From positions 864,001 through 928,000 of the forward strand of contig CAXXMV010000006.1 of the NCBI GenBank assembly GCA_963662285.2: 64,000 bases of DNA, given 5' to 3'. Positions within the stretch are counted from its first letter, which is position 1; every line of letters begins with the position of its first letter. The translations under genes and the position numbers were made by a program. Below the pieces are notes generated by a model that saw nothing but the letters and a program-made list of their open reading frames with translations, was not told where the DNA came from and ran no database searches. The DNA is from a bacterium (GTDB lineage Bacteria; Hinthialibacterota; Hinthialibacteria; Hinthialibacterales; Hinthialibacteraceae). Positions 1-64,000 of the stretch are shown piece by piece.

Positions 1-111
1 CTTTTCCAGATTTCCTGCAAGATGAACCCTGACCATGAATTCTTTTTGCGTGATAATATATAAAGCTTAAACCAAATATAATGAAACGCAACTCTAGGGA
101 GGGTTAATATA

Positions 112-768
112 ATGAATCCAGAAAAATTACTTGGCGGATTGATGCGTATGGGCATGGGGCGCGGCATGGGTATGGGAACCAAGGCAGCGGTTGGCATGGG
201 TGCGCTGGGAGTGGCGCTGGCGGCTTTTGACCATTTCACCAATCAGTCGCAATCTTCACCCACATTCTCATCCTCGGCTCCACCAAGACCTACGGCGCCT
301 GGTAATCCGACGCCGCCGCCTTACGCCGGAGCAACTCCACCTCCGCCTCCCGGCGCCTCAGCTGCAACGCCGCCGCCTCCTCCGCCATACGCTGGAGCGG
401 CGAATAATGATGACGCCGCCGGGCAGGAAGCTGTGCTTTTGATCCGCGCCATGATCGCCGCCGCTAATGCGGATGGAGTAATCGATCAGGATGAGCGTAA
501 CCGGATTCTGGAAAAATTCCAATCGGCTGATTTGGATGATGATGAGCGCAGTTTCATTCTGCATGAGCTGTTATCTCCCGCTGATCTGGAGACTATAGTA
601 GGTCTGGCTAATACGCCTGAATTGGCGCAGCAAGTCTATGCCGTTTCGTTGTTATCAATCGAAGCCGATACTGAGGCTGAACATACCTATCTGAGAACTC
701 TGGCGGAACGGTTGGCCTTAGACGATGATGCTATTCAGAATATTCATACTCAATTGGGAATAGCATGA
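112..768 (+). CDS. DUF533/TerB-like tellurite-resistance-family membrane-anchored protein
   Basis: Gly-rich N-terminal hydrophobic segment, Pro-rich linker, then LLIRAMIAAANADGVIDQDER...QVYAVSLL...YLRTLAERLAL, typical of DUF533 (YebE); GGAGAGG RBS upstream. Confidence 0.8.
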   Translation: MNPEKLLGGLMRMGMGRGMGMGTKAAVGMGALGVALAAFDHFTNQSQSSPTFSSSAPPRPTAPGNPTPPPYAGATPPPPPGASAATPPPPPPYAGAANNDDAAGQEAVLLIRAMIAAANADGVIDQDERNRILEKFQSADLDDDERSFILHELLSPADLETIVGLANTPELAQQVYAVSLLSIEADTEAEHTYLRTLAERLALDDDAIQNIHTQLGIA

Positions 769-899
769 GGGTTGTGTGATAAACCAGGAATTTTGAATAA
801 ACGTAACGTCTTTAGCGTATAATTACTATCTGTGCTATACAAAATTTTAAGTAACTTTTTATTAGAATTCAAAAAAAGAATAATTCTGGAGGGTATATC

Positions 900-1889
900 A
901 TGTCTCAGTGGTTTCTAAGTTACGAAGGGCAGCAGTTGGGTCCATTCGATCAATCAGAAGCAGCCCAGAAAGCGCAAGCCAATCCCAACGGATTCGCCTG
1001 GCGCGAGGGTTTAGCCGAGTGGGTTCCGATTTCTCAGGTGGCCGAATTATGTCAACCTTCTACGCCATCCGCCCCACCTCCATCATCCAGACCTACTATC
1101 GCGGATGAAATTGATTTCAAGATTTTCGGAACTGAAATGCAGTTCGTCGAGATTGAACTTGATCCCGGCGAAAGCGCAGTGGCTGAAGCGGGCGCCATGA
1201 TGTACAAGGATAGCTGCATTCAAATGCAGACCATCTTCGGCGACGGCTCGCAACAGACCGGCGGTTTCATGAGCAAACTGCTGGGGGCGGGGAAGCGGCT
1301 GTTGACCGGAGAAAGCCTGTTTATGACCGTCTTCACCCATGAGGGCAGCGGTAAAGCGCATGTGGCTTTTGGAGCGCCGTTCCCTGGAAATTTGATCCCC
1401 GTAACCCTGGGAAATATGGGCGGTTGTTTGATCTGCCAGAAAGACAGTTTCCTGTGCGCCGCTAAAGGCGTATCTATCGGGATTCATTTCCAGAAAAAAA
1501 TCCTGACGGGATTATTCGGCGGTGAGGGCTTCATCATGCAGAAACTGGAAGGCGACGGCATGGCCTTTCTACATGCTGGCGGTACGATCATGGAGCGTAC
1601 GCTCAAACCCGGTGAAGTGCTGCATGTCGATACCGGCTGCGTGGTGGCCATTGAACCGCGGGTGCAATTTGATATCCAACAAGCTGGCGGCATCAAAAGC
1701 ATGTTGTTCGGCGGAGAGGGACTCTTCTTCGCAACCCTGCAAGGCCCCGGAAAAATCTGGCTGCAATCGTTGCCATTCTCCCGCCTGGCGGGACGTATGC
1801 TGGCGGCGGCCCCCAAAAAAGGCGGCAGCGTTGGTGAAGGCTCTATCCTGGGTGGATTAGGTAATTTGTTGGATGGGGATAATCATTAA
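900..1889 (+). CDS. GYF_2 (DUF4339) domain + AIM24/TIGR00266 family protein
   Basis: N-terminal [13 protein letters not shown]...[11 protein letters not shown] (GYF_2), then [22 protein letters not shown] and GLFGGEGF repeats (AIM24); GGAGGG RBS. Confidence 0.88.
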
Positions 1890-1905
1890 TTTAAGCGCGT
1901 AGCGC

Positions 1906-1997
1906 GTAGGGTGGGCTAAAAGCCGCGAAGCGGCGTAGCCCACCATGATGCATAGGTGGCTTCCGGTGGGCTACGCTTCGCTTTTAGCCCACCCTAC
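1906..1997. repeat. REP doublet (REPIN-like), GTAG family variant A
   Basis: GTAGGGTGGGCTAAAAGC...GCGTAGCCCACC at 1906-1944 and inverted copy GGTGGGCTACGC...TTTTAGCCCACCCTAC at 1965-1997; single copy also at 41018-41051. Confidence 0.85.
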
Positions 1998-2058
1998 TTT
2001 CTACTATTTTCTACTTTCACTAAGTGAACTCATATCTGCTAATATTGCAAATAGTTCA

Positions 2059-2091
2059 GTAGGATGGGACAAAGCGGCAGCGTGTCCCATC
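2059..2091 (+). repeat. REP-like palindrome, GTAG family variant B
   Basis: GTAGGATGGGACAAAGCGGCAGCGTGTCCCATC; a decayed inverted partner lies at about 2232-2263. Confidence 0.8.
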
Positions 2092-2295
2092 GCTTTGGTG
2101 TATCTCATGTCTTTTAATACAATGTGAATTACAAATATCTAGGGTATGTTCTATCAGGATTTTATGTTTAGGAATAGGGCGGTTCGGGTAAACTTTACAT
2201 GGTTGATAAATGTGTAGGTTAATAGAAATCCGATGTGATACGTTTTCGCTTTATCCTATTGACCTTTTGCCTATGTTATTCTTACATAATCCCCC

Positions 2296-2324
2296 TTGAT
2301 CTATAGAACTAGGTACTATAGAAT
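2296..2324 (+). promoter_or_regulatory. sigma70-type promoter of the TA operon with overlapping putative operator
   Basis: TTGATC (2296-2301), 17 bp spacer, TAGAAT (2319-2324); CTATAG-N9-CTATAG (2301-2321) overlaps the spacer and both boxes. Confidence 0.55.
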
Positions 2325-2350
2325 AGATTCTGGTTTGGCAGGTGAAACAA

Positions 2351-2737
2351 ATGAGTATGATACTTCTTAAAAACAGGTGGTTTGCCAAATTTGCTAGAAA
2401 AAAATGTATCCATGATGCTCAGTTACGCCAAGCGATTAGGGAGATAGAAAAGGGGCAAATAGATGTTGATTATGGTGGAGGGGTAATCAAACAGAGGATT
2501 GCTCGCACCAACCAAGGTAAATCTGGAGGATATCGGTCAATTATTCTTTATCTGCAAGGGAGCAGGGCTTTTTTTGTTTATGGTTTTTCCAAAAGTGAAC
2601 GGGATAATATAAGCGAATTGGAAAAACGGGATTTCAAAGAATTGGCTAAGATTACTTTTGCTCTATCTGAAACAGACTTACTGAAACTTATCGAGATGGG
2701 CGCCTATCAGGAGGTACAGTGTGATGAAAAAGACTAA
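2351..2737 (+). CDS. type II toxin, RelE/ParE superfamily (HigB-like)
   Basis: KNRWFAKFARK...DYGGGVIKQRIARTNQGKSGGYRSI...FVYGFSKSERDNI signature; overlaps the antitoxin gene; alternative starts 2342/2357. Confidence 0.85.
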   Translation: MSMILLKNRWFAKFARKKCIHDAQLRQAIREIEKGQIDVDYGGGVIKQRIARTNQGKSGGYRSIILYLQGSRAFFVYGFSKSERDNISELEKRDFKELAKITFALSETDLLKLIEMGAYQEVQCDEKD

Positions 2738-3047
2738 AACCTATAAAAGCGAAGCGTTCGCTGCAATCCATGAAACTGTATCCGATATGTATGAGGCGGG
2801 GGTGATTGATAAACAGACCATGCGGCGGTTTGATGATTCCTGTTTGACGCCTATTCATGAGTTTACGCCGGAAGAAATACGGACATTACGGGAACGGGAA
2901 CAGGTTAGCCAAGCCGTTTTCGCTCACCATCTGAACATCTCCAAGGAATCCATTAGCCAGTGGGAACGAGGCAAAAAAAAGCCTCGAGGAACTTCATTAA
3001 AATTGCTTTCCCTTATTGCGCGTAAGGGACTTTCGTTTATTTCTTGA
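2721..3047 (+). CDS. XRE-family HTH antitoxin (HigA-like)
   Basis: AIHETVSDMYEAGVIDKQTMRRFD, then HTH EIRTLREREQVSQAVFAHHLNISKESISQWERG; AGGAGG RBS; toxin-first gene order. Confidence 0.87.
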   Translation: MMKKTKTYKSEAFAAIHETVSDMYEAGVIDKQTMRRFDDSCLTPIHEFTPEEIRTLREREQVSQAVFAHHLNISKESISQWERGKKKPRGTSLKLLSLIARKGLSFIS

Positions 3048-3064
3048 GAAAATCAGGTGGTTTC

Positions 3065-3097
3065 GATGGGACGCGCTTTCGTTTTGTCCCATCCTAC
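3065..3097 (-). repeat. REP-like palindrome, GTAG family variant B
   Basis: GATGGGACGCGCTTTCGTTTTGTCCCATCCTAC, preceded by conserved AGGTGGTTTC. Confidence 0.82.
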
Positions 3098-3237
3098 TTT
3101 TACTACTTTACTGCCCTTGGCGCCCGTGTGTTTGAAGATATAGAGCGATAATTTTCCGGTTAAATTTAGGGAATCTTATTCTATAATGTAATTGCTTCCT
3201 GTTGTGACCGTACTCTTGAGGAGAGGCAGACGGGGAA

Positions 3238-3900
3238 ATGGATTATACAAGAATTCGTAAATTATCATTACAGGTATTCATTGGTTTTTTAGCGTTAACA
3301 GCGCTTATTGCTATTGCCGCGCTATTGAGTGGCAATAGCGATCCAGTTACAGGCAAGATACTGTTAACCAGTCTAACCATATCCGGCGCAAGTATTTGTT
3401 CCATGTCATGCGTGGCTTTTCTGGAAAAACGAAAGAAATTGATTGCGCTTGGCTTTTTTGGCATCTTCCTTTCAATTATTGCAGCCATCTTGATCACCAT
3501 CGGGATCTGGCCTGATATCCGAAATGAACTGTATTGGAAAAGCACATGGAATATAATTGTATTCGCTATCGCATTCGCTCATGCGTTTCTTCTCTCGAAT
3601 CCACATCTGGACCTTGGACATCAATGGATTCAGCCTGTTTCAGCGATAACAATCGGGATACTTTCGATTCAAGTCAATTTCGCGATTTGGAGTAAAGTTG
3701 ACAATGATTTTTATCTCCGGCTACTTGCTGTGACTGCGATCCTTGTTGCATTAGAAACCCTCATTATCCCGATACTCATGAAATTACGCAAAGAAACACC
3801 TGCAAAAGGTACTACTCTAACCTTAGAACATATCAAAGATGATTTGTATCAGGATTCGAATGGAAAAGTATATGTCTTAACAGAAAGAATTGAAGAATAA
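3238..3900 (+). CDS. hypothetical integral membrane protein (about 6 TM)
   Basis: 220-aa ORF with six hydrophobic segments; GAGGAGAGG/GGGG upstream. Confidence 0.7.
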   Translation: MDYTRIRKLSLQVFIGFLALTALIAIAALLSGNSDPVTGKILLTSLTISGASICSMSCVAFLEKRKKLIALGFFGIFLSIIAAILITIGIWPDIRNELYWKSTWNIIVFAIAFAHAFLLSNPHLDLGHQWIQPVSAITIGILSIQVNFAIWSKVDNDFYLRLLAVTAILVALETLIIPILMKLRKETPAKGTTLTLEHIKDDLYQDSNGKVYVLTERIEE

Positions 3901-3916
3901 AGTGATAGGCGGCTTA

Positions 3917-3949
3917 GATGGGACGCGCTTTCGCTTTGTCCCATCCTAC
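3917..3949 (-). repeat. REP-like palindrome, GTAG family variant B
   Basis: GATGGGACGCGCTTTCGCTTTGTCCCATCCTAC between convergent genes. Confidence 0.82.
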
Positions 3950-3955
3950 TTCTTC

Positions 3956-5365
3956 TCATCCTGCTTTTTTTAATTGATCTACTTTATGTCTGCTTATATT
4001 TTTATCACGCCAAGTTCTTAACTGCTTCAGTAATTCCTTGGATTTATTGGGATTTTGTTTGGCTAAATTGTGTTGCTCTCCGATATCTTTGTTAAGATCG
4101 TACAATTCAATCTCGTTTGTATCATAGAACTCAATCAGTTTCCAGTTTTGGGAGCGGATGGAGCCTGCTGATCTTCCTCCGAGAAAGTGAGGTTTTTCGA
4201 GAGGGTAATACCAGTATAGATTTCTTTCGGGGAAATTATTGTTCGGTTCTTTAAGAAGAGTTGAGAAGGATACGCCATCCAGAGGATGTTGTTTTGGAAT
4301 AGATGTTTTTGCCAAATCGCACAGGGTCGGGTAGAAGTCGATGCTGCAAACGGGAGTTTGACAAACGTTTCCCGCTTTGATGTTTCCTGGCCAGTGAACG
4401 ATTAATGGTTCACGAACGCCGCCTTCGTATAGGGTGGATTTCCCCGCACGAAGGGGGTGGTTGGTGGTGACGCGGTCTTCTCCGCCGTTATCGGAGGTGA
4501 AGACGATGATGGTGTCATCGAGTAACTGTAGGTCGCGTAACTTATGCACGATGTCTCCTACGCCTTGGTCGATACATTCTAACTGAGCCGCTAAATGGGG
4601 ATTGTTATGCTTGGCTTTGTGATCTTTTCCCGCGCCGGGTTTATTTTGATATTTTTGGACGAGTTCGGGCTTACCGTCCAATTTTGTGTGAACGGCGTAG
4701 TGGCTTAGATAGAGGAAGAAAGGTTCTTCTTGATGGCGTTCGATGAAATCAAGGGCTTCCAGATTACTGCGGTCAACCAGGTGTTCCTTGCCGGGGATTT
4801 TTTTTGTGATTTCACGATTGAAATGATAGGGGAAGAAATAACTACCGCTGGAGATGCCTCTGTTTTCAGAGATGATTACTTCGTCGAAGCCGTGTTTGTC
4901 CGGAGAACTTTCATGGGCGCCGTGGTTTTTGTAGCCGGTTAAATGCCATTTGCCGATGATGCCGGTTTTGTAGCCTGCGTTGTGGAAAGTTTCGGGCAGG
5001 GTGACTAAATCTTCATCCAGGTGTTTGGGGTCGTTAGGGCGCAAGTAGTCGGTAATGCCTACGCGGGCGGGATATTGTCCGGTCATCAAACTGGCCCGGT
5101 AGGGAGAACAGACCGGAGCGGCGGCGTAGGCGCAGTCGAAGCGGATTCCGTTTCGGGCAAGGCGGTCGAGGTGGGGCGTTTCGTTGAAGGTGTTGCCGTA
5201 GCATCCCAATTCGGCCCAACCCAGGTCATCGGCCAGGATGAAGATAATGTTGGGTTTTCTTTGCTCTGTGTTTTGGGTCAGGGCTTGAGATGGATTTAGT
5301 CCTAATGCAGCCAGTGCGCTTATAGAACGTAAGAAATTACGGCGTGGAATTGGGATTGGTTTCAT
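3956..5365 (-). CDS. Tat-exported sulfatase (arylsulfatase A-like, S1 family)
   Basis: RRNFL Tat motif, PNIIFILADDLG, formylglycine motif CSPYRASLMTG, GKWHL, SDNGG. Confidence 0.93.
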   Translation of the reverse strand: MKPIPIPRRNFLRSISALAALGLNPSQALTQNTEQRKPNIIFILADDLGWAELGCYGNTFNETPHLDRLARNGIRFDCAYAAAPVCSPYRASLMTGQYPARVGITDYLRPNDPKHLDEDLVTLPETFHNAGYKTGIIGKWHLTGYKNHGAHESSPDKHGFDEVIISENRGISSGSYFFPYHFNREITKKIPGKEHLVDRSNLEALDFIERHQEEPFFLYLSHYAVHTKLDGKPELVQKYQNKPGAGKDHKAKHNNPHLAAQLECIDQGVGDIVHKLRDLQLLDDTIIVFTSDNGGEDRVTTNHPLRAGKSTLYEGGVREPLIVHWPGNIKAGNVCQTPVCSIDFYPTLCDLAKTSIPKQHPLDGVSFSTLLKEPNNNFPERNLYWYYPLEKPHFLGGRSAGSIRSQNWKLIEFYDTNEIELYDLNKDIGEQHNLAKQNPNKSKELLKQLRTWRDKNISRHKVDQLKKAG

Positions 5366-5411
5366 TTGTTATATACCTTTTAGTTTATGATTATGATGTA
5401 TAGGTGGTTTT

Positions 5412-5444
5412 GATGGGACACGCTGGTGCTTTGTCTCATCCTTC
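5412..5444 (-). repeat. REP-like palindrome, GTAG family variant B (degenerate)
   Basis: GATGGGACACGCTGGTGCTTTGTCTCATCCTTC, preceded by TAGGTGGTTTT. Confidence 0.7.
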
Positions 5445-5456
5445 TTCTTCTTTAGC

Positions 5457-6962
5457 TTAGAAATCTCCTCTTGCGCTGCGAATAATATTTCTGTTTTTAT
5501 CCATCCAGTGATCCCGGTAGTAGGTGGACTCTTCGAAATTGTCGTTAAGCGAATGGATTTTTTTCTGCAGAGCGGTCCGGTATTTTTCCATAAGGTTCTG
5601 ATGGACGCCGCCGTAAGCCAGGTTCTTCATCTGGTATGGATCGTTTTGGTGGTCGAAAAGCATTTCCTGGTGGTCCTTGCGGAATATGGCATAGGTGTAC
5701 CGCTTGTCACGCAGGGCGCGCCATTCGTGACCGTTTTCCCATGCGGCGCAGGTGCCGGTGTTCATCAGCAGCGCGTATTCCGGTTCGGGGGCGTTTTCGC
5801 CAAAGGCTATGCGGCTCAGGTCCATGCCTTCAACGGAACCGGGGATTTCCAGGTTTGCCATTCCAAGCAAAGTAGGCATGATATCGACGGTATTAAGGCA
5901 GGCGTCTGTAACGGTATCCGCCGGGATCATTTTGGGCCAGCGGATGAGGAACGGGATGCGGGCCGCTTCGTCGAAGAATATATTCTTTTTCATGCGCCCC
6001 TGTGCGCCGAACATCTCGCCGTGGTCGGATGTAAATACTACGATGGTGTTATCGGCGAGACCCATTTTTTTGAGCGCGTCCATCAAGCGTCCCACGTTCC
6101 AATCCAGGTTTTCGGTCATGGCGTAGTAGGCCCGTTTCCAGTCGCGGATTTTTTCGGGACTTTTATCGATGTTCGACCAATCGTCGCCGTAGGGATCGAG
6201 TTTGTCCGAGTAGTTAGGCGGGATGGCAAATTCCTGGTTCTTGAAATGGTCGTAATATTCTGTGGGGACGTTTTGATCAGTCCAGGGGTCGTGCGGGGTT
6301 CCGTAGGAAAGAACCATTGCGAAAGGTTTAACAGACTGGCTGGCTTTCTGTATGTATGATATAGCCAAGTCAGTTTGGCCGTCGGGTTCGTAGACGCCTT
6401 TGTCGAAGTGAATCTTTTCCGGCGATTCGGTGTGGTAGTAGGCGTTTTCGCCGTAATACTGATGGTGGAAATTATAGGCCGCCCAGTAGCCATCAAAACC
6501 GAGGCGGTGGGGACCGCGCGGAACGAAGGAATTCTTGGGATCGAAATGGTTGCCCAGTTCATTGGCGTATAAATGCCACTTGCCGATGTATCCGGTGTTG
6601 TATCCGGCTTTGGTTAAGCAATGTCCCATGCAGGTTTGGTTTGGATTCATGCGCAGTTCGTTGATGACCATGCCGGTGCTGGTGGTATACTTTCCGGTGA
6701 ATAGCGAAGCGCGGTATGCGGAACAAACCGGCATGGAAGAGACCGCCTGTCTAAAGTTGACGCTTTGCATGGATAAGAGGTCGAGGTTCGGCGTCCGCGC
6801 TTGTGCGTCGCCCGTGTATCCGCAGGATTGATAGCGCAGTTGGTCGGCCAGGATGTAGACGATGTTAGGTTTTTTAGAATCTTCGGCGAATCCGTTGGCG
6901 GCGATGGTTGCGGCCGAGAGTCCGGCGGCGGTGGTTTTAATAAACTGTCGTCTGTTTTGCAT
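5457..6962 (-). CDS. Tat-exported sulfatase (S1 family)
   Basis: RRQFI Tat motif, PNIVYILADQLR, CSAYRASLFTG (CxAxR variant), GKWHL, SDHGEM. Confidence 0.92.
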   Translation of the reverse strand: MQNRRQFIKTTAAGLSAATIAANGFAEDSKKPNIVYILADQLRYQSCGYTGDAQARTPNLDLLSMQSVNFRQAVSSMPVCSAYRASLFTGKYTTSTGMVINELRMNPNQTCMGHCLTKAGYNTGYIGKWHLYANELGNHFDPKNSFVPRGPHRLGFDGYWAAYNFHHQYYGENAYYHTESPEKIHFDKGVYEPDGQTDLAISYIQKASQSVKPFAMVLSYGTPHDPWTDQNVPTEYYDHFKNQEFAIPPNYSDKLDPYGDDWSNIDKSPEKIRDWKRAYYAMTENLDWNVGRLMDALKKMGLADNTIVVFTSDHGEMFGAQGRMKKNIFFDEAARIPFLIRWPKMIPADTVTDACLNTVDIMPTLLGMANLEIPGSVEGMDLSRIAFGENAPEPEYALLMNTGTCAAWENGHEWRALRDKRYTYAIFRKDHQEMLFDHQNDPYQMKNLAYGGVHQNLMEKYRTALQKKIHSLNDNFEESTYYRDHWMDKNRNIIRSARGDF

Positions 6963-7020
6963 TTCGTTCCTCGCTAATTCGGTATGTCATTATATGGTGA
7001 GTCGGCGAAAAGGTGGTTTT

Positions 7021-7053
7021 GATGGGACGCGCTTTCGTTTTGCCCCATCCTAC
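7021..7053 (-). repeat. REP-like palindrome, GTAG family variant B
   Basis: GATGGGACGCGCTTTCGTTTTGCCCCATCCTAC, preceded by AGGTGGTTTT. Confidence 0.8.
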
Positions 7054-7085
7054 TTTGCTTTATAATTGAAACGCTGTTTTGGGTT

Positions 7086-8159
7086 TCATGAACGTTTTCT
7101 GGGTGAGATAGTCCCGCCGCCTAGTATTTCATCATTAACCGACAGAACCAATGCCTGACCTGGAGCGACTGCATATTGGGGATTTTCGAATTTAACTGTA
7201 AAGCCATTTTCATCCAGTTGCGTAACCATCGCGGGCGACGGCGTATGCCGCGAACGGATCTGCCCTAATACTTGATCGCCTACCTGTGGGGCGTCTATCC
7301 AGCGAGGTAGAAAAGCGCTTACTTCAGAAACCGCCAGGTCTTCTTTTTTACCGACTATGATAGCATTATTCTTCACGTCAATTTCACATACGAAGAACGG
7401 TCCATCAGTTAATCCAATGCCTTTGCGCTGCCCGACTGTATAGTGAATCACTCCGGGATGAGTTCCCAGTTGTTCGCCCAGTAAATCAAGGATGGGGCCT
7501 TCTCTATCTTCGACGTATTGCGCCAGGAACTCATTATAAGAACGGCCTGTGGTGAAGCATATCTCCTGACTTTCAGCTTTGTCGGCGGTGGGTAAGTTCA
7601 ATTCTTGAGCTATGGCGCGGACTTCTTCTTTGGTGATCTCACCCAGGGGGAACCGGATTAGCTTGAGCAACTCGCGCCTTATGCCATAAAGAAAATAACT
7701 CTGGTCTTTCTCGCGGAATTTAGCGCGGTACATGCGGGGAGTACCATGCTGCTCATGAATCAGCTGGGCATAATGCCCGGTAGCGACATAACTGCAATCG
7801 TGTTCCTGCGCCAGTTCGTAGGCCTCCTCGAAACGGACGAAACTGTTGCAGTAAACGCATGGATTGGGAGTTAGTCCATCCTTATAACTTTGGATGAAGG
7901 GTTCAATCACCTGTTCGCCGAATTTTTTCATGGTGTTAACCGCGCAATGTTCGATGCCCAGTTTATCAGCCACCGCCCTTGCATCAAGAATAGCTTGCCG
8001 GGAGCAACAGGCGTCAGACTCATCCACTGGAATCGAATCAATCTGATTCATGGTGACGCCCACCACTTCAAACTTGCGGCGTTGCAGCAGCACTGCGGCG
8101 ACGCTGCTATCTACGCCGCCGCTCATTAAGAGTAATATTCGTTGGTTCATTGTTTGCAT
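7086..8159 (-). CDS. mnmA: tRNA 2-thiouridine(34) synthase MnmA
   Basis: MSGGVDSS PP-loop, TPNPCVYCN, ATGHYA, KDQSYFL, ESQEICF, YTVGQRKG, AVAPGQ. Confidence 0.96.
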   Translation of the reverse strand: MQTMNQRILLLMSGGVDSSVAAVLLQRRKFEVVGVTMNQIDSIPVDESDACCSRQAILDARAVADKLGIEHCAVNTMKKFGEQVIEPFIQSYKDGLTPNPCVYCNSFVRFEEAYELAQEHDCSYVATGHYAQLIHEQHGTPRMYRAKFREKDQSYFLYGIRRELLKLIRFPLGEITKEEVRAIAQELNLPTADKAESQEICFTTGRSYNEFLAQYVEDREGPILDLLGEQLGTHPGVIHYTVGQRKGIGLTDGPFFVCEIDVKNNAIIVGKKEDLAVSEVSAFLPRWIDAPQVGDQVLGQIRSRHTPSPAMVTQLDENGFTVKFENPQYAVAPGQALVLSVNDEILGGGTISPRKRS

Positions 8160-8210
8160 AGTAGCGTTTTGATTTTCGTTTTAGTATGAAACAGGGGTGG
8201 TTTTATATAA

Positions 8211-8246
8211 TCCCTCACCCTTACCCTCTCCCGTGGGGAGAGGGGA
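8211..8246. repeat. CCCTC-type palindromic repeat
   Basis: TCCCTCACCCTTACCCTCTCCCGTGGGGAGAGGGGA; related elements at 21341-21376, 21438-21478, 21648-21720 and 60447-60488. Confidence 0.65.
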
Positions 8247-8320
8247 TTTTTTATCCGGTGTTTTTTGTTGGAGAAATTACTCGCGTTTTATATGTATATA
8301 ATATAATAGTCAATCCGTCT

Positions 8321-8366
8321 AAAAAACAAAGCGGGAGTTGGAGATCAAAAGATTTCCAACTCCCGT
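8321..8366 (-). terminator. intrinsic terminator downstream of the porin gene
   Basis: Stem CGGGAGTTGGA/TCCAACTCCCG followed on the minus strand by TTTGTTTTTT. Confidence 0.75.
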
Positions 8367-8399
8367 TAATTTTAATAAGCCAAAGTCTTTGTATAAATT

Positions 8400-9779
8400 C
8401 TAGAATTTATACATTAAAGTCGCCTGGAAGCGTATGCTGTCTCCATCTTCCCGGTCTTTGTATTCTGTATCCCAATACGATATTTCAAGACCAGTCAATA
8501 CAGACTTATTCAGCTGCCAGAATACGTTTCCAAAGATGGATGAATTCTGTGAACGCTGAGCTGCATTAAGGTCGTCATTGTCAGGATCATCAATGGTGGC
8601 GCCGATGGTGTAAGTTAAGTCATCGAATGGCCCCAAAGCTAAAGCAGCCCAACCGCCGTTACTGCGGATGCCTTCCAGAGGATATTCAGCGCCGTTAGCT
8701 GGATTACCGTCACGGTCGACGCCATGGATTCCCTGGGCGATGCCGCCAAGATAAGCATCCATGTTTTCGCCTATCCAGGCTTCACCCTTGAGCGCTGCTT
8801 TTTCGCATAGTGGCATGTTCAGGTCTAATACGCCCGACCAGGTGTCAATATCATTGCCATTATCGAATAGATCGGTGTCTACCTCTTCCTGTCCCCAATG
8901 ACCTGATAAACCAATGGTCGTGTCTTTATCGGACAGTAGAGGGAATGAAAGGGCTAAACGTCCTTGCAATGTCGGGAAGCCGGAATCTTCTCCAGCGCTT
9001 CCTGCATTCATGCCAAAGATTGAATCGCCGATGGTGCGGGTCAATGCGCCCTCCATTTGCAGGCGGACTTCTTCATTTACGGCGAATCCTTTGGTTAAAC
9101 GGAACTGTGGGCGACGGTAGCCGATATCTCCAGCCCACCAGGCTACAGAATAATTAATTGTGTTAGGCACCAGAGGAGCAATGACGTCACTGGTCTGTCC
9201 GGCGATGATATTAAAATCATAATCAGGCCAATCAAGTTTCATGAAGGCATGACGCATCATCAGGTGAGACTTGTTTTCCGCACCGCCGCCGTAGAAATCG
9301 ACTTCAACCTGGCCGCTGGTTTTGGCATCGCCTAAATCAGGACCATGTAATTTCATGCCAAGGCGGGTCTGGTTGGCGGTTGCATTGAACCGGTCATCAT
9401 CATCAGTTACCGAATCTGATACAGCCCATTGCGCAAAATTTCCCACGCTGGTTTGATCGGTATCATACGAAGCGTCAAATTTCAAGTATCCGTATAGTTC
9501 GATGGCTTGCGAGCTGCTTACCGCCGGTTTATCTTCCTTCACAACAGATGTTTCAATCGTCTGGGTAACTTTTTCCTGCTTTTGCAGACGATTTTGCAGA
9601 GTTGAGTTGACGCCTTCCAACTCCGTCACTCTTGATTGAAGCGCTTTGATCTGTTGCTGCATTTCGCGCAATATCTCTTTTTCAGTTTGCGCGTTTGCTT
9701 GCCCAGCCCAGCATCCAAATAGGATGACAAGCCCCAATACTACTGGAATAAACTTACAATGATACACTCTCATACACAT
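8400..9779 (-). CDS. DcaP-family outer membrane porin with N-terminal coiled coil
   Basis: Signal peptide (ANA-Q), coiled coil, then LYGYLKFDASYD, ANQTRLG, VEVDFYG, MRHAF, AGQT; terminal YKF beta-signal. Confidence 0.82.
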   Translation of the reverse strand: MCMRVYHCKFIPVVLGLVILFGCWAGQANAQTEKEILREMQQQIKALQSRVTELEGVNSTLQNRLQKQEKVTQTIETSVVKEDKPAVSSSQAIELYGYLKFDASYDTDQTSVGNFAQWAVSDSVTDDDDRFNATANQTRLGMKLHGPDLGDAKTSGQVEVDFYGGGAENKSHLMMRHAFMKLDWPDYDFNIIAGQTSDVIAPLVPNTINYSVAWWAGDIGYRRPQFRLTKGFAVNEEVRLQMEGALTRTIGDSIFGMNAGSAGEDSGFPTLQGRLALSFPLLSDKDTTIGLSGHWGQEEVDTDLFDNGNDIDTWSGVLDLNMPLCEKAALKGEAWIGENMDAYLGGIAQGIHGVDRDGNPANGAEYPLEGIRSNGGWAALALGPFDDLTYTIGATIDDPDNDDLNAAQRSQNSSIFGNVFWQLNKSVLTGLEISYWDTEYKDREDGDSIRFQATLMYKF

Positions 9780-10110
9780 ATACCTCCCTAATATATTTTT
9801 GTACTGTACCTGTTTACGAATAATTATCCCTGCGTACAGATTTGTCTTTTATTATAAATGTATTATCAATAATACAAAGGAAAAGGATATTCTACTTCAA
9901 ATATTTAATATTACGGAACTTATGAAGGTTTAGTGAAACATTGTATAGGTACTATTCATATATCTGGGCTATGTGTAAATAATTTTGCAGGTTCGATGAA
10001 CATGTTGGATTGGTTTTATGAAAAATTTTAATATTTAAAAATACGTAGAGTGCTTCCCCGCAAAGAGCGTTGCGAATTATTATGGTGATGAAAATACTAT
10101 CGGGGTCGCG

Positions 10111-10776
10111 TTATTTTTCCGGCTTGAAGATGAGAAAGTATTGGTATTCGAGCACATCCTTAATTTCTCTAACCAGTTTCCAGCCTGCGTCATTCATTTC
10201 CTTGGTGAGCATCTCCTGTGAGTGGTTATGGCTTGGTGGAGGACCGATTTTTTGTCTTTTTTTCTTCCAATCAACTACAACCAACTGACCATTTTTTTTG
10301 AGCAGGGGGATCAAGCCTTTGTAATATTCAACCCGGTTTGAAAGGTGGTGGTTGGTATTGCAGAAGAAGATATGATCCAGGCTATTAGGAGGCAGCATGG
10401 GACGATCCATCGCGGCGTATACTGTGACTATGTTTTTTAATCCTTCTTCCTTAGACTGATCCTGTAAGAATTCGAGTAGATTGACAGCCAGGTCGCAGCA
10501 ATAAACAACGCCTTCAGGGCCGACGGTTTTAGCGAATGGACGAGAGAAATAGCCTGAACCACCACCGATATCAGCAATGGTTTCACCTTTCTTAAGTCCG
10601 AAAGCGCGGATTACATCATCGACCTTCTGCCACTGGGCGCGAGAATCTATTTCAAATTGGCCGGGAGTATAATGGTGATCCCGTTCAGATTCCTGAGAAT
10701 GTGCAGGCATCGAGCCATAAAGACCAACTAGTAGAGCTAATGAAATAATTAACCTGGGTGAAATGTTATAGTTCAT
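10111..10776 (-). CDS. class I SAM-dependent methyltransferase with signal peptide
   Basis: IADIGGGSGYFS motif I, VGPEGVVY, LKKNGQLVVVDW; N-terminal signal peptide. Confidence 0.85.
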   Translation of the reverse strand: MNYNISPRLIISLALLVGLYGSMPAHSQESERDHHYTPGQFEIDSRAQWQKVDDVIRAFGLKKGETIADIGGGSGYFSRPFAKTVGPEGVVYCCDLAVNLLEFLQDQSKEEGLKNIVTVYAAMDRPMLPPNSLDHIFFCNTNHHLSNRVEYYKGLIPLLKKNGQLVVVDWKKKRQKIGPPPSHNHSQEMLTKEMNDAGWKLVREIKDVLEYQYFLIFKPEK

Positions 10777-11292
10777 TTAATCTTCTCCACGTTTAAGATA
10801 AAAAGAGGGAAGCATATAACCCGCTATTGTGAGCAAACTGAGCCATCCTAGCACCATGTAAGGCCAGTTGGAAGCAATAACGAAACCGGCGGTGGGCAGC
10901 CCGGCGAACAACCATACGAAGCCCAGCGCTTTTTTGAGGTCTTTGGTTTCCAAGGGAGCGTCGAGCGCCATATCCTGGGGCATCTCTACGAAACTGGCGT
11001 CGGATACAATCTGATGCGGCGCCGCTATGAGAAAATAATAAAGTACGCGACCGAATTCCGCTGAAAGTAGCAGAAGCAGTAATACCGCCCAAAAAACCGA
11101 ACGGGAGCGTTTGCGGCAATGCGGGCAGCGCGATATCCAATAGAGGTGGATCATGCGATAGACGGCGTTCAGCACCAGCCACACGCCCAGGGTGGCAACG
11201 CCCAAAGTAAGGTGAAGGCTTCGTGATGGTTCCGCTGCTTTGACTTCGAACGATTTATGATCGCAGCGGCAAGAGAATTGATAGGTTTCCAT
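10777..11292 (-). CDS. hypothetical membrane protein with Cys motifs
   Basis: CRC and CPHC motifs, HLTLGVATLGVWL, 3-4 hydrophobic segments; its stop abuts the next start. Confidence 0.6.
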   Translation of the reverse strand: METYQFSCRCDHKSFEVKAAEPSRSLHLTLGVATLGVWLVLNAVYRMIHLYWISRCPHCRKRSRSVFWAVLLLLLLSAEFGRVLYYFLIAAPHQIVSDASFVEMPQDMALDAPLETKDLKKALGFVWLFAGLPTAGFVIASNWPYMVLGWLSLLTIAGYMLPSFYLKRGED

Positions 11293-11342
11293 GCCGGATA
11301 ATCCTTGTTCTGCTAAAGCCGCTTTGGTTTATGTGAATCACT

Positions 11343-13190
11343 CTAAGCGCCCATCAATTTGTAGGCGGCCCACAACAGTAATCCTGTATCAACCCAAAGG
11401 GCTAGTTCATCTTCTGTATATGTTTCCATAAACCATACTTGTTCGTCCAGCCCTGCGCTCAGGGACATTGGTTTACTATTCGCGGCAAGTTCGTCAAACA
11501 GAGCGTTGATATCTTCTTTATGCGTGAAATCGTCTGGAATTTCTTCTTTTTCCGTATCTAAAATAAAACGGAAGAAATCTTTGGAGAATACAGTTTCGAT
11601 CTGCGCTGGAGATTTAACCTCATTGAGTAGATCACGCATTGCAGTGGAACGCGTATTATCTTTATTGGTGAGATAGTTCTGCGCCGCTTCACGGGCGTCG
11701 AACAGGTAGGTTACGGCATCCCGCTCAATCAATAATAACTCCTCAAAACCCAGCATCTGGTTTATGGGATTATCTTCGAATTTATAACTGGCGCCGGGCA
11801 GCATGGCGATCTCTATTGAACTGGAAGTAACTGAAGGCATAGACGCCAGTTGCTGCAAAGAAGACTGATCTGAATTCAGTCCGGGGAAAGCCATTGTCAG
11901 CGTCGGTGCGTCATTGTAAAAACCGTAGATGTTCAAGCCGATAGTCTCTCCCTGGGGGAGCAGCTGAGATATCATGCGCAGTTTCATCTTATTGATAAGA
12001 CCATTCATGCGGCCTTTACCGGGTATGCCTTCGGGCGCCTCTTGCTGCATTTCTTTCATCAGCGCAATATTTTTCTTTTGTTCTGCGCGTTTAGTTTTTC
12101 TGATTTCACGTTGCGACATGTCTCCGGATGACTTTGTGATCCCAATTGGAGCGGGTGCGCCATTGACCGGGATTTGCTCAGCGGCGGTCGCTGAGATGGG
12201 GGATCCGGCATGAGGCCATCGAATGGCCAGTTCCAACAGACCCGCAGGATCGTCATCGCCGAAGGGGAACTTATCAATCGGCTTCCATTGTTCCATCCAG
12301 GGCGCTTTTGTTTCACTTGGAGCGACGATGGTCATGCTTCCGCCTTTTTCTTTACATTGGAACAAGACGGCTGGGTGCATCACTCCCAAGGCGCTCAATC
12401 TTTGCGTAATCATGCCAAGCGCACCGGGCAGCGGTTCACCGGGATGGGTTGAGTTTGAGAATAGAGCCAAAAGCGTATCGGGATGTTTCGATAATATCTC
12501 TTGCGTAGGATTAACGGCGTCGGCTTCTGCAGGAGGCGGCGGCGGTTGATTCCAAAAATGCTCCAGGGCGGTTGGGTTGTTGCAAATCCATAAAAGCCCG
12601 CCATCCTGCATATAGGCGTATTCTCCTATGGGAGAAGCAATGGTTTTTATGATTGCTGGTCCAGCATGAATTTCGGATGTGGCTGAATCGGGATTGGCGC
12701 TGATGAAGGCGTCAATTCCGGGAAGCGTATCGGAAGCCTCGGTGGCGCCGCTTAACTTAAATGTCGCGATAAAGACGGAGGTGGGGATATCATCCTTGGG
12801 CGGCAGCAAGTAGAGGCGCATCTCATCGGAAGAAGAGAAAAGTCCGCTCAGGGTTTGGGTAACTCCCTGGGGCAGGGAAGCGCAGAACTCTTTATAAACG
12901 GTTGCCACAGCTGGTTGCTCCAGGAATGAATTGAAATTCCCGTTATTTTTGCGCCACTGATTGATGTCGGCGTAGAGCCAATAGGGCGCGGTACTGGGCA
13001 GGAAATGCTCGCTCATAACTTTGGCGGGAGAGAGGGCCGCCGTATCTTTCCCATCCTGTTTTGATGATTGATCTTCGTTGGCGGCGACGCCTGAAGCACT
13101 TTGTTTATTTGGATCGAATTGGCGATTCACGGCAATGCCGCAGATGATCCCCGAAGCGAAAATGAGAAGGACGAGTAGAATTTTTTTCAT
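11343..13190 (-). CDS. hypothetical N-terminally anchored periplasmic protein downstream of the secretin
   Basis: Long ORF; likely start MKKILLVLLIF at 13190 (ORF track extends to 13271); no family recognised. Confidence 0.7.
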   Translation of the reverse strand: MKKILLVLLIFASGIICGIAVNRQFDPNKQSASGVAANEDQSSKQDGKDTAALSPAKVMSEHFLPSTAPYWLYADINQWRKNNGNFNSFLEQPAVATVYKEFCASLPQGVTQTLSGLFSSSDEMRLYLLPPKDDIPTSVFIATFKLSGATEASDTLPGIDAFISANPDSATSEIHAGPAIIKTIASPIGEYAYMQDGGLLWICNNPTALEHFWNQPPPPPAEADAVNPTQEILSKHPDTLLALFSNSTHPGEPLPGALGMITQRLSALGVMHPAVLFQCKEKGGSMTIVAPSETKAPWMEQWKPIDKFPFGDDDPAGLLELAIRWPHAGSPISATAAEQIPVNGAPAPIGITKSSGDMSQREIRKTKRAEQKKNIALMKEMQQEAPEGIPGKGRMNGLINKMKLRMISQLLPQGETIGLNIYGFYNDAPTLTMAFPGLNSDQSSLQQLASMPSVTSSSIEIAMLPGASYKFEDNPINQMLGFEELLLIERDAVTYLFDAREAAQNYLTNKDNTRSTAMRDLLNEVKSPAQIETVFSKDFFRFILDTEKEEIPDDFTHKEDINALFDELAANSKPMSLSAGLDEQVWFMETYTEDELALWVDTGLLLWAAYKLMGA

Positions 13191-13286
13191 TATATTTGGC
13201 GCCATTAAAGATATTTGTCTAATATCAACATAAAACATATTATGATTTTCATTCACTTTATTTAATATCACTGGTGTAATGATTGT

Positions 13287-16115
13287 CTAATGAACTCCAA
13301 CCCGAACATCGATGTCTTTCATTATCTCCTTGAAGCGATCATATTTCTTGATACGGTCGCTCTGATTTTCAAGTATTCTGAAACGATCCTCCTGGCTGGC
13401 CAGGATATATGGTGTTATGAAAGTCAATAGCTCGGTTTTTGATTGTCTCTTGCCTTTAGTTTTGAAAAGATGTCCCAGAACCGGTATGTGCATTAAGCCG
13501 GGTATTCCGTTTTCTGAATCGGTGAAACTGGTATCAATAACGCCGGAGAGAACCGCTGTCTCCTGGTCTTTAATAGTTAAGCGCGTCTCGACTTTTCGAC
13601 GGGAAAATGCAGGCGCCGAACCATTGGGCGTTACTAAAGCGAATTGTTCGAGAATCTGACCTGTCTCCATATCCACTTCAATAGTAACCGTGGATGCGTC
13701 GTTGATGTGGGGGCTGACATACAACTTAAGACCGACCTCTTCGTATTCGATCTCCTGAGTGGTGGTGACATTGCCTTGAGAAATTCCTGACAGGCGGGGG
13801 ATGCGGTTGATAACCTCAACAAAAGCCCGTTGGTTGTCACCCGCCAGGATGTTGGGACGGGCGATAACGTTGGTTTTGGCATTCGACGCCAGGATATTGA
13901 TGGCGGCGTCGTATTTCGCAGTAGACAAAATCGCCGCCCGATCAAAGTTCATTCCACTTATAGGAGCGTCTAAAGTTCCTTGGGCGTTCAGAGTCAGTTT
14001 GTCGCCCCAGTCGATGCCCCATTCGTCGTCTTTAACATCAATGATTTCCACAATAAGAATTTCGACTAATACCTGGGATATTTCTCTATCCAAATCGTTG
14101 ATCAGAGTATTGATGGAATCGAAATATTGTGAACTGGTAGTCACTAATAGAGAGTTGGTGCGCGTTTCGGATACGATGCGCACGTTGCCGATTAGGTTGC
14201 TGATGTCTTCTTGCTGGTTATTGGATTGTTGGTTGGTATACCAATAGAAGCCGCGGTTGCCTTGATTCTGGCGGTCTTCCTGGAATAGATCGTTTAATTG
14301 AGTCGCCAGATATCCGGCGTCGGCGTTTTTGAGAGGATAAACTTTGGTAGTGCCGAATTCAGGGGCGATGCGGTCAAGTTCCTCTATCAGTTTCTCGATA
14401 ACGCCAAAGGCGCGAGGGGTGGCGGCTAAAACGATCAGTGAGTTGGTGGTCGGATCGGCAATGGTTTTGATCTTGCCGCTGAATCCGGTAATCTGTTGCT
14501 GTTGCTGATTTCCTCGACTGTAACCATAGAAATAGTCGAACGAATTATTTTGTGATTTGGCCGAGAATATTTCATCCAGCATATAAGCCAGATCAGTGGC
14601 CCGGACATTTTTAACCGGATAGACCCTAGGTTCTTCTTTTGAATTAGGGAGAGGTTGATCCAGTGTGTCGATCAGATCTTCAACCATGGGAAAATCGGAT
14701 GGTTTCGCTGTAACAATTAACGCATTGAGCCTTTGATCTTCGACGATCTTGATTTGGTTTTCTTCATCGCCGCGTCGGCTGCGGGAACTGTAATAGGAGT
14801 AATAATAACTGCGGTTGTTATTATTAGAATCTTCATCGGTTAATAGTTGTTTGATCATCTGGCTGATGACAATGGCGTCCGCATTTTCCAGGACATAAAC
14901 CCGTGTCAGTTTGTCGTAGGATTTTTTATGATCCAACACAGAGAGGACTTCGCTGATGGATTTCACGTCTTCTGGATAAGCATGAATGACAATTGAATTG
15001 GTGCGCGAATCGGCGAAGACAACCGGATGGTACACCTGGTTGCGCTTATTCATGGTGAATTGCTGTAAACCCTGCGCTACTTGTGATGCATCAGCATTGA
15101 CCAGGGCGACAGTCTTGGTTTCCAGATTAACGGTGGAACTGGTATCCATTTTGTCAATATAATCGGTTATCGTGTCGAGTGCATCCTGCGGCGCTGAAAG
15201 AATGAGAGAATTGGTGCTGCGGTCGGCCAGCACTTCGCACATATCGTCTGCGGTGCGACGTTTCTGCTTATCATCTCCCGGAATTTTCGCCGCCACCAGA
15301 TTGACCAGTATGTCTTCCATATTGCGGGCGATTTCGGAGGCGCTTAGGTAGCGTAACTTAAAAACCTGAACCGATGCGCCGATTTTAGCGCCTTTTTGAT
15401 CCAACTGCTTGATGATGCTTTCCAGGCGGGTGATGTTGGCCATTGTATCGGTAATAACCAAGGTGTTAGTACGGTCATCGGCGATGATATTGGAATTCTC
15501 TGTGACCAGCGGCGTCAGCGCTTCTTTAAGTTGAGTTGGTGAAGCGTACTCCAGGTGAATTATTTTATTCTGAAATTGTGAACCGGGGATGCTTTCATCA
15601 AACTTATCGGTTACCTTACCCAGTCGTTGCTTGGCGGCGGACAGGGGCAGCACAATTATCATTTGATCAGTCTCTTCAAAGGTGATGTCTTGAAACCGGA
15701 ATGCGGTGTCAATGATGTGCATGGCTTCTTCTTTGGTCACCTCGTTGGGATTCATGATGGTGAACTGGCCTTTGACGTCTGGAGTTTTCAAGACCAGTTT
15801 CTTGGTCATATCACTTAGGAATTTAAGCACCTGATCAATTTGGGAGTTGTTGAAATTAAGTTTGAATTTTTCCGGGCCGCCGGGAGTGGCTGATTCAATG
15901 GCTTTAGCCGTTGCTCCATTGGGGTAGAAGATTTCTCCCGATTTGAGCAGGTTCTTGATTGAATCGGCGAACAGTCCGCCGAGACCGGCGTTATTCTTCA
16001 CCGCGGCATCTTCTTGATCTATTTGCTCCTCTTCTTGAGCGTATACCAAAGCAGTATTTTGAAAGCCGAAGAGCAGCGTGAATACCATGATTATCAAAGC
16101 GAAACGTTTTAACAT
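13287..16115 (-). CDS. gspD: type II secretion secretin GspD, with extended N-domain array
   Basis: Signal peptide, N0 (LNFNNSQIDQVLKFLS), repeated D-x-R-T-N-x-L-I Secretin_N motifs, QVLVEILIVEI, GIPGLMHIPVLGHLF, ELLTFITPYI; GAGGAA RBS before 16115. Confidence 0.93.
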   Translation of the reverse strand: MLKRFALIIMVFTLLFGFQNTALVYAQEEEQIDQEDAAVKNNAGLGGLFADSIKNLLKSGEIFYPNGATAKAIESATPGGPEKFKLNFNNSQIDQVLKFLSDMTKKLVLKTPDVKGQFTIMNPNEVTKEEAMHIIDTAFRFQDITFEETDQMIIVLPLSAAKQRLGKVTDKFDESIPGSQFQNKIIHLEYASPTQLKEALTPLVTENSNIIADDRTNTLVITDTMANITRLESIIKQLDQKGAKIGASVQVFKLRYLSASEIARNMEDILVNLVAAKIPGDDKQKRRTADDMCEVLADRSTNSLILSAPQDALDTITDYIDKMDTSSTVNLETKTVALVNADASQVAQGLQQFTMNKRNQVYHPVVFADSRTNSIVIHAYPEDVKSISEVLSVLDHKKSYDKLTRVYVLENADAIVISQMIKQLLTDEDSNNNNRSYYYSYYSSRSRRGDEENQIKIVEDQRLNALIVTAKPSDFPMVEDLIDTLDQPLPNSKEEPRVYPVKNVRATDLAYMLDEIFSAKSQNNSFDYFYGYSRGNQQQQQITGFSGKIKTIADPTTNSLIVLAATPRAFGVIEKLIEELDRIAPEFGTTKVYPLKNADAGYLATQLNDLFQEDRQNQGNRGFYWYTNQQSNNQQEDISNLIGNVRIVSETRTNSLLVTTSSQYFDSINTLINDLDREISQVLVEILIVEIIDVKDDEWGIDWGDKLTLNAQGTLDAPISGMNFDRAAILSTAKYDAAINILASNAKTNVIARPNILAGDNQRAFVEVINRIPRLSGISQGNVTTTQEIEYEEVGLKLYVSPHINDASTVTIEVDMETGQILEQFALVTPNGSAPAFSRRKVETRLTIKDQETAVLSGVIDTSFTDSENGIPGLMHIPVLGHLFKTKGKRQSKTELLTFITPYILASQEDRFRILENQSDRIKKYDRFKEIMKDIDVRVGVH

Positions 16116-16225
16116 GAGATTTCCTCGATTGGGATTTTTTATATGGATGTTTCTGTATATTCCTGACATGTTTTTAACCTCTAATATATTTAATGATATT
16201 TCATGTGTTTTCATGGTTGATTAAT

Positions 16226-17026
16226 TTAGCGCTGTCCACGGAATCGATTTTTCAGCATTTCCTTTTCGCTGTCGCTCATGCTGTTAGCCAAATTCATCTT
16301 TTCTTCATTCGATAAATTCTTAAGTTGATCCATAGACATGCCCCGGAAAGTGAATCCCGCAGGCGCCTCCATGCGGCCCATACGCTTGAGGCCGGGAGGA
16401 AGAGAGGCATTTGGTGATCTATTTGGTGATCTATTGACTCTTGATGATTTGTTGTTGCCGTTGTTTCTGGTCGGTGGTTGTTGCATTGGCATGGGAGAGG
16501 GTGCGCCGCCGCCTTCTCCACCCTGGAATAATTGTACTGTAATCGGGTTGCCTTTTTCATCTTCCAGCACCACAGAAAATATGTTGATCTCTTTAAGTTT
16601 CGCTGTGCCGACATTTTGTCCAACAGAGACAGGTTGTCCGTTGATAACTGCTTTATCAAGATAGATAGCCGACAGCATGTAGTTGACTTGCACCTTCATA
16701 AAGATATTTTTAGCTGGTTTTTTCTCTTGTGGAGGAGTTCCCGCTGGATTTGCGCCTGGATTTCCACCGGAAGGAGGGCCGCCCGGATTCATGCCTTGGG
16801 GTGCGCCGGGAGTTGCCGGTGTGGGGCCATCTTTGGTTTGCAGGGCGGCAGGCTCAGTGTTTTTAGTCTGCTCAATAAGTTTGTCGACTTTGCTCAGTTC
16901 AATGGCGGATACTCCCCAGGCGATAACTTGCGAACAAGCCAGTAAGGCTAAAACCGCCAAAGCAAGGGGTTGCCAATATGCGCGGGCTAATTGTCCAATC
17001 CGGTTAGAAAATAAGGTTCTCATCAT
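16226..17026 (-). CDS. T2SS accessory protein, GspC/GspB-like
   Basis: N-terminal TM, Pro/Gly linker, beta-rich LSAIYLDKAVINGQPVSVGQNVGTAKLKEI module; lies between the gspM-like gene and gspD. Confidence 0.6.
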   Translation of the reverse strand: MMRTLFSNRIGQLARAYWQPLALAVLALLACSQVIAWGVSAIELSKVDKLIEQTKNTEPAALQTKDGPTPATPGAPQGMNPGGPPSGGNPGANPAGTPPQEKKPAKNIFMKVQVNYMLSAIYLDKAVINGQPVSVGQNVGTAKLKEINIFSVVLEDEKGNPITVQLFQGGEGGGAPSPMPMQQPPTRNNGNNKSSRVNRSPNRSPNASLPPGLKRMGRMEAPAGFTFRGMSMDQLKNLSNEEKMNLANSMSDSEKEMLKNRFRGQR

Positions 17027-17602
17027 TTACCTCTGAGCCAGAGCTGATGGCGTGACTGGCTCTGGCTGTGCATTTAATAGATATGTCGTCAGCGTCATGG
17101 TTACATCAAGATCAGGTTTTTGAGGGTCTTTCAGTTTGCTTCTCAGTGAAGTTGGCTGACAAATGTATTTGGCATTTCTAATGCTATCAAGGAATTTTAC
17201 CAGTTGCTCGAACTGACACTCCAGTGATACCCTGATATCCAGGCGCGGCAGCGGTTTGGCGCGTTTGTTGGTGTTGGGATCCCAATTCTTTATTTTAACG
17301 CCGCAACGTCCGGCGACTTGCTCTATTTCGGCGATCAATTGAATTATTTCATTTTCGCTGGCGAAATTGCCTTCTTTATTGCCCAATTTTTTGCGCATTA
17401 TGTTGTTGCGCACTTTCTGGGTATCAATATCTTTCATCTGTGCAAAAAGTTCTGAAAAATGCACCGCAGTGTTTTCGGATAGGGCTGAATCGTCTGCCTG
17501 ATTGAAGAAGACGCCCCATCCCATAAATAATATGCCAATTGCGGCCGCAATTGCGGTGATTTTTGCAAGCCTTTGTTCCCGCTCGGATAAACTCATTACC
17601 AT
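17027..17602 (-). CDS. GspM/PilO-like inner membrane platform protein
   Basis: LSEREQRL + TM, coiled coil, ferredoxin-like C-terminus (VSLECQFEQLVKFLDSI); operon position. Confidence 0.8.
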   Translation of the reverse strand: MVMSLSEREQRLAKITAIAAAIGILFMGWGVFFNQADDSALSENTAVHFSELFAQMKDIDTQKVRNNIMRKKLGNKEGNFASENEIIQLIAEIEQVAGRCGVKIKNWDPNTNKRAKPLPRLDIRVSLECQFEQLVKFLDSIRNAKYICQPTSLRSKLKDPQKPDLDVTMTLTTYLLNAQPEPVTPSALAQR

Positions 17603-17636
17603 GAATCCCTTCGTTTTACAAAACTACCTCGTCAGC

Positions 17637-19133
17637 TTAACGGGAAGGTTGTAATTTGCCCCTTAAATATATGATGAATCCTTCTTTTTCGACTACAGAT
17701 CGATCTAGTACGATATCACGGAAGAACGGGCTATCATTCAATTTTTGTTGTAAATCGACTGCTCTTTGATTGTTGCCGCCTTTGAGCGCAATCTCCACGC
17801 CTGATTTGAAATCGAGATTGATGTTTTTGATCATGATTCCTTCGGGCAGGGTTTCGGCGAGGAAAAGGAATAACTCGGCGAAATTGACATTGGCGCTGAG
17901 CATCTGCCTCAATCCAACCTCTTCCAGTTGCAGTTTGTTCGAGAGTTTTATCAGGTCTTCGCCTTTATCAAGACGCGCTTCGACAGCATGGCTAAACCAT
18001 ATTCCCTTGCCAATCCACAGCACCAGGAATATCCCCGCCAACGAGCAAGCCATAGTAGTGAATTTTTTAGAAGGTAAAGCCGCCTCTGGCAGGAAATTCT
18101 TCCAGTTTACATTTTGCGCAGCATCTTCTAAAAGGTTTGGTCCGGCAATATCTCTGTTGAGTGAGCAATATGCAATGCACAGTAAGGAGAGATGGCCTCC
18201 AATGATATCATCATGTTTACCGGAAAAATATTTCAGGATATGGCTTTTGGTTACTTGCGATAGTTCCAAGCCATTATTGTGAGCTACGGTTTTGATGCGG
18301 TCGAATGACCAGTCTTCGAATCCACAGCACAACATCCCTTTGATCGATCCACGCGCAAAACGGTCAGCGGCATAATAGAGGGTTCGTTCGATTTCCTGCG
18401 CCAGCGAGTATTCTTCGGCGCCCGCTTCATCCAATTTTTGGCTTGCAGGGATATGACGTTTCAGAGGAACCGAGCGGGTCAGGTAAATCGCTTTACGGTC
18501 TGCGATAGTAATTGAAGCGCGTCCGTCTTCTTGAGTGATAATCATTGATGGTTCATCCAGGAACGAAGGATCAGCGCCGAGGATGTATTCATAATAACCC
18601 CAGAAGTCAGGTGTTACTTGAGTGGGCGCCAGGCGGTCTTCCGGCCACGAATGAAGTAATTCGTCAATGTATTCTTTGCGGGCGGCAACCCATAACAGCT
18701 GAGTTTTCTCTTCAGCTTCGCGACCCGAAGAGATCAACATATCCCATGATATATCCTCAATAGGAACATGCAGCGCTTCGGAAACTTCGAAGGATACCAG
18801 GTCGCTCAGCGTTTCTCCTTCCGCCGCCGGAGCTTCAAGAAAACGAGCGGTTAAACGGTGGCTGGGGGCGATTACGATAACTTCGTGTTTTGTCATCCAC
18901 CCCAGTTTCAGTTTACGGTTGATGGCTTGAAGCGCAGTTTGCAGAGCAGAAGAATCCTGTTTCAAAGGTTGCTCTGCATCTTCATTATTTACTATTGGCT
19001 CGAAACCGGCGCCCAGAATGTTAAGGGAGTCATTCTCCCTGAGGACTTCCAGCCAGTAGATGCCGGTGGATGCCGGTTGCAACAAGATGAGATGCATGGC
19101 CCGTTTTTCTGGTTTCATCGCAATACTTTCCAA
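17637..19133 (-). CDS. GspL-like (PilM-PilN type) platform protein
   Basis: Cytoplasmic PilM-like region (VSFEVSEALHVPIEDISWD, EIERTL), PNLL + TM, PilN-like LAETLPEGIMI...LNDSPFF. Confidence 0.78.
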   Translation of the reverse strand: MESIAMKPEKRAMHLILLQPASTGIYWLEVLRENDSLNILGAGFEPIVNNEDAEQPLKQDSSALQTALQAINRKLKLGWMTKHEVIVIAPSHRLTARFLEAPAAEGETLSDLVSFEVSEALHVPIEDISWDMLISSGREAEEKTQLLWVAARKEYIDELLHSWPEDRLAPTQVTPDFWGYYEYILGADPSFLDEPSMIITQEDGRASITIADRKAIYLTRSVPLKRHIPASQKLDEAGAEEYSLAQEIERTLYYAADRFARGSIKGMLCCGFEDWSFDRIKTVAHNNGLELSQVTKSHILKYFSGKHDDIIGGHLSLLCIAYCSLNRDIAGPNLLEDAAQNVNWKNFLPEAALPSKKFTTMACSLAGIFLVLWIGKGIWFSHAVEARLDKGEDLIKLSNKLQLEEVGLRQMLSANVNFAELFLFLAETLPEGIMIKNINLDFKSGVEIALKGGNNQRAVDLQQKLNDSPFFRDIVLDRSVVEKEGFIIYLRGKLQPSR

Positions 19134-20476
19134 TATCGAATTTCCGGTGGCTCGACTCCGCGATCCACAACGGCATAAATTTCTTTGTAAGCCCGCGAAC
19201 GTTCAATTTGTCCTGATGAGCGTGCGGAAAAGACGGATGATTTCGCGCAGATGCTTCCGTTAATGGTGATGAATTTACTTTTTGACATTCCCTGAATGTC
19301 CATTAACTCGCCGATATTGTCGAACGGCGCTTCGCTTGATTTACGGTATTCAATAATTTTTTCAACCAGGTCTTCATCATTGAACAGAATATTTAATACC
19401 ATTTTCGGCGCAGTGTTTATGTTTACTTTGCCGATCAAATTTTCTTCATCTGAAACAGTTATTTTATCGGCGATATTTTTGAATTTTTCTTTGCTGATGG
19501 ATATGCTGTTGGAATTAGTGTTATTATTCCGATTGTTATTTCTGTTATTATTGCTGTTGTTATTGGAATTACTGTTGACTGTTTTTTCCATCAGTTCGCC
19601 AATCGAAGCGAATTGCTCCTGGTCGCGTACTGATATAATGGCGTCGATTTCATCATCGGATAATTCGCTGCTAAACTGCTCTTTTAGTTTTTCCTTATTG
19701 GCTGTATTGATATTAATGCGGGCTTCTCCCTCGCCGGAGACATTTTTTTCATAAGAATAAGCTGTGATGTATGGATACCAGCCGCGTTCCAGCTCTCCAT
19801 CGCTGTTATCCAGGGGCGGCGTTTTGGCGCCATCGTTTTCATTGGCGTCGAGCAGGCCGTTGGTGTTGGTATCTTCTCCATAAAGCAGGTCGAGGGTCAT
19901 ACCCTTTACTAATAACATTTCCTCCACCGAATCGTAGAAAGCGTTTTTGGTCTGGTATGGTTCGGGTAATGTTTCGTAATATTCGCTTTCAGCGCCATAA
20001 GTTCCCGGATTGTCATCATCGTCGCGCCAATCGATTATAGCGTCAATGACTTCCTCTTCCGCATTAGGCAATCGAAGCAGGACATCCCGGCTGGCGGTAT
20101 TGATATTAATTTTACTGCATTCATCCACTGCGCCATATTCTATACTGTTTTCACTATCGGGCGTTGAGCGGGTCAGGCTATAAGTCCCGTTGCCTAACAT
20201 GACGTTTCCGAAGGCTTCAGAGTTTAGTGACCATGATTCGTCCAGGCTGTCATAAGTAGTTTCAGTTTTATCGTTAACCAACTCAGCCATCAGTCGATAG
20301 ATGCCGGCTTCGGCCAACATGCGCGCTTCACTGGCATTATTTGTATTACGATTTACTTGTAGAGAAAGTGTGGCTTGCCGGTTAAAAAGCATGGTAATTG
20401 AACCTAGCACCGCCACTATCCAAAGCACAATGATGAGAGCCATACCGCATTGTTGATTATGTGATTTATCTCTCAC
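19115..20476 (-). CDS. gspK: minor pseudopilin GspK with HhH domains
   Basis: G|MALIIVLWIVAVL prepilin site, DECSKININTA, AIIDWRD, EEMLLVKG, helix-hairpin-helix repeats; GTG start after AGGAGG (ORF track start 20506). Confidence 0.9.
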   Translation of the reverse strand: MRDKSHNQQCGMALIIVLWIVAVLGSITMLFNRQATLSLQVNRNTNNASEARMLAEAGIYRLMAELVNDKTETTYDSLDESWSLNSEAFGNVMLGNGTYSLTRSTPDSENSIEYGAVDECSKININTASRDVLLRLPNAEEEVIDAIIDWRDDDDNPGTYGAESEYYETLPEPYQTKNAFYDSVEEMLLVKGMTLDLLYGEDTNTNGLLDANENDGAKTPPLDNSDGELERGWYPYITAYSYEKNVSGEGEARININTANKEKLKEQFSSELSDDEIDAIISVRDQEQFASIGELMEKTVNSNSNNNSNNNRNNNRNNNTNSNSISISKEKFKNIADKITVSDEENLIGKVNINTAPKMVLNILFNDEDLVEKIIEYRKSSEAPFDNIGELMDIQGMSKSKFITINGSICAKSSVFSARSSGQIERSRAYKEIYAVVDRGVEPPEIRYWKVLR

Positions 20477-21164
20477 CGCTTTGTCCTCCTTCATCAGACG
20501 ACTCATTTGAATCTGAGGTTTGTCTGTAACTGGCTATCCAGACAGTAGTTGAGAACTTCTTTATATTCATCGGCGAAGGTTCTTCATTAGGTAGGCTGGC
20601 TTCGAAAAGCCCGATGGAAATATTTACCGCAATGGGTATGGCGCTTGATGAATCCCATTCGGGCCACCATGCTTCTCCATCAAAATATTGCAATTCGAGA
20701 GAGACCACGCGTGGCCCCAGCAGCGCCAGTTCCCCTCCGCTGAAGGGATCAGTATCAATGGTGTAGTCCATCCGGCGCAGCAGCCAGCGTTCGGGAGTGG
20801 TCTCGTCCAGATCGATATAATACTGGATTTCTGCGATATCACAGGCGCCAGCGCCTGTTTCGGCTGGATTGTTGACGCTGCTGATAAAAGTGAGACTGTC
20901 AGTATCAAGTTCGCCGGTCATCTGGTCGTATCCCACAAACCGGGTGACATCCTCATGCGGTGATAGGAAAGTCGCTTCCAGATCAGTACGCATACGGTCG
21001 AGAATCAGGCGGGCGGTTTCAGCCATATTGGTTTTACCGCCTAATTCTTTGTATGCTCTAAGAACAACAGACATAGAAGCAAAAGCGCTGCCTAACACCA
21101 TCGCTGTAATGGTGGCGGCCAGTAATAACTCAACCAGAGTAAACGCTTTTTGTCTGTTTTTCAT
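20466..21164 (-). CDS. gspJ: minor pseudopilin GspJ
   Basis: A|FTLVELLLA N-methylation site; LQYFDGEAWWPEWDS...PIAVNISI C-terminus. Confidence 0.85.
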   Translation of the reverse strand: MKNRQKAFTLVELLLAATITAMVLGSAFASMSVVLRAYKELGGKTNMAETARLILDRMRTDLEATFLSPHEDVTRFVGYDQMTGELDTDSLTFISSVNNPAETGAGACDIAEIQYYIDLDETTPERWLLRRMDYTIDTDPFSGGELALLGPRVVSLELQYFDGEAWWPEWDSSSAIPIAVNISIGLFEASLPNEEPSPMNIKKFSTTVWIASYRQTSDSNESSDEGGQSGER

Positions 21165-21234
21165 AATGGTTTAACGTTTGATATCTCTATATAATTCAAT
21201 CTTTAGCGTATTTTTTTTCTATCCGCCGCTTGAA

Positions 21235-21720
21235 GAGTCATATTCCTCTCCCAAGCCACTGATCCTTACCCACAAGTTTTGTTTGGATTCATTGCCTCCT
21301 AACATTGTTGGGTATTTCTTTACAAGGGTGGTCGTTATCAACCCTCTCCTAACCTCTCCCAATCTTGGGAGAGGAATGTTAGACCACGGTGTTTTGTATG
21401 ACTAAGTCAAAATGATATAGCTGGTTATATCTGCAAAATCCCTCTCCCCCAAGTTGGGGGAGAATTCAAGAGGGGGTTGTTTTCTATAACCTTAGATTTT
21501 TCAATTGGCGTTATAATCATAATCTAATAGTTGTTTTTAGGATTATAGGTGGACTCAATCAAGGGTAGAAAATACACTACCCTTGCCACCCGGTATTCTC
21601 TAATCCTTAACCCATAAAATATTATTTATATTTGTGGGTTAAGATCAGCCCAAGCCTGGGGGAGGTTAGGAGGGGGTTGCGCAACCCCCCTCTAACTCCC
21701 CCCAGGCTTGGGGGGAGAAT
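21235..21720. repeat. mosaic of short palindromic repeats inside the T2SS operon
   Basis: CCCTC-type elements (21341-21376, 21438-21478, 21648-21720), a CAAGGG-family element (21547-21592) and an inverted CTGATC(C)TTA(A)CCCACAA pair. Confidence 0.7.
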
Positions 21721-21731
21721 ACTATATATAT

Positions 21732-22217
21732 TCATCTACCGCTTGAACTTGAACTGCTTTTGGAACTTGAACCGCCGCTGGAAGCATCTTCCGCCATACT
21801 GAAATAATGGTACGTTGTATACTTTAATTCGTGGTCTCTGCTTCCCCTCTTCCACATAACTTTCATTTCCACTTGATAGAGGTCAGTCATATCGGTGTAT
21901 AAATAAGTTACAGTCCATTTAAAGCCGGACTGAGTGGTAAATTCGCCTTCGTTTGTATCATAAGGAGAGAACTGATTCGTACGTAGATTGCCATGCAGTT
22001 CTCCAATCAGCGTTGATGCTATGGAGTAATCCTCCGAAAGTTTCCCCGTCATAATTGATGCTGAGAATGTAGTCAGAATGCTGGTCACCGCAATTCCAAG
22101 AATTGTCATGGCCAGCAGCGCTTCCACCAATGAAAAAGCTGCCGCGCCGCGACTTTCTTTAGTGCGTTTAGCGGTGCAGATAAAAACTGACAGATTATTG
22201 ATAAACCATTTATTCAT
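21732..22217 (-). CDS. gspI: minor pseudopilin GspI
   Basis: A|FSLVEALLAMTILGIA; GFKWTV...DLYQVEMKVMW; true start may be downstream. Confidence 0.82.
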   Translation of the reverse strand: MNKWFINNLSVFICTAKRTKESRGAAAFSLVEALLAMTILGIAVTSILTTFSASIMTGKLSEDYSIASTLIGELHGNLRTNQFSPYDTNEGEFTTQSGFKWTVTYLYTDMTDLYQVEMKVMWKRGSRDHELKYTTYHYFSMAEDASSGGSSSKSSSSSSGR

Positions 22218-22223
22218 AACTAC

Positions 22224-22787
22224 TTACTCATAAAAACTCTCTGTCATACGGTTCCAGACCATGACTTGCCCGGTTAGTCCCACGATACCCACTGTATAAG
22301 TGTTTTCGTACTTATCTATCATATATATGAAGGTGTCAGACGTTGTCCCGTCTGGCTGGAAAGTGATTTCATTTTCCTTTTGCGAACCGGATAAGGTTCT
22401 TTTATCTATCTTGGCTATAGATGTATCTGTGCGGTATTTTTTGGGATATTTAATCGGCAGACGAACTGGTTCATACGTACCTGGAGCATTAACCGGATCG
22501 CTTTCAATAGATATCTGAATTATTCCGGTTTCCTGATCAAATAAAATCTGGGTTACGGCGCTGCGTTCAATGGCCAGACTCCTGGTATATCTCAGGATAT
22601 GGCTCAAGGTTTGCGCGGCGTGTTTGAGAGTGGTTCCTTCAAGAAACGGTTTGAACATAGGCGTGATGCCGCCCAGCATGATAGCCATTAAAGTAATGAC
22701 CAGCAGCATCTCCACCAGAGTGAATCCTCTGGAGAATATCCTGGGATTGTTATCCCGTTTAATATCAAGTCTTTCTTTGTTATTCAT
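22224..22787 (-). CDS. gspH: minor pseudopilin GspH/FimT-like
   Basis: G|FTLVEMLLVI; LRYTRSLAI; ITFQPDGT; GLTGQV. Confidence 0.85.
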   Translation of the reverse strand: MNNKERLDIKRDNNPRIFSRGFTLVEMLLVITLMAIMLGGITPMFKPFLEGTTLKHAAQTLSHILRYTRSLAIERSAVTQILFDQETGIIQISIESDPVNAPGTYEPVRLPIKYPKKYRTDTSIAKIDKRTLSGSQKENEITFQPDGTTSDTFIYMIDKYENTYTVGIVGLTGQVMVWNRMTESFYE

Positions 22788-22800
22788 TATCTTTTATATG

Positions 22801-23072
22801 CGGGCGCCAAGGGCAGTGTATTTTCTGCCCTTGATTGAGTTCACCTCTTTTATTTCCAAAATTCTTATCAACGATCCAAGTAAAAGTAAGATTCATCATT
22901 CACTTAATATTTTCGGCAAATGTATTCATGTCTCTCAAATTTAATATAAGATAGATCATTAAGTTGAATTTATTGTTAATTTGTAAAAAATCATAGAATT
23001 AAATCCATGTAACTATAGTTACCAGTCAAGGGCAGAAAGGACACTGCCCTTGGCACCCGCTTGGGGGAGAAT
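22801..23072. repeat. inverted pair of CAAGGG-family palindromes around an AT-rich spacer (REPIN-like)
   Basis: CGGGCGCCAAGGGCAGTGTATTTTCTGCCCTTGATTGAGTTCACCT (22801-22846) and inverted TCAAGGGCAGAAAGGACACTGCCCTTGGCACCCG (23026-23059); other copies at 21547-21592, 62012-62051, half copy 3111-3126. Confidence 0.78.
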
Positions 23073-23093
23073 TTGAGTCTTAATGCTAACAAA

Positions 23094-24323
23094 TTAGTTG
23101 ATCATCTTCCCTATGTTAAGAATTGGCAGGAGGAAAGCGAATAAAACTCCACCTACGCCAATAGCCATAAGAATAATAACCATCGGTTCAAAAAGGGTGA
23201 TGAATCGTTTGATGGCGTGCTGTACTTCCTGATCGTATGTTTCGGCCACCTGATCCAGCATTTCATCAAGTGAGCCGGATTCTTCGCCCACCGCGATAAG
23301 GTTAGTAACCATAGGGGGGAAAAACCCAGTCTCTTTCAGGGGTGATGCAAGTCCCTGACCTTTCTGGACTTTCTCGCATACTTCCCGTAAACAACGTGAA
23401 AGAATTGAACTGGAAGTCGTGTCAACCATCAGGTTAAGAGATTGCAAAACCGGGATGCCGCTTCTTACCAGGGTTCCCATGGTTCGCGAGAATCGGGCGA
23501 TTTGCGCTTTTATGAGCATGGTCCCGATTAAGGGAAGCCGTTCGCATATTATATCCAGCGTCTCCTTACCTTTGGGAGTGTTCTTAATCTTGCGAAAGCC
23601 ATATCCCAATCCGATCATAATCAACAGAATCAACCAGGAATAACCTAATATTACATCGCTGGTTTTAATTAATACTCGCGTTAAAAGCGGTAGTTTATCG
23701 CCGAAATCCGCAAAGACAGAACTAAGCCGGGGGATGACGAATGCCACCAGCATGAAAATTGAACCGATTCCAACCACTACCACCAGCAATGGATAAGCCA
23801 GAGCGGTGAGAATATTGGAGCGAAGCGCGTTTTCGGCCTCCATAAAACTGGCCAGTTGCTTTAATACGACATCAAGCACTCCGCCGGACTCTCCGACGCG
23901 GATCATACTGCAATAGAGACGGCTGAAATGTTTGGGGTATTTGCCTAATGCTTCAGATAAACTGGCGCCTTCATGAATTCGATGACGCAGGTCGCCAATT
24001 ATGTCCGACATTGAGCCGCTTTCCGATTGTTCTTCAAGGATGGAGAGCGCCTGCGACATGACGATTCCCGCTTTGAGCAGAGCGCCTAACTGGCTGGTGA
24101 AAACCAGCACATCGCGGGATGTGATTCGTGAACGGCGGCTTTTAGTAGTTTTGGATGCTATGTTTTTGGCGGAAATAGATAGTTCTTCGCCTTCCTTAAC
24201 GCCAAGAGGTCTCAGGCCAAGGTCTTTGATCTGATTGACCGCTTCTTGCCGGTTTTCCGCTGTCAGCGTCCCTGAAGATGTCTGGCCTTCCGTAGATAAG
24301 GCGCGATATGAAAAAATTGGCAT
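23094..24323 (-). CDS. gspF: T2SS inner membrane protein GspF/PilC
   Basis: MPIFSYRA, FTSQLGALLKAGI, GESGGVLD, ALAYP, GEESGSLDEML, FEP; 3 TM. Confidence 0.95.
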   Translation of the reverse strand: MPIFSYRALSTEGQTSSGTLTAENRQEAVNQIKDLGLRPLGVKEGEELSISAKNIASKTTKSRRSRITSRDVLVFTSQLGALLKAGIVMSQALSILEEQSESGSMSDIIGDLRHRIHEGASLSEALGKYPKHFSRLYCSMIRVGESGGVLDVVLKQLASFMEAENALRSNILTALAYPLLVVVVGIGSIFMLVAFVIPRLSSVFADFGDKLPLLTRVLIKTSDVILGYSWLILLIMIGLGYGFRKIKNTPKGKETLDIICERLPLIGTMLIKAQIARFSRTMGTLVRSGIPVLQSLNLMVDTTSSSILSRCLREVCEKVQKGQGLASPLKETGFFPPMVTNLIAVGEESGSLDEMLDQVAETYDQEVQHAIKRFITLFEPMVIILMAIGVGGVLFAFLLPILNIGKMIN

Positions 24324-24549
24324 AGTTATTCCCGTTTATAATATTAAACGCATGAAAATTACATCTGGTTTCAATAATCTTTGGTTTTTGTTAAAATAAA
24401 TAATATGCAACCAAAGGCATCGCTGAGTAGTAATAGAGGTTAATAAATACTTATTCCTATCGAAAACGCCGGATTTGTTCGAAATCCCATCTTTTTTGAC
24501 TATGAACTACAGTTTGGACGCAGGTTATTTTGAGAAAATCTCAATATAT

Positions 24550-26232
24550 CTATAGATTAGATATTTCGTCTTCCTGCGTAACGCGTATTATCTCTTCCAC
24601 TGTCGTTGTTCCATCCAAGACTTTTTGCCATCCATAATCTCTGAGATTCTTGATGCCCGCCATTTGATGAACCTGATTGGATGAAGGTCTCGTGAGAATC
24701 AATTCTCGAAGTTCATCATTGATGGGCAGCAGTTCGAAGATGCCGTTGCGTCCTTTGTAGCCTTGATTATGGCAAAACTCGCATCCTTTGCCCTTGTAAA
24801 CCTGCTGGCCGGGGGGGATTTGCAAACCGGCGAGACGTAGCAATTCCGGATCGGGGGTATAGGGTTCCTTGCATTTTGAACAATTAACCCGGATCAGGCG
24901 CTGCGCCAGAACGCAGGTGACGGCGGAGGATATCAAAAACGGATCGACTCCCATATCCATAAGCCGGGTAATGGCGCCGGAGGCATTGTTGGTATGAAGC
25001 GTACTGAAGACCAGGTGTCCGGTCAGCGCAGAACGGATAGCGATTTCCGCCGTCTCAAAATCGCGGATTTCACCAACCATGATGATGTCGGGGTCCTGAC
25101 GGACTATAGCGCGTAGTCCGTTGGCGAAGGTTAATCCACGTTTGGGATTAACCTGCATCTGGTTGATGCCTTCGATGTTGTATTCTACTGGATCCTCGAC
25201 AGTTACGATTTTTACCGTAGGATTTTTTATGACGTTCAATCCCGCATATAGGGTAGTTGTTTTACCTGAACCGGTTGGACCGGTGACCAGTATGATGCCA
25301 TAGGTTCGGTTGAGGATCCGTTCGAATTGTTCCTTCATGTCCGGATAGAAGCCCAGGTCGTCAATCTGGATCAAAACATTGGTTTTATCCAGGATGCGCA
25401 TTACCACGCTTTCGCCGTGGACGGTCGGTATGGTTGAAACGCGGAAATCAAGTTCCCTATCGGACATGCGCAGCCGAATATGACCATCTTGAGGGGTGTA
25501 GCGTTCAGCGATGTCCATCTCTGACATAATCTTGATGCGCGAAATGACGGCGGGCTGCAAATGCTTGGGAGGGGGTGGAATCTCGCGCAGCATACCGTCG
25601 ATGCGGTAGCGGATTTTCAGTTCGTTCTCGAAAGGTTCGATATGAATATCGCTGGCGTCTTCTTGCACCGCCTGAAAGATAATCAGGTTAACCAGGTTCA
25701 CTACTGTCGGTTCGCTGGCTAATTGGTGCAGATCGGAAATATTATCAGAAACTATAATCGGGCTGTCTTCATCGCTCGGGCTGAGGTTGGCGATCATCTT
25801 TTCGATGCTGGCCCCGAAATAGCGCTCAATATTTTCTAGTAGTTCTTTGCGCCGCGCCAAGACGATTTCTATTTCAAAGCCGGTCAACATGCGTAGATCG
25901 TCGAACACCTGCAACTCGCTGGGATCGACCGCCGCGACGGTCAGCGAGCCATTCTCTTTGATTAACGGAAGGATGCAGTGCCGCAAAGCGAATTCCGCTG
26001 GCACCAGATTGACTACGCTGGGAAGTATCTTTTTCGGTATTTCCACCCAGCGAACTCCAGTCGCCTGGCTTTTGGCGTCCAAAAGACTGTCTTCATCAAT
26101 GTAATGATGGCGCAGTATAATATCTTCAAGGCAGTCGCCGGTCTCCTGTTGCTCCTGCCGGGCTTTTTGCTGCTTCTCTTCAGATAGAAGTCCGGTATCA
26201 ATTAATACGTTCAATAGGTCAGCATCAGTCAT
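24550..26232 (-). CDS. gspE: T2SS ATPase GspE/PilB
   Basis: ASDIHIEP, Walker A GPTGSGKTTT, TVEDPVEY, RQDPDIIMVGEIRD, TGHLVFSTLHTN, CxxC...CxxC. Confidence 0.96.
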   Translation of the reverse strand: MTDADLLNVLIDTGLLSEEKQQKARQEQQETGDCLEDIILRHHYIDEDSLLDAKSQATGVRWVEIPKKILPSVVNLVPAEFALRHCILPLIKENGSLTVAAVDPSELQVFDDLRMLTGFEIEIVLARRKELLENIERYFGASIEKMIANLSPSDEDSPIIVSDNISDLHQLASEPTVVNLVNLIIFQAVQEDASDIHIEPFENELKIRYRIDGMLREIPPPPKHLQPAVISRIKIMSEMDIAERYTPQDGHIRLRMSDRELDFRVSTIPTVHGESVVMRILDKTNVLIQIDDLGFYPDMKEQFERILNRTYGIILVTGPTGSGKTTTLYAGLNVIKNPTVKIVTVEDPVEYNIEGINQMQVNPKRGLTFANGLRAIVRQDPDIIMVGEIRDFETAEIAIRSALTGHLVFSTLHTNNASGAITRLMDMGVDPFLISSAVTCVLAQRLIRVNCSKCKEPYTPDPELLRLAGLQIPPGQQVYKGKGCEFCHNQGYKGRNGIFELLPINDELRELILTRPSSNQVHQMAGIKNLRDYGWQKVLDGTTTVEEIIRVTQEDEISNL

Positions 26233-26541
26233 CAGTTTTTGTCTTATCCATGAGAAATTGGCAAATGCGTTGGAGTATATTAAATGATTCCAACATGCAA
26301 ATTGCTTTATTGTATTATGAATACTACTCTATATATAAAAGAAATAATATATAATAAGATTACATCCTTACATATATAACGCAGTAGAATACTAAATCGC
26401 TATAAAAAAAATCAAATTTTATTTATACTTATTATTTAGTCGTACTTTTTACTGATTTGGTTCATCAAAATTTGATTAGTTGACTGTGATCAACATGTAA
26501 CTACAATATAATAGTAATCAATATAGAAAAAGGTGTCAAAA

Positions 26542-26778
26542 ATGCCAATATATGAATTTTTTTGTAAGAAATGCGGACAAAATTTTGAAGAACTAGTCTA
26601 TTCTCAAAATGAAAAAATTAGTTGTCCTAAATGCAAAAGTGAATCCGTCGAAAAGCAACTATCCACCTTCGGCGTAAACACTCCATCTGCGTTTCCCGGA
26701 TGCGCCAGTGGATCATGCGATATGGCTAATCCCCCGGCTGGCTGTGCAGATGGCTGTTGTCCCGGCTGCAAGCATTAG
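26542..26778 (+). CDS. FmdB-family zinc-ribbon protein
   Basis: MPIYEFFCKKCG...CPKC...EKQLSTF with a Cys-rich tail. Confidence 0.88.
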   Translation: MPIYEFFCKKCGQNFEELVYSQNEKISCPKCKSESVEKQLSTFGVNTPSAFPGCASGSCDMANPPAGCADGCCPGCKH

Positions 26779-27064
26779 AGCGATTCGCTAAATTAAGTGT
26801 GTCAATGTGGTAGTTAAAATCCCTGAAATATGGGACTTTTAACCAATACTGCGCTTTCAATGCGTATATACTTTTGTTAAGCGCTATAACCTCATATATC
26901 TATATTTATGCATTTCCCACGTTTTTTAGTATAATAAGCGGTTTGTGTGAATTGACGAATATAATAATTCCCTCTTTAATAGACGATTACTGCTTAAAGA
27001 ATATTTCATTGTGAAAGGTTTAATTGCAAATCCTCTCACAATTTAGATAAGGGGTTCTACAGAT

Positions 27065-27766
27065 ATGTCTGCGTCCAAAATGGATCACAAAGAGTTGCAA
27101 CGCCGCTTGAAAGAAGATGAAGTCGCGGTGTTCATTACCGAAGTCAAGGATAAAGTAAAGATGCTTTATTCGGATTATGGTCGGCAATCATTGTTGGCTA
27201 TATGTCTAATAGCAGTTGTTTTATTTGCCAGTCATTTTTGGAAAGCGAAACGAATGAACGATTTTGAAGCGTCTCAGCGTTTATATTCCAATGCTGTGGC
27301 GTTTGTTCAGCAATCTCAATACCATGATGCGCTTAACGATCTAGGGACGTTGTTAGATGATTATTCAGGTAGCAAAATCGCTGTTATGGCAAAGGTTATG
27401 CGCGGCAACTGCTATTCCCAGATTGGAGAATACGATCTGGCTTTGGCCGATTATCAAGCCGTTGTTTCAAAATTAGCTCCCGAAGAGGCTTCAATGGTGC
27501 GGCTTTCAATGGTTCAAACATTGCGCAGCCTGGATAAACCTGATGACGCTCTGCAAGAACTTGCTATTGTTGAAAAACAAGTTAAATCCCCATCAATGAA
27601 AGAACAGATTATTTACCTTCGTGGTTGCTGCTATGAAGATAAGAATGATGTTGATCAGGCATTGATAGCCTTTAAGGCGATTCCTCCTGAATCGAAGTTG
27701 AATTCATTGGCTTCGGATAAAATCAGCATTCTGGAAGCGCCGACAGTTGAACCGATCAATCCCTAG
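27065..27766 (+). CDS. membrane-anchored tetratricopeptide repeat protein (YfgM-like)
   Basis: KELQRRLKEDE, single TM, helical TPR-like repeats (RGNCYSQIGEYDLA; RGCCYEDKNDVDQA). Confidence 0.72.
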   Translation: MSASKMDHKELQRRLKEDEVAVFITEVKDKVKMLYSDYGRQSLLAICLIAVVLFASHFWKAKRMNDFEASQRLYSNAVAFVQQSQYHDALNDLGTLLDDYSGSKIAVMAKVMRGNCYSQIGEYDLALADYQAVVSKLAPEEASMVRLSMVQTLRSLDKPDDALQELAIVEKQVKSPSMKEQIIYLRGCCYEDKNDVDQALIAFKAIPPESKLNSLASDKISILEAPTVEPINP

Positions 27767-27820
27767 ATCAATTATCGATTTGTTTAAGTTTGTTTAAGTT
27801 TATTGTAATATAAATTTTTA

Positions 27821-27860
27821 ATTTCAAAAAAGCCCTTTAATATGGGCTTTTTTTTGAAAT
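27821..27860. terminator. bidirectional-type intrinsic terminator
   Basis: ATTTCAAAAAAGCCC-loop-GGGCTTTTTTTTGAAAT. Confidence 0.75.
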
Positions 27861-27925
27861 AGAGTCTAACAAAAAACAGTCCACCCACCCCAGGGCGGCT
27901 TGTGACCGGATTTGCCTGGAATATT

Positions 27926-28981
27926 ATGGATTTGAAAGAGCGTGCGTTCTCTCCATCTGAATATGCAGATAAAAAAGAACTGCGCCGCTTTATGCGTGAA
28001 AAACGATCTCTGCAAGATCCCCGCGCTATGCAGTTGAAGAATCAGCGAATTGCTGAACGTTTTATCTCTATCCCCGAATTTGCTGATGTTTCATCTATAG
28101 CGCTCTATGCCTCTCTCTCAGATGAATCTCAAACTTATGCTATTGCTTCGTATTGCTTACAAATGGGAAAGTCCATTGCCTTTCCATGCATAGAAGAGAA
28201 AGACATAGTTTTTCGCCAGGTGAAAGATCGAGAAAAAGAGTTGCGCTTACAGGGTTCTTTCGGCATCCGTGAACCGGATAAAGATCTATGTCCTATAGTA
28301 CCTATTGAAGAGATTGATCTGTTCGTTATTCCTGGAGTTGTATTTGATATCTTCGGCTCGCGCATCGGATTCGGCGGTGGATATTATGACCGGGCGTTGG
28401 CTCAAAAACGGTCAGATGCATTGTCTGTCGCCCTTGCCTTTGAGTTTCAAGTGGTTCATGCAATCCAATCTGAACCGCACGACCAGCTGGTTGATATGAT
28501 TGTTACCGATGCAACGGTTTATGCTCCACGGCAATCAATTCACCTATGTAATTCGGAAAAGGATACTCAAACCTTTGCCAAACGGTTGTTTATGAAAGGG
28601 CTTCGGGAACAGGAAATTATTGCTTTACATGCTGACTTAGGCGTCGGTAAAACTGTTTTCGTCCAGGGTTTAGCCGATGCTTTAGGCGCCAATGATGATG
28701 TAATCAGCCCGACATTCATGTATAGCCGTGAATATCAATCCAACCCGCCTTTGACGCACATGGATGCTTATCGTTTGGATAATCTTGCTGATGTAAGCGA
28801 TCCGTTCTGGACGGAATTATTGGATCATCGCGGCATTTTGGCTATAGAATGGGCTGAACGGCTGGGCAGCCGGTTGCCTAAAAGCGCCATTCACTGTTTT
28901 GGAGAAATTATTGATGATCAAACCCGTCAATGGACCCTCTTTACAGCTATTAATGAACATAACCAATTAAATGAGATATAA
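27926..28981 (+). CDS. fusion: 5-formyltetrahydrofolate cyclo-ligase (YgfA) + t6A ATPase TsaE
   Basis: N-half KKELRR, FGIREP, IDLFVIPGVVFD, RIGFGGGYYDR, EPHDQLVD; C-half ADLGVGKTVF, ISPTF, HMDAYRL, IEWAE; precedes tsaB; GTG at 27902 is an alternative start. Confidence 0.9.
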   Translation: MDLKERAFSPSEYADKKELRRFMREKRSLQDPRAMQLKNQRIAERFISIPEFADVSSIALYASLSDESQTYAIASYCLQMGKSIAFPCIEEKDIVFRQVKDREKELRLQGSFGIREPDKDLCPIVPIEEIDLFVIPGVVFDIFGSRIGFGGGYYDRALAQKRSDALSVALAFEFQVVHAIQSEPHDQLVDMIVTDATVYAPRQSIHLCNSEKDTQTFAKRLFMKGLREQEIIALHADLGVGKTVFVQGLADALGANDDVISPTFMYSREYQSNPPLTHMDAYRLDNLADVSDPFWTELLDHRGILAIEWAERLGSRLPKSAIHCFGEIIDDQTRQWTLFTAINEHNQLNEI

Positions 28982-28984
28982 AAT

Positions 28985-29689
28985 ATGTTGATTCTGGCCA
29001 TTGATACATCATCCCCCACCGGTTCCGTCGCCTTGCGCGATGGTAGCGGGACTATCGGCATTTTGACCGCCTGCGTCGATTTGACCCATAGCGAAGGTCT
29101 TATGCCCGCCGTTGATGATTTATTAAAACGCACCGGGAAAAATGTTGATGATATATCGGCTTTGGCATGCGTCACTGGTCCGGGATCATACACCGGATTA
29201 CGGGTGGGCATCGCTACTGCTCATGGTCTGGCATTAACCAAGAATCTGCCTTGCGTGGGAATATCTTCTCTAGAAGTGCTCTCTTGGATTTTACCTCATT
29301 CCCGTTATCTTCTTTGCCCGCTTCTGCCAGCGCGAAAAGGATGGGTCTATGCCAGGCTGTATCGCTGGAAGGATTCCGCTCCAATAGCGCTTACTGATGA
29401 ACTTAATGTTGAGCCGGATGAACTGATTCGCTCGATTCATGAATCCACTGTTTTTTATGGTCCGGGACTGGCGCCCAACCGGGATGATCTAAAAGCCATG
29501 CTGCAAGATCAATTTATTGAAATACCGGAGGTCTGCAATCTTCCCCGTGCGGATATCCTGGCGCAATTGGCCGCGCATCAGTTGGAGTCGGGCAATGGCG
29601 TATCAGCCGAAGAATTGCTGCCCCATTATCTTGGTTCTTCACAAGCTGAATTAAACTGGAAAAAGCGCCAGAGCGTACTATCAAAATGA
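28985..29689 (+). CDS. tsaB: tRNA threonylcarbamoyladenosine biosynthesis protein TsaB
   Basis: ILAIDTSS, HSEGLMP, GPGSYTGLRVG, LLPHY. Confidence 0.93.
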   Translation: MLILAIDTSSPTGSVALRDGSGTIGILTACVDLTHSEGLMPAVDDLLKRTGKNVDDISALACVTGPGSYTGLRVGIATAHGLALTKNLPCVGISSLEVLSWILPHSRYLLCPLLPARKGWVYARLYRWKDSAPIALTDELNVEPDELIRSIHESTVFYGPGLAPNRDDLKAMLQDQFIEIPEVCNLPRADILAQLAAHQLESGNGVSAEELLPHYLGSSQAELNWKKRQSVLSK

Positions 29690-30153
29690 CCTGCTTAATT
29701 CGACCACTCTCTGAAGATGATATTGATGCCATATGCGCTATAGAGAATGCGTCCTTTTCCAACCCTTGGACGCGCAAAATGTTCTTGGCGGAATTGAATT
29801 TTCAAGGCTTTCATTTTTCCCGCGTGGCCGAAGATGAAGCATCCGGTCAACTGGTGGGATATAATTTCTTCTGGATTGTTCCCGAAGACGAAGTGCAGAT
29901 CGCCAATATAGCAGTCCACCCCGATCACCGCCGCCAGGGAATCGCACAGCTACTGATTGATGACGCCATTCAAGAAGGTAAAGTCAGAAATGTAACCAGC
30001 GTCAGCCTTGAAGTGCGTGAATCCAACCTCCCCGCCCGGAAATTCTATGAAAAACTGGGTTTCAAACAAGTAGGCAACCGCCCCAACTACTACAATCACC
30101 CCAAAGAAGACGCGCTGATCCTGCGGCTGTTTTTCGGGGATGATTTAGGATAA
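29686..30153 (+). CDS. rimI: ribosomal protein S18-alanine N-acetyltransferase RimI
   Basis: IENASFSNPW, NIAVHPDHRRQGIA, LEVRESN, FYEKLGF, RPNYY..EDA; ATGA overlap with tsaB. Confidence 0.92.
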   Translation: MTCLIRPLSEDDIDAICAIENASFSNPWTRKMFLAELNFQGFHFSRVAEDEASGQLVGYNFFWIVPEDEVQIANIAVHPDHRRQGIAQLLIDDAIQEGKVRNVTSVSLEVRESNLPARKFYEKLGFKQVGNRPNYYNHPKEDALILRLFFGDDLG

Positions 30154-30186
30154 TATTCAGATTTTTTTTTTGATAAGTCTACATCC

Positions 30187-31050
30187 TTAAGTATTTCCAT
30201 GGGATTCATCTGACTGATCATCTGGTTGACTCATCATCATTTCGCCGGAAAATGGCGTAGTTTCGCTTGTGGTGATTGTTTTTTCTTGTTTCGCTTTAGC
30301 GGTTTCTTTTTCTCGTTGCGCCTTTTTTATTAAACGTTTTACGTTTTTGGTTGCCTCTTGAAATTCTTCGCCGCCTGAGATTTCTCGTTTAAAAACTTCT
30401 GATTCAAGGATTGTTTTAATATCTTCAATTTGGATTTGAACGCCGGGTGAAACGCGCCTAACTTCACGGCGAATAGATACAAGCACGGGATCGCTAAGAA
30501 TGATTGCGGCAAGACAAAATTTGTTCGTTGCTTGCTTCTGTGTATGAAAATCTTCAAGAGCGGATTTTCGGATCGCATCGCGTGTGAGGAGAAATAGCAT
30601 TTCAAGATGAGATTCATTTTTGGGATTTAAGTTGAGGATATTGAAATACAATATATGTTCATGCTCTATAGGGCGTTTAAATAAGATCCGGTAAACATGC
30701 CACTCTTGCACGTTTGTGAGGATAACCCATTCAACTCCATCGTTGGCGGCATAATCGACTACTTGCTTCAAGTGGTTGTCCTTAAGTTCAATCCCTATCG
30801 CTTTGACTTCAATTAGAACACTAATTTTACCATCAAGTTTAACTGCCAGATCACAATAGGTTCCTCGGATTGCATATTCGCTTGTTATTTCAGAATACTT
30901 ATCATAACCGAACATATCCCCCAGCATGTCTGTTGTAATGGTTACAGTATCAGATTCATTTATGTCGCGGTTTTTAGCAGATTCGATGATTGGCTGGAAT
31001 TTTTTAAGAGACTGAATTAAGCGTTCTTTGATGCGTTTCGGGATATCCAT
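30187..31050 (-). CDS. stand-alone type I restriction HsdR N-terminal-like PD-(D/E)xK domain protein
   Basis: NESDT...GYD...EY...CDLAV...LIEVKA...QVVDYA...WVILTN..EW; no helicase domain. Confidence 0.8.
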   Translation of the reverse strand: MDIPKRIKERLIQSLKKFQPIIESAKNRDINESDTVTITTDMLGDMFGYDKYSEITSEYAIRGTYCDLAVKLDGKISVLIEVKAIGIELKDNHLKQVVDYAANDGVEWVILTNVQEWHVYRILFKRPIEHEHILYFNILNLNPKNESHLEMLFLLTRDAIRKSALEDFHTQKQATNKFCLAAIILSDPVLVSIRREVRRVSPGVQIQIEDIKTILESEVFKREISGGEEFQEATKNVKRLIKKAQREKETAKAKQEKTITTSETTPFSGEMMMSQPDDQSDESHGNT

Positions 31051-31287
31051 TTGCTTCTCCTTGAATATTTCTTGGGAATTTGAACTATTTACAAAATAAC
31101 AAAAAAATTATAAAAAAATAGTAGAATTTGATTTAAAATGGATAAAATAACTTTTTTTCATTTATCTTGAAGATAATATTCCTTATAAATGCGCAATTTT
31201 TATCAAAGTAAATCTAAAAGTTATGATTTGTCGCACTTATGGTATTTTTTATTTTTTACAACTCTACAGTAAATCGAAAATATGTAT

Positions 31288-31319
31288 AAAAAAATGGGGC
31301 AATCGTAACGATTGCCCCA
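31288..31319 (-). terminator. intrinsic terminator after the LamG gene
   Basis: TGGGGCAATCG/CGATTGCCCCA stem followed by T7 on the minus strand. Confidence 0.8.
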
Positions 31320-31345
31320 ATTCTGTTCTCAATCAAGCAACTCGA

Positions 31346-33403
31346 TTAATACAAAGACCAGTGATTAACCTCGACGGGTCCTGCGGCGCCGTGGAATGTT
31401 GCGTCGCGTCCGTTGCCGCTGATGTCGGTTAGAACGCCTTCTTCCATCTGGCGGGAGGTATAATACATCATTAAGCCGTTATCTTTCATTTCGCTGATAT
31501 TTTCCTCTTCGGGAGGCGTTCCCAGCAATGCTTGAATCTCGGTTTCGCTTAGGGCGCGGTTCCAAATTCGGATGTTTTCCATGGCGCCTTCATACAATGC
31601 GCCGTCTTCTGATAATGCGCCGATATACAGAGGCGTTCCGCCCCAGGGGAGCATGCCGAAGGCGTCCACGTCATCCACCAGCACTCCGTTGTAGTAGAGT
31701 TTCATTAATTCCATGTCGTAAGTTCCGCATAGATGCACCCATTGTCCGGCGGGCGGCATGGGGGCGGCGGCGTCTCCGGCATCTGGTACGAACATGTGGA
31801 TGCGGTTGCCGTACTGTGATCCTCCAAACAGACTGAATTCTTCACCAGAGCCGCCGCGGCCTACGATGCCCAGATTCGTCATTTGGCGGTCATGGAAAAC
31901 GGGAGTCAAATTCACCCAGGCCTCGATTGTGATATAGTCTATTTCAAATAAATCCGGATCATCAAAAACCGCGTAATTGGTTTGGCCGTCGAACACGATG
32001 CCTTGTTCAGGTTTAAAGGCCAGATGCGACTCATCGATTTCAAAGGCGCCGAAAGTCCCATCGTTGCCATTGCCGGTCAGGTCGATTAACTGGTCGCCAT
32101 CCACTGAGCGGGACGCCCAATAGGCGATCAATCCATTGGTTTTCATGGCCTCGATATCTTCATCTTCCGGCTTGATTTTTAACAAGTTCAGGATTTCTTC
32201 TTCGGTCAGCGCTTTATTCCAGATTTTCATATTTTCCATCTGGCCGTCCAGGTGACGGCTGCCCGGTTCCAGGGCGCCGAGGTACAATGGCGCGTCGCTA
32301 TCAAGCGGTTGTCCCGGAGCAGAAGATTCATGCTGCAAAATGCCGTTGTAGTATAGCCTTTTGGTTCCATCATCCGTGCGGACACCAACGATGTGAATCC
32401 ATTCATTAGCCGGTGGGACAGGGCCGTTGGCGTGACTGTATCCGCTTACATCTTCGACCAGGAACCTAATCCGGTCGTAAAGATAAAAGGTGAATAAGTT
32501 GGGCGCCCCGCCGCGGTTCATGAATACCTGATTTTCGTGCATGCGGTCGAATTTTACCCAAACTTCAAGAGAAAACGCGGATAGATTAAATGGCGTTCCA
32601 TCCTCGATCTTGACGTAAGTGCTTTGCCCGTCAAATGAGATTCCACCATCAGGCATGAAGGTCAGATTGCTTTGATCAAGGGTATATGTTACTTTGGCTG
32701 CATTGTTGTTTCCGGCCAGGTCATTAACCGTGTTATCTTCAACCGAACGTTGCGACCAATAAGATATCAAGCCATCTGATTTCATTTGATCGATATTCTC
32801 ATCAGCGGGTTGAGTGGCAAGCAATGCGGCGATTTCGGCTTCGCTAAGCGCGCGGTTCCAGATGCGTAAATTTTCCAGCATCCCATTTAGGTGCCGATCT
32901 CCCGGTTCCAACGCGCCAATCATTAAAGGTTCTTCACCATAACGAGTGACTGCTTCCCAGGCGGTTTCAGCAACCAGAATGCCATTATAATACAGTCGCA
33001 CAAAGGCTCCATCAAAGACGCCGGCCACATGCACCCATTCGCCTGCGGGGAAGATTTCGGTTATGGCTGATTCATGGCCATTATCAACATTCTCGACCAG
33101 AAAACGTCCGTTGCCGTTATCGGCGTATAGAGTGAAATATTCTCCTCCGGCGCCCCGTCCGGCGATTTGCTGGCGGCCAGAGTTGTCGCGTAAATTGACC
33201 CAGGTTTCCACTGTAATCGCGTCAACGTTGAAATCATCGACTGTCGTCACCTGTAAAAATTCCGTAGTTCCATTGAGCGAGATGCCGCGTTCCGGTTTCC
33301 AGGTGAGTTTAGATTCATCCAACTGAGCCTGACAGACTGAACTTAAACCCATAATGAATAAACCAACGAAAGTTACGCTCCATATTCTTTGCCAATGTTT
33401 CAT
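31346..33403 (-). CDS. exported protein with three LamG-like jellyroll domains and C-terminal V-x-x-W-x-L-Y motif
   Basis: Signal peptide (CQA-Q); three repeats with T(V/I)E.WV, W.H..G.(F/Y)D...LYYNG, EN..IWN.AL...EI; ends VEVNHWSLY. Confidence 0.88.
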   Translation of the reverse strand: MKHWQRIWSVTFVGLFIMGLSSVCQAQLDESKLTWKPERGISLNGTTEFLQVTTVDDFNVDAITVETWVNLRDNSGRQQIAGRGAGGEYFTLYADNGNGRFLVENVDNGHESAITEIFPAGEWVHVAGVFDGAFVRLYYNGILVAETAWEAVTRYGEEPLMIGALEPGDRHLNGMLENLRIWNRALSEAEIAALLATQPADENIDQMKSDGLISYWSQRSVEDNTVNDLAGNNNAAKVTYTLDQSNLTFMPDGGISFDGQSTYVKIEDGTPFNLSAFSLEVWVKFDRMHENQVFMNRGGAPNLFTFYLYDRIRFLVEDVSGYSHANGPVPPANEWIHIVGVRTDDGTKRLYYNGILQHESSAPGQPLDSDAPLYLGALEPGSRHLDGQMENMKIWNKALTEEEILNLLKIKPEDEDIEAMKTNGLIAYWASRSVDGDQLIDLTGNGNDGTFGAFEIDESHLAFKPEQGIVFDGQTNYAVFDDPDLFEIDYITIEAWVNLTPVFHDRQMTNLGIVGRGGSGEEFSLFGGSQYGNRIHMFVPDAGDAAAPMPPAGQWVHLCGTYDMELMKLYYNGVLVDDVDAFGMLPWGGTPLYIGALSEDGALYEGAMENIRIWNRALSETEIQALLGTPPEEENISEMKDNGLMMYYTSRQMEEGVLTDISGNGRDATFHGAAGPVEVNHWSLY

Positions 33404-33451
33404 CGTATTCTCCTTTCGATATAAGCATCCTTATTCATTAAATAAAAATAA

Positions 33452-34003
33452 TTAAGGCCCGAATCGGTATATATCTCCATCGCTTCGCAATCCATTGCTT
33501 AAATCAAACCACAACAGGTATTGTTTTTCGGTGGATTCAAAATCCTGATCCGGCCCGAAACTCATGATACACCATCCACCTTTTTGCTGTTTGATGGATG
33601 CCATGGCCGGATGGTCGAACCAGGTACTCGTACGACGGTGGTTCATAGTGTCCGGTCCCCAAAATGGATAAACCGCGTTTGGTTCAATATCTATGGTGTT
33701 AAAAACATCCCGCACGCTGGCTGACATATATGCCACTGGAGTGGTTAAGCGTTTGAAGCGTAATTGCCGTGGATTGATAAACGTAGTGGAATCTGGCCAA
33801 TAGGTATTGGGGTATGAACCTTCATCGATCATGTACATTTCTATAGCTGTTCCGATAGCTTTCATGTTGCTTTCGGTAGCGGCCACTTTAGCGCGAACCT
33901 GAGCATTGAGAAAATTGGGTACGGCGATGGCTGCCAGGATGCCAATGATTGCTACAACGATCAGTAATTCGATTAGGGTAAAACTGAATTGTCTATTATG
34001 CAT
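33452..34003 (-). CDS. GspG-like major pseudopilin / prepilin-type protein
   Basis: S|FTLIELLIVVAIIGILAAIAVPNF, NMKAIGTAIEMY..DEGSYP, LTTPVAY, SFGPD, SNGLRSDGDI. Confidence 0.88.
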   Translation of the reverse strand: MHNRQFSFTLIELLIVVAIIGILAAIAVPNFLNAQVRAKVAATESNMKAIGTAIEMYMIDEGSYPNTYWPDSTTFINPRQLRFKRLTTPVAYMSASVRDVFNTIDIEPNAVYPFWGPDTMNHRRTSTWFDHPAMASIKQQKGGWCIMSFGPDQDFESTEKQYLLWFDLSNGLRSDGDIYRFGP

Positions 34004-34110
34004 CTCAATTTCCTGATAAAGATTTATTCATTGAAGAATCGTATGAATTTTTAGAATGTTGCCAGAATCGATTGTATCATAGATTAATTGTTAATACTCA
34101 ACTTATTTCT

Positions 34111-34917
34111 CTATTCGATAATATTATTGGCAGAATTGTACTGTTGATCAAAGGCCTTTTGCCAATCTTCAATGCTACTGTCTTCAGGCAATTCTATACC
34201 TGTAAGAATTTTAAGCGCTTGTTCAATGTCATGCCTATAGATTGATTCATTATTCTTGATCAGGACTTCTAAAAGAATCGGAAAATCTATTTTGGGAGCG
34301 CCATTTTTTGCCAGTATTTCTGTTAGTTGTACTGCGGTGTAAATACTGGCTTGCGAAACAATTTGGCGAAGCTCTGCTAGATCAGTTGGATTGCTTTTTA
34401 TTTGTTGAACTAAAGAGCGCCCGGGGCCATACTCGCTCCAATTGATAATGAATTCCGCGCGCGTCCTGTTGTGATTAGTCCACAATGAAAAACATAATAA
34501 ACTGGCTAAAGCGATGCCGCCGGTTATTGAAACGGTAATGTATTTAATTCTTTGTTTCTTATCCCATTTGTTGCGAACATTTTTATTTGCAGTATTTATT
34601 GCGAGAAGGATAGGGGGGATTAAAAGAAATAAAGAAAGGAATGGTATATAAATAACTAAACCAATAATTATCACGCTAAAACCAATCAGGATGGCTCGAT
34701 ATCTTATTGGCAGTCCCCATGTATGAGGTATGTGTTTATTTGCGGCATCACAGGCAGTTACAAACCAAATTACCGGAAACAAAATCCAAAGAGTGAATGG
34801 TGGAAGAAAGTAATCGAAATAGGCCATAGCGCAGATGTTGCATGCAGAAGCCGAAACAGGGCATCCAATTATTATCGCAATACCAACTAGTTGTATAAGA
34901 TGTTTTCTACTCATCAA
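34111..34917 (-). CDS. hypothetical membrane protein
   Basis: Signal-like N-terminus followed by ACNIC, several TM segments and a helical C-terminal domain; AAGGAG RBS. Confidence 0.65.
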   Translation of the reverse strand: MMSRKHLIQLVGIAIIIGCPVSASACNICAMAYFDYFLPPFTLWILFPVIWFVTACDAANKHIPHTWGLPIRYRAILIGFSVIIIGLVIYIPFLSLFLLIPPILLAINTANKNVRNKWDKKQRIKYITVSITGGIALASLLCFSLWTNHNRTRAEFIINWSEYGPGRSLVQQIKSNPTDLAELRQIVSQASIYTAVQLTEILAKNGAPKIDFPILLEVLIKNNESIYRHDIEQALKILTGIELPEDSSIEDWQKAFDQQYNSANNIIE

Positions 34918-34941
34918 TACTTCTCCTTACTAAATGTTGAG

Positions 34942-35028
34942 AAGTTCTTAGGCTAAATTATCATCGATATTTTCTTGCATGAAGGTCATTTTGAGAATAG
35001 TCATCTCCTCGAAGATATTAGAGCGATT
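34942..35028 (-). repeat. duplicated upstream (promoter/leader) segment, copy 1
   Basis: Core GTCATTTTGAGAATAGTCATCTC (34985-35007) matches 39823-39845 at 22/23; weaker similarity extends both ways. Confidence 0.7.
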
Positions 35029-35064
35029 ATCAAAAATATTTTCGATTTATTTTCACGTTTGATC

Positions 35065-35098
35065 TTCGTAGAAGCCAATCTTCTCTGGCTTCTACGAA
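35065..35098. terminator. hairpin downstream of the glycoside hydrolase gene (terminator or mini-REP)
   Basis: Perfect 13-bp stem TTCGTAGAAGCCA/TGGCTTCTACGAA, no clear U-tract. Confidence 0.45.
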
Positions 35099-35113
35099 TA
35101 GCCAATCATAACA

Positions 35114-37459
35114 TTATTGTGAAATACGAATAATGGAATACGGTTCTAAGGAATATGTTTTTCCATCAGGCAAACTCACATCAACACAGGCGTCTCCATA
35201 ATTGATAGCAAGGATGCAACCATCTTGCTGGATGCTGAAAAACACCTTGTCGGGGTGTTGAATGCGTAGCGCCTTTTGGGTAAGCGGGTGAAGTTGATTC
35301 ACCGACAGCAGTACAGTATTGACATAGTCGCCATACAGGCCGGGCGGTTCCATGTCGCCGGGGAAGCGGTGAAACGCTCCCTGCCCTGTATCGCCCCTCG
35401 CCCATTTCTTGAATGTGGTGCTCTTCCCGTTCACTGTTTCCAGATCACCTTTGGGGAAAGATGGATATATTACCGTTCCGCCTTTACGCATCCAGGCGTC
35501 GATTATTTCAAGAACATCGTCATCGATAATCTTACCCCAGGCGAAGATGAATACTTTGTATCGATCCAAAAAGCCATCACGAATCAAGGTCTCATTCAGG
35601 TAATCCACCTCGACATGCTTACGGATTTCCCGAGCGCGTGGATTGAAGCCCCAGGCGTACAAATGGCGAAACGTTCCTTCATCCAATTGGTTCATGGTTT
35701 CGGGATAGTAAATCGCCGCATCAATAACGGGGTCTTGCCGGGTATCGAGTATCGAAAAATGTTCCAACCATTTTTGGATGGCCAGGGGATGATTAAAAAT
35801 ATTGGAATGATAGGTAAAGAAATGATCGCCGTTGGTCACGGTGGTGTTGAATAGACGTCCAACCGTCCCACGGGCGGTGTGAGAACTGGCCGGTTCAAAT
35901 CCCAGATCGACGCCATATAACCGCGCCGCGGTGGCCGCTAAACGTGTTGCAAAAAAATTCTGTTGAAAACTATCAGTTTCATTGGTCAAGCGAATGCCGC
36001 CGTCAATGGCGATCATAGACTTGGTTTGATCAACGTAATCGGTACCCGCTTCGAGAAAGCCCCACCCGCCAGCGGATTGATAGATATTTGTATCGGGCAT
36101 GGCATTGCGGGCCTGCTGCGCCCACCAATCGCACCACTTAGACATTGAACTGGTATACCAACGCGCCATATCCAGACGACGGCGTTTGGAATAACAGTTC
36201 ATGGGAAGCACAGTTTTGACTTCATCAAATGCCGTAAAGTTTTTGTCCCATGCTACATTGAGTTGTTTGATGTTCTTATATTGATCCTTTACGTATCGTT
36301 GGAAATCTAACTGCGCATAGGGGTCGCCCGCCCAATAGCCGATGTGAATATGCATGGCCTGACCTTTGTAGCCCCAGTTGCCGCCTGCTGGATACTGTGA
36401 TTCCCCATAGTTGCCGCTTGGTCCCAGGCGCACGCCTTGCAGAACCTTCATGGGTTCGTAATGCTTACCAAAGGCATTCAAGACGCGGATAACGTGTTTT
36501 TTATGATGAGGGCTCCAGATACTCTGGATGGGGTTGGATATACCATGCTCCAGGCATTCAAAACCGACGTTCTCATCGCTATTAATGAACCATTCCGGCA
36601 ATGAATAGGCCGAACCGACTATCAATAGCGGAAACCATTTCAATCCATACTGACCGAGTTTTTCTACTACTGCATCATAAAAACTAAAATCGAAGCGCCC
36701 CAGTTCCGGCTCGATCAAATTCCATTTAACGTAGGATTCAATGGCGTTGAATCCCAATACTTTCGCCAGAGGCGCCAGTTCGTGCAGCGCGTCTATTGAA
36801 GATTTAAGCGCTGTGCTATCCGACAAAACCGCTACTCCCGCCGAACAGACGATATCCATCGGTCTCTTTAATTGAACCATAGGCTCAACCTCAACCGGAA
36901 CGGATTGTATGGCCCGCTGCCAGTCGTCTTCGGAAAAATCGTCATGGATCAGGATACTTTTCAAATACTGTAATCCGGTGATTTTAATATGAGGTTTTTC
37001 AGACTCTTTCCATAGCGAAGGTTTTATAGAATTAAATTGAAAAAAAGCGCTTCTGACGCGTTTTGTGTTTAATCGGGTATATGACGCATAGCGGGCTGCA
37101 TTACTCCACTGCCCATTGAAACGATCATCGGACAAGATGCTGCATTCGATAACGCCCGCCTCTAAATCGTGGAATTGCACTTCGATAACAATGGATTGAC
37201 TATCCTGGCAGATAAGCGCATCGGCTTGAAAATCCCATGATGGTTTCACATAGGGATCACTGGTAAGAGGTTGAATCAAGACTCTGTAATCGTCGAAAGT
37301 TTTTGATTGATAATCTGAAGCATTCAATAACCGCAATGCCTGAGAAGATTCAATGGCTTGCGAAGAGAATAGAACACAAGGTTTATTTCCACAATAAACG
37401 GTGTTGCATGTAACCGCGAACAAAAAAACAGATATTAAATAATAACAATGTTTTCCCAT
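35114..37459 (-). CDS. exported TIM-barrel glycoside hydrolase (GH14/GH42-like)
   Basis: AKVLGFNAIESYVKWNLIEPELGRFDFSFYD, LPEWF, RLGPSGNYGESQYP; C-terminal trimerisation-like domain (LDRYKV...WMRKGGTVI). Confidence 0.72.
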   Translation of the reverse strand: MGKHCYYLISVFLFAVTCNTVYCGNKPCVLFSSQAIESSQALRLLNASDYQSKTFDDYRVLIQPLTSDPYVKPSWDFQADALICQDSQSIVIEVQFHDLEAGVIECSILSDDRFNGQWSNAARYASYTRLNTKRVRSAFFQFNSIKPSLWKESEKPHIKITGLQYLKSILIHDDFSEDDWQRAIQSVPVEVEPMVQLKRPMDIVCSAGVAVLSDSTALKSSIDALHELAPLAKVLGFNAIESYVKWNLIEPELGRFDFSFYDAVVEKLGQYGLKWFPLLIVGSAYSLPEWFINSDENVGFECLEHGISNPIQSIWSPHHKKHVIRVLNAFGKHYEPMKVLQGVRLGPSGNYGESQYPAGGNWGYKGQAMHIHIGYWAGDPYAQLDFQRYVKDQYKNIKQLNVAWDKNFTAFDEVKTVLPMNCYSKRRRLDMARWYTSSMSKWCDWWAQQARNAMPDTNIYQSAGGWGFLEAGTDYVDQTKSMIAIDGGIRLTNETDSFQQNFFATRLAATAARLYGVDLGFEPASSHTARGTVGRLFNTTVTNGDHFFTYHSNIFNHPLAIQKWLEHFSILDTRQDPVIDAAIYYPETMNQLDEGTFRHLYAWGFNPRAREIRKHVEVDYLNETLIRDGFLDRYKVFIFAWGKIIDDDVLEIIDAWMRKGGTVIYPSFPKGDLETVNGKSTTFKKWARGDTGQGAFHRFPGDMEPPGLYGDYVNTVLLSVNQLHPLTQKALRIQHPDKVFFSIQQDGCILAINYGDACVDVSLPDGKTYSLEPYSIIRISQ

Positions 37460-37689
37460 GATGCCTCCATATTATTGTTATAACATAAGAACGCTTGATT
37501 GTATAACAAACGTTCTATATAAGTGAAGAGGTTATCATGCCCGATGTTGATATATCACAACATCCGGTTATTTCGGGTCGCCTTGTTTAATCCAATCGAT
37601 ATCGAATGCTGTCATAGCGACAAGCGTTAGTGTAAGTAATAGGTATACTCGAATCACTGTTTTTCTTATCAATTAATACTTGGTTATAT

Positions 37690-39690
37690 TCATTCAACTT
37701 TTTCACAGATGATATTAGTCAGTTTTAAGCCCAGGCCTTCAGATTTTTCATTCTTGTCAATCAACTTAAACATAAGGTTGTTCTGGCCTTGATCCAATTG
37801 CAGCGTTCCAATATATTTTTCAGGAGCGTTTTCAATATCGGCGCTGTAAAGATCCAATGCGGGGCCTACCGGCGCCTCATCCATGAACATCTGCACGATT
37901 CCCTGATCGGGGCCTTTCACTAAATCAAGGCTTATTTTGTAGGTTCCCGCTGTGGGGAGTTCACAGCTGAAACTGATTGAATGAAGTCCGAACATGGCTT
38001 GACCATTTGTGCTCATAGAAAGATAACGTATATCTTTATTATTGACGTCTTTGCCAGACTCTTTCTTAAGAGTTGCATTTCTAAGCGAGAACGAATAGAT
38101 CGGTGTGTTCCACCATACGGCGAAAATGATCTTTTGCGGATCAATAACCTTTCGCTCTTCAACCGGCGCTAATGCAAAATCACAAGTTGGCCGTTCCATT
38201 GAATAGAGATAAGTCACGCCGCAGTAGTCATTCAATATATCGTTATTGGTTGGAGCGTGCTCTATGGTTTGTAATATATTTTCTTTGTAAGCGTAGGCGT
38301 CTCCCAGCATGATGCGGTAGCCGCCGGTACGTCCCAGGTGTTTTTTGTAGCCCAGGCATCCGCTTAGTGGAAAAGCCCTACTTGTTTCCCAGCGTCCTGG
38401 AACATCGTACCATCCGCCATTATAAAAATCCTCCGACCCTGTTCCATGAACTACCAATTCGCCGTCAATGGTTGTCTGATCGTCGCCCTCGAAGAAAGGC
38501 GTCACGCCTGATTCAAATCCCTGCGATTGCTGGATAACGCCAACTATATGCCCCTGTCCTTTTGTATCAATAAAGGTAAACGGTTTTCCTTTAGTAGTAG
38601 GATTCTCTCTGCGCCATAGCGCATAGAATTTCGCTTCGTTTTTCTTTCTGGCTATAGGCGTATAGAGAATCTCTGCTTCAACAGAGACTTCTTGGTTCAT
38701 TCCCGGTTCGGCGACAAGTTCTATTCTGGCAGACTTATCGTATGGCATGGGGAAATAACAATAGTTAGCGTCGTCGGATGTACCGATGAGTAATGATTTT
38801 GTTGCAGGTTCTCCCCAGGCGTATCCGAAGAAGTCCGCGACAGGGCAATTGATTGCAGGTTTATCATCATTATCCCAGTAGGCCCGAATGGTAATATCGC
38901 GGTTTTTTCCGATAAACGCTTCCGCAGGATTCATGCGGATGCCAACGATTCTTCCCGGTTGTTTCATGTCAAAAACCGTTGCAGTTTTTCCTGGTTGCAG
39001 GGTGACTCTGGATGTGAATTTTTTTATCGAACCTTCATCTGGAGCAATAAAAGCACTGATATCTTTCCCGGCTAAACTGAATAGAGTCTTGGCTTTCTCA
39101 ATTTTTTTAATCTCTGTTGCATCAGGATTTGCAGAAAATGTTTTTATCCCAATATCTAGAGGATAATTTGCGTAATTGATTTGATAGAATTGGATTTTCT
39201 CGGCTCTGATAAATACTTTGCAGGATTTTTCATAACTCAATGGGACGTAACTATAGAAGCCTCCAGCGCCATACCCGGCCAGCGGGCGTGGAAATGTTGG
39301 GTGGTTTCCCATAAAAAGTTCGCGGAATTTCACCGTTATTCGAGGCTGATCTTCTCCATCAAAGTAGAACTCCATCACATCATCGGTCGGGGTTGGAGTC
39401 CATATCCGGTAAATGACGCCGGGGCCTTTCAAGTCGGCCAAAACCAATCCCCCTTCTTCCTTGCGCACGAAAGAATATTGTCCGCCGAATCCATCATTGT
39501 TGCCGCCCGTCCGGTCGTAGCTCGATATGGATGCCGCCTTGATTGATTGCTTCAACATGCCCAGGCAGTCGATCCGGTATAATTCATCAATTCCGGGCGT
39601 TAAGCCTTCATCAGCTGAAGAAACGGCGCCTAAAGTGAAGACCATTAAAACTAAAAAAACTACTGAATTTAATCGTATGTGAGAGTTCAT
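37690..39690 (-). CDS. DUF2961 (GH172-like) exported glycoside hydrolase
   Basis: SSYDRTGGNND, GPGVIYRIW, FFEGDD, GTGSEDFYNGGWY; signal peptide after the likely start 39690 (ORF track start 39774). Confidence 0.85.
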   Translation of the reverse strand: MNSHIRLNSVVFLVLMVFTLGAVSSADEGLTPGIDELYRIDCLGMLKQSIKAASISSYDRTGGNNDGFGGQYSFVRKEEGGLVLADLKGPGVIYRIWTPTPTDDVMEFYFDGEDQPRITVKFRELFMGNHPTFPRPLAGYGAGGFYSYVPLSYEKSCKVFIRAEKIQFYQINYANYPLDIGIKTFSANPDATEIKKIEKAKTLFSLAGKDISAFIAPDEGSIKKFTSRVTLQPGKTATVFDMKQPGRIVGIRMNPAEAFIGKNRDITIRAYWDNDDKPAINCPVADFFGYAWGEPATKSLLIGTSDDANYCYFPMPYDKSARIELVAEPGMNQEVSVEAEILYTPIARKKNEAKFYALWRRENPTTKGKPFTFIDTKGQGHIVGVIQQSQGFESGVTPFFEGDDQTTIDGELVVHGTGSEDFYNGGWYDVPGRWETSRAFPLSGCLGYKKHLGRTGGYRIMLGDAYAYKENILQTIEHAPTNNDILNDYCGVTYLYSMERPTCDFALAPVEERKVIDPQKIIFAVWWNTPIYSFSLRNATLKKESGKDVNNKDIRYLSMSTNGQAMFGLHSISFSCELPTAGTYKISLDLVKGPDQGIVQMFMDEAPVGPALDLYSADIENAPEKYIGTLQLDQGQNNLMFKLIDKNEKSEGLGLKLTNIICEKVE

Positions 39691-39781
39691 TTTTAGCCTT
39701 TCCTGCCGGTTTATTATTTTCAAAATAAATAGGACTGTTTTGCAGCGCTGGTCCCTTATTTTATAATTGCTCATCAGTCAT

Positions 39782-39865
39782 AATTTCTCAGGGTAAATCA
39801 CCACTGATTTTTTTTCAAAAGAGTCATGTTGAGAATAGTCATCTCTACAATGATGTCAAGCAATC
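39782..39865 (-). promoter_or_regulatory. duplicated upstream segment, copy 2, containing a sigma70-like promoter
   Basis: Minus strand TTGACA-16 bp-TATTCT; homologous to 34942-35028. Confidence 0.55.
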
Positions 39866-39941
39866 TTTTTAATTTAGTGAAACGAAATTAATTTATTATA
39901 ATAGAGATTAAAGCAAACTGTTATTTTAGGAAATAGAGGTA

Positions 39942-41000
39942 ATGATAATGAAAATAAGTAAATTCGCGGCTCTTCTGCTATTTTCTTTGGTATTTGTATT
40001 GATTGCAGATTTTGGATGTATTGCGGAATCTGAAACAGATGCAAAACAACCGAAGGGCAATCCCGCGCCAAAACCGTTGTTTCGCGATCTGGTGTTTGAC
40101 GGCGCTGCTGATCCGGTATTGTGCTGGAACCGCCAGGAGAACAAATGGTTCATGTTCTACACCAATCGCCGGGCGAATCTTTCTGATGCTCCAGGCGTCT
40201 CCTGGGTGCATGGCACTCATATAGGCATTGCTGAATCATCGGACAATGGCGCAACCTGGAAATACCGGGGCATCGCTGACATTAAGTTTGGCGAAGGCGA
40301 CGTAACCTACTGGGCGCCCGAAGTGATCGAACATGCCGGAACCTATCACATGTATCTAACTTATGTACCGGGGATTTTCAACGATTGGAACGCCCCGCGT
40401 GACATAGTGCATTTAACCAGTAAGAATCTCATAAAGTGGGATTATCAATCAACCTTAAAACTTTCTTCCGGTAGAGTTATTGACGCCTGCGTATTTCAAC
40501 TTTCCAATGGAACATGGCGCATGTGGTACAACAATGAAGTAGATCACAAATCTATTTATTATGCCGATAGCCCGGATTTGTACAGTTGGGATGACATGGG
40601 AAAAGCCATCGGAGATCAGCCCGGCGAGGGGCCGATAGTTTTTCGATGGAAAGACGCTTATTGGATGGTGGTTGATGTGTGGCAAGGTCTTGGAATTTAC
40701 CGTTCAACGGATTGCTTGAATTGGAAGCGGCAAGCGGCCAATCTGCTAGAAACTCCGGGGCAGGGAACTGATGATAAAGTGAAAGGCGGTCACCCGGATG
40801 TTGTTGTAAGCGGGGATCGGGCTTTTCTATTCTATTTTACCCATCCCGGTCGGCAGGGCGCCGATGCTGAAAAGGATACTTATGAACAGCGCCGCAGTTC
40901 TATCCAGGTCGTAGAACTTGAATATAACAACGGTGAGATAACCTGTGATCGTGACAAACCAACAAAGATTTACCTAAAACCGGATTCAAAGAAAAATTAA
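39942..41000 (+). CDS. five-bladed beta-propeller glycoside hydrolase (GH43-like clan)
   Basis: Signal peptide; DGAADP, YWAPEV, VIDA, GEGP, GGHPDV motifs. Confidence 0.82.
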   Translation: MIMKISKFAALLLFSLVFVLIADFGCIAESETDAKQPKGNPAPKPLFRDLVFDGAADPVLCWNRQENKWFMFYTNRRANLSDAPGVSWVHGTHIGIAESSDNGATWKYRGIADIKFGEGDVTYWAPEVIEHAGTYHMYLTYVPGIFNDWNAPRDIVHLTSKNLIKWDYQSTLKLSSGRVIDACVFQLSNGTWRMWYNNEVDHKSIYYADSPDLYSWDDMGKAIGDQPGEGPIVFRWKDAYWMVVDVWQGLGIYRSTDCLNWKRQAANLLETPGQGTDDKVKGGHPDVVVSGDRAFLFYFTHPGRQGADAEKDTYEQRRSSIQVVELEYNNGEITCDRDKPTKIYLKPDSKKN

Positions 41001-41017
41001 CCTGCAAAAGTCTAGTC

Positions 41018-41051
41018 GTAGGGTGGGCTAAAAGCGACAGCGTAGCCCACC
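41018..41051 (+). repeat. REP-like palindrome, GTAG family variant A
   Basis: GTAGGGTGGGCTAAAAGCGACAGCGTAGCCCACC between convergent genes. Confidence 0.82.
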
Positions 41052-41070
41052 AAGTTTCACTAATGTCATC

Positions 41071-42045
41071 TCATCCGAAAGCCCTCTTCAAGCATTCCGC
41101 AGCTTCCCGGTGGGCCGCTTTGGCTTGGCTGGTAATTCCGCCCATACCCCAAAACGGGTGGATCATTCCGTTGTAGCGTGAGCACTGAACCGAAACTCCC
41201 GCTTCATGCAGGCGTTTGGCGTAAGCCTCTCCTTCATCGCGCAGTGGATCAAATTCCGCTGTAACCACCAAAGCCGGAGGCAGTCCGCTGAGATCATCCG
41301 CCAGCAAGGGCGAAGCGTAAGGGGATTCGGCTGATGCAGAACCCATATACAACCTTCGAAACCATTCCATCATACTTTTGGTGAGAAAATAACCCTCAGC
41401 ATATTGGCTGTAAGAATCCGTGTCAAACGAAACCATGTTAGTCACCGGATAAATCAGCATTTGAAATACTAAAGGAAGATCGCCATTCTCTTTGGCTTTG
41501 ATCGAGGTTACGGCTGACAGGTTGCCGCCTGCGCTGTCTCCGCCAACTGCAATCCGGTTGGGATCGCCATTATAACGAGCGATGTTTTGGTGCACCCATT
41601 TCGCCGCTGCATAGGCGTCATCCGCCGCTGCGGGAAACGGATGTTCCGGCGCCAGGCGGTAATCCACCGAGACGACTATGCAGTTCACTAAATTGCACAT
41701 AGAGCGGCAGGGAGAATCATGGGTGTCTAAATTGCAAATCACCCAGCCTCCGCCATGATAATAAACCAGTACCGGAAAAGGCCCGTCTCCTGCTGGCGTG
41801 TATATGCGAGCATTGAGTTTATGAGTTACAAGGTCGATTTCGATATCTTCAACTGAATGCACATCTTCAGTGACGCTATTCATCGAACTTATGCCCGATA
41901 AAGCCGCGATGCGGGCGTCGGCCACTGGAATATCCTCAAACAACGGGGCGTTCTGTTTCTTGATTTCTTCAATGCACGCTTTTATATCCGGATCTAAGAT
42001 TCCACCGCTTAAATGCTTTTGTATGATTTGTAATGAACCGCTCAT
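41071..42045 (-). CDS. alpha/beta hydrolase, hormone-sensitive-lipase (Aes-like) esterase
   Basis: HGGGW, VDYRLAPEHPFPAA, GDSAGG, DPLRDEG, GMIHPF. Confidence 0.93.
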   Translation of the reverse strand: MSGSLQIIQKHLSGGILDPDIKACIEEIKKQNAPLFEDIPVADARIAALSGISSMNSVTEDVHSVEDIEIDLVTHKLNARIYTPAGDGPFPVLVYYHGGGWVICNLDTHDSPCRSMCNLVNCIVVSVDYRLAPEHPFPAAADDAYAAAKWVHQNIARYNGDPNRIAVGGDSAGGNLSAVTSIKAKENGDLPLVFQMLIYPVTNMVSFDTDSYSQYAEGYFLTKSMMEWFRRLYMGSASAESPYASPLLADDLSGLPPALVVTAEFDPLRDEGEAYAKRLHEAGVSVQCSRYNGMIHPFWGMGGITSQAKAAHREAAECLKRAFG

Positions 42046-42156
42046 TCATATCTCCAATCAGTATGTTGTTGATTATTTACATTGATTATTTACTATGTGT
42101 CAAGATTTAGGGGTTTTCCTCTTTATGAATTATGAAAAATATGTTATTAATGTAGT

Positions 42157-43407
42157 ATGAAAATAAATCGAAAATCATTTATAAGCGCCGCAGGTACAGG
42201 GCTTTTAGCCATAGCATCATACAAAACCTCCGAAGCCAATAAGAGAAGAATATCGACTGCGATACTGGATAAGGCTGCTGCGCGTCGCGTGTTGAATGTT
42301 GATGATATCAAAGCGCCGGTCAAGATCGCTTCGATTGAGTTATTCAGGTTCGGTAACGAACATTTCGTAAAAACAACTTCAACCGATGGAGCCATAGGTT
42401 TCGCAATAACTAACAATCGCGTCGCGTATCTATATCCACTGCTCGAACAGACCGTCATTCCGTACTTTATCGGCGCAGACGCTCGCAATCTCGAAGACCT
42501 GATTGACGGTATTTATTTATTCAACAGTAATTACAAACTACAGGGACTGGCGTTATGGTGCTGTGTTGCCTGGGTGGAATTCAGCATCCTGGATATGCTG
42601 GGTAAGATTTTAGATAAACCCATCGGCGCTCTATTGGGCGGTATTATCAACAAAGAGATTCCGGTATATTGCGCCAGCGGCAACCGGAATACATCTCCTC
42701 AAGAAGAAGCCGATATATTAAAAAAACTGGTTGATGATAATGGAGTAAAAGCAGTCAAATTCAAAGTGGGCGGGCGTATGAGCAACAACGCCGATTCGAT
42801 TCTCGGACGCACAGAATCTTTGATCCCGCTGGTTCGAAAAGTATTAGGCGACCATATCACCATTCACGCCGATTCAAACGGTTCCTATGATGCTCCCAAG
42901 GCGATTGAAATCGGTAAGATGCTCGAGGATATCGATGCCCATTTCTTTGAAGAACCTTGTCCCTTCGATCATCTGGAAGATACTAGAAAAGTAGCCGACG
43001 CATTAAATATTCCCATCGCGGGCGGCGAATGCGAAAGCAGTCATCAACGCTTCCGCTGGATGATCGAAAATAACGCAGTCCAGGTAGTGCAGCCCGATCT
43101 GCATTATTATGGTGGATTTATTCGCTCCCAACGGGTCGCCCGGATGGCGGCGGCGGCGGGAAGCCCCATTACCTTGCACATGGGCGGCAGCGGAGTTGGT
43201 TTTGTTGAAGTGCTTCAGTTCGCTTCTTGTACTCCGAACGCTGGAAAATTCCAGGAATTTAAAGGCAACTTAAAAAAACTCAGTCAATGGTATGATCCAC
43301 CGCTTAGATTAAAGGACGGCGCCATCAATATCCCCGAAGGACCGGGAATGGGGATTAACGCCAATCCAGATTTTCTGCAAAAAGCCAGACGGATTATCCC
43401 TGGTTGA
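42157..43407 (+). CDS. mandelate racemase/muconate lactonizing enolase-superfamily protein with Tat-like signal
   Basis: NRKSFI N-terminus; KFKVG, DSNG, FEEP, GGE, QPD, PEGPGMG. Confidence 0.88.
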   Translation: MKINRKSFISAAGTGLLAIASYKTSEANKRRISTAILDKAAARRVLNVDDIKAPVKIASIELFRFGNEHFVKTTSTDGAIGFAITNNRVAYLYPLLEQTVIPYFIGADARNLEDLIDGIYLFNSNYKLQGLALWCCVAWVEFSILDMLGKILDKPIGALLGGIINKEIPVYCASGNRNTSPQEEADILKKLVDDNGVKAVKFKVGGRMSNNADSILGRTESLIPLVRKVLGDHITIHADSNGSYDAPKAIEIGKMLEDIDAHFFEEPCPFDHLEDTRKVADALNIPIAGGECESSHQRFRWMIENNAVQVVQPDLHYYGGFIRSQRVARMAAAAGSPITLHMGGSGVGFVEVLQFASCTPNAGKFQEFKGNLKKLSQWYDPPLRLKDGAINIPEGPGMGINANPDFLQKARRIIPG

Positions 43408-43467
43408 GGGAATGGTGAACATCTGTAATCCGCAATTCTATAACATAATATCAAGGGATTCTCAACT

Positions 43468-44451
43468 ATGCTAAAAACTTGTGTGATTCAATTCATCCTC
43501 ATCCTGGGTTTATCATCCTACGCGTTGGCGGTCGCGCCTGAATATTCAATAGTAGACAAGGGCGTTATCATCCAAGGCGTTGATGGAACAAATCCAATTA
43601 TTTATGATAACGATTGGTGGGATGATGTATTCGACAACAACTATCTATGGGCGCAAGTTCATCTAGGTAAAGCCGATTTACGGGGCAATATCGTTACCCG
43701 TGATATGTGGGATCATCCAAAATATATCTATTCCATGAAAAAATGCGTCGATAATGCCCATAAAGCGCTTCGAGAAGCGAAAGACAGTGGTTTGAAAATC
43801 AACCAGCCCATAACTCCGGGGTCAGACCGCGTGTTGACTTGCCCAGCCAGCGGTAAAATTGAAGATACTAAATCATATCCAACTCCGGGCAGTCGTTTAA
43901 TCGTCCAGCAAGCCAAAAAAGCCTCCAGCAATAAACCACTGGTCATTATCGCTGGAGGTCCTCTAACCACAATCGCCAACGCCTTACTGACCAATCCTGA
44001 AATAGCTGACCGCATTATCGTTTTCGCCTTAAGTATTCATTCCTATGCTTATAACGGAAAAGATGGCTGGAGTGGATATATCGTGGCCAAAAAAACTCGA
44101 ATGGTTGAATGGGCTACTGGTTCGTTCTGGGATAAAAATTCTGTTTTCGCTCCGAAACACTTTGAAAATCTGCCGGACAATCCCTTCTGCAAAGATATGA
44201 AGTGCCTCATTAACACCGAATTAGGTCAACTCAATCAGCTGGGCGACGGCGCCCCGTTGGTTTGGCTCTACAACACCAAATGCTGGAACGGAGCAAAAAT
44301 CAGAAAAGCCGTCTGGAACAAAAAAAAGGTAGATTTCATCGAAGACAAAGAAGGCGACATTCTCGATATCCCGAAAGCCAACACCGACCTAGACGAAAGC
44401 CGCAAAGAATTCTTCCGCGTAATATCTGATACCAACCTGTTTAATAATTAA
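43468..44451 (+). CDS. exported nucleoside-hydrolase-like protein
   Basis: Signal peptide; IIYDNDWWDD, PLVIIAGGPLTTIANALLTNPEIADRI. Confidence 0.65.
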   Translation: MLKTCVIQFILILGLSSYALAVAPEYSIVDKGVIIQGVDGTNPIIYDNDWWDDVFDNNYLWAQVHLGKADLRGNIVTRDMWDHPKYIYSMKKCVDNAHKALREAKDSGLKINQPITPGSDRVLTCPASGKIEDTKSYPTPGSRLIVQQAKKASSNKPLVIIAGGPLTTIANALLTNPEIADRIIVFALSIHSYAYNGKDGWSGYIVAKKTRMVEWATGSFWDKNSVFAPKHFENLPDNPFCKDMKCLINTELGQLNQLGDGAPLVWLYNTKCWNGAKIRKAVWNKKKVDFIEDKEGDILDIPKANTDLDESRKEFFRVISDTNLFNN

Positions 44452-44618
44452 ATTCAATAATTTCATAAAACTCAATAGATATTTGGGAAATAATTGAGTC
44501 TGATCAGAATAACGTTATAGGTCAACTTCAGGAGGAGATGAAGGAATAATATTAAGCAGTTTTGCGATCAAATCAGGGATATCATCTACCACAACGCGCC
44601 AAAGGCGCTCATGTTTGA

Positions 44619-45470
44619 TATCACCATATTCATGAGCCAACACATGCCGTTGTCCGTGATGCGCGAAACCAACATCCCATCCCCGATGCTAAAGTCATTC
44701 TCAAAAACCAGCAGGGTAATATTTTTGATAAAGTTATCCAAACCGACGAAATGGGATTTTTTAAGGTCGATAATATTCAAGCAGGTATTTATCAACTTTT
44801 TTCAGAAGCGGATGGTTACGCTCAACAGGAAAACCAATTCATAACCATTGAATCAGACAAACCAAATGTCGTGGATATCTTGCTGTACCCAAGCGCAATA
44901 CTAAAGGGGATCGTCTTGGATGATCAACAACAACCTATTACCGGCGCCTCTCTTTATTTACAGAGTGAAATGGTTAAAGCCGATATTGCAAGTTTTCCTC
45001 CTCAATTAGAATCGCTGAGAGTCTATGAAAGTGATATCAATGGCCAGTTTGAAATCCCTGCTGTATCAATTAACGGCGATGCATTGATAGCGACTCATGC
45101 CTCTTTGGCTCCAGTACTCTATCAACTGCAACCCGATTGGAAAAATAACAGTGAGTCTTTGATTATTTACATGAATCATGGCGGGAGTATTGCAGGAAGC
45201 GTGATTGATGAAAACAATAACCCATTGTCGCAATCTGAGATCATATATTACAATCAACTGGATTTTCCCTGGCTGGTAGGACAAACTTCAACTAGGGAAG
45301 ATGGAACTTTTCGCCTAGATAATCTTTCTCCGGTTATGCTGACATTACATTGCTTCTCCGTAAAGTCAGAGCAGACTAGTCAACATAGCCAAAAGTTCAT
45401 GGTAAAGCAAAACCAGGTTACAACATTACAGTTTCAATTGAGCAACTCATCATCAATGACGAAACAGTAA
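44619..45470 (+). pseudogene. 5'-decayed remnant of a carboxypeptidase-regulatory-like (Ig-like repeat) protein
   Basis: The frame of ORF 44751-45470 continues upstream as VVRDARNQHPIPDAKVIL...TDEMGFF (a repeat unit) to TGA at 44616, with no proper start or signal peptide; repeats GIVLDDQQQPI and GSVIDENNNPL. Confidence 0.6.
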
Positions 45471-45846
45471 AAAGGTCTAAAAGAATTATTTTGTCCATTG
45501 TGGGTTGTCGATGCTTAATCATGGTGCTAAAAATTTGGTAAGAGTTTTTTGTTAAAGAGTTCCCCATGATGATAATCTGCTGTACTGTGGATATATTCTA
45601 CAATTCCTCCACAAATTCATAGACGGTAGTTCCATATTATCTAAATGACTGGCATAATAAAATCAGGAATTAATACTATGTATAAATTAAACATATATGT
45701 TATAACATATTGAAAAATTTAAATTTATGCATCAACCATATAACAGTTATATTACTCTCTTGTTTTATGAATATTATATGATGAATGCCTTTCCCCTATC
45801 GGAAGATAGCTAGTTTTCAATTTATTACGTTTTTTGACTGAAGGAG

Positions 45847-47358
45847 ATGTTAATGAAAAAGATCATGCTGATTTATCCTCCATACGAACGGTTTCGCGGG
45901 ACATCTTTCGCGCATTTCCCCATCGGTCTTGGTTTTTTGGCCACCATGTTAAATAACAACGGCTATGAAGCCCGTATTTATAACGCCGATTTCGGGCCGG
46001 TTGAAACTGAATGTTTCGGTGAAAGAGATATAGTAAGCCGCACCAAAACCCAGGATATTTTCAGCTGCAACGCATTGGATGATAATCATTATATCTGGAA
46101 GGAAATCCGGCAACGTTTATCGGACTATCAACCGGATATGGTGGGGATTTATACCACGACGGTCGCTTATCCTATCGTCTTAAAGATTCTATCCATCGTC
46201 AAAGAGATGAATAGCGATTGCGTCACCATACTTGGCGGCCCGCACCCCACTGTCTTACCCGACAAAGTGATGGAGATCGAGTATGTCGATTTTCTGTTAA
46301 TGGGCGAAGCGGAATTCACCTTGCCGAAACTGTGCGACGAGATCAAAAATGGCGCCCGTAATTTCCAATCGATTGCTGGATTGGGATATCGTGATAATGG
46401 TAATGTGATTATCAATAAAGATTATGCCTTCAACGACAATATTGGTGAACTGCCAGTTGTGGACCGGGAAGTGGTTTTCGACCGGGAAACCTATCCCAAT
46501 AACGTTTTGGGTGGAACCATCCTTGGCAGCAGAGGGTGTCCCCACCGCTGTACTTTTTGCGCCAGCGTTTCGATTTGGAAACGCCATATTCGCTATCTGT
46601 CTGTTGAAAATATCATTGCCGAATTAAAGCAATTAAAAGAAAAATACAAATTAACCCGCTTCTCTTTTTATGATGATACTTTTACCAGTCATGCCAAAAA
46701 AGCCAGAGAATTTTGTGAAAAACTGATCGAAGAAAAAATCGACCTCAATTGGACCTGTCTTACACGGGCTGATTTGATCAATGAACCGATGTTGGATTTA
46801 CTCAAGCGCTCTGGTTGCACGGCTATTTCCGTCGGCATCGAATCGGGCAGCGACCGGGTTTTGAAGGCTATGAAGAAGGGCATCACAACCGAAACCATTC
46901 GTAATGCAGTTCGTTTAATTAAACGACATCAAATGGAATTTTATGCATTTTTTATTGTAGGTTTGCCATACGAAAAAGCTGAAGATATTCGTATGACTAT
47001 CGACATCATTAAAGAGATCAAACCAGATCACATGAACCTCAGTACGTTTTTTCCCTATCCCGGAACCGAAGCGCATGAGGAAACCGTCAAACTTGGCATG
47101 CTGGACGCCGATTATGATTGGGCTACGAATTTAGAAATTGGTCATCACAGTATGCACAATTGTTTTACGCCCCATATTCCCAAAGAGGAATTCAAAACCC
47201 TGGTGGTTGAAGCGCTCGAAACCGCCCGTCAAGCCAATGCTGTGACCTTGCAAAAACGATTGAATAGCTATTGGCAGCGTAAAGGATACTATCTGAAGCA
47301 TCCGGAATACCTGGTGAAAAGATTCTTTGCTATTGTCAGAGGGAAAACCAGTTCCTAG
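45847..47358 (+). CDS. B12-binding radical SAM protein (class B-like)
   Basis: PIGLGFLA, ILGGPHPT cobalamin-binding region, SRGCPHRCTFC, DDTF, GIESGS, PYPGT; AAGGAG RBS. Confidence 0.92.
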   Translation: MLMKKIMLIYPPYERFRGTSFAHFPIGLGFLATMLNNNGYEARIYNADFGPVETECFGERDIVSRTKTQDIFSCNALDDNHYIWKEIRQRLSDYQPDMVGIYTTTVAYPIVLKILSIVKEMNSDCVTILGGPHPTVLPDKVMEIEYVDFLLMGEAEFTLPKLCDEIKNGARNFQSIAGLGYRDNGNVIINKDYAFNDNIGELPVVDREVVFDRETYPNNVLGGTILGSRGCPHRCTFCASVSIWKRHIRYLSVENIIAELKQLKEKYKLTRFSFYDDTFTSHAKKAREFCEKLIEEKIDLNWTCLTRADLINEPMLDLLKRSGCTAISVGIESGSDRVLKAMKKGITTETIRNAVRLIKRHQMEFYAFFIVGLPYEKAEDIRMTIDIIKEIKPDHMNLSTFFPYPGTEAHEETVKLGMLDADYDWATNLEIGHHSMHNCFTPHIPKEEFKTLVVEALETARQANAVTLQKRLNSYWQRKGYYLKHPEYLVKRFFAIVRGKTSS

Positions 47359-47431
47359 AGTATACTTTGTTTGAAGGCTGATCATGAAAAGTGATAACAA
47401 CATTTTGGGGAATTAATGGGCAGTCAAAAAA

Positions 47432-47464
47432 GTAAGATAGGACAAAGCGACCGCGTGTCCCATC
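47432..47464 (+). repeat. REP-like palindrome, GTAG family variant B (degenerate)
   Basis: GTAAGATAGGACAAAGCGACCGCGTGTCCCATC. Confidence 0.7.
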
Positions 47465-47684
47465 GTTTTATTGGATGTAATCATTATAGCAAAAAAATCT
47501 AAAATCTTTGACTATGATTTTAAATCGTATATACGTTTCTCCATATCTTGATTGATGCTTTTCAAAAAATATAAGTGATCTATTTCAGAATATAGGCTAA
47601 ACTCCAACTTTATCAAAAAATAGAATTCCTCCCCCACCCCACAAGAATCCCAAAACCCCAAAATCACTGCTATGATGGTTGATT

Positions 47685-50204
47685 ATGAATCAACTACAGC
47701 CAATCAATCATAATCAGACTTTATCCGATGTTGTGCGTTCGTTTGCGCGTCGCGGGGATGATGACGCGCTATGTTTTTTTAATGGATTTCGGATTTTCCG
47801 TTATTCATACCGGGAGGTCTATGATTTATCGCTGCGTTGCGCGGCTTATTTCAGAGATAAGGGCGTCGGTCGGGGCGACCGGGTTTTGATTTGGGCTTCT
47901 AACCGTCCTGAGTGGGGCGTGGTGTTCTGCGCCTGCGCATTGAGCGGCGTGGTGCTTGTCCCGCTGGACGCCCGCAATACTGAGGATTTCGCGGTTCGGG
48001 TGGGGCGGGAAACCGAAGCCAAATTGATTGTGCGAAGCCGGGTGAGACGCGATCCGGGGCTGCCTATTCCAACTGTGTTTGTTGAAGACCTGTTCGAGTT
48101 TCTCAAGGCCTATGATCCCGCAGAAATCACGGAACAGGTTAAGCCCGGTGATCCGCTGGAGATTCTATATACATCAGGCACCACCGGGAATCCCAAGGGA
48201 GTCGTTTTGACTCATGGCAATATCGTCGCAAACCTGAGTGATATTCTTCAACTTATTCCGGTTGACCAATCATACCGTCTGCTCTCGGTATTGCCGCTGA
48301 GCCACGCCCTGGAGCAGATGGCCGGGTTCTGGGCGCCGCTGGCGGCGGGAGGCTCGGTGCTTTATTTGCAGGCCATGAAGCCGTCCGCCTTGTTTCAGGC
48401 CTTTCAACGCGACCGTATCACCGTCATGATTCTGGTGCCCCGGCTGCTGGCGCTGCTCAAGCACCGCATCGAGAATACTCTGCAAGAAAAACACCTGACA
48501 GGTTATCTGAAATTAGGTTTAAGCCTATCTCCCTTGATGCCGGTATGGCTCAGGAAGATTTATTTCTATCCCATCCACAAAGGTTTCAATCCAAAATTCA
48601 ACCTCTTCGTAGTCGGCGGCTCATCATTACCGCATGATGTCGAACAGTTCTGGAGAGCCATTGGCTTTGAATTGCTGCAAGGCTACGGGCTGACCGAAAC
48701 CAGCCCTGTTTTGGCGGCTAGTGGTATCGGTGGCGCCAGAATGGGTTCGGTGGGTCATGCGCTGAGCAGCGTCAAGTTGCGCATGGGCGGCGATGGAGAA
48801 ATCCTCGCCCAAGGCCCCAACGTCTTCGGCGGCTATTACCAGAATCAAAAGGCCACTGATGAGGTCTTCGAGGATGGCTGGTTCAAAACGGGCGATATCG
48901 GCGAACAAGACCAGGACGGTTTTCTATATATCAAAAGCCGCAAAAAAGACATCATCGTCACCCCGGACGGCCTCAATGTATATCCCGAAGATATCGAAAG
49001 CATCATGGATACTGATGCCGCAATCAAGGAAGCCTGCGTGATCGGTATCGGAGAGCATCAAGAGAAAATCCACGCTGTGGTTCAGTGGCATGAAACAGTA
49101 GCCGATGGAGACGCCGTCATCCAGCGCGTCAACCTTCAGTTGCCGCCGGAGCAGCGCATCGAATCATGGAGCGAGTGGACTGAAAACGAGTTTCCCAAAA
49201 CCACCACGCTTAAAATAAAAAAGAATCTGGTTCGCCAGAAAATCGCTGATCAAGGCGATAAGCCTGATTCCCCCCAACCAGTGCAGGGAACCATGTTGCA
49301 GCAGATAATCTGCGAAATCGCCGATATCCCGCTTAAGTCCTTATACCCCGAAGCAAAATTGGGAGACGACCTGGGGCTGAGTTCTATCGGGCGGGTTGAA
49401 TTGATCACCCGGCTCGAAGAGGAATACCGCATCGATATTGATGATGACGTGGTGACTCCAGATACCACGGTAGCCGGATTGGATCAAATCATAATCCAGA
49501 AAAAAGGCGCCGCACAAGACATCTGTTTCCGGCGTTCGACCTTGTCGCCAATATGCCGCGCAGTGCGATGGGCTTTCGACCGCATGGTAGTGCGAAACTT
49601 AATGAGGATTTATTGCGACGTCGAATGCAGCGGCCTGGAAAACCTGGGCGGCTTGAATGACGGGCCATACCTGATTGTATCCAACCACACCAGCCACATT
49701 GATACTCCACTGATTCGTATGACATTACCGCCGCATATCGGCGACCGCATCTGTCCCGCAGCCTGGAGGGAGTATTTCAACGCGGAAGGCCGCCCGTTGC
49801 ATATAAGGATCGGCAAATGGATGGCCTGGCAGATAGCCACTATTTTCTTCAATATTTTCCCCTTCCCCCAAACCGCCGCCTACCGAAAGAGCATGTCCTA
49901 CGCCGGGGAACTGGTAGACAAGGGGTGGAGCGTGTTGTTCTATCCCGAAGGCGGTCGCACCATTGATGGCGATTGGAAAGAATTCCGCGAGGGAATCGGC
50001 ATCCTCTCCAGTAATTTAAGCGTCCCCATAATACCGGTAGCCATCCTGGGAGGAGAAAAAATCCTACCCGCAGGCGCCGCGATCCCAAAACGCAACAAAG
50101 TAAAAATAGCCTTCGGACGTCCCTTCTGCGTAGATCACGCCCACTATAAAGAAATAGCCGATCAGGTAAAACAAGAAATGCGGGCGCTATGGGAAACGCT
50201 GTAA
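47685..50204 (+). CDS. acyl-AMP/CoA ligase + acyl carrier domain + PlsC-type acyltransferase fusion
   Basis: YTSGTTGNPKG, QGYGLTE, WFKTGD; ACP motif DLGLSSIGRVEL; acyltransferase NHTSHID and YPEGGRT. Confidence 0.9.
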   Translation: MNQLQPINHNQTLSDVVRSFARRGDDDALCFFNGFRIFRYSYREVYDLSLRCAAYFRDKGVGRGDRVLIWASNRPEWGVVFCACALSGVVLVPLDARNTEDFAVRVGRETEAKLIVRSRVRRDPGLPIPTVFVEDLFEFLKAYDPAEITEQVKPGDPLEILYTSGTTGNPKGVVLTHGNIVANLSDILQLIPVDQSYRLLSVLPLSHALEQMAGFWAPLAAGGSVLYLQAMKPSALFQAFQRDRITVMILVPRLLALLKHRIENTLQEKHLTGYLKLGLSLSPLMPVWLRKIYFYPIHKGFNPKFNLFVVGGSSLPHDVEQFWRAIGFELLQGYGLTETSPVLAASGIGGARMGSVGHALSSVKLRMGGDGEILAQGPNVFGGYYQNQKATDEVFEDGWFKTGDIGEQDQDGFLYIKSRKKDIIVTPDGLNVYPEDIESIMDTDAAIKEACVIGIGEHQEKIHAVVQWHETVADGDAVIQRVNLQLPPEQRIESWSEWTENEFPKTTTLKIKKNLVRQKIADQGDKPDSPQPVQGTMLQQIICEIADIPLKSLYPEAKLGDDLGLSSIGRVELITRLEEEYRIDIDDDVVTPDTTVAGLDQIIIQKKGAAQDICFRRSTLSPICRAVRWAFDRMVVRNLMRIYCDVECSGLENLGGLNDGPYLIVSNHTSHIDTPLIRMTLPPHIGDRICPAAWREYFNAEGRPLHIRIGKWMAWQIATIFFNIFPFPQTAAYRKSMSYAGELVDKGWSVLFYPEGGRTIDGDWKEFREGIGILSSNLSVPIIPVAILGGEKILPAGAAIPKRNKVKIAFGRPFCVDHAHYKEIADQVKQEMRALWETL

Positions 50205-50343
50205 CTCGCAAAAAAATCCTTCTCAGTATAAGTGTTGTTATTAATACGTATTGGCGAATTGCTGTTGCTGAAAATATTGTATTATGATATATTTGGTTTA
50301 ATCATTGTTGTGTATAACTTTTTACATCATCCAGGGGGGATTC

Positions 50344-53300
50344 ATGAGAACAACAACACGACTGATTATATCTAATCCAATCATTTGTTTGATCATATTA
50401 TTAACCTATGCTTCCAGCGCAGTTTGCTCCACTCTTGATATGATGGCTGATATATCGAAGCCAGTAGTTACCGAATTCGCGGAATATCAACCTGAATTGA
50501 TTGATATCACACCATCGGTTGAGCCATACAAAATCGCTGATGATTTCAGTAATGTTTGGAATTTCGATCAATTTCAATTTTCGGATGAACAAAAGCGGTT
50601 GCTTCTCGAAAATGGTTTCGTCGCCGTGCAAAGCGATGATAAGGAGATGTATGAGATTTACAACCGGGCGCTTAAAGAGAATACGCCTATCTTTGTTACG
50701 GTAGACGCCCTGCTTCATGCTTTCCACGAACAATTCGATTACATTCTGCGCACCCTCGAAACCGACAGGTTCATTTCTCATATACAACAGATGACCATCG
50801 CCCTGATCGATGGCTCATTGGAGCAATATAACGAGGCCGCCGATTCCCGCGTTAAAGAAGCAGCGCGCAAAAACCTCGCCTTTTTCTGTGTTGCGCTTGC
50901 CATGCTTGATGCTGACTATGCTGCTCCCGCATTGGTCGCGGAACTGGTTGCGTCTGAATTGCAACTCATCGACGCTCACAATAGCATGACGCATTCTCCG
51001 TTGCGTGGTTATGCGGAAGACTACACCCAGTACGTCCCGCGTGGGCACTATACTCTTTCAGAAGACCTGAAGCGCTATTTCCGCGCCATGATGTGGTATG
51101 GCCGAAGCACGTTTCATAACAAGGAAACAGCATTCTTAGGCATTACGCATGACATGGCGGAAATGGAAACCATTCAGGCCTTGCTGGTTACTCAATTGAT
51201 GAACATATCATCCATAGGCGACAATTCGGTTTTGGATCTATGGCGACAAGTATACCTTCCCACAGTCTTCTTCGTCGGCCAATCCGATAACCTTAATATC
51301 GACGATTACACCAGCGCTGCGCTGGATGTCTACGGCGCAGATTTCACCACCCTACCCGTAGATCAATTCAGCGACGCTGATAACCTGGATGCTTTCATGA
51401 ATTACCCCACCCGCCCGGCGTCGCAAATCAGCGCGGATGTCTGGGGCGGTGGATTCAGCATCATGGGTCAGCGTTTTATCCCCGATTCCTACATTATTGA
51501 TAAACTGAATTTTCTTGAAGAAGCCCGTTTACCCAGCGGTTTGGATGTCATGTCCGTATTAGGCTCAGAGCGCGCCAAAGAGATACTGACTCAATCCGGT
51601 TTATACACAGAGATGTATGCAGAGAAGCATGATAAATTGTACCAGGAATTCTTGGATAAAGATGAATCAGTCTGGGCCCAAAATGTATATTGGAACTGGT
51701 TATATTGCTTAATGCCCATGCTGGCCGACAAGGAAGAAGGCTTCCCCTTTTTCATGCAGAACGACGCATGGCGCGACAAGGATTTATCCTGCGCCCTGGG
51801 TTCATGGGCTGAACTGCGGCACGATACGATTTTATATGCCCGGCCTAGTGCTGTCGGTAGTGCGGATAACTCATCTAATGCTTACAAATCGGAGTACGTC
51901 GAACCAAATCCCTGGGCTTTTGGTCGTCTAGCATCCTTAGTGCGCTATACCATTGATGGACTAAATAATCTTAACCTTATTAAAGATTTCAAATTTTCGG
52001 ATAGAATAAATGATCTGTATGAGATTTCATCATCATTACAAACTATCTCTTTGAAAGAACTGACAAACCAACCTTTAACAATCAATGAATGTAAATTTAT
52101 CCGTGGAATTGGAGATCCTTTGACATTGTTGTGTACTATCTTTGACGAGGAAGATGATAATTATTTTCCTGATGTACGTCCCGATGGAGAGAACATGGAT
52201 GATATGTCGTTAATTGCTGATATCCATACTGACTTGATAATTGGAGAAGCCTTGGAAATTGGCGTAGGTCGCCCATTAACGATATACGTCATAATCGGAG
52301 AAGGGGATAATTTGTCGATTTCCGTGGGATCAGCTTTTTCCTATTACGAATTCGGTCAACCCATGAATGACCGGCTGACCGATGAAGCATGGCGTAAAAT
52401 GCTGAATGAATCAGAGCAGCCGCCGCAACCAAGTTGGGTGAGCAGTTATATGGGAAATAATAATACACCGGATAATATTGATAAGAACGATAGGATAAAG
52501 AGGATATCCTCACCTGTTAGAGAAATGAATTATCTCATTTCGCCCTCTCTGCTTGCACAAGGAGAAAATCTAACGGCCCGGTTTGTTTTTGATGCAACAG
52601 AAATATATAGAAATATCGAATACTATGAAAAATATAATTATCCTTGCTATATACCCGGTATGGATTCTTACTTCGTCCAAATTATTTTAGGGGATCGTAT
52701 TCTAGTTATTGAACTCGAAGAAGATGTTCTAACCGATGAACCTTTCGATTATTCCGCCGTCATAAATACGGACGACTGGCCAACCGGAACCTATGATCTA
52801 TTATTCTATAGCCCCACCAATCTAGCGATTTACGCAAACAAGCAGTTCACGGTTTATGAAAGCGTCGAGCAAATTCCTACCTTAACTCCAACATTCACCC
52901 AGACGCCAACTCCAACTCTAACACCTATACCAACCGCGCCCCCTAATCCGGTTTATATGACGGATACCATGAATGATTCCCAATCGATAGTCTATGATTT
53001 CGATCCACCCTGGCAACGGGATATCATTATTCGTTGGGATTTCACGAAACAATATCAGAGTTATATGATAATGGTGAAAGTAAATGATAATGGTGAATTC
53101 CAGAATCTAGGCGAAACTGTCGGGAGTGAGAATTTCTTCGAGTGGAGCATCGATAATAAATATGGCCAAATCATTGCAGAAGAGTTTTTGGATGGACCTC
53201 AACTAAATACCGATTACACCTTCTCCATCTATGGGAGCAATAGGCGTTACTATTGGTTTTTATGTGAATCTTTCACCTTTCATTATAAAATTGATCAAAC

Positions 53301-53406
53301 GGCGCCCACGCCCACATTAACTCCATCCCAGACGCCAACACTCACGCCGACACCTACGCCGACATTGCCCCTGGTCAGCGTTGATGATTGGTTTTTATAT
53401 GATTGA
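50344..53406 (+). CDS. exported DUF3160-domain protein with Pro/Thr linkers and C-terminal V-x-x-W-x-L-Y motif
   Basis: LLLENGFV, PIFVTVDALLHAFH, DYTQYVPRGHYT, YFRAMMWYGR, GSWAELRHDTILY, YVEP, RLTDEAWR; PT repeats; ends VSVDDWFLYD; AGGGGGG RBS before 50344. Confidence 0.87.
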   Translation: MRTTTRLIISNPIICLIILLTYASSAVCSTLDMMADISKPVVTEFAEYQPELIDITPSVEPYKIADDFSNVWNFDQFQFSDEQKRLLLENGFVAVQSDDKEMYEIYNRALKENTPIFVTVDALLHAFHEQFDYILRTLETDRFISHIQQMTIALIDGSLEQYNEAADSRVKEAARKNLAFFCVALAMLDADYAAPALVAELVASELQLIDAHNSMTHSPLRGYAEDYTQYVPRGHYTLSEDLKRYFRAMMWYGRSTFHNKETAFLGITHDMAEMETIQALLVTQLMNISSIGDNSVLDLWRQVYLPTVFFVGQSDNLNIDDYTSAALDVYGADFTTLPVDQFSDADNLDAFMNYPTRPASQISADVWGGGFSIMGQRFIPDSYIIDKLNFLEEARLPSGLDVMSVLGSERAKEILTQSGLYTEMYAEKHDKLYQEFLDKDESVWAQNVYWNWLYCLMPMLADKEEGFPFFMQNDAWRDKDLSCALGSWAELRHDTILYARPSAVGSADNSSNAYKSEYVEPNPWAFGRLASLVRYTIDGLNNLNLIKDFKFSDRINDLYEISSSLQTISLKELTNQPLTINECKFIRGIGDPLTLLCTIFDEEDDNYFPDVRPDGENMDDMSLIADIHTDLIIGEALEIGVGRPLTIYVIIGEGDNLSISVGSAFSYYEFGQPMNDRLTDEAWRKMLNESEQPPQPSWVSSYMGNNNTPDNIDKNDRIKRISSPVREMNYLISPSLLAQGENLTARFVFDATEIYRNIEYYEKYNYPCYIPGMDSYFVQIILGDRILVIELEEDVLTDEPFDYSAVINTDDWPTGTYDLLFYSPTNLAIYANKQFTVYESVEQIPTLTPTFTQTPTPTLTPIPTAPPNPVYMTDTMNDSQSIVYDFDPPWQRDIIIRWDFTKQYQSYMIMVKVNDNGEFQNLGETVGSENFFEWSIDNKYGQIIAEEFLDGPQLNTDYTFSIYGSNRRYYWFLCESFTFHYKIDQTAPTPTLTPSQTPTLTPTPTPTLPLVSVDDWFLYD

Positions 53407-53414
53407 TAAAGATA

Positions 53415-53447
53415 GATGGGATACGGTTTAGCTATGACCCATCTTAC
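53415..53447 (-). repeat. REP-like palindrome, GTAG family variant B (degenerate)
   Basis: GATGGGATACGGTTTAGCTATGACCCATCTTAC. Confidence 0.6.
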
Positions 53448-53451
53448 TTGG

Positions 53452-53647
53452 CAAGCGGATCAGCGGTTTGATGAACACTTGGAAGAGTTGAAGAAAGGCC
53501 GTTAAAATGGGCGTCCCTTTGAAAGAGGTCATGAAAGAAATTTCCTCTGAACGCCAAAAATGCATACAGGCCAAAGCGGACGAATATATCAAAGAATATC
53601 AGACCCTTCAGGAGTTGCGTAAAGGGCGTAAATCGCCAACCAGATAA
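53452..53647 (+). pseudogene. relic of a RelE/Gp49-type toxin - XRE antitoxin pair
   Basis: Toxin tail ADQRFDEHLEELKKGR* (stop 53503-53505), then ATG 53507 MGVPLKEVMKKF, frameshift, SERQKCIQAKADEYIKEYQTLQELRK; breaks off at the start of the HTH. Confidence 0.68.
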
Positions 53648-53689
53648 TATGCAGCCAAAAAATAAGCGCACGAGTATGACATCATTGTT

Positions 53690-54130
53690 TTACCTAAATA
53701 TTTTATCGAGATGATGTCGCAGATGGCGCAGGTAGTCTTTTACTATGAAATCCAAAGTCACCGGCTCTGCTTTTCCGATGTTGCATGGAGCGCTGGCGGC
53801 CTGGTCGGGAAGGCATTGGCACACGCGGCATAAGTGATGGTTGTAAGCCGCCCAAAGCGTCACCAACGCATCCCAGGGCATTCCGTTGTATTGCTGAATC
53901 CTCACCCATTCATTTTGGTCGTAAATTGGAAACTGATCGGCTGCGCCATACGCAGCCCGGACAAAGCGCTGGTGGTTGTTGGCTGCCGAGTCTATTAGAT
54001 GTCCCAGAATCTCTTTTTTCGACCATGCAGTGGTTGAGGATTTAATCTCAACATCATTCTGATTCATGCGGGATAATTTTGGTTCAAACGTCTCAATGGT
54101 AGAACGGATTTGGGTTGAGGCGTCTTTCAT
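53690..54130 (-). CDS. DinB-family protein
   Basis: WSKKEILGHLIDSAANNHQRFVRA...YDQNEWV...DYLRHLRHHL; AAAGGA RBS. Confidence 0.88.
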   Translation of the reverse strand: MKDASTQIRSTIETFEPKLSRMNQNDVEIKSSTTAWSKKEILGHLIDSAANNHQRFVRAAYGAADQFPIYDQNEWVRIQQYNGMPWDALVTLWAAYNHHLCRVCQCLPDQAASAPCNIGKAEPVTLDFIVKDYLRHLRHHLDKIFR

Positions 54131-54228
54131 GGCAGGTTCCTTTCATTTCATAACATGATAAAAGATATAATGATATTGAGGATGATTATCAACAGCATTC
54201 TTACTTCAATCCCTAATCAGGGATGTAT

Positions 54229-55344
54229 TCAATATAAGTCCCATCCAATCACATCGGTGGTAAAATCACGGGAAAGAATGTAAAAAGCCACTTCGGGACG
54301 GTAATACAATGGGTCGTTAGGTAGTTCAACCATTGGTGAATAACCGATTAGCGCCCACTCTCCTTCCTCCAATTCAAATCCAAAACTATCCGGCCAATTA
54401 GTACCTGCATCGCCGCCCTCAAGTTCTGGATCATTATCACAATATAAGTAAGTCATAGGCTGGTCGGGTAGAAATTCATTCCAAGTCGTCCGGCTATTGA
54501 AAACCAGTGAAGGGTGAAACGGGTCTTCCGGGATTTCATCCAGATATCCGAAATGCACCAAAGGTTTTAACACGCTGTTTTTGGTGCGTTCTCCTCCTTC
54601 CACGCCTTCAAAGACATCATCAATTCGTTGTATTAGATGGCTATCATCATCCCAGAAATCAACCAGAAGAACGCCTTTTTCAGTGCGCAGTCTTTCAATA
54701 GCTCTCCCGATCTGCATCATATTTTCTTTAGATTTTTGGAGATATTCTTCAGCATTTTTCGGTTGAGATATAACTTGACTTTTATGAACGGTGAGATTTC
54801 GAGTTCGTGATCGGTCATAGGTTTTATTCTCTCCCGGACTGATCAAAACCCACTCATCCATCTGTACATAAAGGCTTAACATGAGTGTGAAATAATCAGT
54901 CTGATATTTTGTTTCGTTGATATTAATTGTGCTTTCTTCATCAAAATATATATAAGTATTAAAATCTGGATCGGAATCCTCTGGAATAAAAGGATCAATG
55001 GGTATTACATCCAAATAGCCGAAATGAACCAATGGCTGTAAGACGTCGAGCATGGTTCTGGGTCGGTCGCTTGGATTGCCGACATTTTCAAATTCTTCAT
55101 GCAGCCGCTTTTGACCGATTTCCGAATCATCGTCGATCAGGTCTACAAGTTTAACGCCTCGCTCTTCTTCAAAGCGGATAATAGCATCGCCGATTTTCAG
55201 CATATCACTCAATGCTTGTTCCACTTGGGAATTGGTCTCTTGAGATACAGCATTCAATGAAAATAAACAGTAGATACACATGCAAACAATAATCTGAAAT
55301 ATACAAATAGACTGATGTACCTGTTTAACTTCTTGAGATTGCAT
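54229..55344 (-). CDS. exported protein with two tandem pseudopilin-head-like domains and C-terminal V-x-x-W-x-L-Y motif
   Basis: Signal peptide (LNAVS-Q); internal duplication M..IG.AI.R...E.GV.LVD..DDDS...VL.PLVHFGYLD.IP.DPF...TY.Y.D...EW.LI; ends TDVIGWDLY; AAGGAG RBS. Confidence 0.75.
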   Translation of the reverse strand: MQSQEVKQVHQSICIFQIIVCMCIYCLFSLNAVSQETNSQVEQALSDMLKIGDAIIRFEEERGVKLVDLIDDDSEIGQKRLHEEFENVGNPSDRPRTMLDVLQPLVHFGYLDVIPIDPFIPEDSDPDFNTYIYFDEESTININETKYQTDYFTLMLSLYVQMDEWVLISPGENKTYDRSRTRNLTVHKSQVISQPKNAEEYLQKSKENMMQIGRAIERLRTEKGVLLVDFWDDDSHLIQRIDDVFEGVEGGERTKNSVLKPLVHFGYLDEIPEDPFHPSLVFNSRTTWNEFLPDQPMTYLYCDNDPELEGGDAGTNWPDSFGFELEEGEWALIGYSPMVELPNDPLYYRPEVAFYILSRDFTTDVIGWDLY

Positions 55345-55934
55345 AATAACATCTCCTTAAGTCATTGAGGATTTGACGTAATCTATATTGATAAATCCCT
55401 CTTGGCATAATTAAATTTCTGCATGATTCGATAGAGGTTATCAAAAGGTTATACTTATTTGAAGTAAAATTTTGTTTGAATTCTCGTCTTTGGAGGATTA
55501 TTTACCAACCTCATAAACGCACGATGTTTTTGATACATCTTTAGATAAAGAGATTAAATAGTCGGTCGAGCAATTGTTGGGGTGAAGATAGATAATACGA
55601 TAACTAACTATATAGGAACTTATACCACCTACGACGTTTAGCCTTCTATGTACATCTTTTCTGGTGATTTGTGCAGTTAACCTTTAATAAAAGGCTGGAC
55701 GAGAAGTAAATCAATAGTATAATTTATAGCGCTATAGAGTTCATTATGGCCATAAAATGGAAATATTTTGCCAATAGATGGTAGATGCATAATGTCATAT
55801 CCAAATTATCGGCCTGAATTCGCCAAATAATGTAAGCAAATCGTTTCAATAACAATAAATTAACTTAATTGATCTTTTTAGTATGCTAAAATAGTATTCC
55901 AGAGTCATTTTTAACATAAATAAAGGCGGTACAG

Positions 55935-58900
55935 ATGAAAACAGGATTCCGACCACAAGCCCAGGGTCTTTATGACCCATCTCAGGAGCATGATAGCTGC
56001 GGCGTAGGGTTTGTAGCCAATATTAAAGGCGTTAAATCTCATGATTTGGTTACTAATGCTTTGCAGGTGTTAGTTAACTTGGCGCATCGCGGCGCCGCTG
56101 GCAGCGATCCTGAGACTGGTGATGGCGCTGGCATTATAATGCAGATGCCGGATTTGTTTTTGCGTAAAGTCACCAGTTCACTACCGTTTGATCTTCCTGC
56201 ATTGGGAGAATATGGCGTTGGTATGATGTTTATGCCGATTGATGCCGGACAGCGCAAGTGGTGCGAAGCATTGGTGGAGAACATCATCCAGTATGAAGGC
56301 CAGGAAATCCTTGGGTGGCGCGATGTACCAAATGATGATTGCTATATTGGCAGGGTAGCGCGTTCAGTTAAGCCGTTCATCCGCCAGGTTTTCATCAAAC
56401 GGGGCGCCAATGTTAAAGACCAGGCGGCTTTCGAGCGTAAATTATATATTATCCGTAAAGTTATTGAAAAAGCGGCCCGCGGTTATGATGGCGACGGGTA
56501 TTTCTATATCCCCAGCTTTTCCAGTAAAACCTTGGTTTATAAAGGTTTGCTACTAGCTGAACAGGTGGGCATGTTTTATCCTGATCTGAGCGATCCTGAT
56601 CTGACCACCGCTCTGGCTATTGTGCATCAGAGATATAGCACTAATACGTTTCCAACCTGGGACTTGGCGCATCCCTTCCGTTATATAGCTCATAATGGAG
56701 AGATCAACACTTTACGCGGCAATATTAACTGGATGCATGCGCGTCAGTCGTTGTTTAAGAGCGACCTGTACGGCGATGATATCAAAAAACTTTTTCCCAT
56801 TTGCATACCAGGCGGCAGTGATTCAGCTACGCTGGATAATGCTTTAGAACTATTGGTGATGGGCGGTCGCCGGTTGGAGCATGCCGTAATGATGCTTATT
56901 CCCGAGGCATGGAGCGGACATGAGAGCATGTCTCAGACCAAGAAGGATTTCTATGAATATCATTCATGCCTGATGGAGCCGTGGGATGGTCCCGCTTCGG
57001 TGGCGTTTACTGATGGCGTGAATATCGGCGCGGTATTGGACCGTAACGGTTTGCGTCCTTCGCGTTACGTCGTAACCAAAGATGATATGTGCGTTATGGC
57101 TTCTGAAGTGGGCGTTCTGGATATCGCTCCGGAAAACGTCAAGATGAAAGGCCGCCTGCAGCCGGGACGTATGTTCCTGATCGATACAGTTGAAGGCCGA
57201 ATTGTTGATGATGAGGAGATCAAAGAGAAAAGCGCCCAAAGCCAGCCCTATGGCGAGTGGTTGAGCAACAACCGCGTGGTTCTGGATGATCTGACTGTTC
57301 CAGCCGGTTCAGATGATGCGGTATTGTCTAATGAGGCCGTTTTGGCGGTTCAGCAGACCTTCGGATATACCGACGAAGATCAGAAATTCCTCTTAATCCC
57401 CATGGCGCGTGATGGCAAAGAACCGCTGGGTTCAATGGGCAACGATACTCCGCTGGCGGTCTTGTCTGATCGTCCACAATTGCTTTATAACTACTTCAAG
57501 CAATTGTTCGCGCAGGTCACTAATCCCCCTATCGATCCGATTCGTGAAGATTTGGTAATGTCGTTAGTAACATATATCGGCAGTGAACTTAATATACTGG
57601 ATCAAACGCCGGAACACTGCCATCGATTGAAACTGACTTGCCCGATTCTGACTAATGAAGAAATGGCCAAGATCAAATATAGTCTTGATGGTCAGATAAA
57701 ATCCAAAACCTTAAGCAGCCTTTTCCCGGTTGATGAGGGTGAAGCGGGTCTCGATAAAGCCATGGACCGTCTGTGCGAGGAAGTTTCGCTGGCGGTTGAT
57801 GATGGCATTGGCATTATTGTTCTGAGCGACCGTGGAGTGGATCAGAACCATGTTCCCATCCCGGCTTTGTTGGCCTGTTCCGGAGTACACCATCACTTGA
57901 TCCGTGAAGGCACGCGAACTCAAGTCGGCATTATTATTGAATCCGGAGAGCCGCGTGAGGTAATGCACTTCGCCTTGTTAGCGGGATATGGCGCGGGGGC
58001 CGTTAATCCATACGTCGCGATGGACATGGTCGAACAATTGGTTGAAGACGACCGGGTCGAAGGAGTGCAGGATAAGAAAACAGCAGTTCAAAATTACATT
58101 AAAGCGATAAAAAAAGGTCTGCTCAAAGTCTTATCGAAAATGGGCATCTGCACATTGCAAAGTTATCGCGGCGCTCAAATCTTTGAAGCAATCGGCCTGA
58201 ACAGTAGTGTTATTAAAAAATATTTCACAGGGTCTGCATCACGCCTGGGCGGCATCCCCATAGATGTTATTGCTAAAGAATCGCTGATGCGCCATAACTA
58301 CGGCTTCCCCGATAGAGCGGTTAAAAATCCTGACCTTGATCTTGGCGGCGCCTATCAGTGGCGGCGTGAAGGCGAACATCACATGGTCAACCCGGACATA
58401 GTGGCTAAGTTGCAACATGCTGTGCGCACCGATAACTATGATGTCTTCAAGGAATACGCCCGGATCGCCAATGACGAATCACGAAAACGAAGCACGATTC
58501 GCGGGATGCTGGAATTCCAGTTCGCCGATAAGCCTTTACCGTTGGAAGAGGTCGAACATGAATCGGAAATAGTGAAACGTTTTGTAACCGGCGCCATGTC
58601 GTTCGGTTCTATCAGCAAGGAAGCCCATGAAACCCTGGCTATCGCCATGAACCGTTTGGGCGGCAAGAGCAATACCGGCGAGGGCGGGGAAGACCCGGAA
58701 CGTTTCAAGCGCCTGCCCAACGGCGACAGCAAACGCAGCGCCATTAAGCAGGTGGCCTCCGGCCGTTTCGGCGTGACTAATGAGTATCTGACCAATGCCG
58801 ATGAGTTGCAGATCAAGATGGCGCAAGGCGCCAAGCCCGGCGAGGGTGGACAGTTGCCCGGTCATAAAGTTAATGAGGTAATAGCCAAGGTACGGCATTC

Positions 58901-60443
58901 GACGCCGGGGGTTACGCTGATTTCTCCTCCTCCTCATCACGATATCTATTCGATTGAAGATCTGGCGCAGTTGATTCATGATTTGAAGAATGCCAATCCG
59001 CAAGCGCGCATCTCGGTTAAACTGGTTTCTGAAGTGGGCGTTGGAACTGTGGCGGCGGGAGTTTCCAAAGGAAAAGCCGATCACGTATTGGTAAGCGGCG
59101 ACTGCGGCGGGACGGGAGCTTCGCCTTTGTCGTCGATTAAACACGCTGGCCTGCCCTGGGAACTGGGGCTTTCAGAGACGCAGCAGGTTCTGGTTAAGAA
59201 CGACCTGCGCTCGCGTATTGTGGTCCAGACTGACGGGCAGATGAAAACCGGACGCGACGTGGTAATCGCTGGAATCCTCGGCGCTGAAGAGGTTGGTTTC
59301 GCCACCCTGGCCCTGGTAGCGTCGGGTTGCATTATGATGCGTAAATGCCATTTGAATACCTGCCCGGTCGGCGTGGCGACTCAGAATGAAGAGTTGAGAA
59401 AATTATTTACCGGCAAACCGGAGCATGTGGTCAATTTCTTTACCTATATCGCCAGACAAGCGCGTGAGATTATGGCGCAACTTGGCGTCCGTAAATTTGA
59501 AGATTTGGTGGGTTGCACCGAATTGTTGACTCCGGATGAGAAAATTGATCATTGGAAAGGCAAGTACCTTGATCTGGCTAAAATTCTGGAGAAGCCGGAT
59601 GTTGATTTTGGCGTTCGGTGCACGGAGAAGCAGGATCACGGTCTTGATAAAGCATTGGATAATAAACTGATTGAATTGGCTCAAGAGGCTATAGAGAATC
59701 AAAAACCGGTTGAGATTAATCTTCCTATCAGAAATATCAACCGGACGGTTGGAGTAACCTTGAGCCATGAAATCACTAAAAGATACGGCATCAAGGGTCT
59801 GCCCGAAGATACTATTAATATCAAATTCAACGGTTCCGCTGGACAGAGTTTTGGCGCATTCCTGGCCAATGGAGTTAGCATGACGGTTGAAGGCGACGCT
59901 AATGACTATACCGGCAAAGGAATGACGGGAGGCCGCTTGGTTGTTTATCCTCCTAAGCAATCTTCTTTTGTTGCTGAAGATAATATTCTGGTAGGCAACG
60001 TTGTCTTGTATGGCGCTACGGGCGGAGAATGTTATTTCCGCGGCGTGGCGGGCGAGCGTTTCTGCGTCAGAAACAGCGGCGCCTATGCGGTGGTTGAAGG
60101 CGTAGGCGATCATGGCTGCGAGTATATGACAGGTGGTCGTACTGTAATTCTGGGCGAGGTCGGACGAAACTTCGGCGCTGGCATGAGCGGCGGCATCGCT
60201 TACATTTATGATAAGAGCCAGACTTTCGCAAAACTATGCAATCATTCCATGATCGATCTGGATAAACTGGATGATCAGGAAAGCATCATGGAATTGCGCG
60301 GCATGATCGAGCGTCATCTGCATTATACCGATAGTTCTGCGGCGCAAGATATATTGGATAATTGGGATCAAAGTTTGACGCAATTCGTCAAAGTAATGCC
60401 TAAGGAATATAAGCGATATCTGATGGAGATAGAGCAGGCTTAA
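55935..60443 (+). CDS. gltB: glutamate synthase large subunit
   Basis: [71 protein letters not shown]. Confidence 0.99.
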
Positions 60444-60446
60444 CAA

Positions 60447-60488
60447 TCCCCTCTTTTTAGTTCTTCCCCAGGTTTGGGGTAGAGGGGT
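60447..60488. repeat. CCCTC-type palindromic repeat between gltB and gltD
   Basis: TCCCCTCTTTTTAGTTCTTCCCCAGGTTTGGGGTAGAGGGG, similar to 21648-21720. Confidence 0.55.
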
Positions 60489-60530
60489 TTCTGGCATCGT
60501 ATTTAGAGTACTTAAAAACAGAGGTGTATC

Positions 60531-61958
60531 ATGGGTAAAGTAACTGGTTTTTTGGAGGTGGATCGCGAACTACCTCAGAATATTCCTGTAGAGGAACGTA
60601 TAAAGAATAATAATGAATTTCATAATAAACCATCTGAAGAGGAGCTTAAAAAGCAAGGCTCCCGATGCATGGATTGCGGCGTACCAACCTGCCATTGGGG
60701 TTGTCCTTTAGGCAATATTATCCCCGATTGGAATGACCGTATATATAGGGGGCGTTGGAAAGAGGCTCTGGACCGGCTTCATAAAACCAATAATTTCCCG
60801 GAATTTACCGGACGTCTGTGTCCCGCGCCCTGCGAAGCGTCATGCGTTCTTTCTATAAATAAAGATGCTGTGACTATTAAAGAGATTGAACTTAATATCA
60901 TTGAGCATGGTTTTAAGGAAGGCTGGGTAGTTGCAAAGCCTCCATTGCAAGAGACGGGCAAGAGCGTCGCTGTAGTCGGGTCTGGTCCATCGGGTATGGC
61001 GGCGGCCCAGCAGTTGCGTCGTCTGGGTCATAAAGTGACTCTATTCGAGAAGAGCGCGAATATTGGCGGCTTGCTGCGTTATGGCATCCCTGATTTCAAG
61101 TTAGAGAAGCATATCATAGAGCGCCGGGTTGCTCAAATGGTGGAAGAGGGCGTTGAGATTAAGACCGGCGTTAATGTTGGAGTGGATATAACTGCTGATC
61201 AATTGAAAGCTAATTTTGATGCGGTCTGTTTGACGGGCGGCGCCATGAAGGCGCGCGATCTTCCCATTGAAGGCCGTGATCTGGTTGGCATCTATCAGGC
61301 GATGGAGTTTCTGGTTCCCAATAATAAAAAGGTCGCTGGAGAAGAACTGGCTGATGGAGAATTTATTTCAGCGCATGGCAAGCGCGTCTTAGTGATTGGC
61401 GGCGGCGATACCGGCGCTGATTGCGTGGGCGTCTCTAACCGGCATGGCGCTAAAAGCGTAATGCAAATAGAGATCATGCCTAAGCCTCCGCTGGAACGCA
61501 CTGATAAAATGCCGTGGCCTAACTGGCCCTTTATCCTGCGCACCTCCACTTCTCACGAAGAGGGCGTTGAGCGGGATTGGAGCATCATGTCCAAGCGCTT
61601 CGTTGGTTCGGATGGAAAACTGGAGAAGGTTGAAGCGGTGCGGGTGCAGACTGAAACTGATGAGCAGGGGCGTTTGAAATTCGTTGAGGTTCCCGGAAGC
61701 GATTTCGCCATTGAAGCGGATATTGTTTTACTGGCTATGGGTTTCACCGGCCCGGTTCAGGAAGGCATGTTGAATGACCTGGGAGTGGAGTATAACGAGC
61801 GCGGCGCAGTTAAAATCGATGACAACCGTATGACCAGCATCCCCGGCGTGTTCTCGGCGGGAGATATGAGCCGCGGCGCCTCATTAGTGGTCTGGTGCAT
61901 CGCGGACGGCCGTGAAACTGCGAAAGCCATTGATGACTACTTGATGAAGGATGATTAG
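60531..61958 (+). CDS. gltD: glutamate synthase small subunit
   Basis: MGKVTGF, RCMDCGVPTC, CPLGNIIPDWN, NNFPEFTGRLCPAPCE, GSGPSG, IGGGDTGADC, GASLVVW. Confidence 0.98.
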   Translation: MGKVTGFLEVDRELPQNIPVEERIKNNNEFHNKPSEEELKKQGSRCMDCGVPTCHWGCPLGNIIPDWNDRIYRGRWKEALDRLHKTNNFPEFTGRLCPAPCEASCVLSINKDAVTIKEIELNIIEHGFKEGWVVAKPPLQETGKSVAVVGSGPSGMAAAQQLRRLGHKVTLFEKSANIGGLLRYGIPDFKLEKHIIERRVAQMVEEGVEIKTGVNVGVDITADQLKANFDAVCLTGGAMKARDLPIEGRDLVGIYQAMEFLVPNNKKVAGEELADGEFISAHGKRVLVIGGGDTGADCVGVSNRHGAKSVMQIEIMPKPPLERTDKMPWPNWPFILRTSTSHEEGVERDWSIMSKRFVGSDGKLEKVEAVRVQTETDEQGRLKFVEVPGSDFAIEADIVLLAMGFTGPVQEGMLNDLGVEYNERGAVKIDDNRMTSIPGVFSAGDMSRGASLVVWCIADGRETAKAIDDYLMKDD

Positions 61959-62011
61959 TTATATCTAGATTAGTCTTCACCCTAGGGGATGAAGAATCAG
62001 AAGTGATTGAA

Positions 62012-62051
62012 TCAAGGGCTGACCGCATTGCGATCTTGCCCTTGCCACCCG
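62012..62051. repeat. CAAGGG-family palindromic repeat
   Basis: TCAAGGGCTGACCGCATTGCGATCTTGCCCTTGCCACCCG; same ends as 21559-21592 and 23026-23059. Confidence 0.65.
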
Positions 62052-62106
62052 CCATTGATGAAGGATGATGCATAGTTTGAGTGATTCTTAATATAAAGTT
62101 AAAGCG

Positions 62107-62140
62107 TAAAGCCCCTAAAAAATGGGGCTTTATTTATTTT
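62107..62140 (+). terminator. intrinsic terminator after gltBD
   Basis: TAAAGCCCC-loop-GGGGCTTTA followed by TTTATTTT. Confidence 0.65.
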
Positions 62141-62317
62141 CATGGTTTTATAATTATCGAATTGTTAAATTACTGGTATTCAATTCAACGTAATATATAT
62201 AAAAGAAGAGTGTATTTTAGTCTGAATCAAGGAAAACCTATACTTTATGTTTAGCCAGAACTATTAAATATAGGGAGATTGTTGAGGTAATTGTAATTAA
62301 TTCGAGGCAAAAAAAAA

Positions 62318-62391
62318 CTCCCCCGGTTGGACTCGAACCAACAACACTGCGGTTAACAGCCGCATGCTCTGCCGAATTGAGCTACAGGGGA
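62318..62391 (-). tRNA. tRNA-Asn (GTT), CCA not encoded
   Basis: Minus strand TCCCCTGTAGCTCAATTCGGCAGAGCATGCGGCTGTTAACCGCAGTGTTGTTGGTTCGAGTCCAACCGGGGGAG: acceptor stem, D arm, anticodon GTT, TTCGA loop. Confidence 0.96.
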
Positions 62392-62766
62392 ATATTTTTG
62401 TTTTTTTATATGCACAGTAAGGATATTATTTACAAACTCCTTGCGAGCAGTGAATAGATTAGACATTTCCAAATTATAGTCAAGTCTTCAATATCATAGA
62501 TAGAGATTTTTTTGAATTTATCTGCAAATTTATTGTATTACCCGAAAATAGCAACGATATAGCGAATCAATACCGGTTGGATGTTCGAATATTCGGGTGA
62601 AAGTCCATAATCCAATATTGGTAAATTAAAATAGCCATTTTTGGTATTGCAGAAGCCATTTGAGATCAAATATGTATAATGGCATGGTGTTTTATTGTCA
62701 ATTTTAATTGTTATTTCATTATTCTTGTTAAAAACCATTATTTTCTAAAACGAGAGGGAAAAACAA

Positions 62767-64000
62767 ATGGATAGCGAAACCACAGTACAAACCATAAGTA
62801 TGTCGGCTTTATTAATCGGCTTAATAGGCGGGCTCTCTCTCTTCCTGTACGGCATGGAACAGATGACGACCTCCATGAAAGTAATGGCTGGTGGAGGATT
62901 GAAGACGCTTTTATCCAAAATGACGTCCAACCGCTTCAAAGCGGCGTTAACCGGGGCGTTTGTGACGGCGGTAGTCAACTCTTCAACGGTTACTACGGTT
63001 TTGGTTGTCGGATTTATTTCGGCGGGGCTGATTACCCTCACTCAATCGATCGGGCTTATTATGGGCGCCAATATCGGATCGACCATCACCGCCCAGGTAA
63101 TCGCATTCAAAGTTACTAAATACTCATTGCTGCTTATCGGGGCTGGTTATATCTGGAATATGGCGGCGCGTAATGAAAATCAGAGTCATTACAGCACCAT
63201 GCTTATGGGTTTGGGCATGCTGTTTTTCGGCATGTCGATCATGAGCGAAGCCACCAGGCCGCTGCATTCATACCCCCCATTTATCGATTTGATGAAAATG
63301 ATGGACGCTCCATTATTGGGGATACTGATAGGAGCGGTATTCACGGCGATTATCCATAGTTCAGGAGCAACGACTGGCATCATAATTGTTTTGGCAAGCC
63401 AGGGATTCGTCACCTTGGACGCTGGAATCGCCCTGGCTTTCGGCGCCAACATTGGAACCTGCGCCACAGCTTTAGTGGCATCCATAGGTAAGCCCCGGGC
63501 GGCGGTTCAAGCGGCGATGGTGCATATTATATTTAATGCAGCCGGTTGTTTGTTATGGATTTTCTTTATTCCCTATTTAGCTGCGCTGGTGAGGTTTATC
63601 TCGCCGACTTCTCCTGAATTGGAGGGGATCGCCCGTTTAGCAGCGGAAACCCCCCGGCAAATTGCCAATGCCCATACTTTCTTTAATGTAGCTAATACCT
63701 TCATTTTTATCGGTTTAGTTAAACCGATGGCCCGACTGGTGGAGTATTTGATTCCGATCAAAATTGAACCGGAACCAAAAGTCGCTAAACCGAAATTTCT
63801 GGATGATGCATTGATCGGCACGCCCGATCTGGCCTTAGACCGGGTTCGGCTTGAACTGGTTCGCATGGGAGAACACACGTTGAAAATGGTGGTCAGTTCG
63901 ATTCCCATCGTCATGCGAGGTAGCAAGGCTGAGATTGAAACCATTCCCAAGATGGATGATGATATCGACGCCCTGCATGAAGCCATCCTGGATTATATAC
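62767..64000 (+). CDS. Na/Pi cotransporter family protein (NptA/YjbB-like, PhoU-like tail), truncated by window end
   Basis: Absent from the ORF track because it has no stop in the window; manual translation gives GGLSLFLYGM, TAVVNSSTVTTVLVVGF, IMGANIGSTITAQ, IIHSSGAT, GANIGTC, IANAHTFFN; GAGGGA RBS. Confidence 0.9.
   Translation, partial: MDSETTVQTISMSALLIGLIGGLSLFLYGMEQMTTSMKVMAGGGLKTLLSKMTSNRFKAALTGAFVTAVVNSSTVTTVLVVGFISAGLITLTQSIGLIMGANIGSTITAQVIAFKVTKYSLLLIGAGYIWNMAARNENQSHYSTMLMGLGMLFFGMSIMSEATRPLHSYPPFIDLMKMMDAPLLGILIGAVFTAIIHSSGATTGIIIVLASQGFVTLDAGIALAFGANIGTCATALVASIGKPRAAVQAAMVHIIFNAAGCLLWIFFIPYLAALVRFISPTSPELEGIARLAAETPRQIANAHTFFNVANTFIFIGLVKPMARLVEYLIPIKIEPEPKVAKPKFLDDALIGTPDLALDRVRLELVRMGEHTLKMVVSSIPIVMRGSKAEIETIPKMDDDIDALHEAILDYI

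What the first reader, a model, noticed from the sequence alone, without database searches (positions are those of the whole stretch)
31346..55344. Shared C-terminal V-x-x-W-x-L-Y(-D)-stop motif on three unrelated exported proteins: candidate new sorting signal
Seen: three proteins with different bodies all have an N-terminal Sec signal and end alike. The LamG x3 protein ends ...GPVEVNHWSLY* (31346-31375), the DUF3160 protein ...LPLVSVDDWFLYD* (53374-53406), and the tandem-domain protein ...FTTDVIGWDLY* (54229-54258). In two of them the motif follows a flexible A/G/P or P/T linker. None of the other proteins called here, including the Tat sulfatases and glycosidases, ends this way. Established: PEP-CTERM, GlyGly-CTERM and LPXTG signals need a TM helix and a basic tail, and T9SS CTDs are folded domains of about 70-80 aa; this 7-8 residue soluble tail fits none of them. 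Inference: a lineage-specific secretion or surface-docking tag, perhaps working by beta-strand addition. I know of no name for it but cannot search the literature.
Basis: partly seen in the sequence, partly recalled or inferred. Interest (0 to 1): 0.92.

Follow-up and report, generated by a model that had tools for sequence, protein, structure and literature searches.

The report
Nine-residue tryptophan tail on exported proteins
About 190 unrelated exported proteins of this uncultivated bacterium, and many more in its relatives and in a second phylum, end in the same nine-residue tryptophan tail, which looks like an undescribed address or docking label whose reader is still unknown.

Summary
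All three window proteins end as described.

- **Size and signal.** Genome-wide, 193 of 5342 called proteins end in T-x-[VI]-x-[DNE]-W-x-[LIM]-[YFH], against 1 at a control position. Of these, 155 of 193 carry a signal peptide, against 1293 of 5149 others.
- **Bodies.** They fall into 92 unrelated clusters.
- **Selectivity.** 0 of 47 sulfatases carry the tail; 4 of 5 LamG paralogs do.
- **Level of selection.** Codons vary freely, so selection acts on the protein.
- **Spread.** The tail is found across the 35 genomes of the phylum. It is patchy in a second phylum whose record title reads Sumerlaeota. It is at background in 115 other bacterial families.
- **Not a known signal.** No NCBIfam or Pfam model covers it, and the paper searches found nothing.
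- **Equivalent slot.** DUF3160 homologues elsewhere carry a T9SS sorting domain at the same position.
- **Gene context.** The only family enriched next to tagged genes is a roughly 100-member GspG-like pilin family.
- **T2SS link.** The window's T2SS subtype is not co-distributed with the tail.

This scan reported the same tail earlier on another window of this genome (e1-4719819).

The parts
31349..31375 (-). nine-residue tail V-E-V-N-H-W-S-L-Y of the LamG x3 protein (stop codon 31346-31348)
   Evidence: V679, W682, S683, L684 and Y685 are invariant in 8 orthologues that are 56-68% identical to the window protein. AF2 models residues 680-685 with pLDDT below 50, on a body with mean pLDDT 86.7.
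31346..33403 (-). exported protein with three Laminin_G_3 domains, carrier of the tail
   Evidence: 4 of its 5 paralogues in the genome are tagged.
33452..34003 (-). GspG-like pilin paralogue 48 bp upstream of the LamG gene; member of the only gene family enriched beside tagged genes (candidate partner, binding not shown)
   Evidence: Its orthologue is directly followed by a W-tailed gene in 10 of 15 related genomes examined.
53374..53400 (+). nine-residue tail V-S-V-D-D-W-F-L-Y of the DUF3160 protein, followed by one extra D (53401-53403) and the stop (53404-53406)
   Evidence: 38 of 193 tags carry one extra residue.
50305..53406 (+). exported DUF3160 protein with extra C-terminal domains, a P/T linker and the tail
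   Evidence: Homologues from other phyla carry a T9SS Por_Secre_tail domain at the same end.
54232..54258 (-). nine-residue tail T-D-V-I-G-W-D-L-Y of the tandem-domain protein (stop 54229-54231)
   Evidence: All 6 database homologues (39-49% identical) end in the same tail, with V365 and W368 invariant.
54229..55344 (-). exported protein made of two pilin-head-like modules behind an ordinary Sec signal, ending in the tail
   Evidence: hhalign against the pilin alignment gives E 2.6e-4, probability 42%. phmmer hits to N_methyl pilins reach E 3e-17.
10777..26232 (-). T2SS gene cluster (GspE, F, pseudopilins, K, L/M-like, GspC-like, secretin with six Secretin_N domains, 642-aa unknown). Context only: not shown to read the tail.
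   Evidence: Its secretin type is not co-distributed with the tail in the second phylum. The 642-aa protein was not found there with this query, 0 of 41.

Best explanation
The tail is a short linear C-terminal motif: T at -9, V/I at -7, D/N/E at -5, W at -4, L/I/M at -2 and Y/F/H at -1, usually the last residue. It marks a chosen subset of Sec-exported proteins for one shared partner after export across the inner membrane. In other words it is an address or docking tag, functionally analogous to the T9SS C-terminal domain but only nine residues long and soluble.

Shown here:
- its existence, its enrichment and its association with signal peptides;
- selection at the protein level and conservation in diverged orthologues;
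- its selectivity among exported proteins and its restricted taxonomic range;
- that it occupies the slot where homologues carry a known sorting domain;
- that it is modelled as a free, disordered end.

Inferred:
- It is read as an exposed peptide by a protein of the cell envelope.
- The outcome is export to, or retention at, the cell surface.
- The best candidate partner is the type-IV-filament world (T2SS or pilus-like machines), specifically the roughly 100 GspG-like pilin paralogues. Their genes are the only ones enriched beside tagged genes, in two phyla.
For: **Enrichment and export**
- 193 of 5342 proteins score at least 10 bits at the C-terminus, against 1 at a control position 15 residues upstream.
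- Only positions -9 to -1 carry information; upstream columns are below 0.6 bit.
- Strict signal-peptide heuristic: 155 of 193 tagged against 1293 of 5149 untagged, odds ratio 12, p 1e-55.

**Unrelated bodies**
- 92 single-linkage clusters, 70 of them singletons.
- A random 35 of the 182 eligible tagged proteins gave 18 without a Pfam hit. The rest carried FG-GAP, S8, beta-lactamase-family, CBM9, solute-binding-like, WD40, S9 and CAP domains.

**Selection and conservation**
- Synonymous codons vary freely and there is no conserved DNA after the stop.
- The tail is kept in orthologues 39-81% identical: 11 of 13 homologues of a 260-aa family, 6 of 6 of the tandem protein, and invariant V/W/S/L/Y in 8 LamG orthologues.

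**Selectivity**
- 0 of 47 sulfatase and 0 of 9 DUF2961 paralogues are tagged, against 4 of 5 LamG paralogues.

**Equivalent slot**
- 4 DUF3160 homologues from other phyla carry Por_Secre_tail above the Pfam cut-off at this end, and a fifth sits just below it.
- G000 itself has no such domain above the cut-off.

**Free end**
- AF2 of the LamG protein has mean pLDDT 86.7, with residues 680-685 below 50.

**Taxonomic range**
- All 35 genomes of the phylum have matches. The own family has 16-46 DNA-pattern hits per genome, against 1-8 for the control.
- In the second phylum 17 of 41 sampled genomes have 7-30 hits and 5 have none. Seventeen tails were verified on ORFs in 10 fetched loci.
- 115 other families stay at background.

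**Pilin link**
- 25 of 193 tagged genes have an adjacent family pilin, against 91 of 1970 untagged genes with a signal-peptide-like start (odds ratio 3.1, p 1.5e-5), and 21 of the 25 lie on the same strand.
- It is the only family enriched within two genes of tagged genes: 30 of 106 members, p 4.5e-6.
- A pilin plus W-tailed gene pair is conserved in 10 of 15 genomes.
- The link replicates in two genomes of the second phylum: 9 of 48 tails lie within 2.5 kb of a pilin match, against 3.8 expected, p 0.013.
Against: - No reader has been identified and no location data exist.
- Only 13% of tagged genes sit beside a pilin.
- The pilin family is also abundant (18-36 matches) in the 5 genomes of the second phylum that have no tails, so pilins alone do not predict tails.
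- Two random tagged proteins are solute-binding-protein-like, a class that is normally periplasmic. This fits a periplasmic tether as well as surface display.
- 39 of 193 tags have 1-2 extra residues after the aromatic position, which argues against strict reading of a free carboxylate.
- In most tagged proteins the tail follows the last domain directly, without a clear linker.
- Gene calls and signal-peptide calls are heuristic.
- Related genomes are not independent samples.
Confidence: 0.6

Rival explanations
1. The tail is the secretion signal of the classical T2SS encoded in the window, read by its GspC-like protein, the N-domains of its secretin or its pseudopilus tip.
For: - A complete T2SS cluster lies in the same window.
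- The tagged proteins are the kind of proteins that T2SSs export.
- The pilin paralogues enriched near tagged genes are GspG-like.
- G000 has three T2SS-like clusters.
Against: - In the second phylum, matches to the N-domain region of the window secretin occur in all 5 zero-tail genomes (G043, G048, G050, G066, G076).
- They occur in none of the 6 most tail-rich genomes (G051, G065, G074, G045, G069, G040).
- The 642-aa operon protein was not found there, 0 of 41 with this query.
- The GspC-like protein has no PDZ domain.
- A second secretin type is present in nearly all 41 genomes, so it neither supports nor excludes the idea.
Confidence: 0.1
2. The tail is a ligand for a periplasmic PDZ-domain protease (HtrA/DegP-like or the Ctp/S41 tail-specific protease). 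It would serve as a maturation, activation or turnover signal rather than an address.
For: - C-terminal aromatic or hydrophobic peptides are the classical PDZ ligands; the DegS-YxF and Prc examples are recalled, not tested here.
- G000 encodes three HtrA-like proteases, one S41 Ctp, RseP and a beta-helix protein with a C-terminal PDZ domain.
- 154 of 193 tags end exactly at the aromatic or His residue.
Against: - These proteases are near-universal, but the tail is confined to two phyla.
- Conservation extends nine residues back to T at -9 and V at -7, further than typical PDZ recognition.
- 39 of 193 tags carry extra residues.
- A degron on about 190 stable-looking enzymes and binding proteins, kept for the depth of a phylum, is hard to rationalise.
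- No PDZ gene is enriched near tagged genes.
Confidence: 0.12
3. The tail anchors proteins directly in or on the outer membrane or cell wall without a dedicated protein reader. For example it could act as a BAM-type beta-signal mimic, or as a Trp/Tyr interfacial or glycan-binding anchor.
For: - A C-terminal aromatic residue as in OMP beta-signals, and Trp/Tyr-rich ends that favour membrane interfaces (general knowledge, recalled).
- K/R are depleted in the last 12 residues: 0.35 against 1.78.
- No reader was found by gene context other than pilins.
Against: - The alternating hydrophobic pattern of a beta-signal is missing: -3 is S/E/M and -5 is D/N/E.
- The carriers are soluble beta-sandwich or enzyme folds, not barrels.
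- Nine residues with four hydrophobic positions make a weak membrane anchor.
- The strict conservation of T, V, D/N and W spacing suggests a stereospecific protein pocket.
Confidence: 0.1
4. It is not a signal at all, but a shared structural end-cap, a paralogy artefact or chance.
For: - The largest body cluster holds 59 of the 193 tagged proteins, so part of the count is paralogy.
Against: - 92 unrelated body clusters with 70 singletons.
- 193 at the C-terminus against 1 at the control position.
- The tail is modelled as disordered and detached from a confidently folded body.
- Information is confined to nine residues.
- Codon-level variation rules out a DNA repeat.
Confidence: 0.03

Closest known systems
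T9SS C-terminal sorting domain (type A, Pfam PF18962 Por_Secre_tail / TIGR04183)
   Same: - A C-terminal add-on to many unrelated Sec-exported proteins, including glycan-binding proteins and hydrolases.
- It occupies the same slot: DUF3160 homologues in other phyla end in Por_Secre_tail where the window protein has the W tail.
- It marks a subset of the exported proteome.
   Different: - The CTD is a folded beta-sandwich domain; the Pfam profile has 75 positions. Here only nine residues are conserved and they are modelled as disordered.
- There is no sequence match.
- G000 has no Por_Secre_tail hit above the cut-off.
Tripartite C-terminal sorting signals: LPXTG/sortase, PEP-CTERM/exosortase, GlyGly-CTERM/rhombosortase, MYXO-CTERM
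   Same: - A short conserved motif at the C-terminus of many unrelated exported proteins.
- Lineage-restricted.
- Tens to hundreds of carriers per genome.
   Different: - Those signals need a hydrophobic transmembrane helix and a basic tail after the motif (recalled definition).
- Here the protein ends at the motif, 154 of 193, or one residue later, 38 of 193.
- K/R are depleted, and no NCBIfam CTERM model hits 24 tails even at E up to 10.
Type IVb pilus export signal of TcpF (Vibrio cholerae) and CofJ (ETEC), read by the minor pilins TcpB and CofB
   Same: [quoted passage not shown] It works by binding a pilin of a type IV filament (abstracts of PMC9565799 and PMC10120004; PMC6048534 seen only in the listing).
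- Here there is a disordered terminal peptide, and pilin genes are enriched and often operonic with carrier genes.
   Different: - That signal is N-terminal, serves one cargo per pilus, and binds a large tip-located minor pilin.
- Here the peptide is C-terminal, serves about 190 cargoes, and the linked pilins are about 200-aa GspG-like paralogues.
- Binding is not shown.
OMP C-terminal beta-signal and its PDZ reader (DegS YxF activation); tail-specific protease Prc/Ctp
   Same: - A C-terminal aromatic residue on exported proteins.
- Reading of an exposed C-terminus by strand addition is an established mechanism (recalled).
   Different: - No alternating hydrophobic pattern.
- The carriers are not beta-barrels.
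- The readers are universal whereas the tail is confined to two phyla.
WxL cell-wall-binding domain of Firmicutes (Pfam WxL)
   Same: The literal W-x-L within a C-terminal region of surface proteins (recalled).
   Different: - WxL is a domain of roughly 150-200 residues with two WxL motifs in monoderm bacteria (recalled).
- No Pfam WxL hit on any of the 3 window proteins or the 35 sampled proteins.

Membership tests
T9SS type A C-terminal domain (PF18962) | folded C-terminal domain matching the profile | tested here: not met
   No PF18962 hit on the window proteins or on the last 120 aa of the DUF3160 protein. Homologues from other phyla score 28.8-36.9 bits in the same call. Conservation is limited to 9 residues.
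T9SS type A C-terminal domain (PF18962) | genome carries many CTD cargoes and the T9SS machinery | tested here: not met
   One sub-threshold PF18962 match in G000, 26.1 bits against a cut-off of 27. The machinery genes (SprA, PorV, PorU) were not searched.
PEP-CTERM / GlyGly-CTERM / LPXTG / MYXO-CTERM tripartite signals | motif followed by a transmembrane helix and a basic cluster | tested here: not met
   The protein ends 0-2 residues after the motif: 154, 38 and 1 of 193. K/R count in the last 12 residues is 0.35 against 1.78 in controls.
PEP-CTERM / GlyGly-CTERM / LPXTG / MYXO-CTERM tripartite signals | match to a curated NCBIfam/TIGRFAM CTERM model | tested here: not met
   0 of 24 tails (last 60 aa) hit any sorting-signal model at E up to 10 in NCBIfam release 20.0.
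OMP beta-signal (BAM substrate) | C-terminal aromatic residue | tested here: met
   Y 112, F 40 and H 26 of 193 at position -1.
OMP beta-signal (BAM substrate) | alternating hydrophobic residues at -3, -5, -7 as the last strand of a beta-barrel | tested here: not met
   Position -3 is S/E/M and -5 is D/N/E. The carriers are LamG, subtilase, CBM9 and similar folds. The AF2 model shows soluble beta-sandwiches.
PDZ ligand (HtrA/DegS/Ctp type) | free C-terminal hydrophobic or aromatic residue bound by a PDZ domain of the same organism | tested here: inconclusive
   PDZ proteins exist. 154 of 193 tags end at the aromatic or His residue, but 39 carry extra residues. Binding was not tested.
Type IV filament export signal (TcpF/CofJ type) | disordered terminal segment on a Sec-exported protein | tested here: met
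   pLDDT below 50 for residues 680-685 on a body with mean pLDDT 86.7. Signal peptides on 155 of 193.
Type IV filament export signal (TcpF/CofJ type) | cargo gene linked to the pilus or pilin genes | tested here: met
   Adjacent pilin for 25 of 193 tagged genes against 91 of 1970, p 1.5e-5. Only enriched family. Conserved pair in 10 of 15 genomes. Second phylum: 9 of 48 against 3.8 expected.
Type IV filament export signal (TcpF/CofJ type) | signal binds a pilin and is needed for export | not testable with these tools
   This needs binding and secretion assays. The single complex prediction allowed gave no verdict (see Tried and rejected).
Type IV filament export signal (TcpF/CofJ type) | N-terminal position on the mature protein, one cargo per pilus | tested here: not met
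   The motif is C-terminal and sits on about 190 proteins.
WxL domain | match to the Pfam WxL domain | tested here: not met
   No such hit among the 3 window proteins or the 35 sampled tagged proteins.

The most novel reading that the evidence does not exclude
The W tail is a general, transferable linear export or display signal read by type-IV-filament pilins. On this reading the roughly 100 GspG-like pilin paralogues, often encoded in the same operon as a tagged protein, carry or display about 190 glycan-binding proteins and hydrolases on pilus-like fibres. That would be a pilus-borne analogue of the cellulosome or of T9SS surface attachment.

It would also be the first proteome-wide linear signal known for the T2SS/T4P class of machines. 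The abstract-page text of PMC10120004 describes their substrate recognition as 'not well defined'.
Probability: 0.2. Interest if true: 0.95.

Novelty: new variant of a known kind. Interest (0 to 1): 0.8.

Why it matters
C-terminal sorting signals have repeatedly led to the discovery of new envelope machines: sortase, exosortase, rhombosortase and the T9SS (recalled). This tail marks 3.6% of the proteome. It is conserved across a whole candidate phylum and part of a second. It is selective among exported proteins and matches no catalogued signal. An unknown reader therefore very probably exists.

Because the tag is only nine residues long, it is directly testable by peptide pull-down, reporter fusion and co-folding screens. 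It would also improve localisation prediction for polysaccharide-degrading uncultivated bacteria.

Its genomic tie to a huge, unexplained family of pseudopilin paralogues offers a handle on two things. One is the old question of what those paralogues do. The other is how type-II or type-IV filament machines recognise substrates.

Tried and rejected
1. **Complex prediction** of the window pilin head (residues 33-183, alignment A1) with the last 45 residues of the LamG protein (A2). Result: 'no answer', score 0.04 against a mark of 0.32, and the controls were not run. This is no evidence either way.
2. **AF2 of the tandem pilin-head protein** (A3, 7 sequences), to see whether its own tail docks in cis. 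Mean pLDDT was 57 and the tail was below 50, so it is uninformative.
3. **The 642-aa unknown of the T2SS operon as reader.** Not found in 0 of 41 genomes of the second phylum with this query, so it is not a shared reader, or it is too diverged to detect.
4. **Secretin profiling.**
   - The window secretin's N-domains are anti-correlated with tails in the second phylum.
   - The secretin of the C7 contig's T2SS-like cluster is present in nearly all genomes there, so it is not discriminating.
5. **Pilin copy number as predictor.** The family is present in all 35 and all 41 genomes, including zero-tail ones.
6. **PDZ inventory**. It holds only housekeeping-type proteins plus one beta-helix-PDZ protein, and none is enriched near tagged genes.
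7. **Neighbour-family enrichment**. Nothing besides pilins stands out; the next best p is 0.0055, uncorrected.
8. **Mutual exclusion with lipoprotein signals.** 8 of 178 against 116 of 1306, p 0.06, not significant. Tat-like motifs show no difference.
9. **Literature.**
   - Motif strings DWSLY, EWSLY, NWSLY, DWTLY, DWELY and WxLY found nothing relevant.
   - A search on Hinthialibacterota and OLB16 led to PMC9324843. Passages searched in that paper gave 0 occurrences of 'C-terminal', 'sorting' and 'type II secretion'.
   - The Sumerlaeota paper PMC8092238 gave 0 occurrences of 'C-terminal', 'secretion system', 'pilin', 'pili' and 'sorting'.
   - Generic sorting-signal searches found nothing.
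   - These searches cover only the held open-access library.

Full report
**Observation.**
- 31346-33403(-) encodes a 685-aa protein with three Laminin_G_3 domains, ending ..VEVNHWSLY.
- 50305-53406(+) encodes a 1033-aa DUF3160 protein, ending ..VSVDDWFLYD.
- 54229-55344(-) encodes a 371-aa protein without a Pfam family, ending ..TDVIGWDLY.

All three start with signal-peptide-like N-termini.

**Census in the genome.** The window lies on contig C6 of a 7.29-Mb, 44% G+C assembly. I called 5342 genes with a simple codon-usage caller.
Expected from its internal frequency is 0.8, and the mean over 200 tail shuffles is 0.29 (maximum 2).
- 87 of its 106 occurrences anywhere in the proteome are at the very end.
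- The looser core W.[LIMV][YF].{0,2}$ is found at 136 ends, against about 5 expected.
- A logo of those 136 ends shows information only at -9 (T80/V23/S18), -7 (V95/I23), -5 (D40/N31/E21), -4 (W), -3 (S50/E27), -2 (L87/I27) and -1 (Y98/F38).
- An iterated 9-column matrix finds 193 proteins at 10 bits or more at the C-terminus, against 1 at a control register 15 residues upstream. It adds variants such as D-W-M-L-H and D-F-M-L-Y.
- 154 of the 193 end exactly at the aromatic or His position, 38 have one extra residue and 1 has two.
- Codons for T, V and L at the conserved positions are used in all synonymous forms. The DNA after the stop is not conserved. The constraint is therefore on the peptide and not on a DNA element.

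**Who carries it.**
- A stricter signal-peptide heuristic is positive for 155 of 193 tagged proteins, against 1293 of 5149 others (odds ratio 12, p 1e-55). A lenient heuristic gives 178 of 193. Several of the remaining ones look like truncated gene calls or weak or Tat-like signals.
- With tails removed, the 193 bodies form 92 single-linkage BLAST clusters. The largest holds 59 and 70 are singletons.
- I drew a random 35 of the 182 tagged proteins that are at most 1300 aa long and lie outside the window. This dropped the 3 window proteins and 8 proteins longer than 1300 aa. Against Pfam, 18 of the 35 had no hit at 1e-4. The others had FG-GAP, S8 subtilase, beta-lactamase-family, CBM9, two solute-binding-protein-like folds, WD40, S9, CAP, CarboxypepD_reg, DUF5123 or DUF1349.
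- The tag is selective. 0 of 47 sulfatase paralogues and 0 of 9 DUF2961 paralogues carry it, while 4 of 5 paralogues of the LamG protein do.
- K/R are depleted in the last 12 residues, 0.35 against 1.78.
- The 20 residues before the tail are only slightly linker-like.

**Conservation.**
- In 8 LamG orthologues 56-68% identical to the window protein, V679, W682, S683, L684 and Y685 are invariant.
- A 260-aa tagged family has 13 relatives in a 5.8-billion-protein collection, and 11 of them end in the tail at 44-81% identity.
- All 6 relatives of the tandem protein (39-49% identical) end in it.
- AF2 folds the LamG protein confidently (mean pLDDT 86.7) but leaves residues 680-685 below 50 and unattached. 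This fits an exposed peptide, although low confidence is not proof of disorder.

**Distribution.** I scanned genomes with a degenerate DNA pattern for V-x-x-W-x-L-Y-stop, using the pattern read backwards as a control.
- *Home phylum.* All 35 genomes have matches. The own family has 16-46 hits against 1-8 for the control. Other families have 4-36, and two families are weak: G019 with 5 against 2 and G021 with 3 against 2.
I did not verify that name.
- *Other bacteria.* One genome from each of 116 other bacterial families stayed at 0-4 hits, with two exceptions. G109 is the same genome as G040 of the second phylum. G189 has hits that mostly end in TGG, not in a stop. Single genomes with record titles naming Neomarinimicrobiota, Fermentibacteria and Armatimonadota were at background.
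- *Second phylum.* This is the phylum of G038, reached through locus L077, whose record title reads 'Candidatus Sumerlaeota bacterium'. The distribution there is patchy. 17 of 41 sampled genomes have 7-30 hits, for example G051 with 30 against 1 and G065 with 19 against 2. Five genomes have none.
- *ORF check.* In 10 loci fetched from that phylum the hits are true C-termini of ORFs with signal-peptide-like starts. There are 17 tails of 10 bits or more, with the same T/V/D-E-N/W/L/Y spacing.

**Comparison with known signals.**
- No Pfam family covers the tails.
- NCBIfam release 20.0 gives no sorting-signal model for 24 tails, even at E up to 10.
- The tail has no transmembrane helix or basic cluster. 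It is therefore not a PEP-CTERM, GlyGly-CTERM, LPXTG or MYXO-CTERM type signal.
- It is not a T9SS CTD, but it sits in the same slot. DUF3160 homologues from other phyla (L002, L004, L005, L006) carry Por_Secre_tail above the Pfam cut-off at their C-terminus, and L011 sits just below it. Most other homologues stop right after DUF3160.
- G000 itself has only one sub-threshold Por_Secre_tail match.
- It lacks the alternating hydrophobic pattern of an OMP beta-signal.

- G000 encodes 114 proteins with prepilin-type N-termini. 96 of them belong to one family of about 200-aa GspG-like paralogues.
- 25 of 193 tagged genes have such a pilin as direct neighbour, against 91 of 1970 untagged genes with a signal-peptide-like start (odds ratio 3.1, p 1.5e-5). 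21 of the 25 are on the same strand.
- Among all families represented within two genes of a tagged gene, the pilin family is the only one clearly enriched: 30 of 106 members, p 4.5e-6. The next best is p 0.0055, uncorrected.
- The window shows this arrangement. Pilin 33452-34003 lies 48 bp upstream of the LamG gene.
- Its orthologue is directly followed by a W-tailed gene in 10 of 15 related genomes. One more genome has a degenerate tail, one has a LamG gene without a tail, and three have none.
- In the second phylum I first picked loci partly because pilin and tail hits shared a contig. That is a biased choice: 5 of those 10 loci have a pilin nearby, and the 5 picked only for paired tails have none. 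I therefore listed all hits in two tail-rich genomes. 9 of 48 tails lie within 2.5 kb of a pilin-family match, against 3.8 expected (p 0.013), and several have gaps of 28-170 bp on the same strand.
- Against a simple pilin model, the family is also abundant in the five zero-tail genomes, with 18-36 matches.

- The window's T2SS is one of three T2SS-like clusters, alongside a T4P and a Tad cluster, in G000.
- In the second phylum, matches to its secretin's N-domains are found in all 5 zero-tail genomes. They are found in none of the 6 most tail-rich ones.
- Its 642-aa operon protein was not found there.
- The secretin of the C7 contig's T2SS-like cluster is nearly universal there, so it is uninformative.

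**Mechanism.**
- *Best reading (confidence 0.6).* The tail is a post-Sec address or docking tag, read as an exposed C-terminal peptide by an envelope protein. It sorts binding modules, proteases and hydrolases away from the untagged periplasmic enzymes such as sulfatases.
The closest established mechanism is the T4b pilus export signal. [quoted passage not shown] The CofJ/CofB case (PMC6048534) I saw only in a search listing.
- *Rivals.* These are a signal for the classical T2SS (0.1), a PDZ-protease ligand (0.12), a reader-less membrane or wall anchor (0.1), and a structural end-cap or artefact (0.03).
- *Points that do not fit neatly.* Solute-binding-protein-like carriers are usually periplasmic. 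39 tags carry extra terminal residues. Pilin-rich genomes without tails exist.

**Novelty.**
- Nothing relevant turned up in the held literature. I searched motif strings, two phylum-describing papers by passage search and generic terms.
- No curated model exists.
- The same tail was reported earlier by this scan on another window of this genome (e1-4719819). Other notes report pseudopilin genes built into glycan operons of Sumerlaeota (e1-4667045, e1-4667046).
- I classify it as a new variant of a known kind, namely C-terminal sorting or docking tags. It is unusually far from the known classes because it is a nine-residue soluble peptide with no known machinery.

Noticed in passing
window 54229-55344 (-): The 371-aa 'tandem-domain' protein consists of two modules related to the head of GspG-like pilins, but behind an ordinary Sec signal instead of a prepilin leader. 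hhalign gives E 2.6e-4; phmmer hits to N_methyl pilins reach E 3e-17. All six homologues keep the W tail.
   Followed up: partly
whole genome G000; example window 33452-34003 (-): There are 114 prepilin-type N-termini, and 96 belong to one family of about 200-aa GspG-like paralogues with a near-identical N-terminal helix. Many end in an N-G-x-x-S-x-G-D-I motif. The family is present in every genome searched of both phyla.
   Followed up: partly
window 13287-16214 (-) and 11343-13271 (-): The T2SS secretin has six Secretin_N domains (975 aa). It is followed by a 642-aa membrane-anchored protein with no Pfam family, which was not found in the second phylum.
   Followed up: partly
G000 contigs C1:554893-566764, C7:11801-23836, C1:1216000-1227500, C6:773000-784000: Besides the window's T2SS, the genome holds two more T2SS-like clusters, a T4P-like cluster and a Tad cluster. 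In the C1 cluster the secretin appears as two adjacent ORFs, which is either a split gene or an artefact of my gene caller.
   Followed up: no
second phylum, genomes G038-G079: Matches to GspD-type secretin N-domains and W tails are nearly mutually exclusive among the extreme genomes. This suggests two clades with different export equipment; G053, G070 and G075 have both.
   Followed up: partly
G000:C8:28298-30739 (-): This is an 813-aa exported beta-helix-like protein with a C-terminal PDZ domain. It is encoded convergently, 19 bp from a 419-aa exported gene ending ..DNWQVFE, which matches my loose tail pattern but not the 193-member set.
   Followed up: no
loci L012, L032, L035, L047 (DUF3160 homologues): Another group of DUF3160 homologues (about 990-1020 aa) shares a different Cys-containing C-terminal module, ending ..EVVSA..P/R. 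I did not identify it.
   Followed up: no
L130 (G011) and L084 (G004): These show natural loss or decay of the tail in orthologues. One LamG orthologue ends ..VLDWALDE (9.9 bits) and another LamG paralogue lacks the tail altogether. They are useful natural controls.
   Followed up: no

Follow-up and report, generated by a model that had tools for sequence, protein, structure and literature searches.

A secreted, anchor-less protein with two pilin-like heads and a W-x-L-Y tail in Candidatus Hinthialibacterota

The window analyzed here (64,000 nucleotides) contains, on the reverse strand at 54229..55344, a gene for a 371-residue protein that was delimited by open reading frame listing and homology. 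Its ATG start codon is preceded at a distance of 8 nt by a ribosome-binding site read from the sequence (AAGGAG, 55353..55358), and a promoter and terminator scan remained at chance level. All features of the protein named below are likewise encoded on the reverse strand. The N-terminus constitutes a putative Sec-type signal peptide (residues 1–34, 55243..55344, with a predicted cleavage site), as indicated by hydropathy, a model helix at residues 2–35, and similar N-termini in homologues; its hydrophobic stretch reaches 2.95 (12-residue Kyte-Doolittle mean) and ends NAVS-QE. Two pilin-like heads follow: head 1 (residues ~37–193, 54766..55236), assigned by homology and fold search and the more diverged of the two, and the GspG-like head 2 (residues ~195–358, 54271..54762). 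By motif comparison, head 2 has a conserved acidic site whose first half is D-F-W-D-D-D (residues 229–234, 54643..54660) and whose probable second half is D-N-D (residues 303–305, 54430..54438), and D68, D71, R80, R96, and D135 are retained in head 1. The 13 residues remaining after head 2 carry a C-terminal tail, T-x-V-x-x-W-x-L-Y (residues 363–371, 54232..54258), which ends W-D-L-Y, lies outside the pilin fold, and is unstructured in the monomer model. A first-pass annotation made from the letters of the sequence had quoted several motifs, all of which are present in this reading frame, and had described two internal repeats of about 135 residues. The repeats are borne out by BLASTP (40/81 residues identical, 49%, E 8e-20), their length is not: the period amounts to 157 residues, with PLVHFGY occurring at residues 104 and 261. 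The same annotation correctly held that the prepilin helix has been replaced by an ordinary signal peptide, since the N-terminus is hydrophobic and the protein matches no Pfam or NCBIfam family, including those for the prepilin motif (PF07963, TIGR02532). No membrane helix was found by hydropathy beyond the N-terminal stretch (after residue 60).

Modeling of the whole protein, with seven sequences in the alignment, gave a weak result (pLDDT 60, pTM 0.41) that does not fix the relative orientation of the heads. Head 2, modeled with a 64-sequence alignment, reached pLDDT 83, with the tail free, of low confidence, and not observed to pack back onto its own head. The comparison to GspG/PulG structures that had been proposed as a check ranked EpsG and PulG first at Z values of about 7: EpsG matched residues 195–357 of the whole model (Z 7.0, rmsd 2.3, 89 aligned; PulG 6.0) and the separate head 2 model (Z 7.1, rmsd 2.6, 92 aligned), with PulG at 6.0–6.3 across both fold searches. 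For head 1, the best counterpart was Clostridioides difficile PilA1 (Z 5.6, rmsd 3.1, 93 aligned, residues 37–191). In both fold searches all five structural rows with Z of at least 5 were (pseudo)pilins, no enzyme was found among the top rows, and the nearest ESM Atlas cluster was T2SSG-like (0.93). Since Z values of this size are middling and neither model obtained a Foldseek match at E ≤ 0.001 (E 0.27 with the head 2 model), the fold is assigned from sequence homology together with the uniform ranking of pilins.

This homology leads to a defined group of pilins. Among 20,698 six-frame open reading frames of the genome, 13 single-head prepilins match the two-head protein at E 1.4e-31 to 8.7e-9, the next match lying at 0.042. 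All 13 carry an L-L-x-D-x-W-D-D-D insert and form the "DxWDDD" subfamily, which is part of the ~108 GspG-fold family pilins encoded in the genome. A profile of 99 heads detects the two-head protein at 1.9e-10, and a profile of 86 heads from which the 13 relatives were omitted still does so at 1e-4. Judged from these sequence relationships, each repeat is derived from the DxWDDD subfamily. By eye, the repeats had been aligned to the head of the anchored family pilin encoded at 33452..34003 (reverse strand). When hhalign was run via an alignment rich in pilins, it recovered the register of that comparison (99.5%, 152 columns), whereas direct similarity was insignificant both by phmmer (E 4.6) and against a profile of two-head proteins only (probability 15% over 37 columns); profile comparisons thus make this pilin a distant relative outside the DxWDDD subfamily. 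The broader proposal that pilin heads have been reused in a secreted, anchor-less protein is upheld by the 13 paralogues, by the fold ranking, and by the tree described below.

Of 35 genomes of the phylum, 5 contain two-head genes and 34 contain matching pilins. A search of a library clustered at 50% returned 82 matches, two of which (P0077 and P0082, both long repeat proteins) were discarded as chance. This library and an earlier homologue search yielded nine full two-head proteins and two fragments. The tail is terminal in seven of the nine, lies nine residues from the end in another, and is missing from one whose gene is located 20 nt from a contig end. N-terminal add-on domains precede the heads in three of the nine; C-type-lectin-like domains were detected in two homologues (E 4e-4 and 8e-3, below cut-off) and a cohesin-dockerin-cohesin arrangement in one (cohesin/dockerin 2e-21 and 4e-6, plus weak LamG-like matches). 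A form of 1107 residues exists, although a dedicated search for longer forms, which found none among 6033 candidates, had missed it. Homologues were absent from 199 viral stretches and from 108 metagenome contigs, where five pattern matches scored nothing beyond the motif itself. At the four loci read, the gene stands solitary among unrelated housekeeping genes that differ from locus to locus, and neither a pilus operon nor a defence context was seen there. A quick-search tree was built from 95 heads (19 two-head domains and 76 pilins, with frameshifted and partial pilins excluded from alignment and tree) and may be subject to long-branch attraction. A single branch (SH-aLRT 98) sets all 19 two-head domains apart, head 1 and head 2 are each grouped (100 and 82), and 10 non-subfamily pilins are placed elsewhere (99). 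The simplest history suggested by these sequences is that the two-head form arose once: the anchor was lost a single time and the head was then duplicated within the gene, rather than two pilin genes being fused. Relatives (L012, L013, L024, L036, and L042) have tandem arrays of three subfamily pilin genes and, in L024, of seven family pilin genes.

The W-x-L-Y tail, which the first-pass annotation had described as appended, is a real feature. In this genome, 158 of 4564 called genes of at least 150 codons end in W-x-[LIMV]-[YFH] where 4.8 are expected, as opposed to none of 653 shadow reading frames. A hydrophobic N-terminus without a later membrane helix is found in 141/158 tail proteins versus 1242/4299 other genes, and an aliphatic residue at position -3 in 145/158 tails versus 120/407 other W-ended proteins. 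Many tail proteins resemble secreted enzymes. Two further examples, identified by domain search, lie within the window: a LamG-domain protein (31346..33403, reverse strand), which by gene order adjoins the 33452 pilin, and a DUF3160 protein (50305..53406, forward strand). The DNA pattern of the tail exceeds its reversed control in 35/35 genomes, weakly in a few, and remains at control level in two Sumerlaeota genomes (1 vs 3 and 4 vs 3), in which no clear giant K (see below) was found. Pilin genes adjoin tail genes more often than in 500 shuffles (23/108 versus a mean of 6.6 and a maximum of 17); pilins of the DxWDDD subfamily are not enriched there (2/13 versus 21/95 of the rest). Among the 158 tail proteins, only the two-head protein contains a pilin head. 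It had been considered the most direct link between the tail and the pseudopilus family, a view that does not hold, as the protein is a passenger and gives no proof of such a link; the connection between tail and pilus rests instead on the adjacency of pilin and tail genes and on the truncated giant K.

A T2SS-like operon in the window (11343–26232) encodes E, F, H, I, J, K, and a secretin; since the stretch from E to K contains no GspG gene, the gene for its fibre subunit must lie elsewhere. This subunit may be supplied by the family pilins, and the giant cassette described below may serve as an alternative tip. The genome has several type IV filament systems, as matches over cut-off to secretins (eight) and PilT-type ATPases (three) indicate, so that more than one machine is a candidate for serving the 108 pilins. 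Other architectures also occur in this genome. A BlaR1-type peptidase M56 membrane protein, L190:600-2486 (G000:C2:1684099-1685988), carries a family pilin head at the C-terminal sensor position (Pfam T2SSG over cut-off), and two membrane-anchored proteins of ~430 residues (L191:410-1702 and G000:C2:873777-875048) end with only the last hairpin and the S-N-G loop of the pilin family. Window positions 27902–28981 encode a 5-formyltetrahydrofolate cyclo-ligase/TsaE fusion, both domains over the Pfam cut-off, whose gene precedes a TsaB/TsaD-family gene and an acetyltransferase gene.

A precedent for the reading of a C-terminal strand is provided by PilC/PilY1. The last ~10 residues of these proteins are described as completing the sheet of a K-type minor pilin, whereas GspK supplies its own strand (PMC13533445); the PilC/PilY1 strand consists of W, either one charged residue or two, and after these a hydrophobic residue (PMC13533445, PMC13711793), its tryptophan being conserved and required (PMC13711793). 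The ordinary GspK of the window, assigned by domain search and alignment (19115..20506, reverse strand), possesses a last strand with the hydrophobic spacing of the tail. In 29 GspKs of the phylum this strand follows the pattern P-x-[IF]-x-x-[WY]-x-V-[LIV]-R-stop, and both its hydrophobic spacing and its distance to the end recur in the tail consensus, T-x-[VI]-x-x-W-x-[LI]-[YFH]-stop. A giant K of 2129 residues is encoded in an H-I-J-K cassette that lacks a motor of its own (G000:C1:1054334-1044118). The surrounding region, L094:3696-15335 (G000:C1:1042692-1054334, reverse strand), encodes oversized Asp-rich minor pilins of 268, 508, 458, and 2129 residues. Giant K was found in 35/35 genomes, in 29 with a single-protein query and in the other six with an alignment, and all 33 ends inspected stop at the penultimate strand of GspK, in a register assigned by hhalign at E 2e-4 and a probability of only 46%. 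A long K profile aligned to GspK only in its helix-hairpin part, and a search of solved structures with GspK returned nothing on the last strand. By analogy with PilY1, the tail may thus complete giant K in trans.

The gene directly after giant K encodes a conserved 437-residue signal-peptide protein, full-length in 28 of the 35 genomes, that ends N-L-[YF]-[YF]-R-E in family f1. Its end resembles the PilY1 strand, which makes it the obvious candidate for a house donor. Scoring with a GspK-strand matrix placed 22 tails in the top 200 versus 6.9 expected, partly via the shared W; the tail of the two-head protein ranks 1360th of 4564 and the house donor 1001st, the low rank of the former arising from exposed residues that are acidic where those of GspK are basic. 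In the seven genomes of family f6, giant K is present in 7/7, the five ends seen are all truncated, and tails exceed the reversed-pattern control in 7/7 (11–51 vs 1–8). A full-length 437-residue donor was not detected in these seven genomes, which is not proof of its absence; the presence of giant K and tails without a detected donor keeps the idea of K as reader alive. Since the co-occurrence of tail and giant K spans a single phylum, it counts as one observation.

The strongest competitor retains the same passenger and sends it along another route, in which giant K receives its strand from the 437-residue protein and something else reads the tail, the two-head protein being released or surface-bound rather than locked at the tip. 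The reader could then be sought in the giant inserts of K/J/I, among the ~108 family pilins, in an orphan short K, or in a separate export system. Besides the presence of a dedicated donor candidate in 28/35 genomes, such a route would account for the tail charge, which is opposite to that of the GspK strand, for the 158 tail proteins facing one copy of K, and for pilin genes lying beside tail genes 3.5 times more often than after shuffling. An orphan K-like protein of 215 residues that likewise ends without a last strand is a further point in its favor; this K/PilX-like gene (L188:1694-2338, G000:C8:1391190-1391837), apparently truncated in this manner, is located just downstream of the gene for a tail-like protein. 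However, the seven f6 genomes have giant K and tails without a full-length donor having been found, and the spacing shared by the tail and the last GspK strand would have to be a coincidence. Taken by itself, the choice between giant K and another reader is close to even; the other route as a complete account appears rather unlikely.

The function of the heads was approached by a motif comparison of 9 head 1 domains, 10 head 2 domains, 66 subfamily pilins, and 86 other pilins. Three motifs of the expanded pilin family of OLB16, R-A-K, T-x-P, and S-N-G-x-x-S-x-G, are not found in the two-head protein (the genome belongs with OLB16/Candidatus Hinthialibacterota, the phylum to which PMC9324843 assigns both OLB16 and SURF_12). 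Two-head domains have lost R-A-K, which opens the head helix in 83–95% of pilins; the invariant proline of T-x-P is deleted in 19/19 heads; and [STA]NG of the loop near the C-terminus occurs in 0/19 heads versus 65/66 subfamily and 84/86 other pilins (149/152). In contrast, D229, D232, R240, and R253 (head 2 numbering) are retained in 19/19 heads and D303 in 18/19, while at position 305 head 2 has D and head 1 mostly E. Among subfamily pilins 98% carry D229, versus 29% of other pilins, a contrast that is partly circular at the kept residues because the subfamily set was collected by likeness to the query; invariance among the heads of proteins that are only 39–49% identical stands outside that circularity. 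Read from sequence and topology, the lost motifs would serve fibre assembly, and the kept residues would come together in three dimensions as a metal or ligand site. GspG heads are known to bind Ca2+. The combination of motif loss with a kept acidic site speaks for a binding module in two copies rather than for a cap.

A pilus cap or adaptor, one of the functions first suggested, would use the two heads to mimic consecutive subunits, either on the end of the fibre or in bridging it to cargo. In its favor, both heads have kept the pilin fold and are joined through a short linker. Yet the family-wide motifs are lost in 19/19 heads, the gene occurs in only 5/35 genomes against 35/35 for giant K, its neighbors are unrelated housekeeping genes rather than a pilus operon at 4/4 loci read, and the model (pTM 0.41) does not fix how the heads are oriented to each other, which renders a structural role improbable. 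A decoy that is released to soak up pilus-binding phages had also been envisaged and fares slightly worse: the protein is soluble, patchily distributed, and copies a pilus surface, but only that of one subfamily (13/108 pilins), its kept residues are invariant rather than variable, lectin and cohesin domains accompany homologues, no defence context was seen, and nothing positive was found for this idea, which is thus very improbable. Least probable is a secreted enzyme with a metal-dependent hydrolase site on the pilin head, since, despite D, D, R, R, and D being invariant or nearly so in 19/19 heads and many tail proteins resembling secreted enzymes, no enzyme is found among the top structural rows and the same site on 10–21 fibre-type pilin matches per f1 genome fits binding better.

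The two-head protein shares features with several known systems without belonging to any of them. The fold of GspG/PulG/EpsG (PDB 4LW9, 1T92, 5WDA; PF08334) is common to each of its heads, but it lacks the prepilin helix, contains two heads, a signal peptide, a tail, and a long D-x-W-D-D-D insert after helix 1, and falls below Pfam detection. With respect to type IV pilins, head fold and prepilin homology are present, whereas the class III signal (F-x-x-x-E5) and the anchor helix are absent, and in three two-head homologues the heads come after other domains. The DxWDDD subfamily, for which no named family was found, is the direct ancestor and has the acidic site in common; its members are single-head prepilins with the S-N-G loop. 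Two pilin-like domains per chain are also present in C. difficile PilJ, which appears in both fold searches (Z 4.3 and 4.5) and, in PMC9556784, is described as a dual-pilin fold that enters the fibre through its N-terminal domain, as a normal pilin does (PDB 4IXJ). Unlike PilJ, the two-head protein is anchor-less and its heads are a recognizable duplication (49% identity over 81 residues). Like PilC/PilY1 as described in PMC13533445 and PMC13711793, it combines a Sec signal peptide and passenger domains with a terminal Trp-containing strand. It differs from PilC/PilY1 in having no beta-propeller, a mature length equal to two pilin heads, no match to PF05567, and a gene away from the minor-pilin operon (4/4 loci), its docking being deduced; moreover, it is one of 158 tail-bearing proteins rather than one of one or two. 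For PilY1-like strand addition, the 33/33 truncated K ends and the spacing match have to be weighed against the competing donor encoded next to K and the poor rank in the matrix scoring. In style, the protein is a PilY1-type passenger or lectin-like adhesin; it is not a member of the PilY1 family and no longer a pilin. The ~70-residue C-terminal domain of T9SS cargo (TIGR04183) is unmatched in the protein, which has only 13 residues beyond head 2, and genome searches for PilY1, this domain, and SprA gave no matches, with control genomes silent too. Sortase- and exosortase-type tails (LPXTG, PEP-CTERM) comprise a motif, a membrane helix, and a basic end; here, no helix follows residue 60 and no NCBIfam family matches. 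A literature search of article texts found no paper on the two-head protein, the W-x-L-Y tail, or the giant cassette, and no anchor-less, duplicated pilin head with this tail; reuse of pilin heads as such is not unprecedented, given the dual fold of PilJ and the other architectures in which this genome reuses them.

The explanation we favor combines three parts, to which as a whole we assign a probability of roughly 45%. In the first and firmest, one DxWDDD pilin gene would have lost its anchor, undergone an internal duplication, and acquired both the W-x-L-Y tail and a signal peptide; the evidence shows the product to be, very probably, a Sec-exported passenger of that origin. In the second, somewhat favored by the pattern of lost and kept residues, the heads would no longer polymerise and would form a bivalent binding module, acting as an adhesin or capture module through the acidic, probably Ca2+- or metal-dependent site inherited from the subfamily. 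In the third and more tentative part, a type IV filament machine would read the tail from the periplasm, most likely by accepting it in trans as the beta-strand that is missing at the end of a K-type tip pilin, and the protein would be carried to or through the outer membrane. A wider and still more speculative extension is a plug-and-play type IV filament, with fibres built from the ~108 pilin paralogues and a giant K that takes its last strand from any of ~160 unrelated exported proteins, the house protein serving as default plug.

The two-head protein represents a pilin head that has left the fibre to serve as a free domain, and shows that the family-wide motifs are given up in this step and an acidic site is kept. 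It constitutes a soluble handle on what the expanded pilins of the phylum bind, and giant K is a concrete candidate reader for the tail carried by 158 proteins. If the plug-and-play extension is true, a pilin surface would have gone from the fibre and come back as cargo at the tip, and the W-x-L-Y tail would act as a transplantable linear signal that targets proteins to a T2SS/pilus tip. The choice of cargo by type II secretion and pilus machines is a long-standing question, on which a signal of nine residues that can be grafted onto other proteins would bear.
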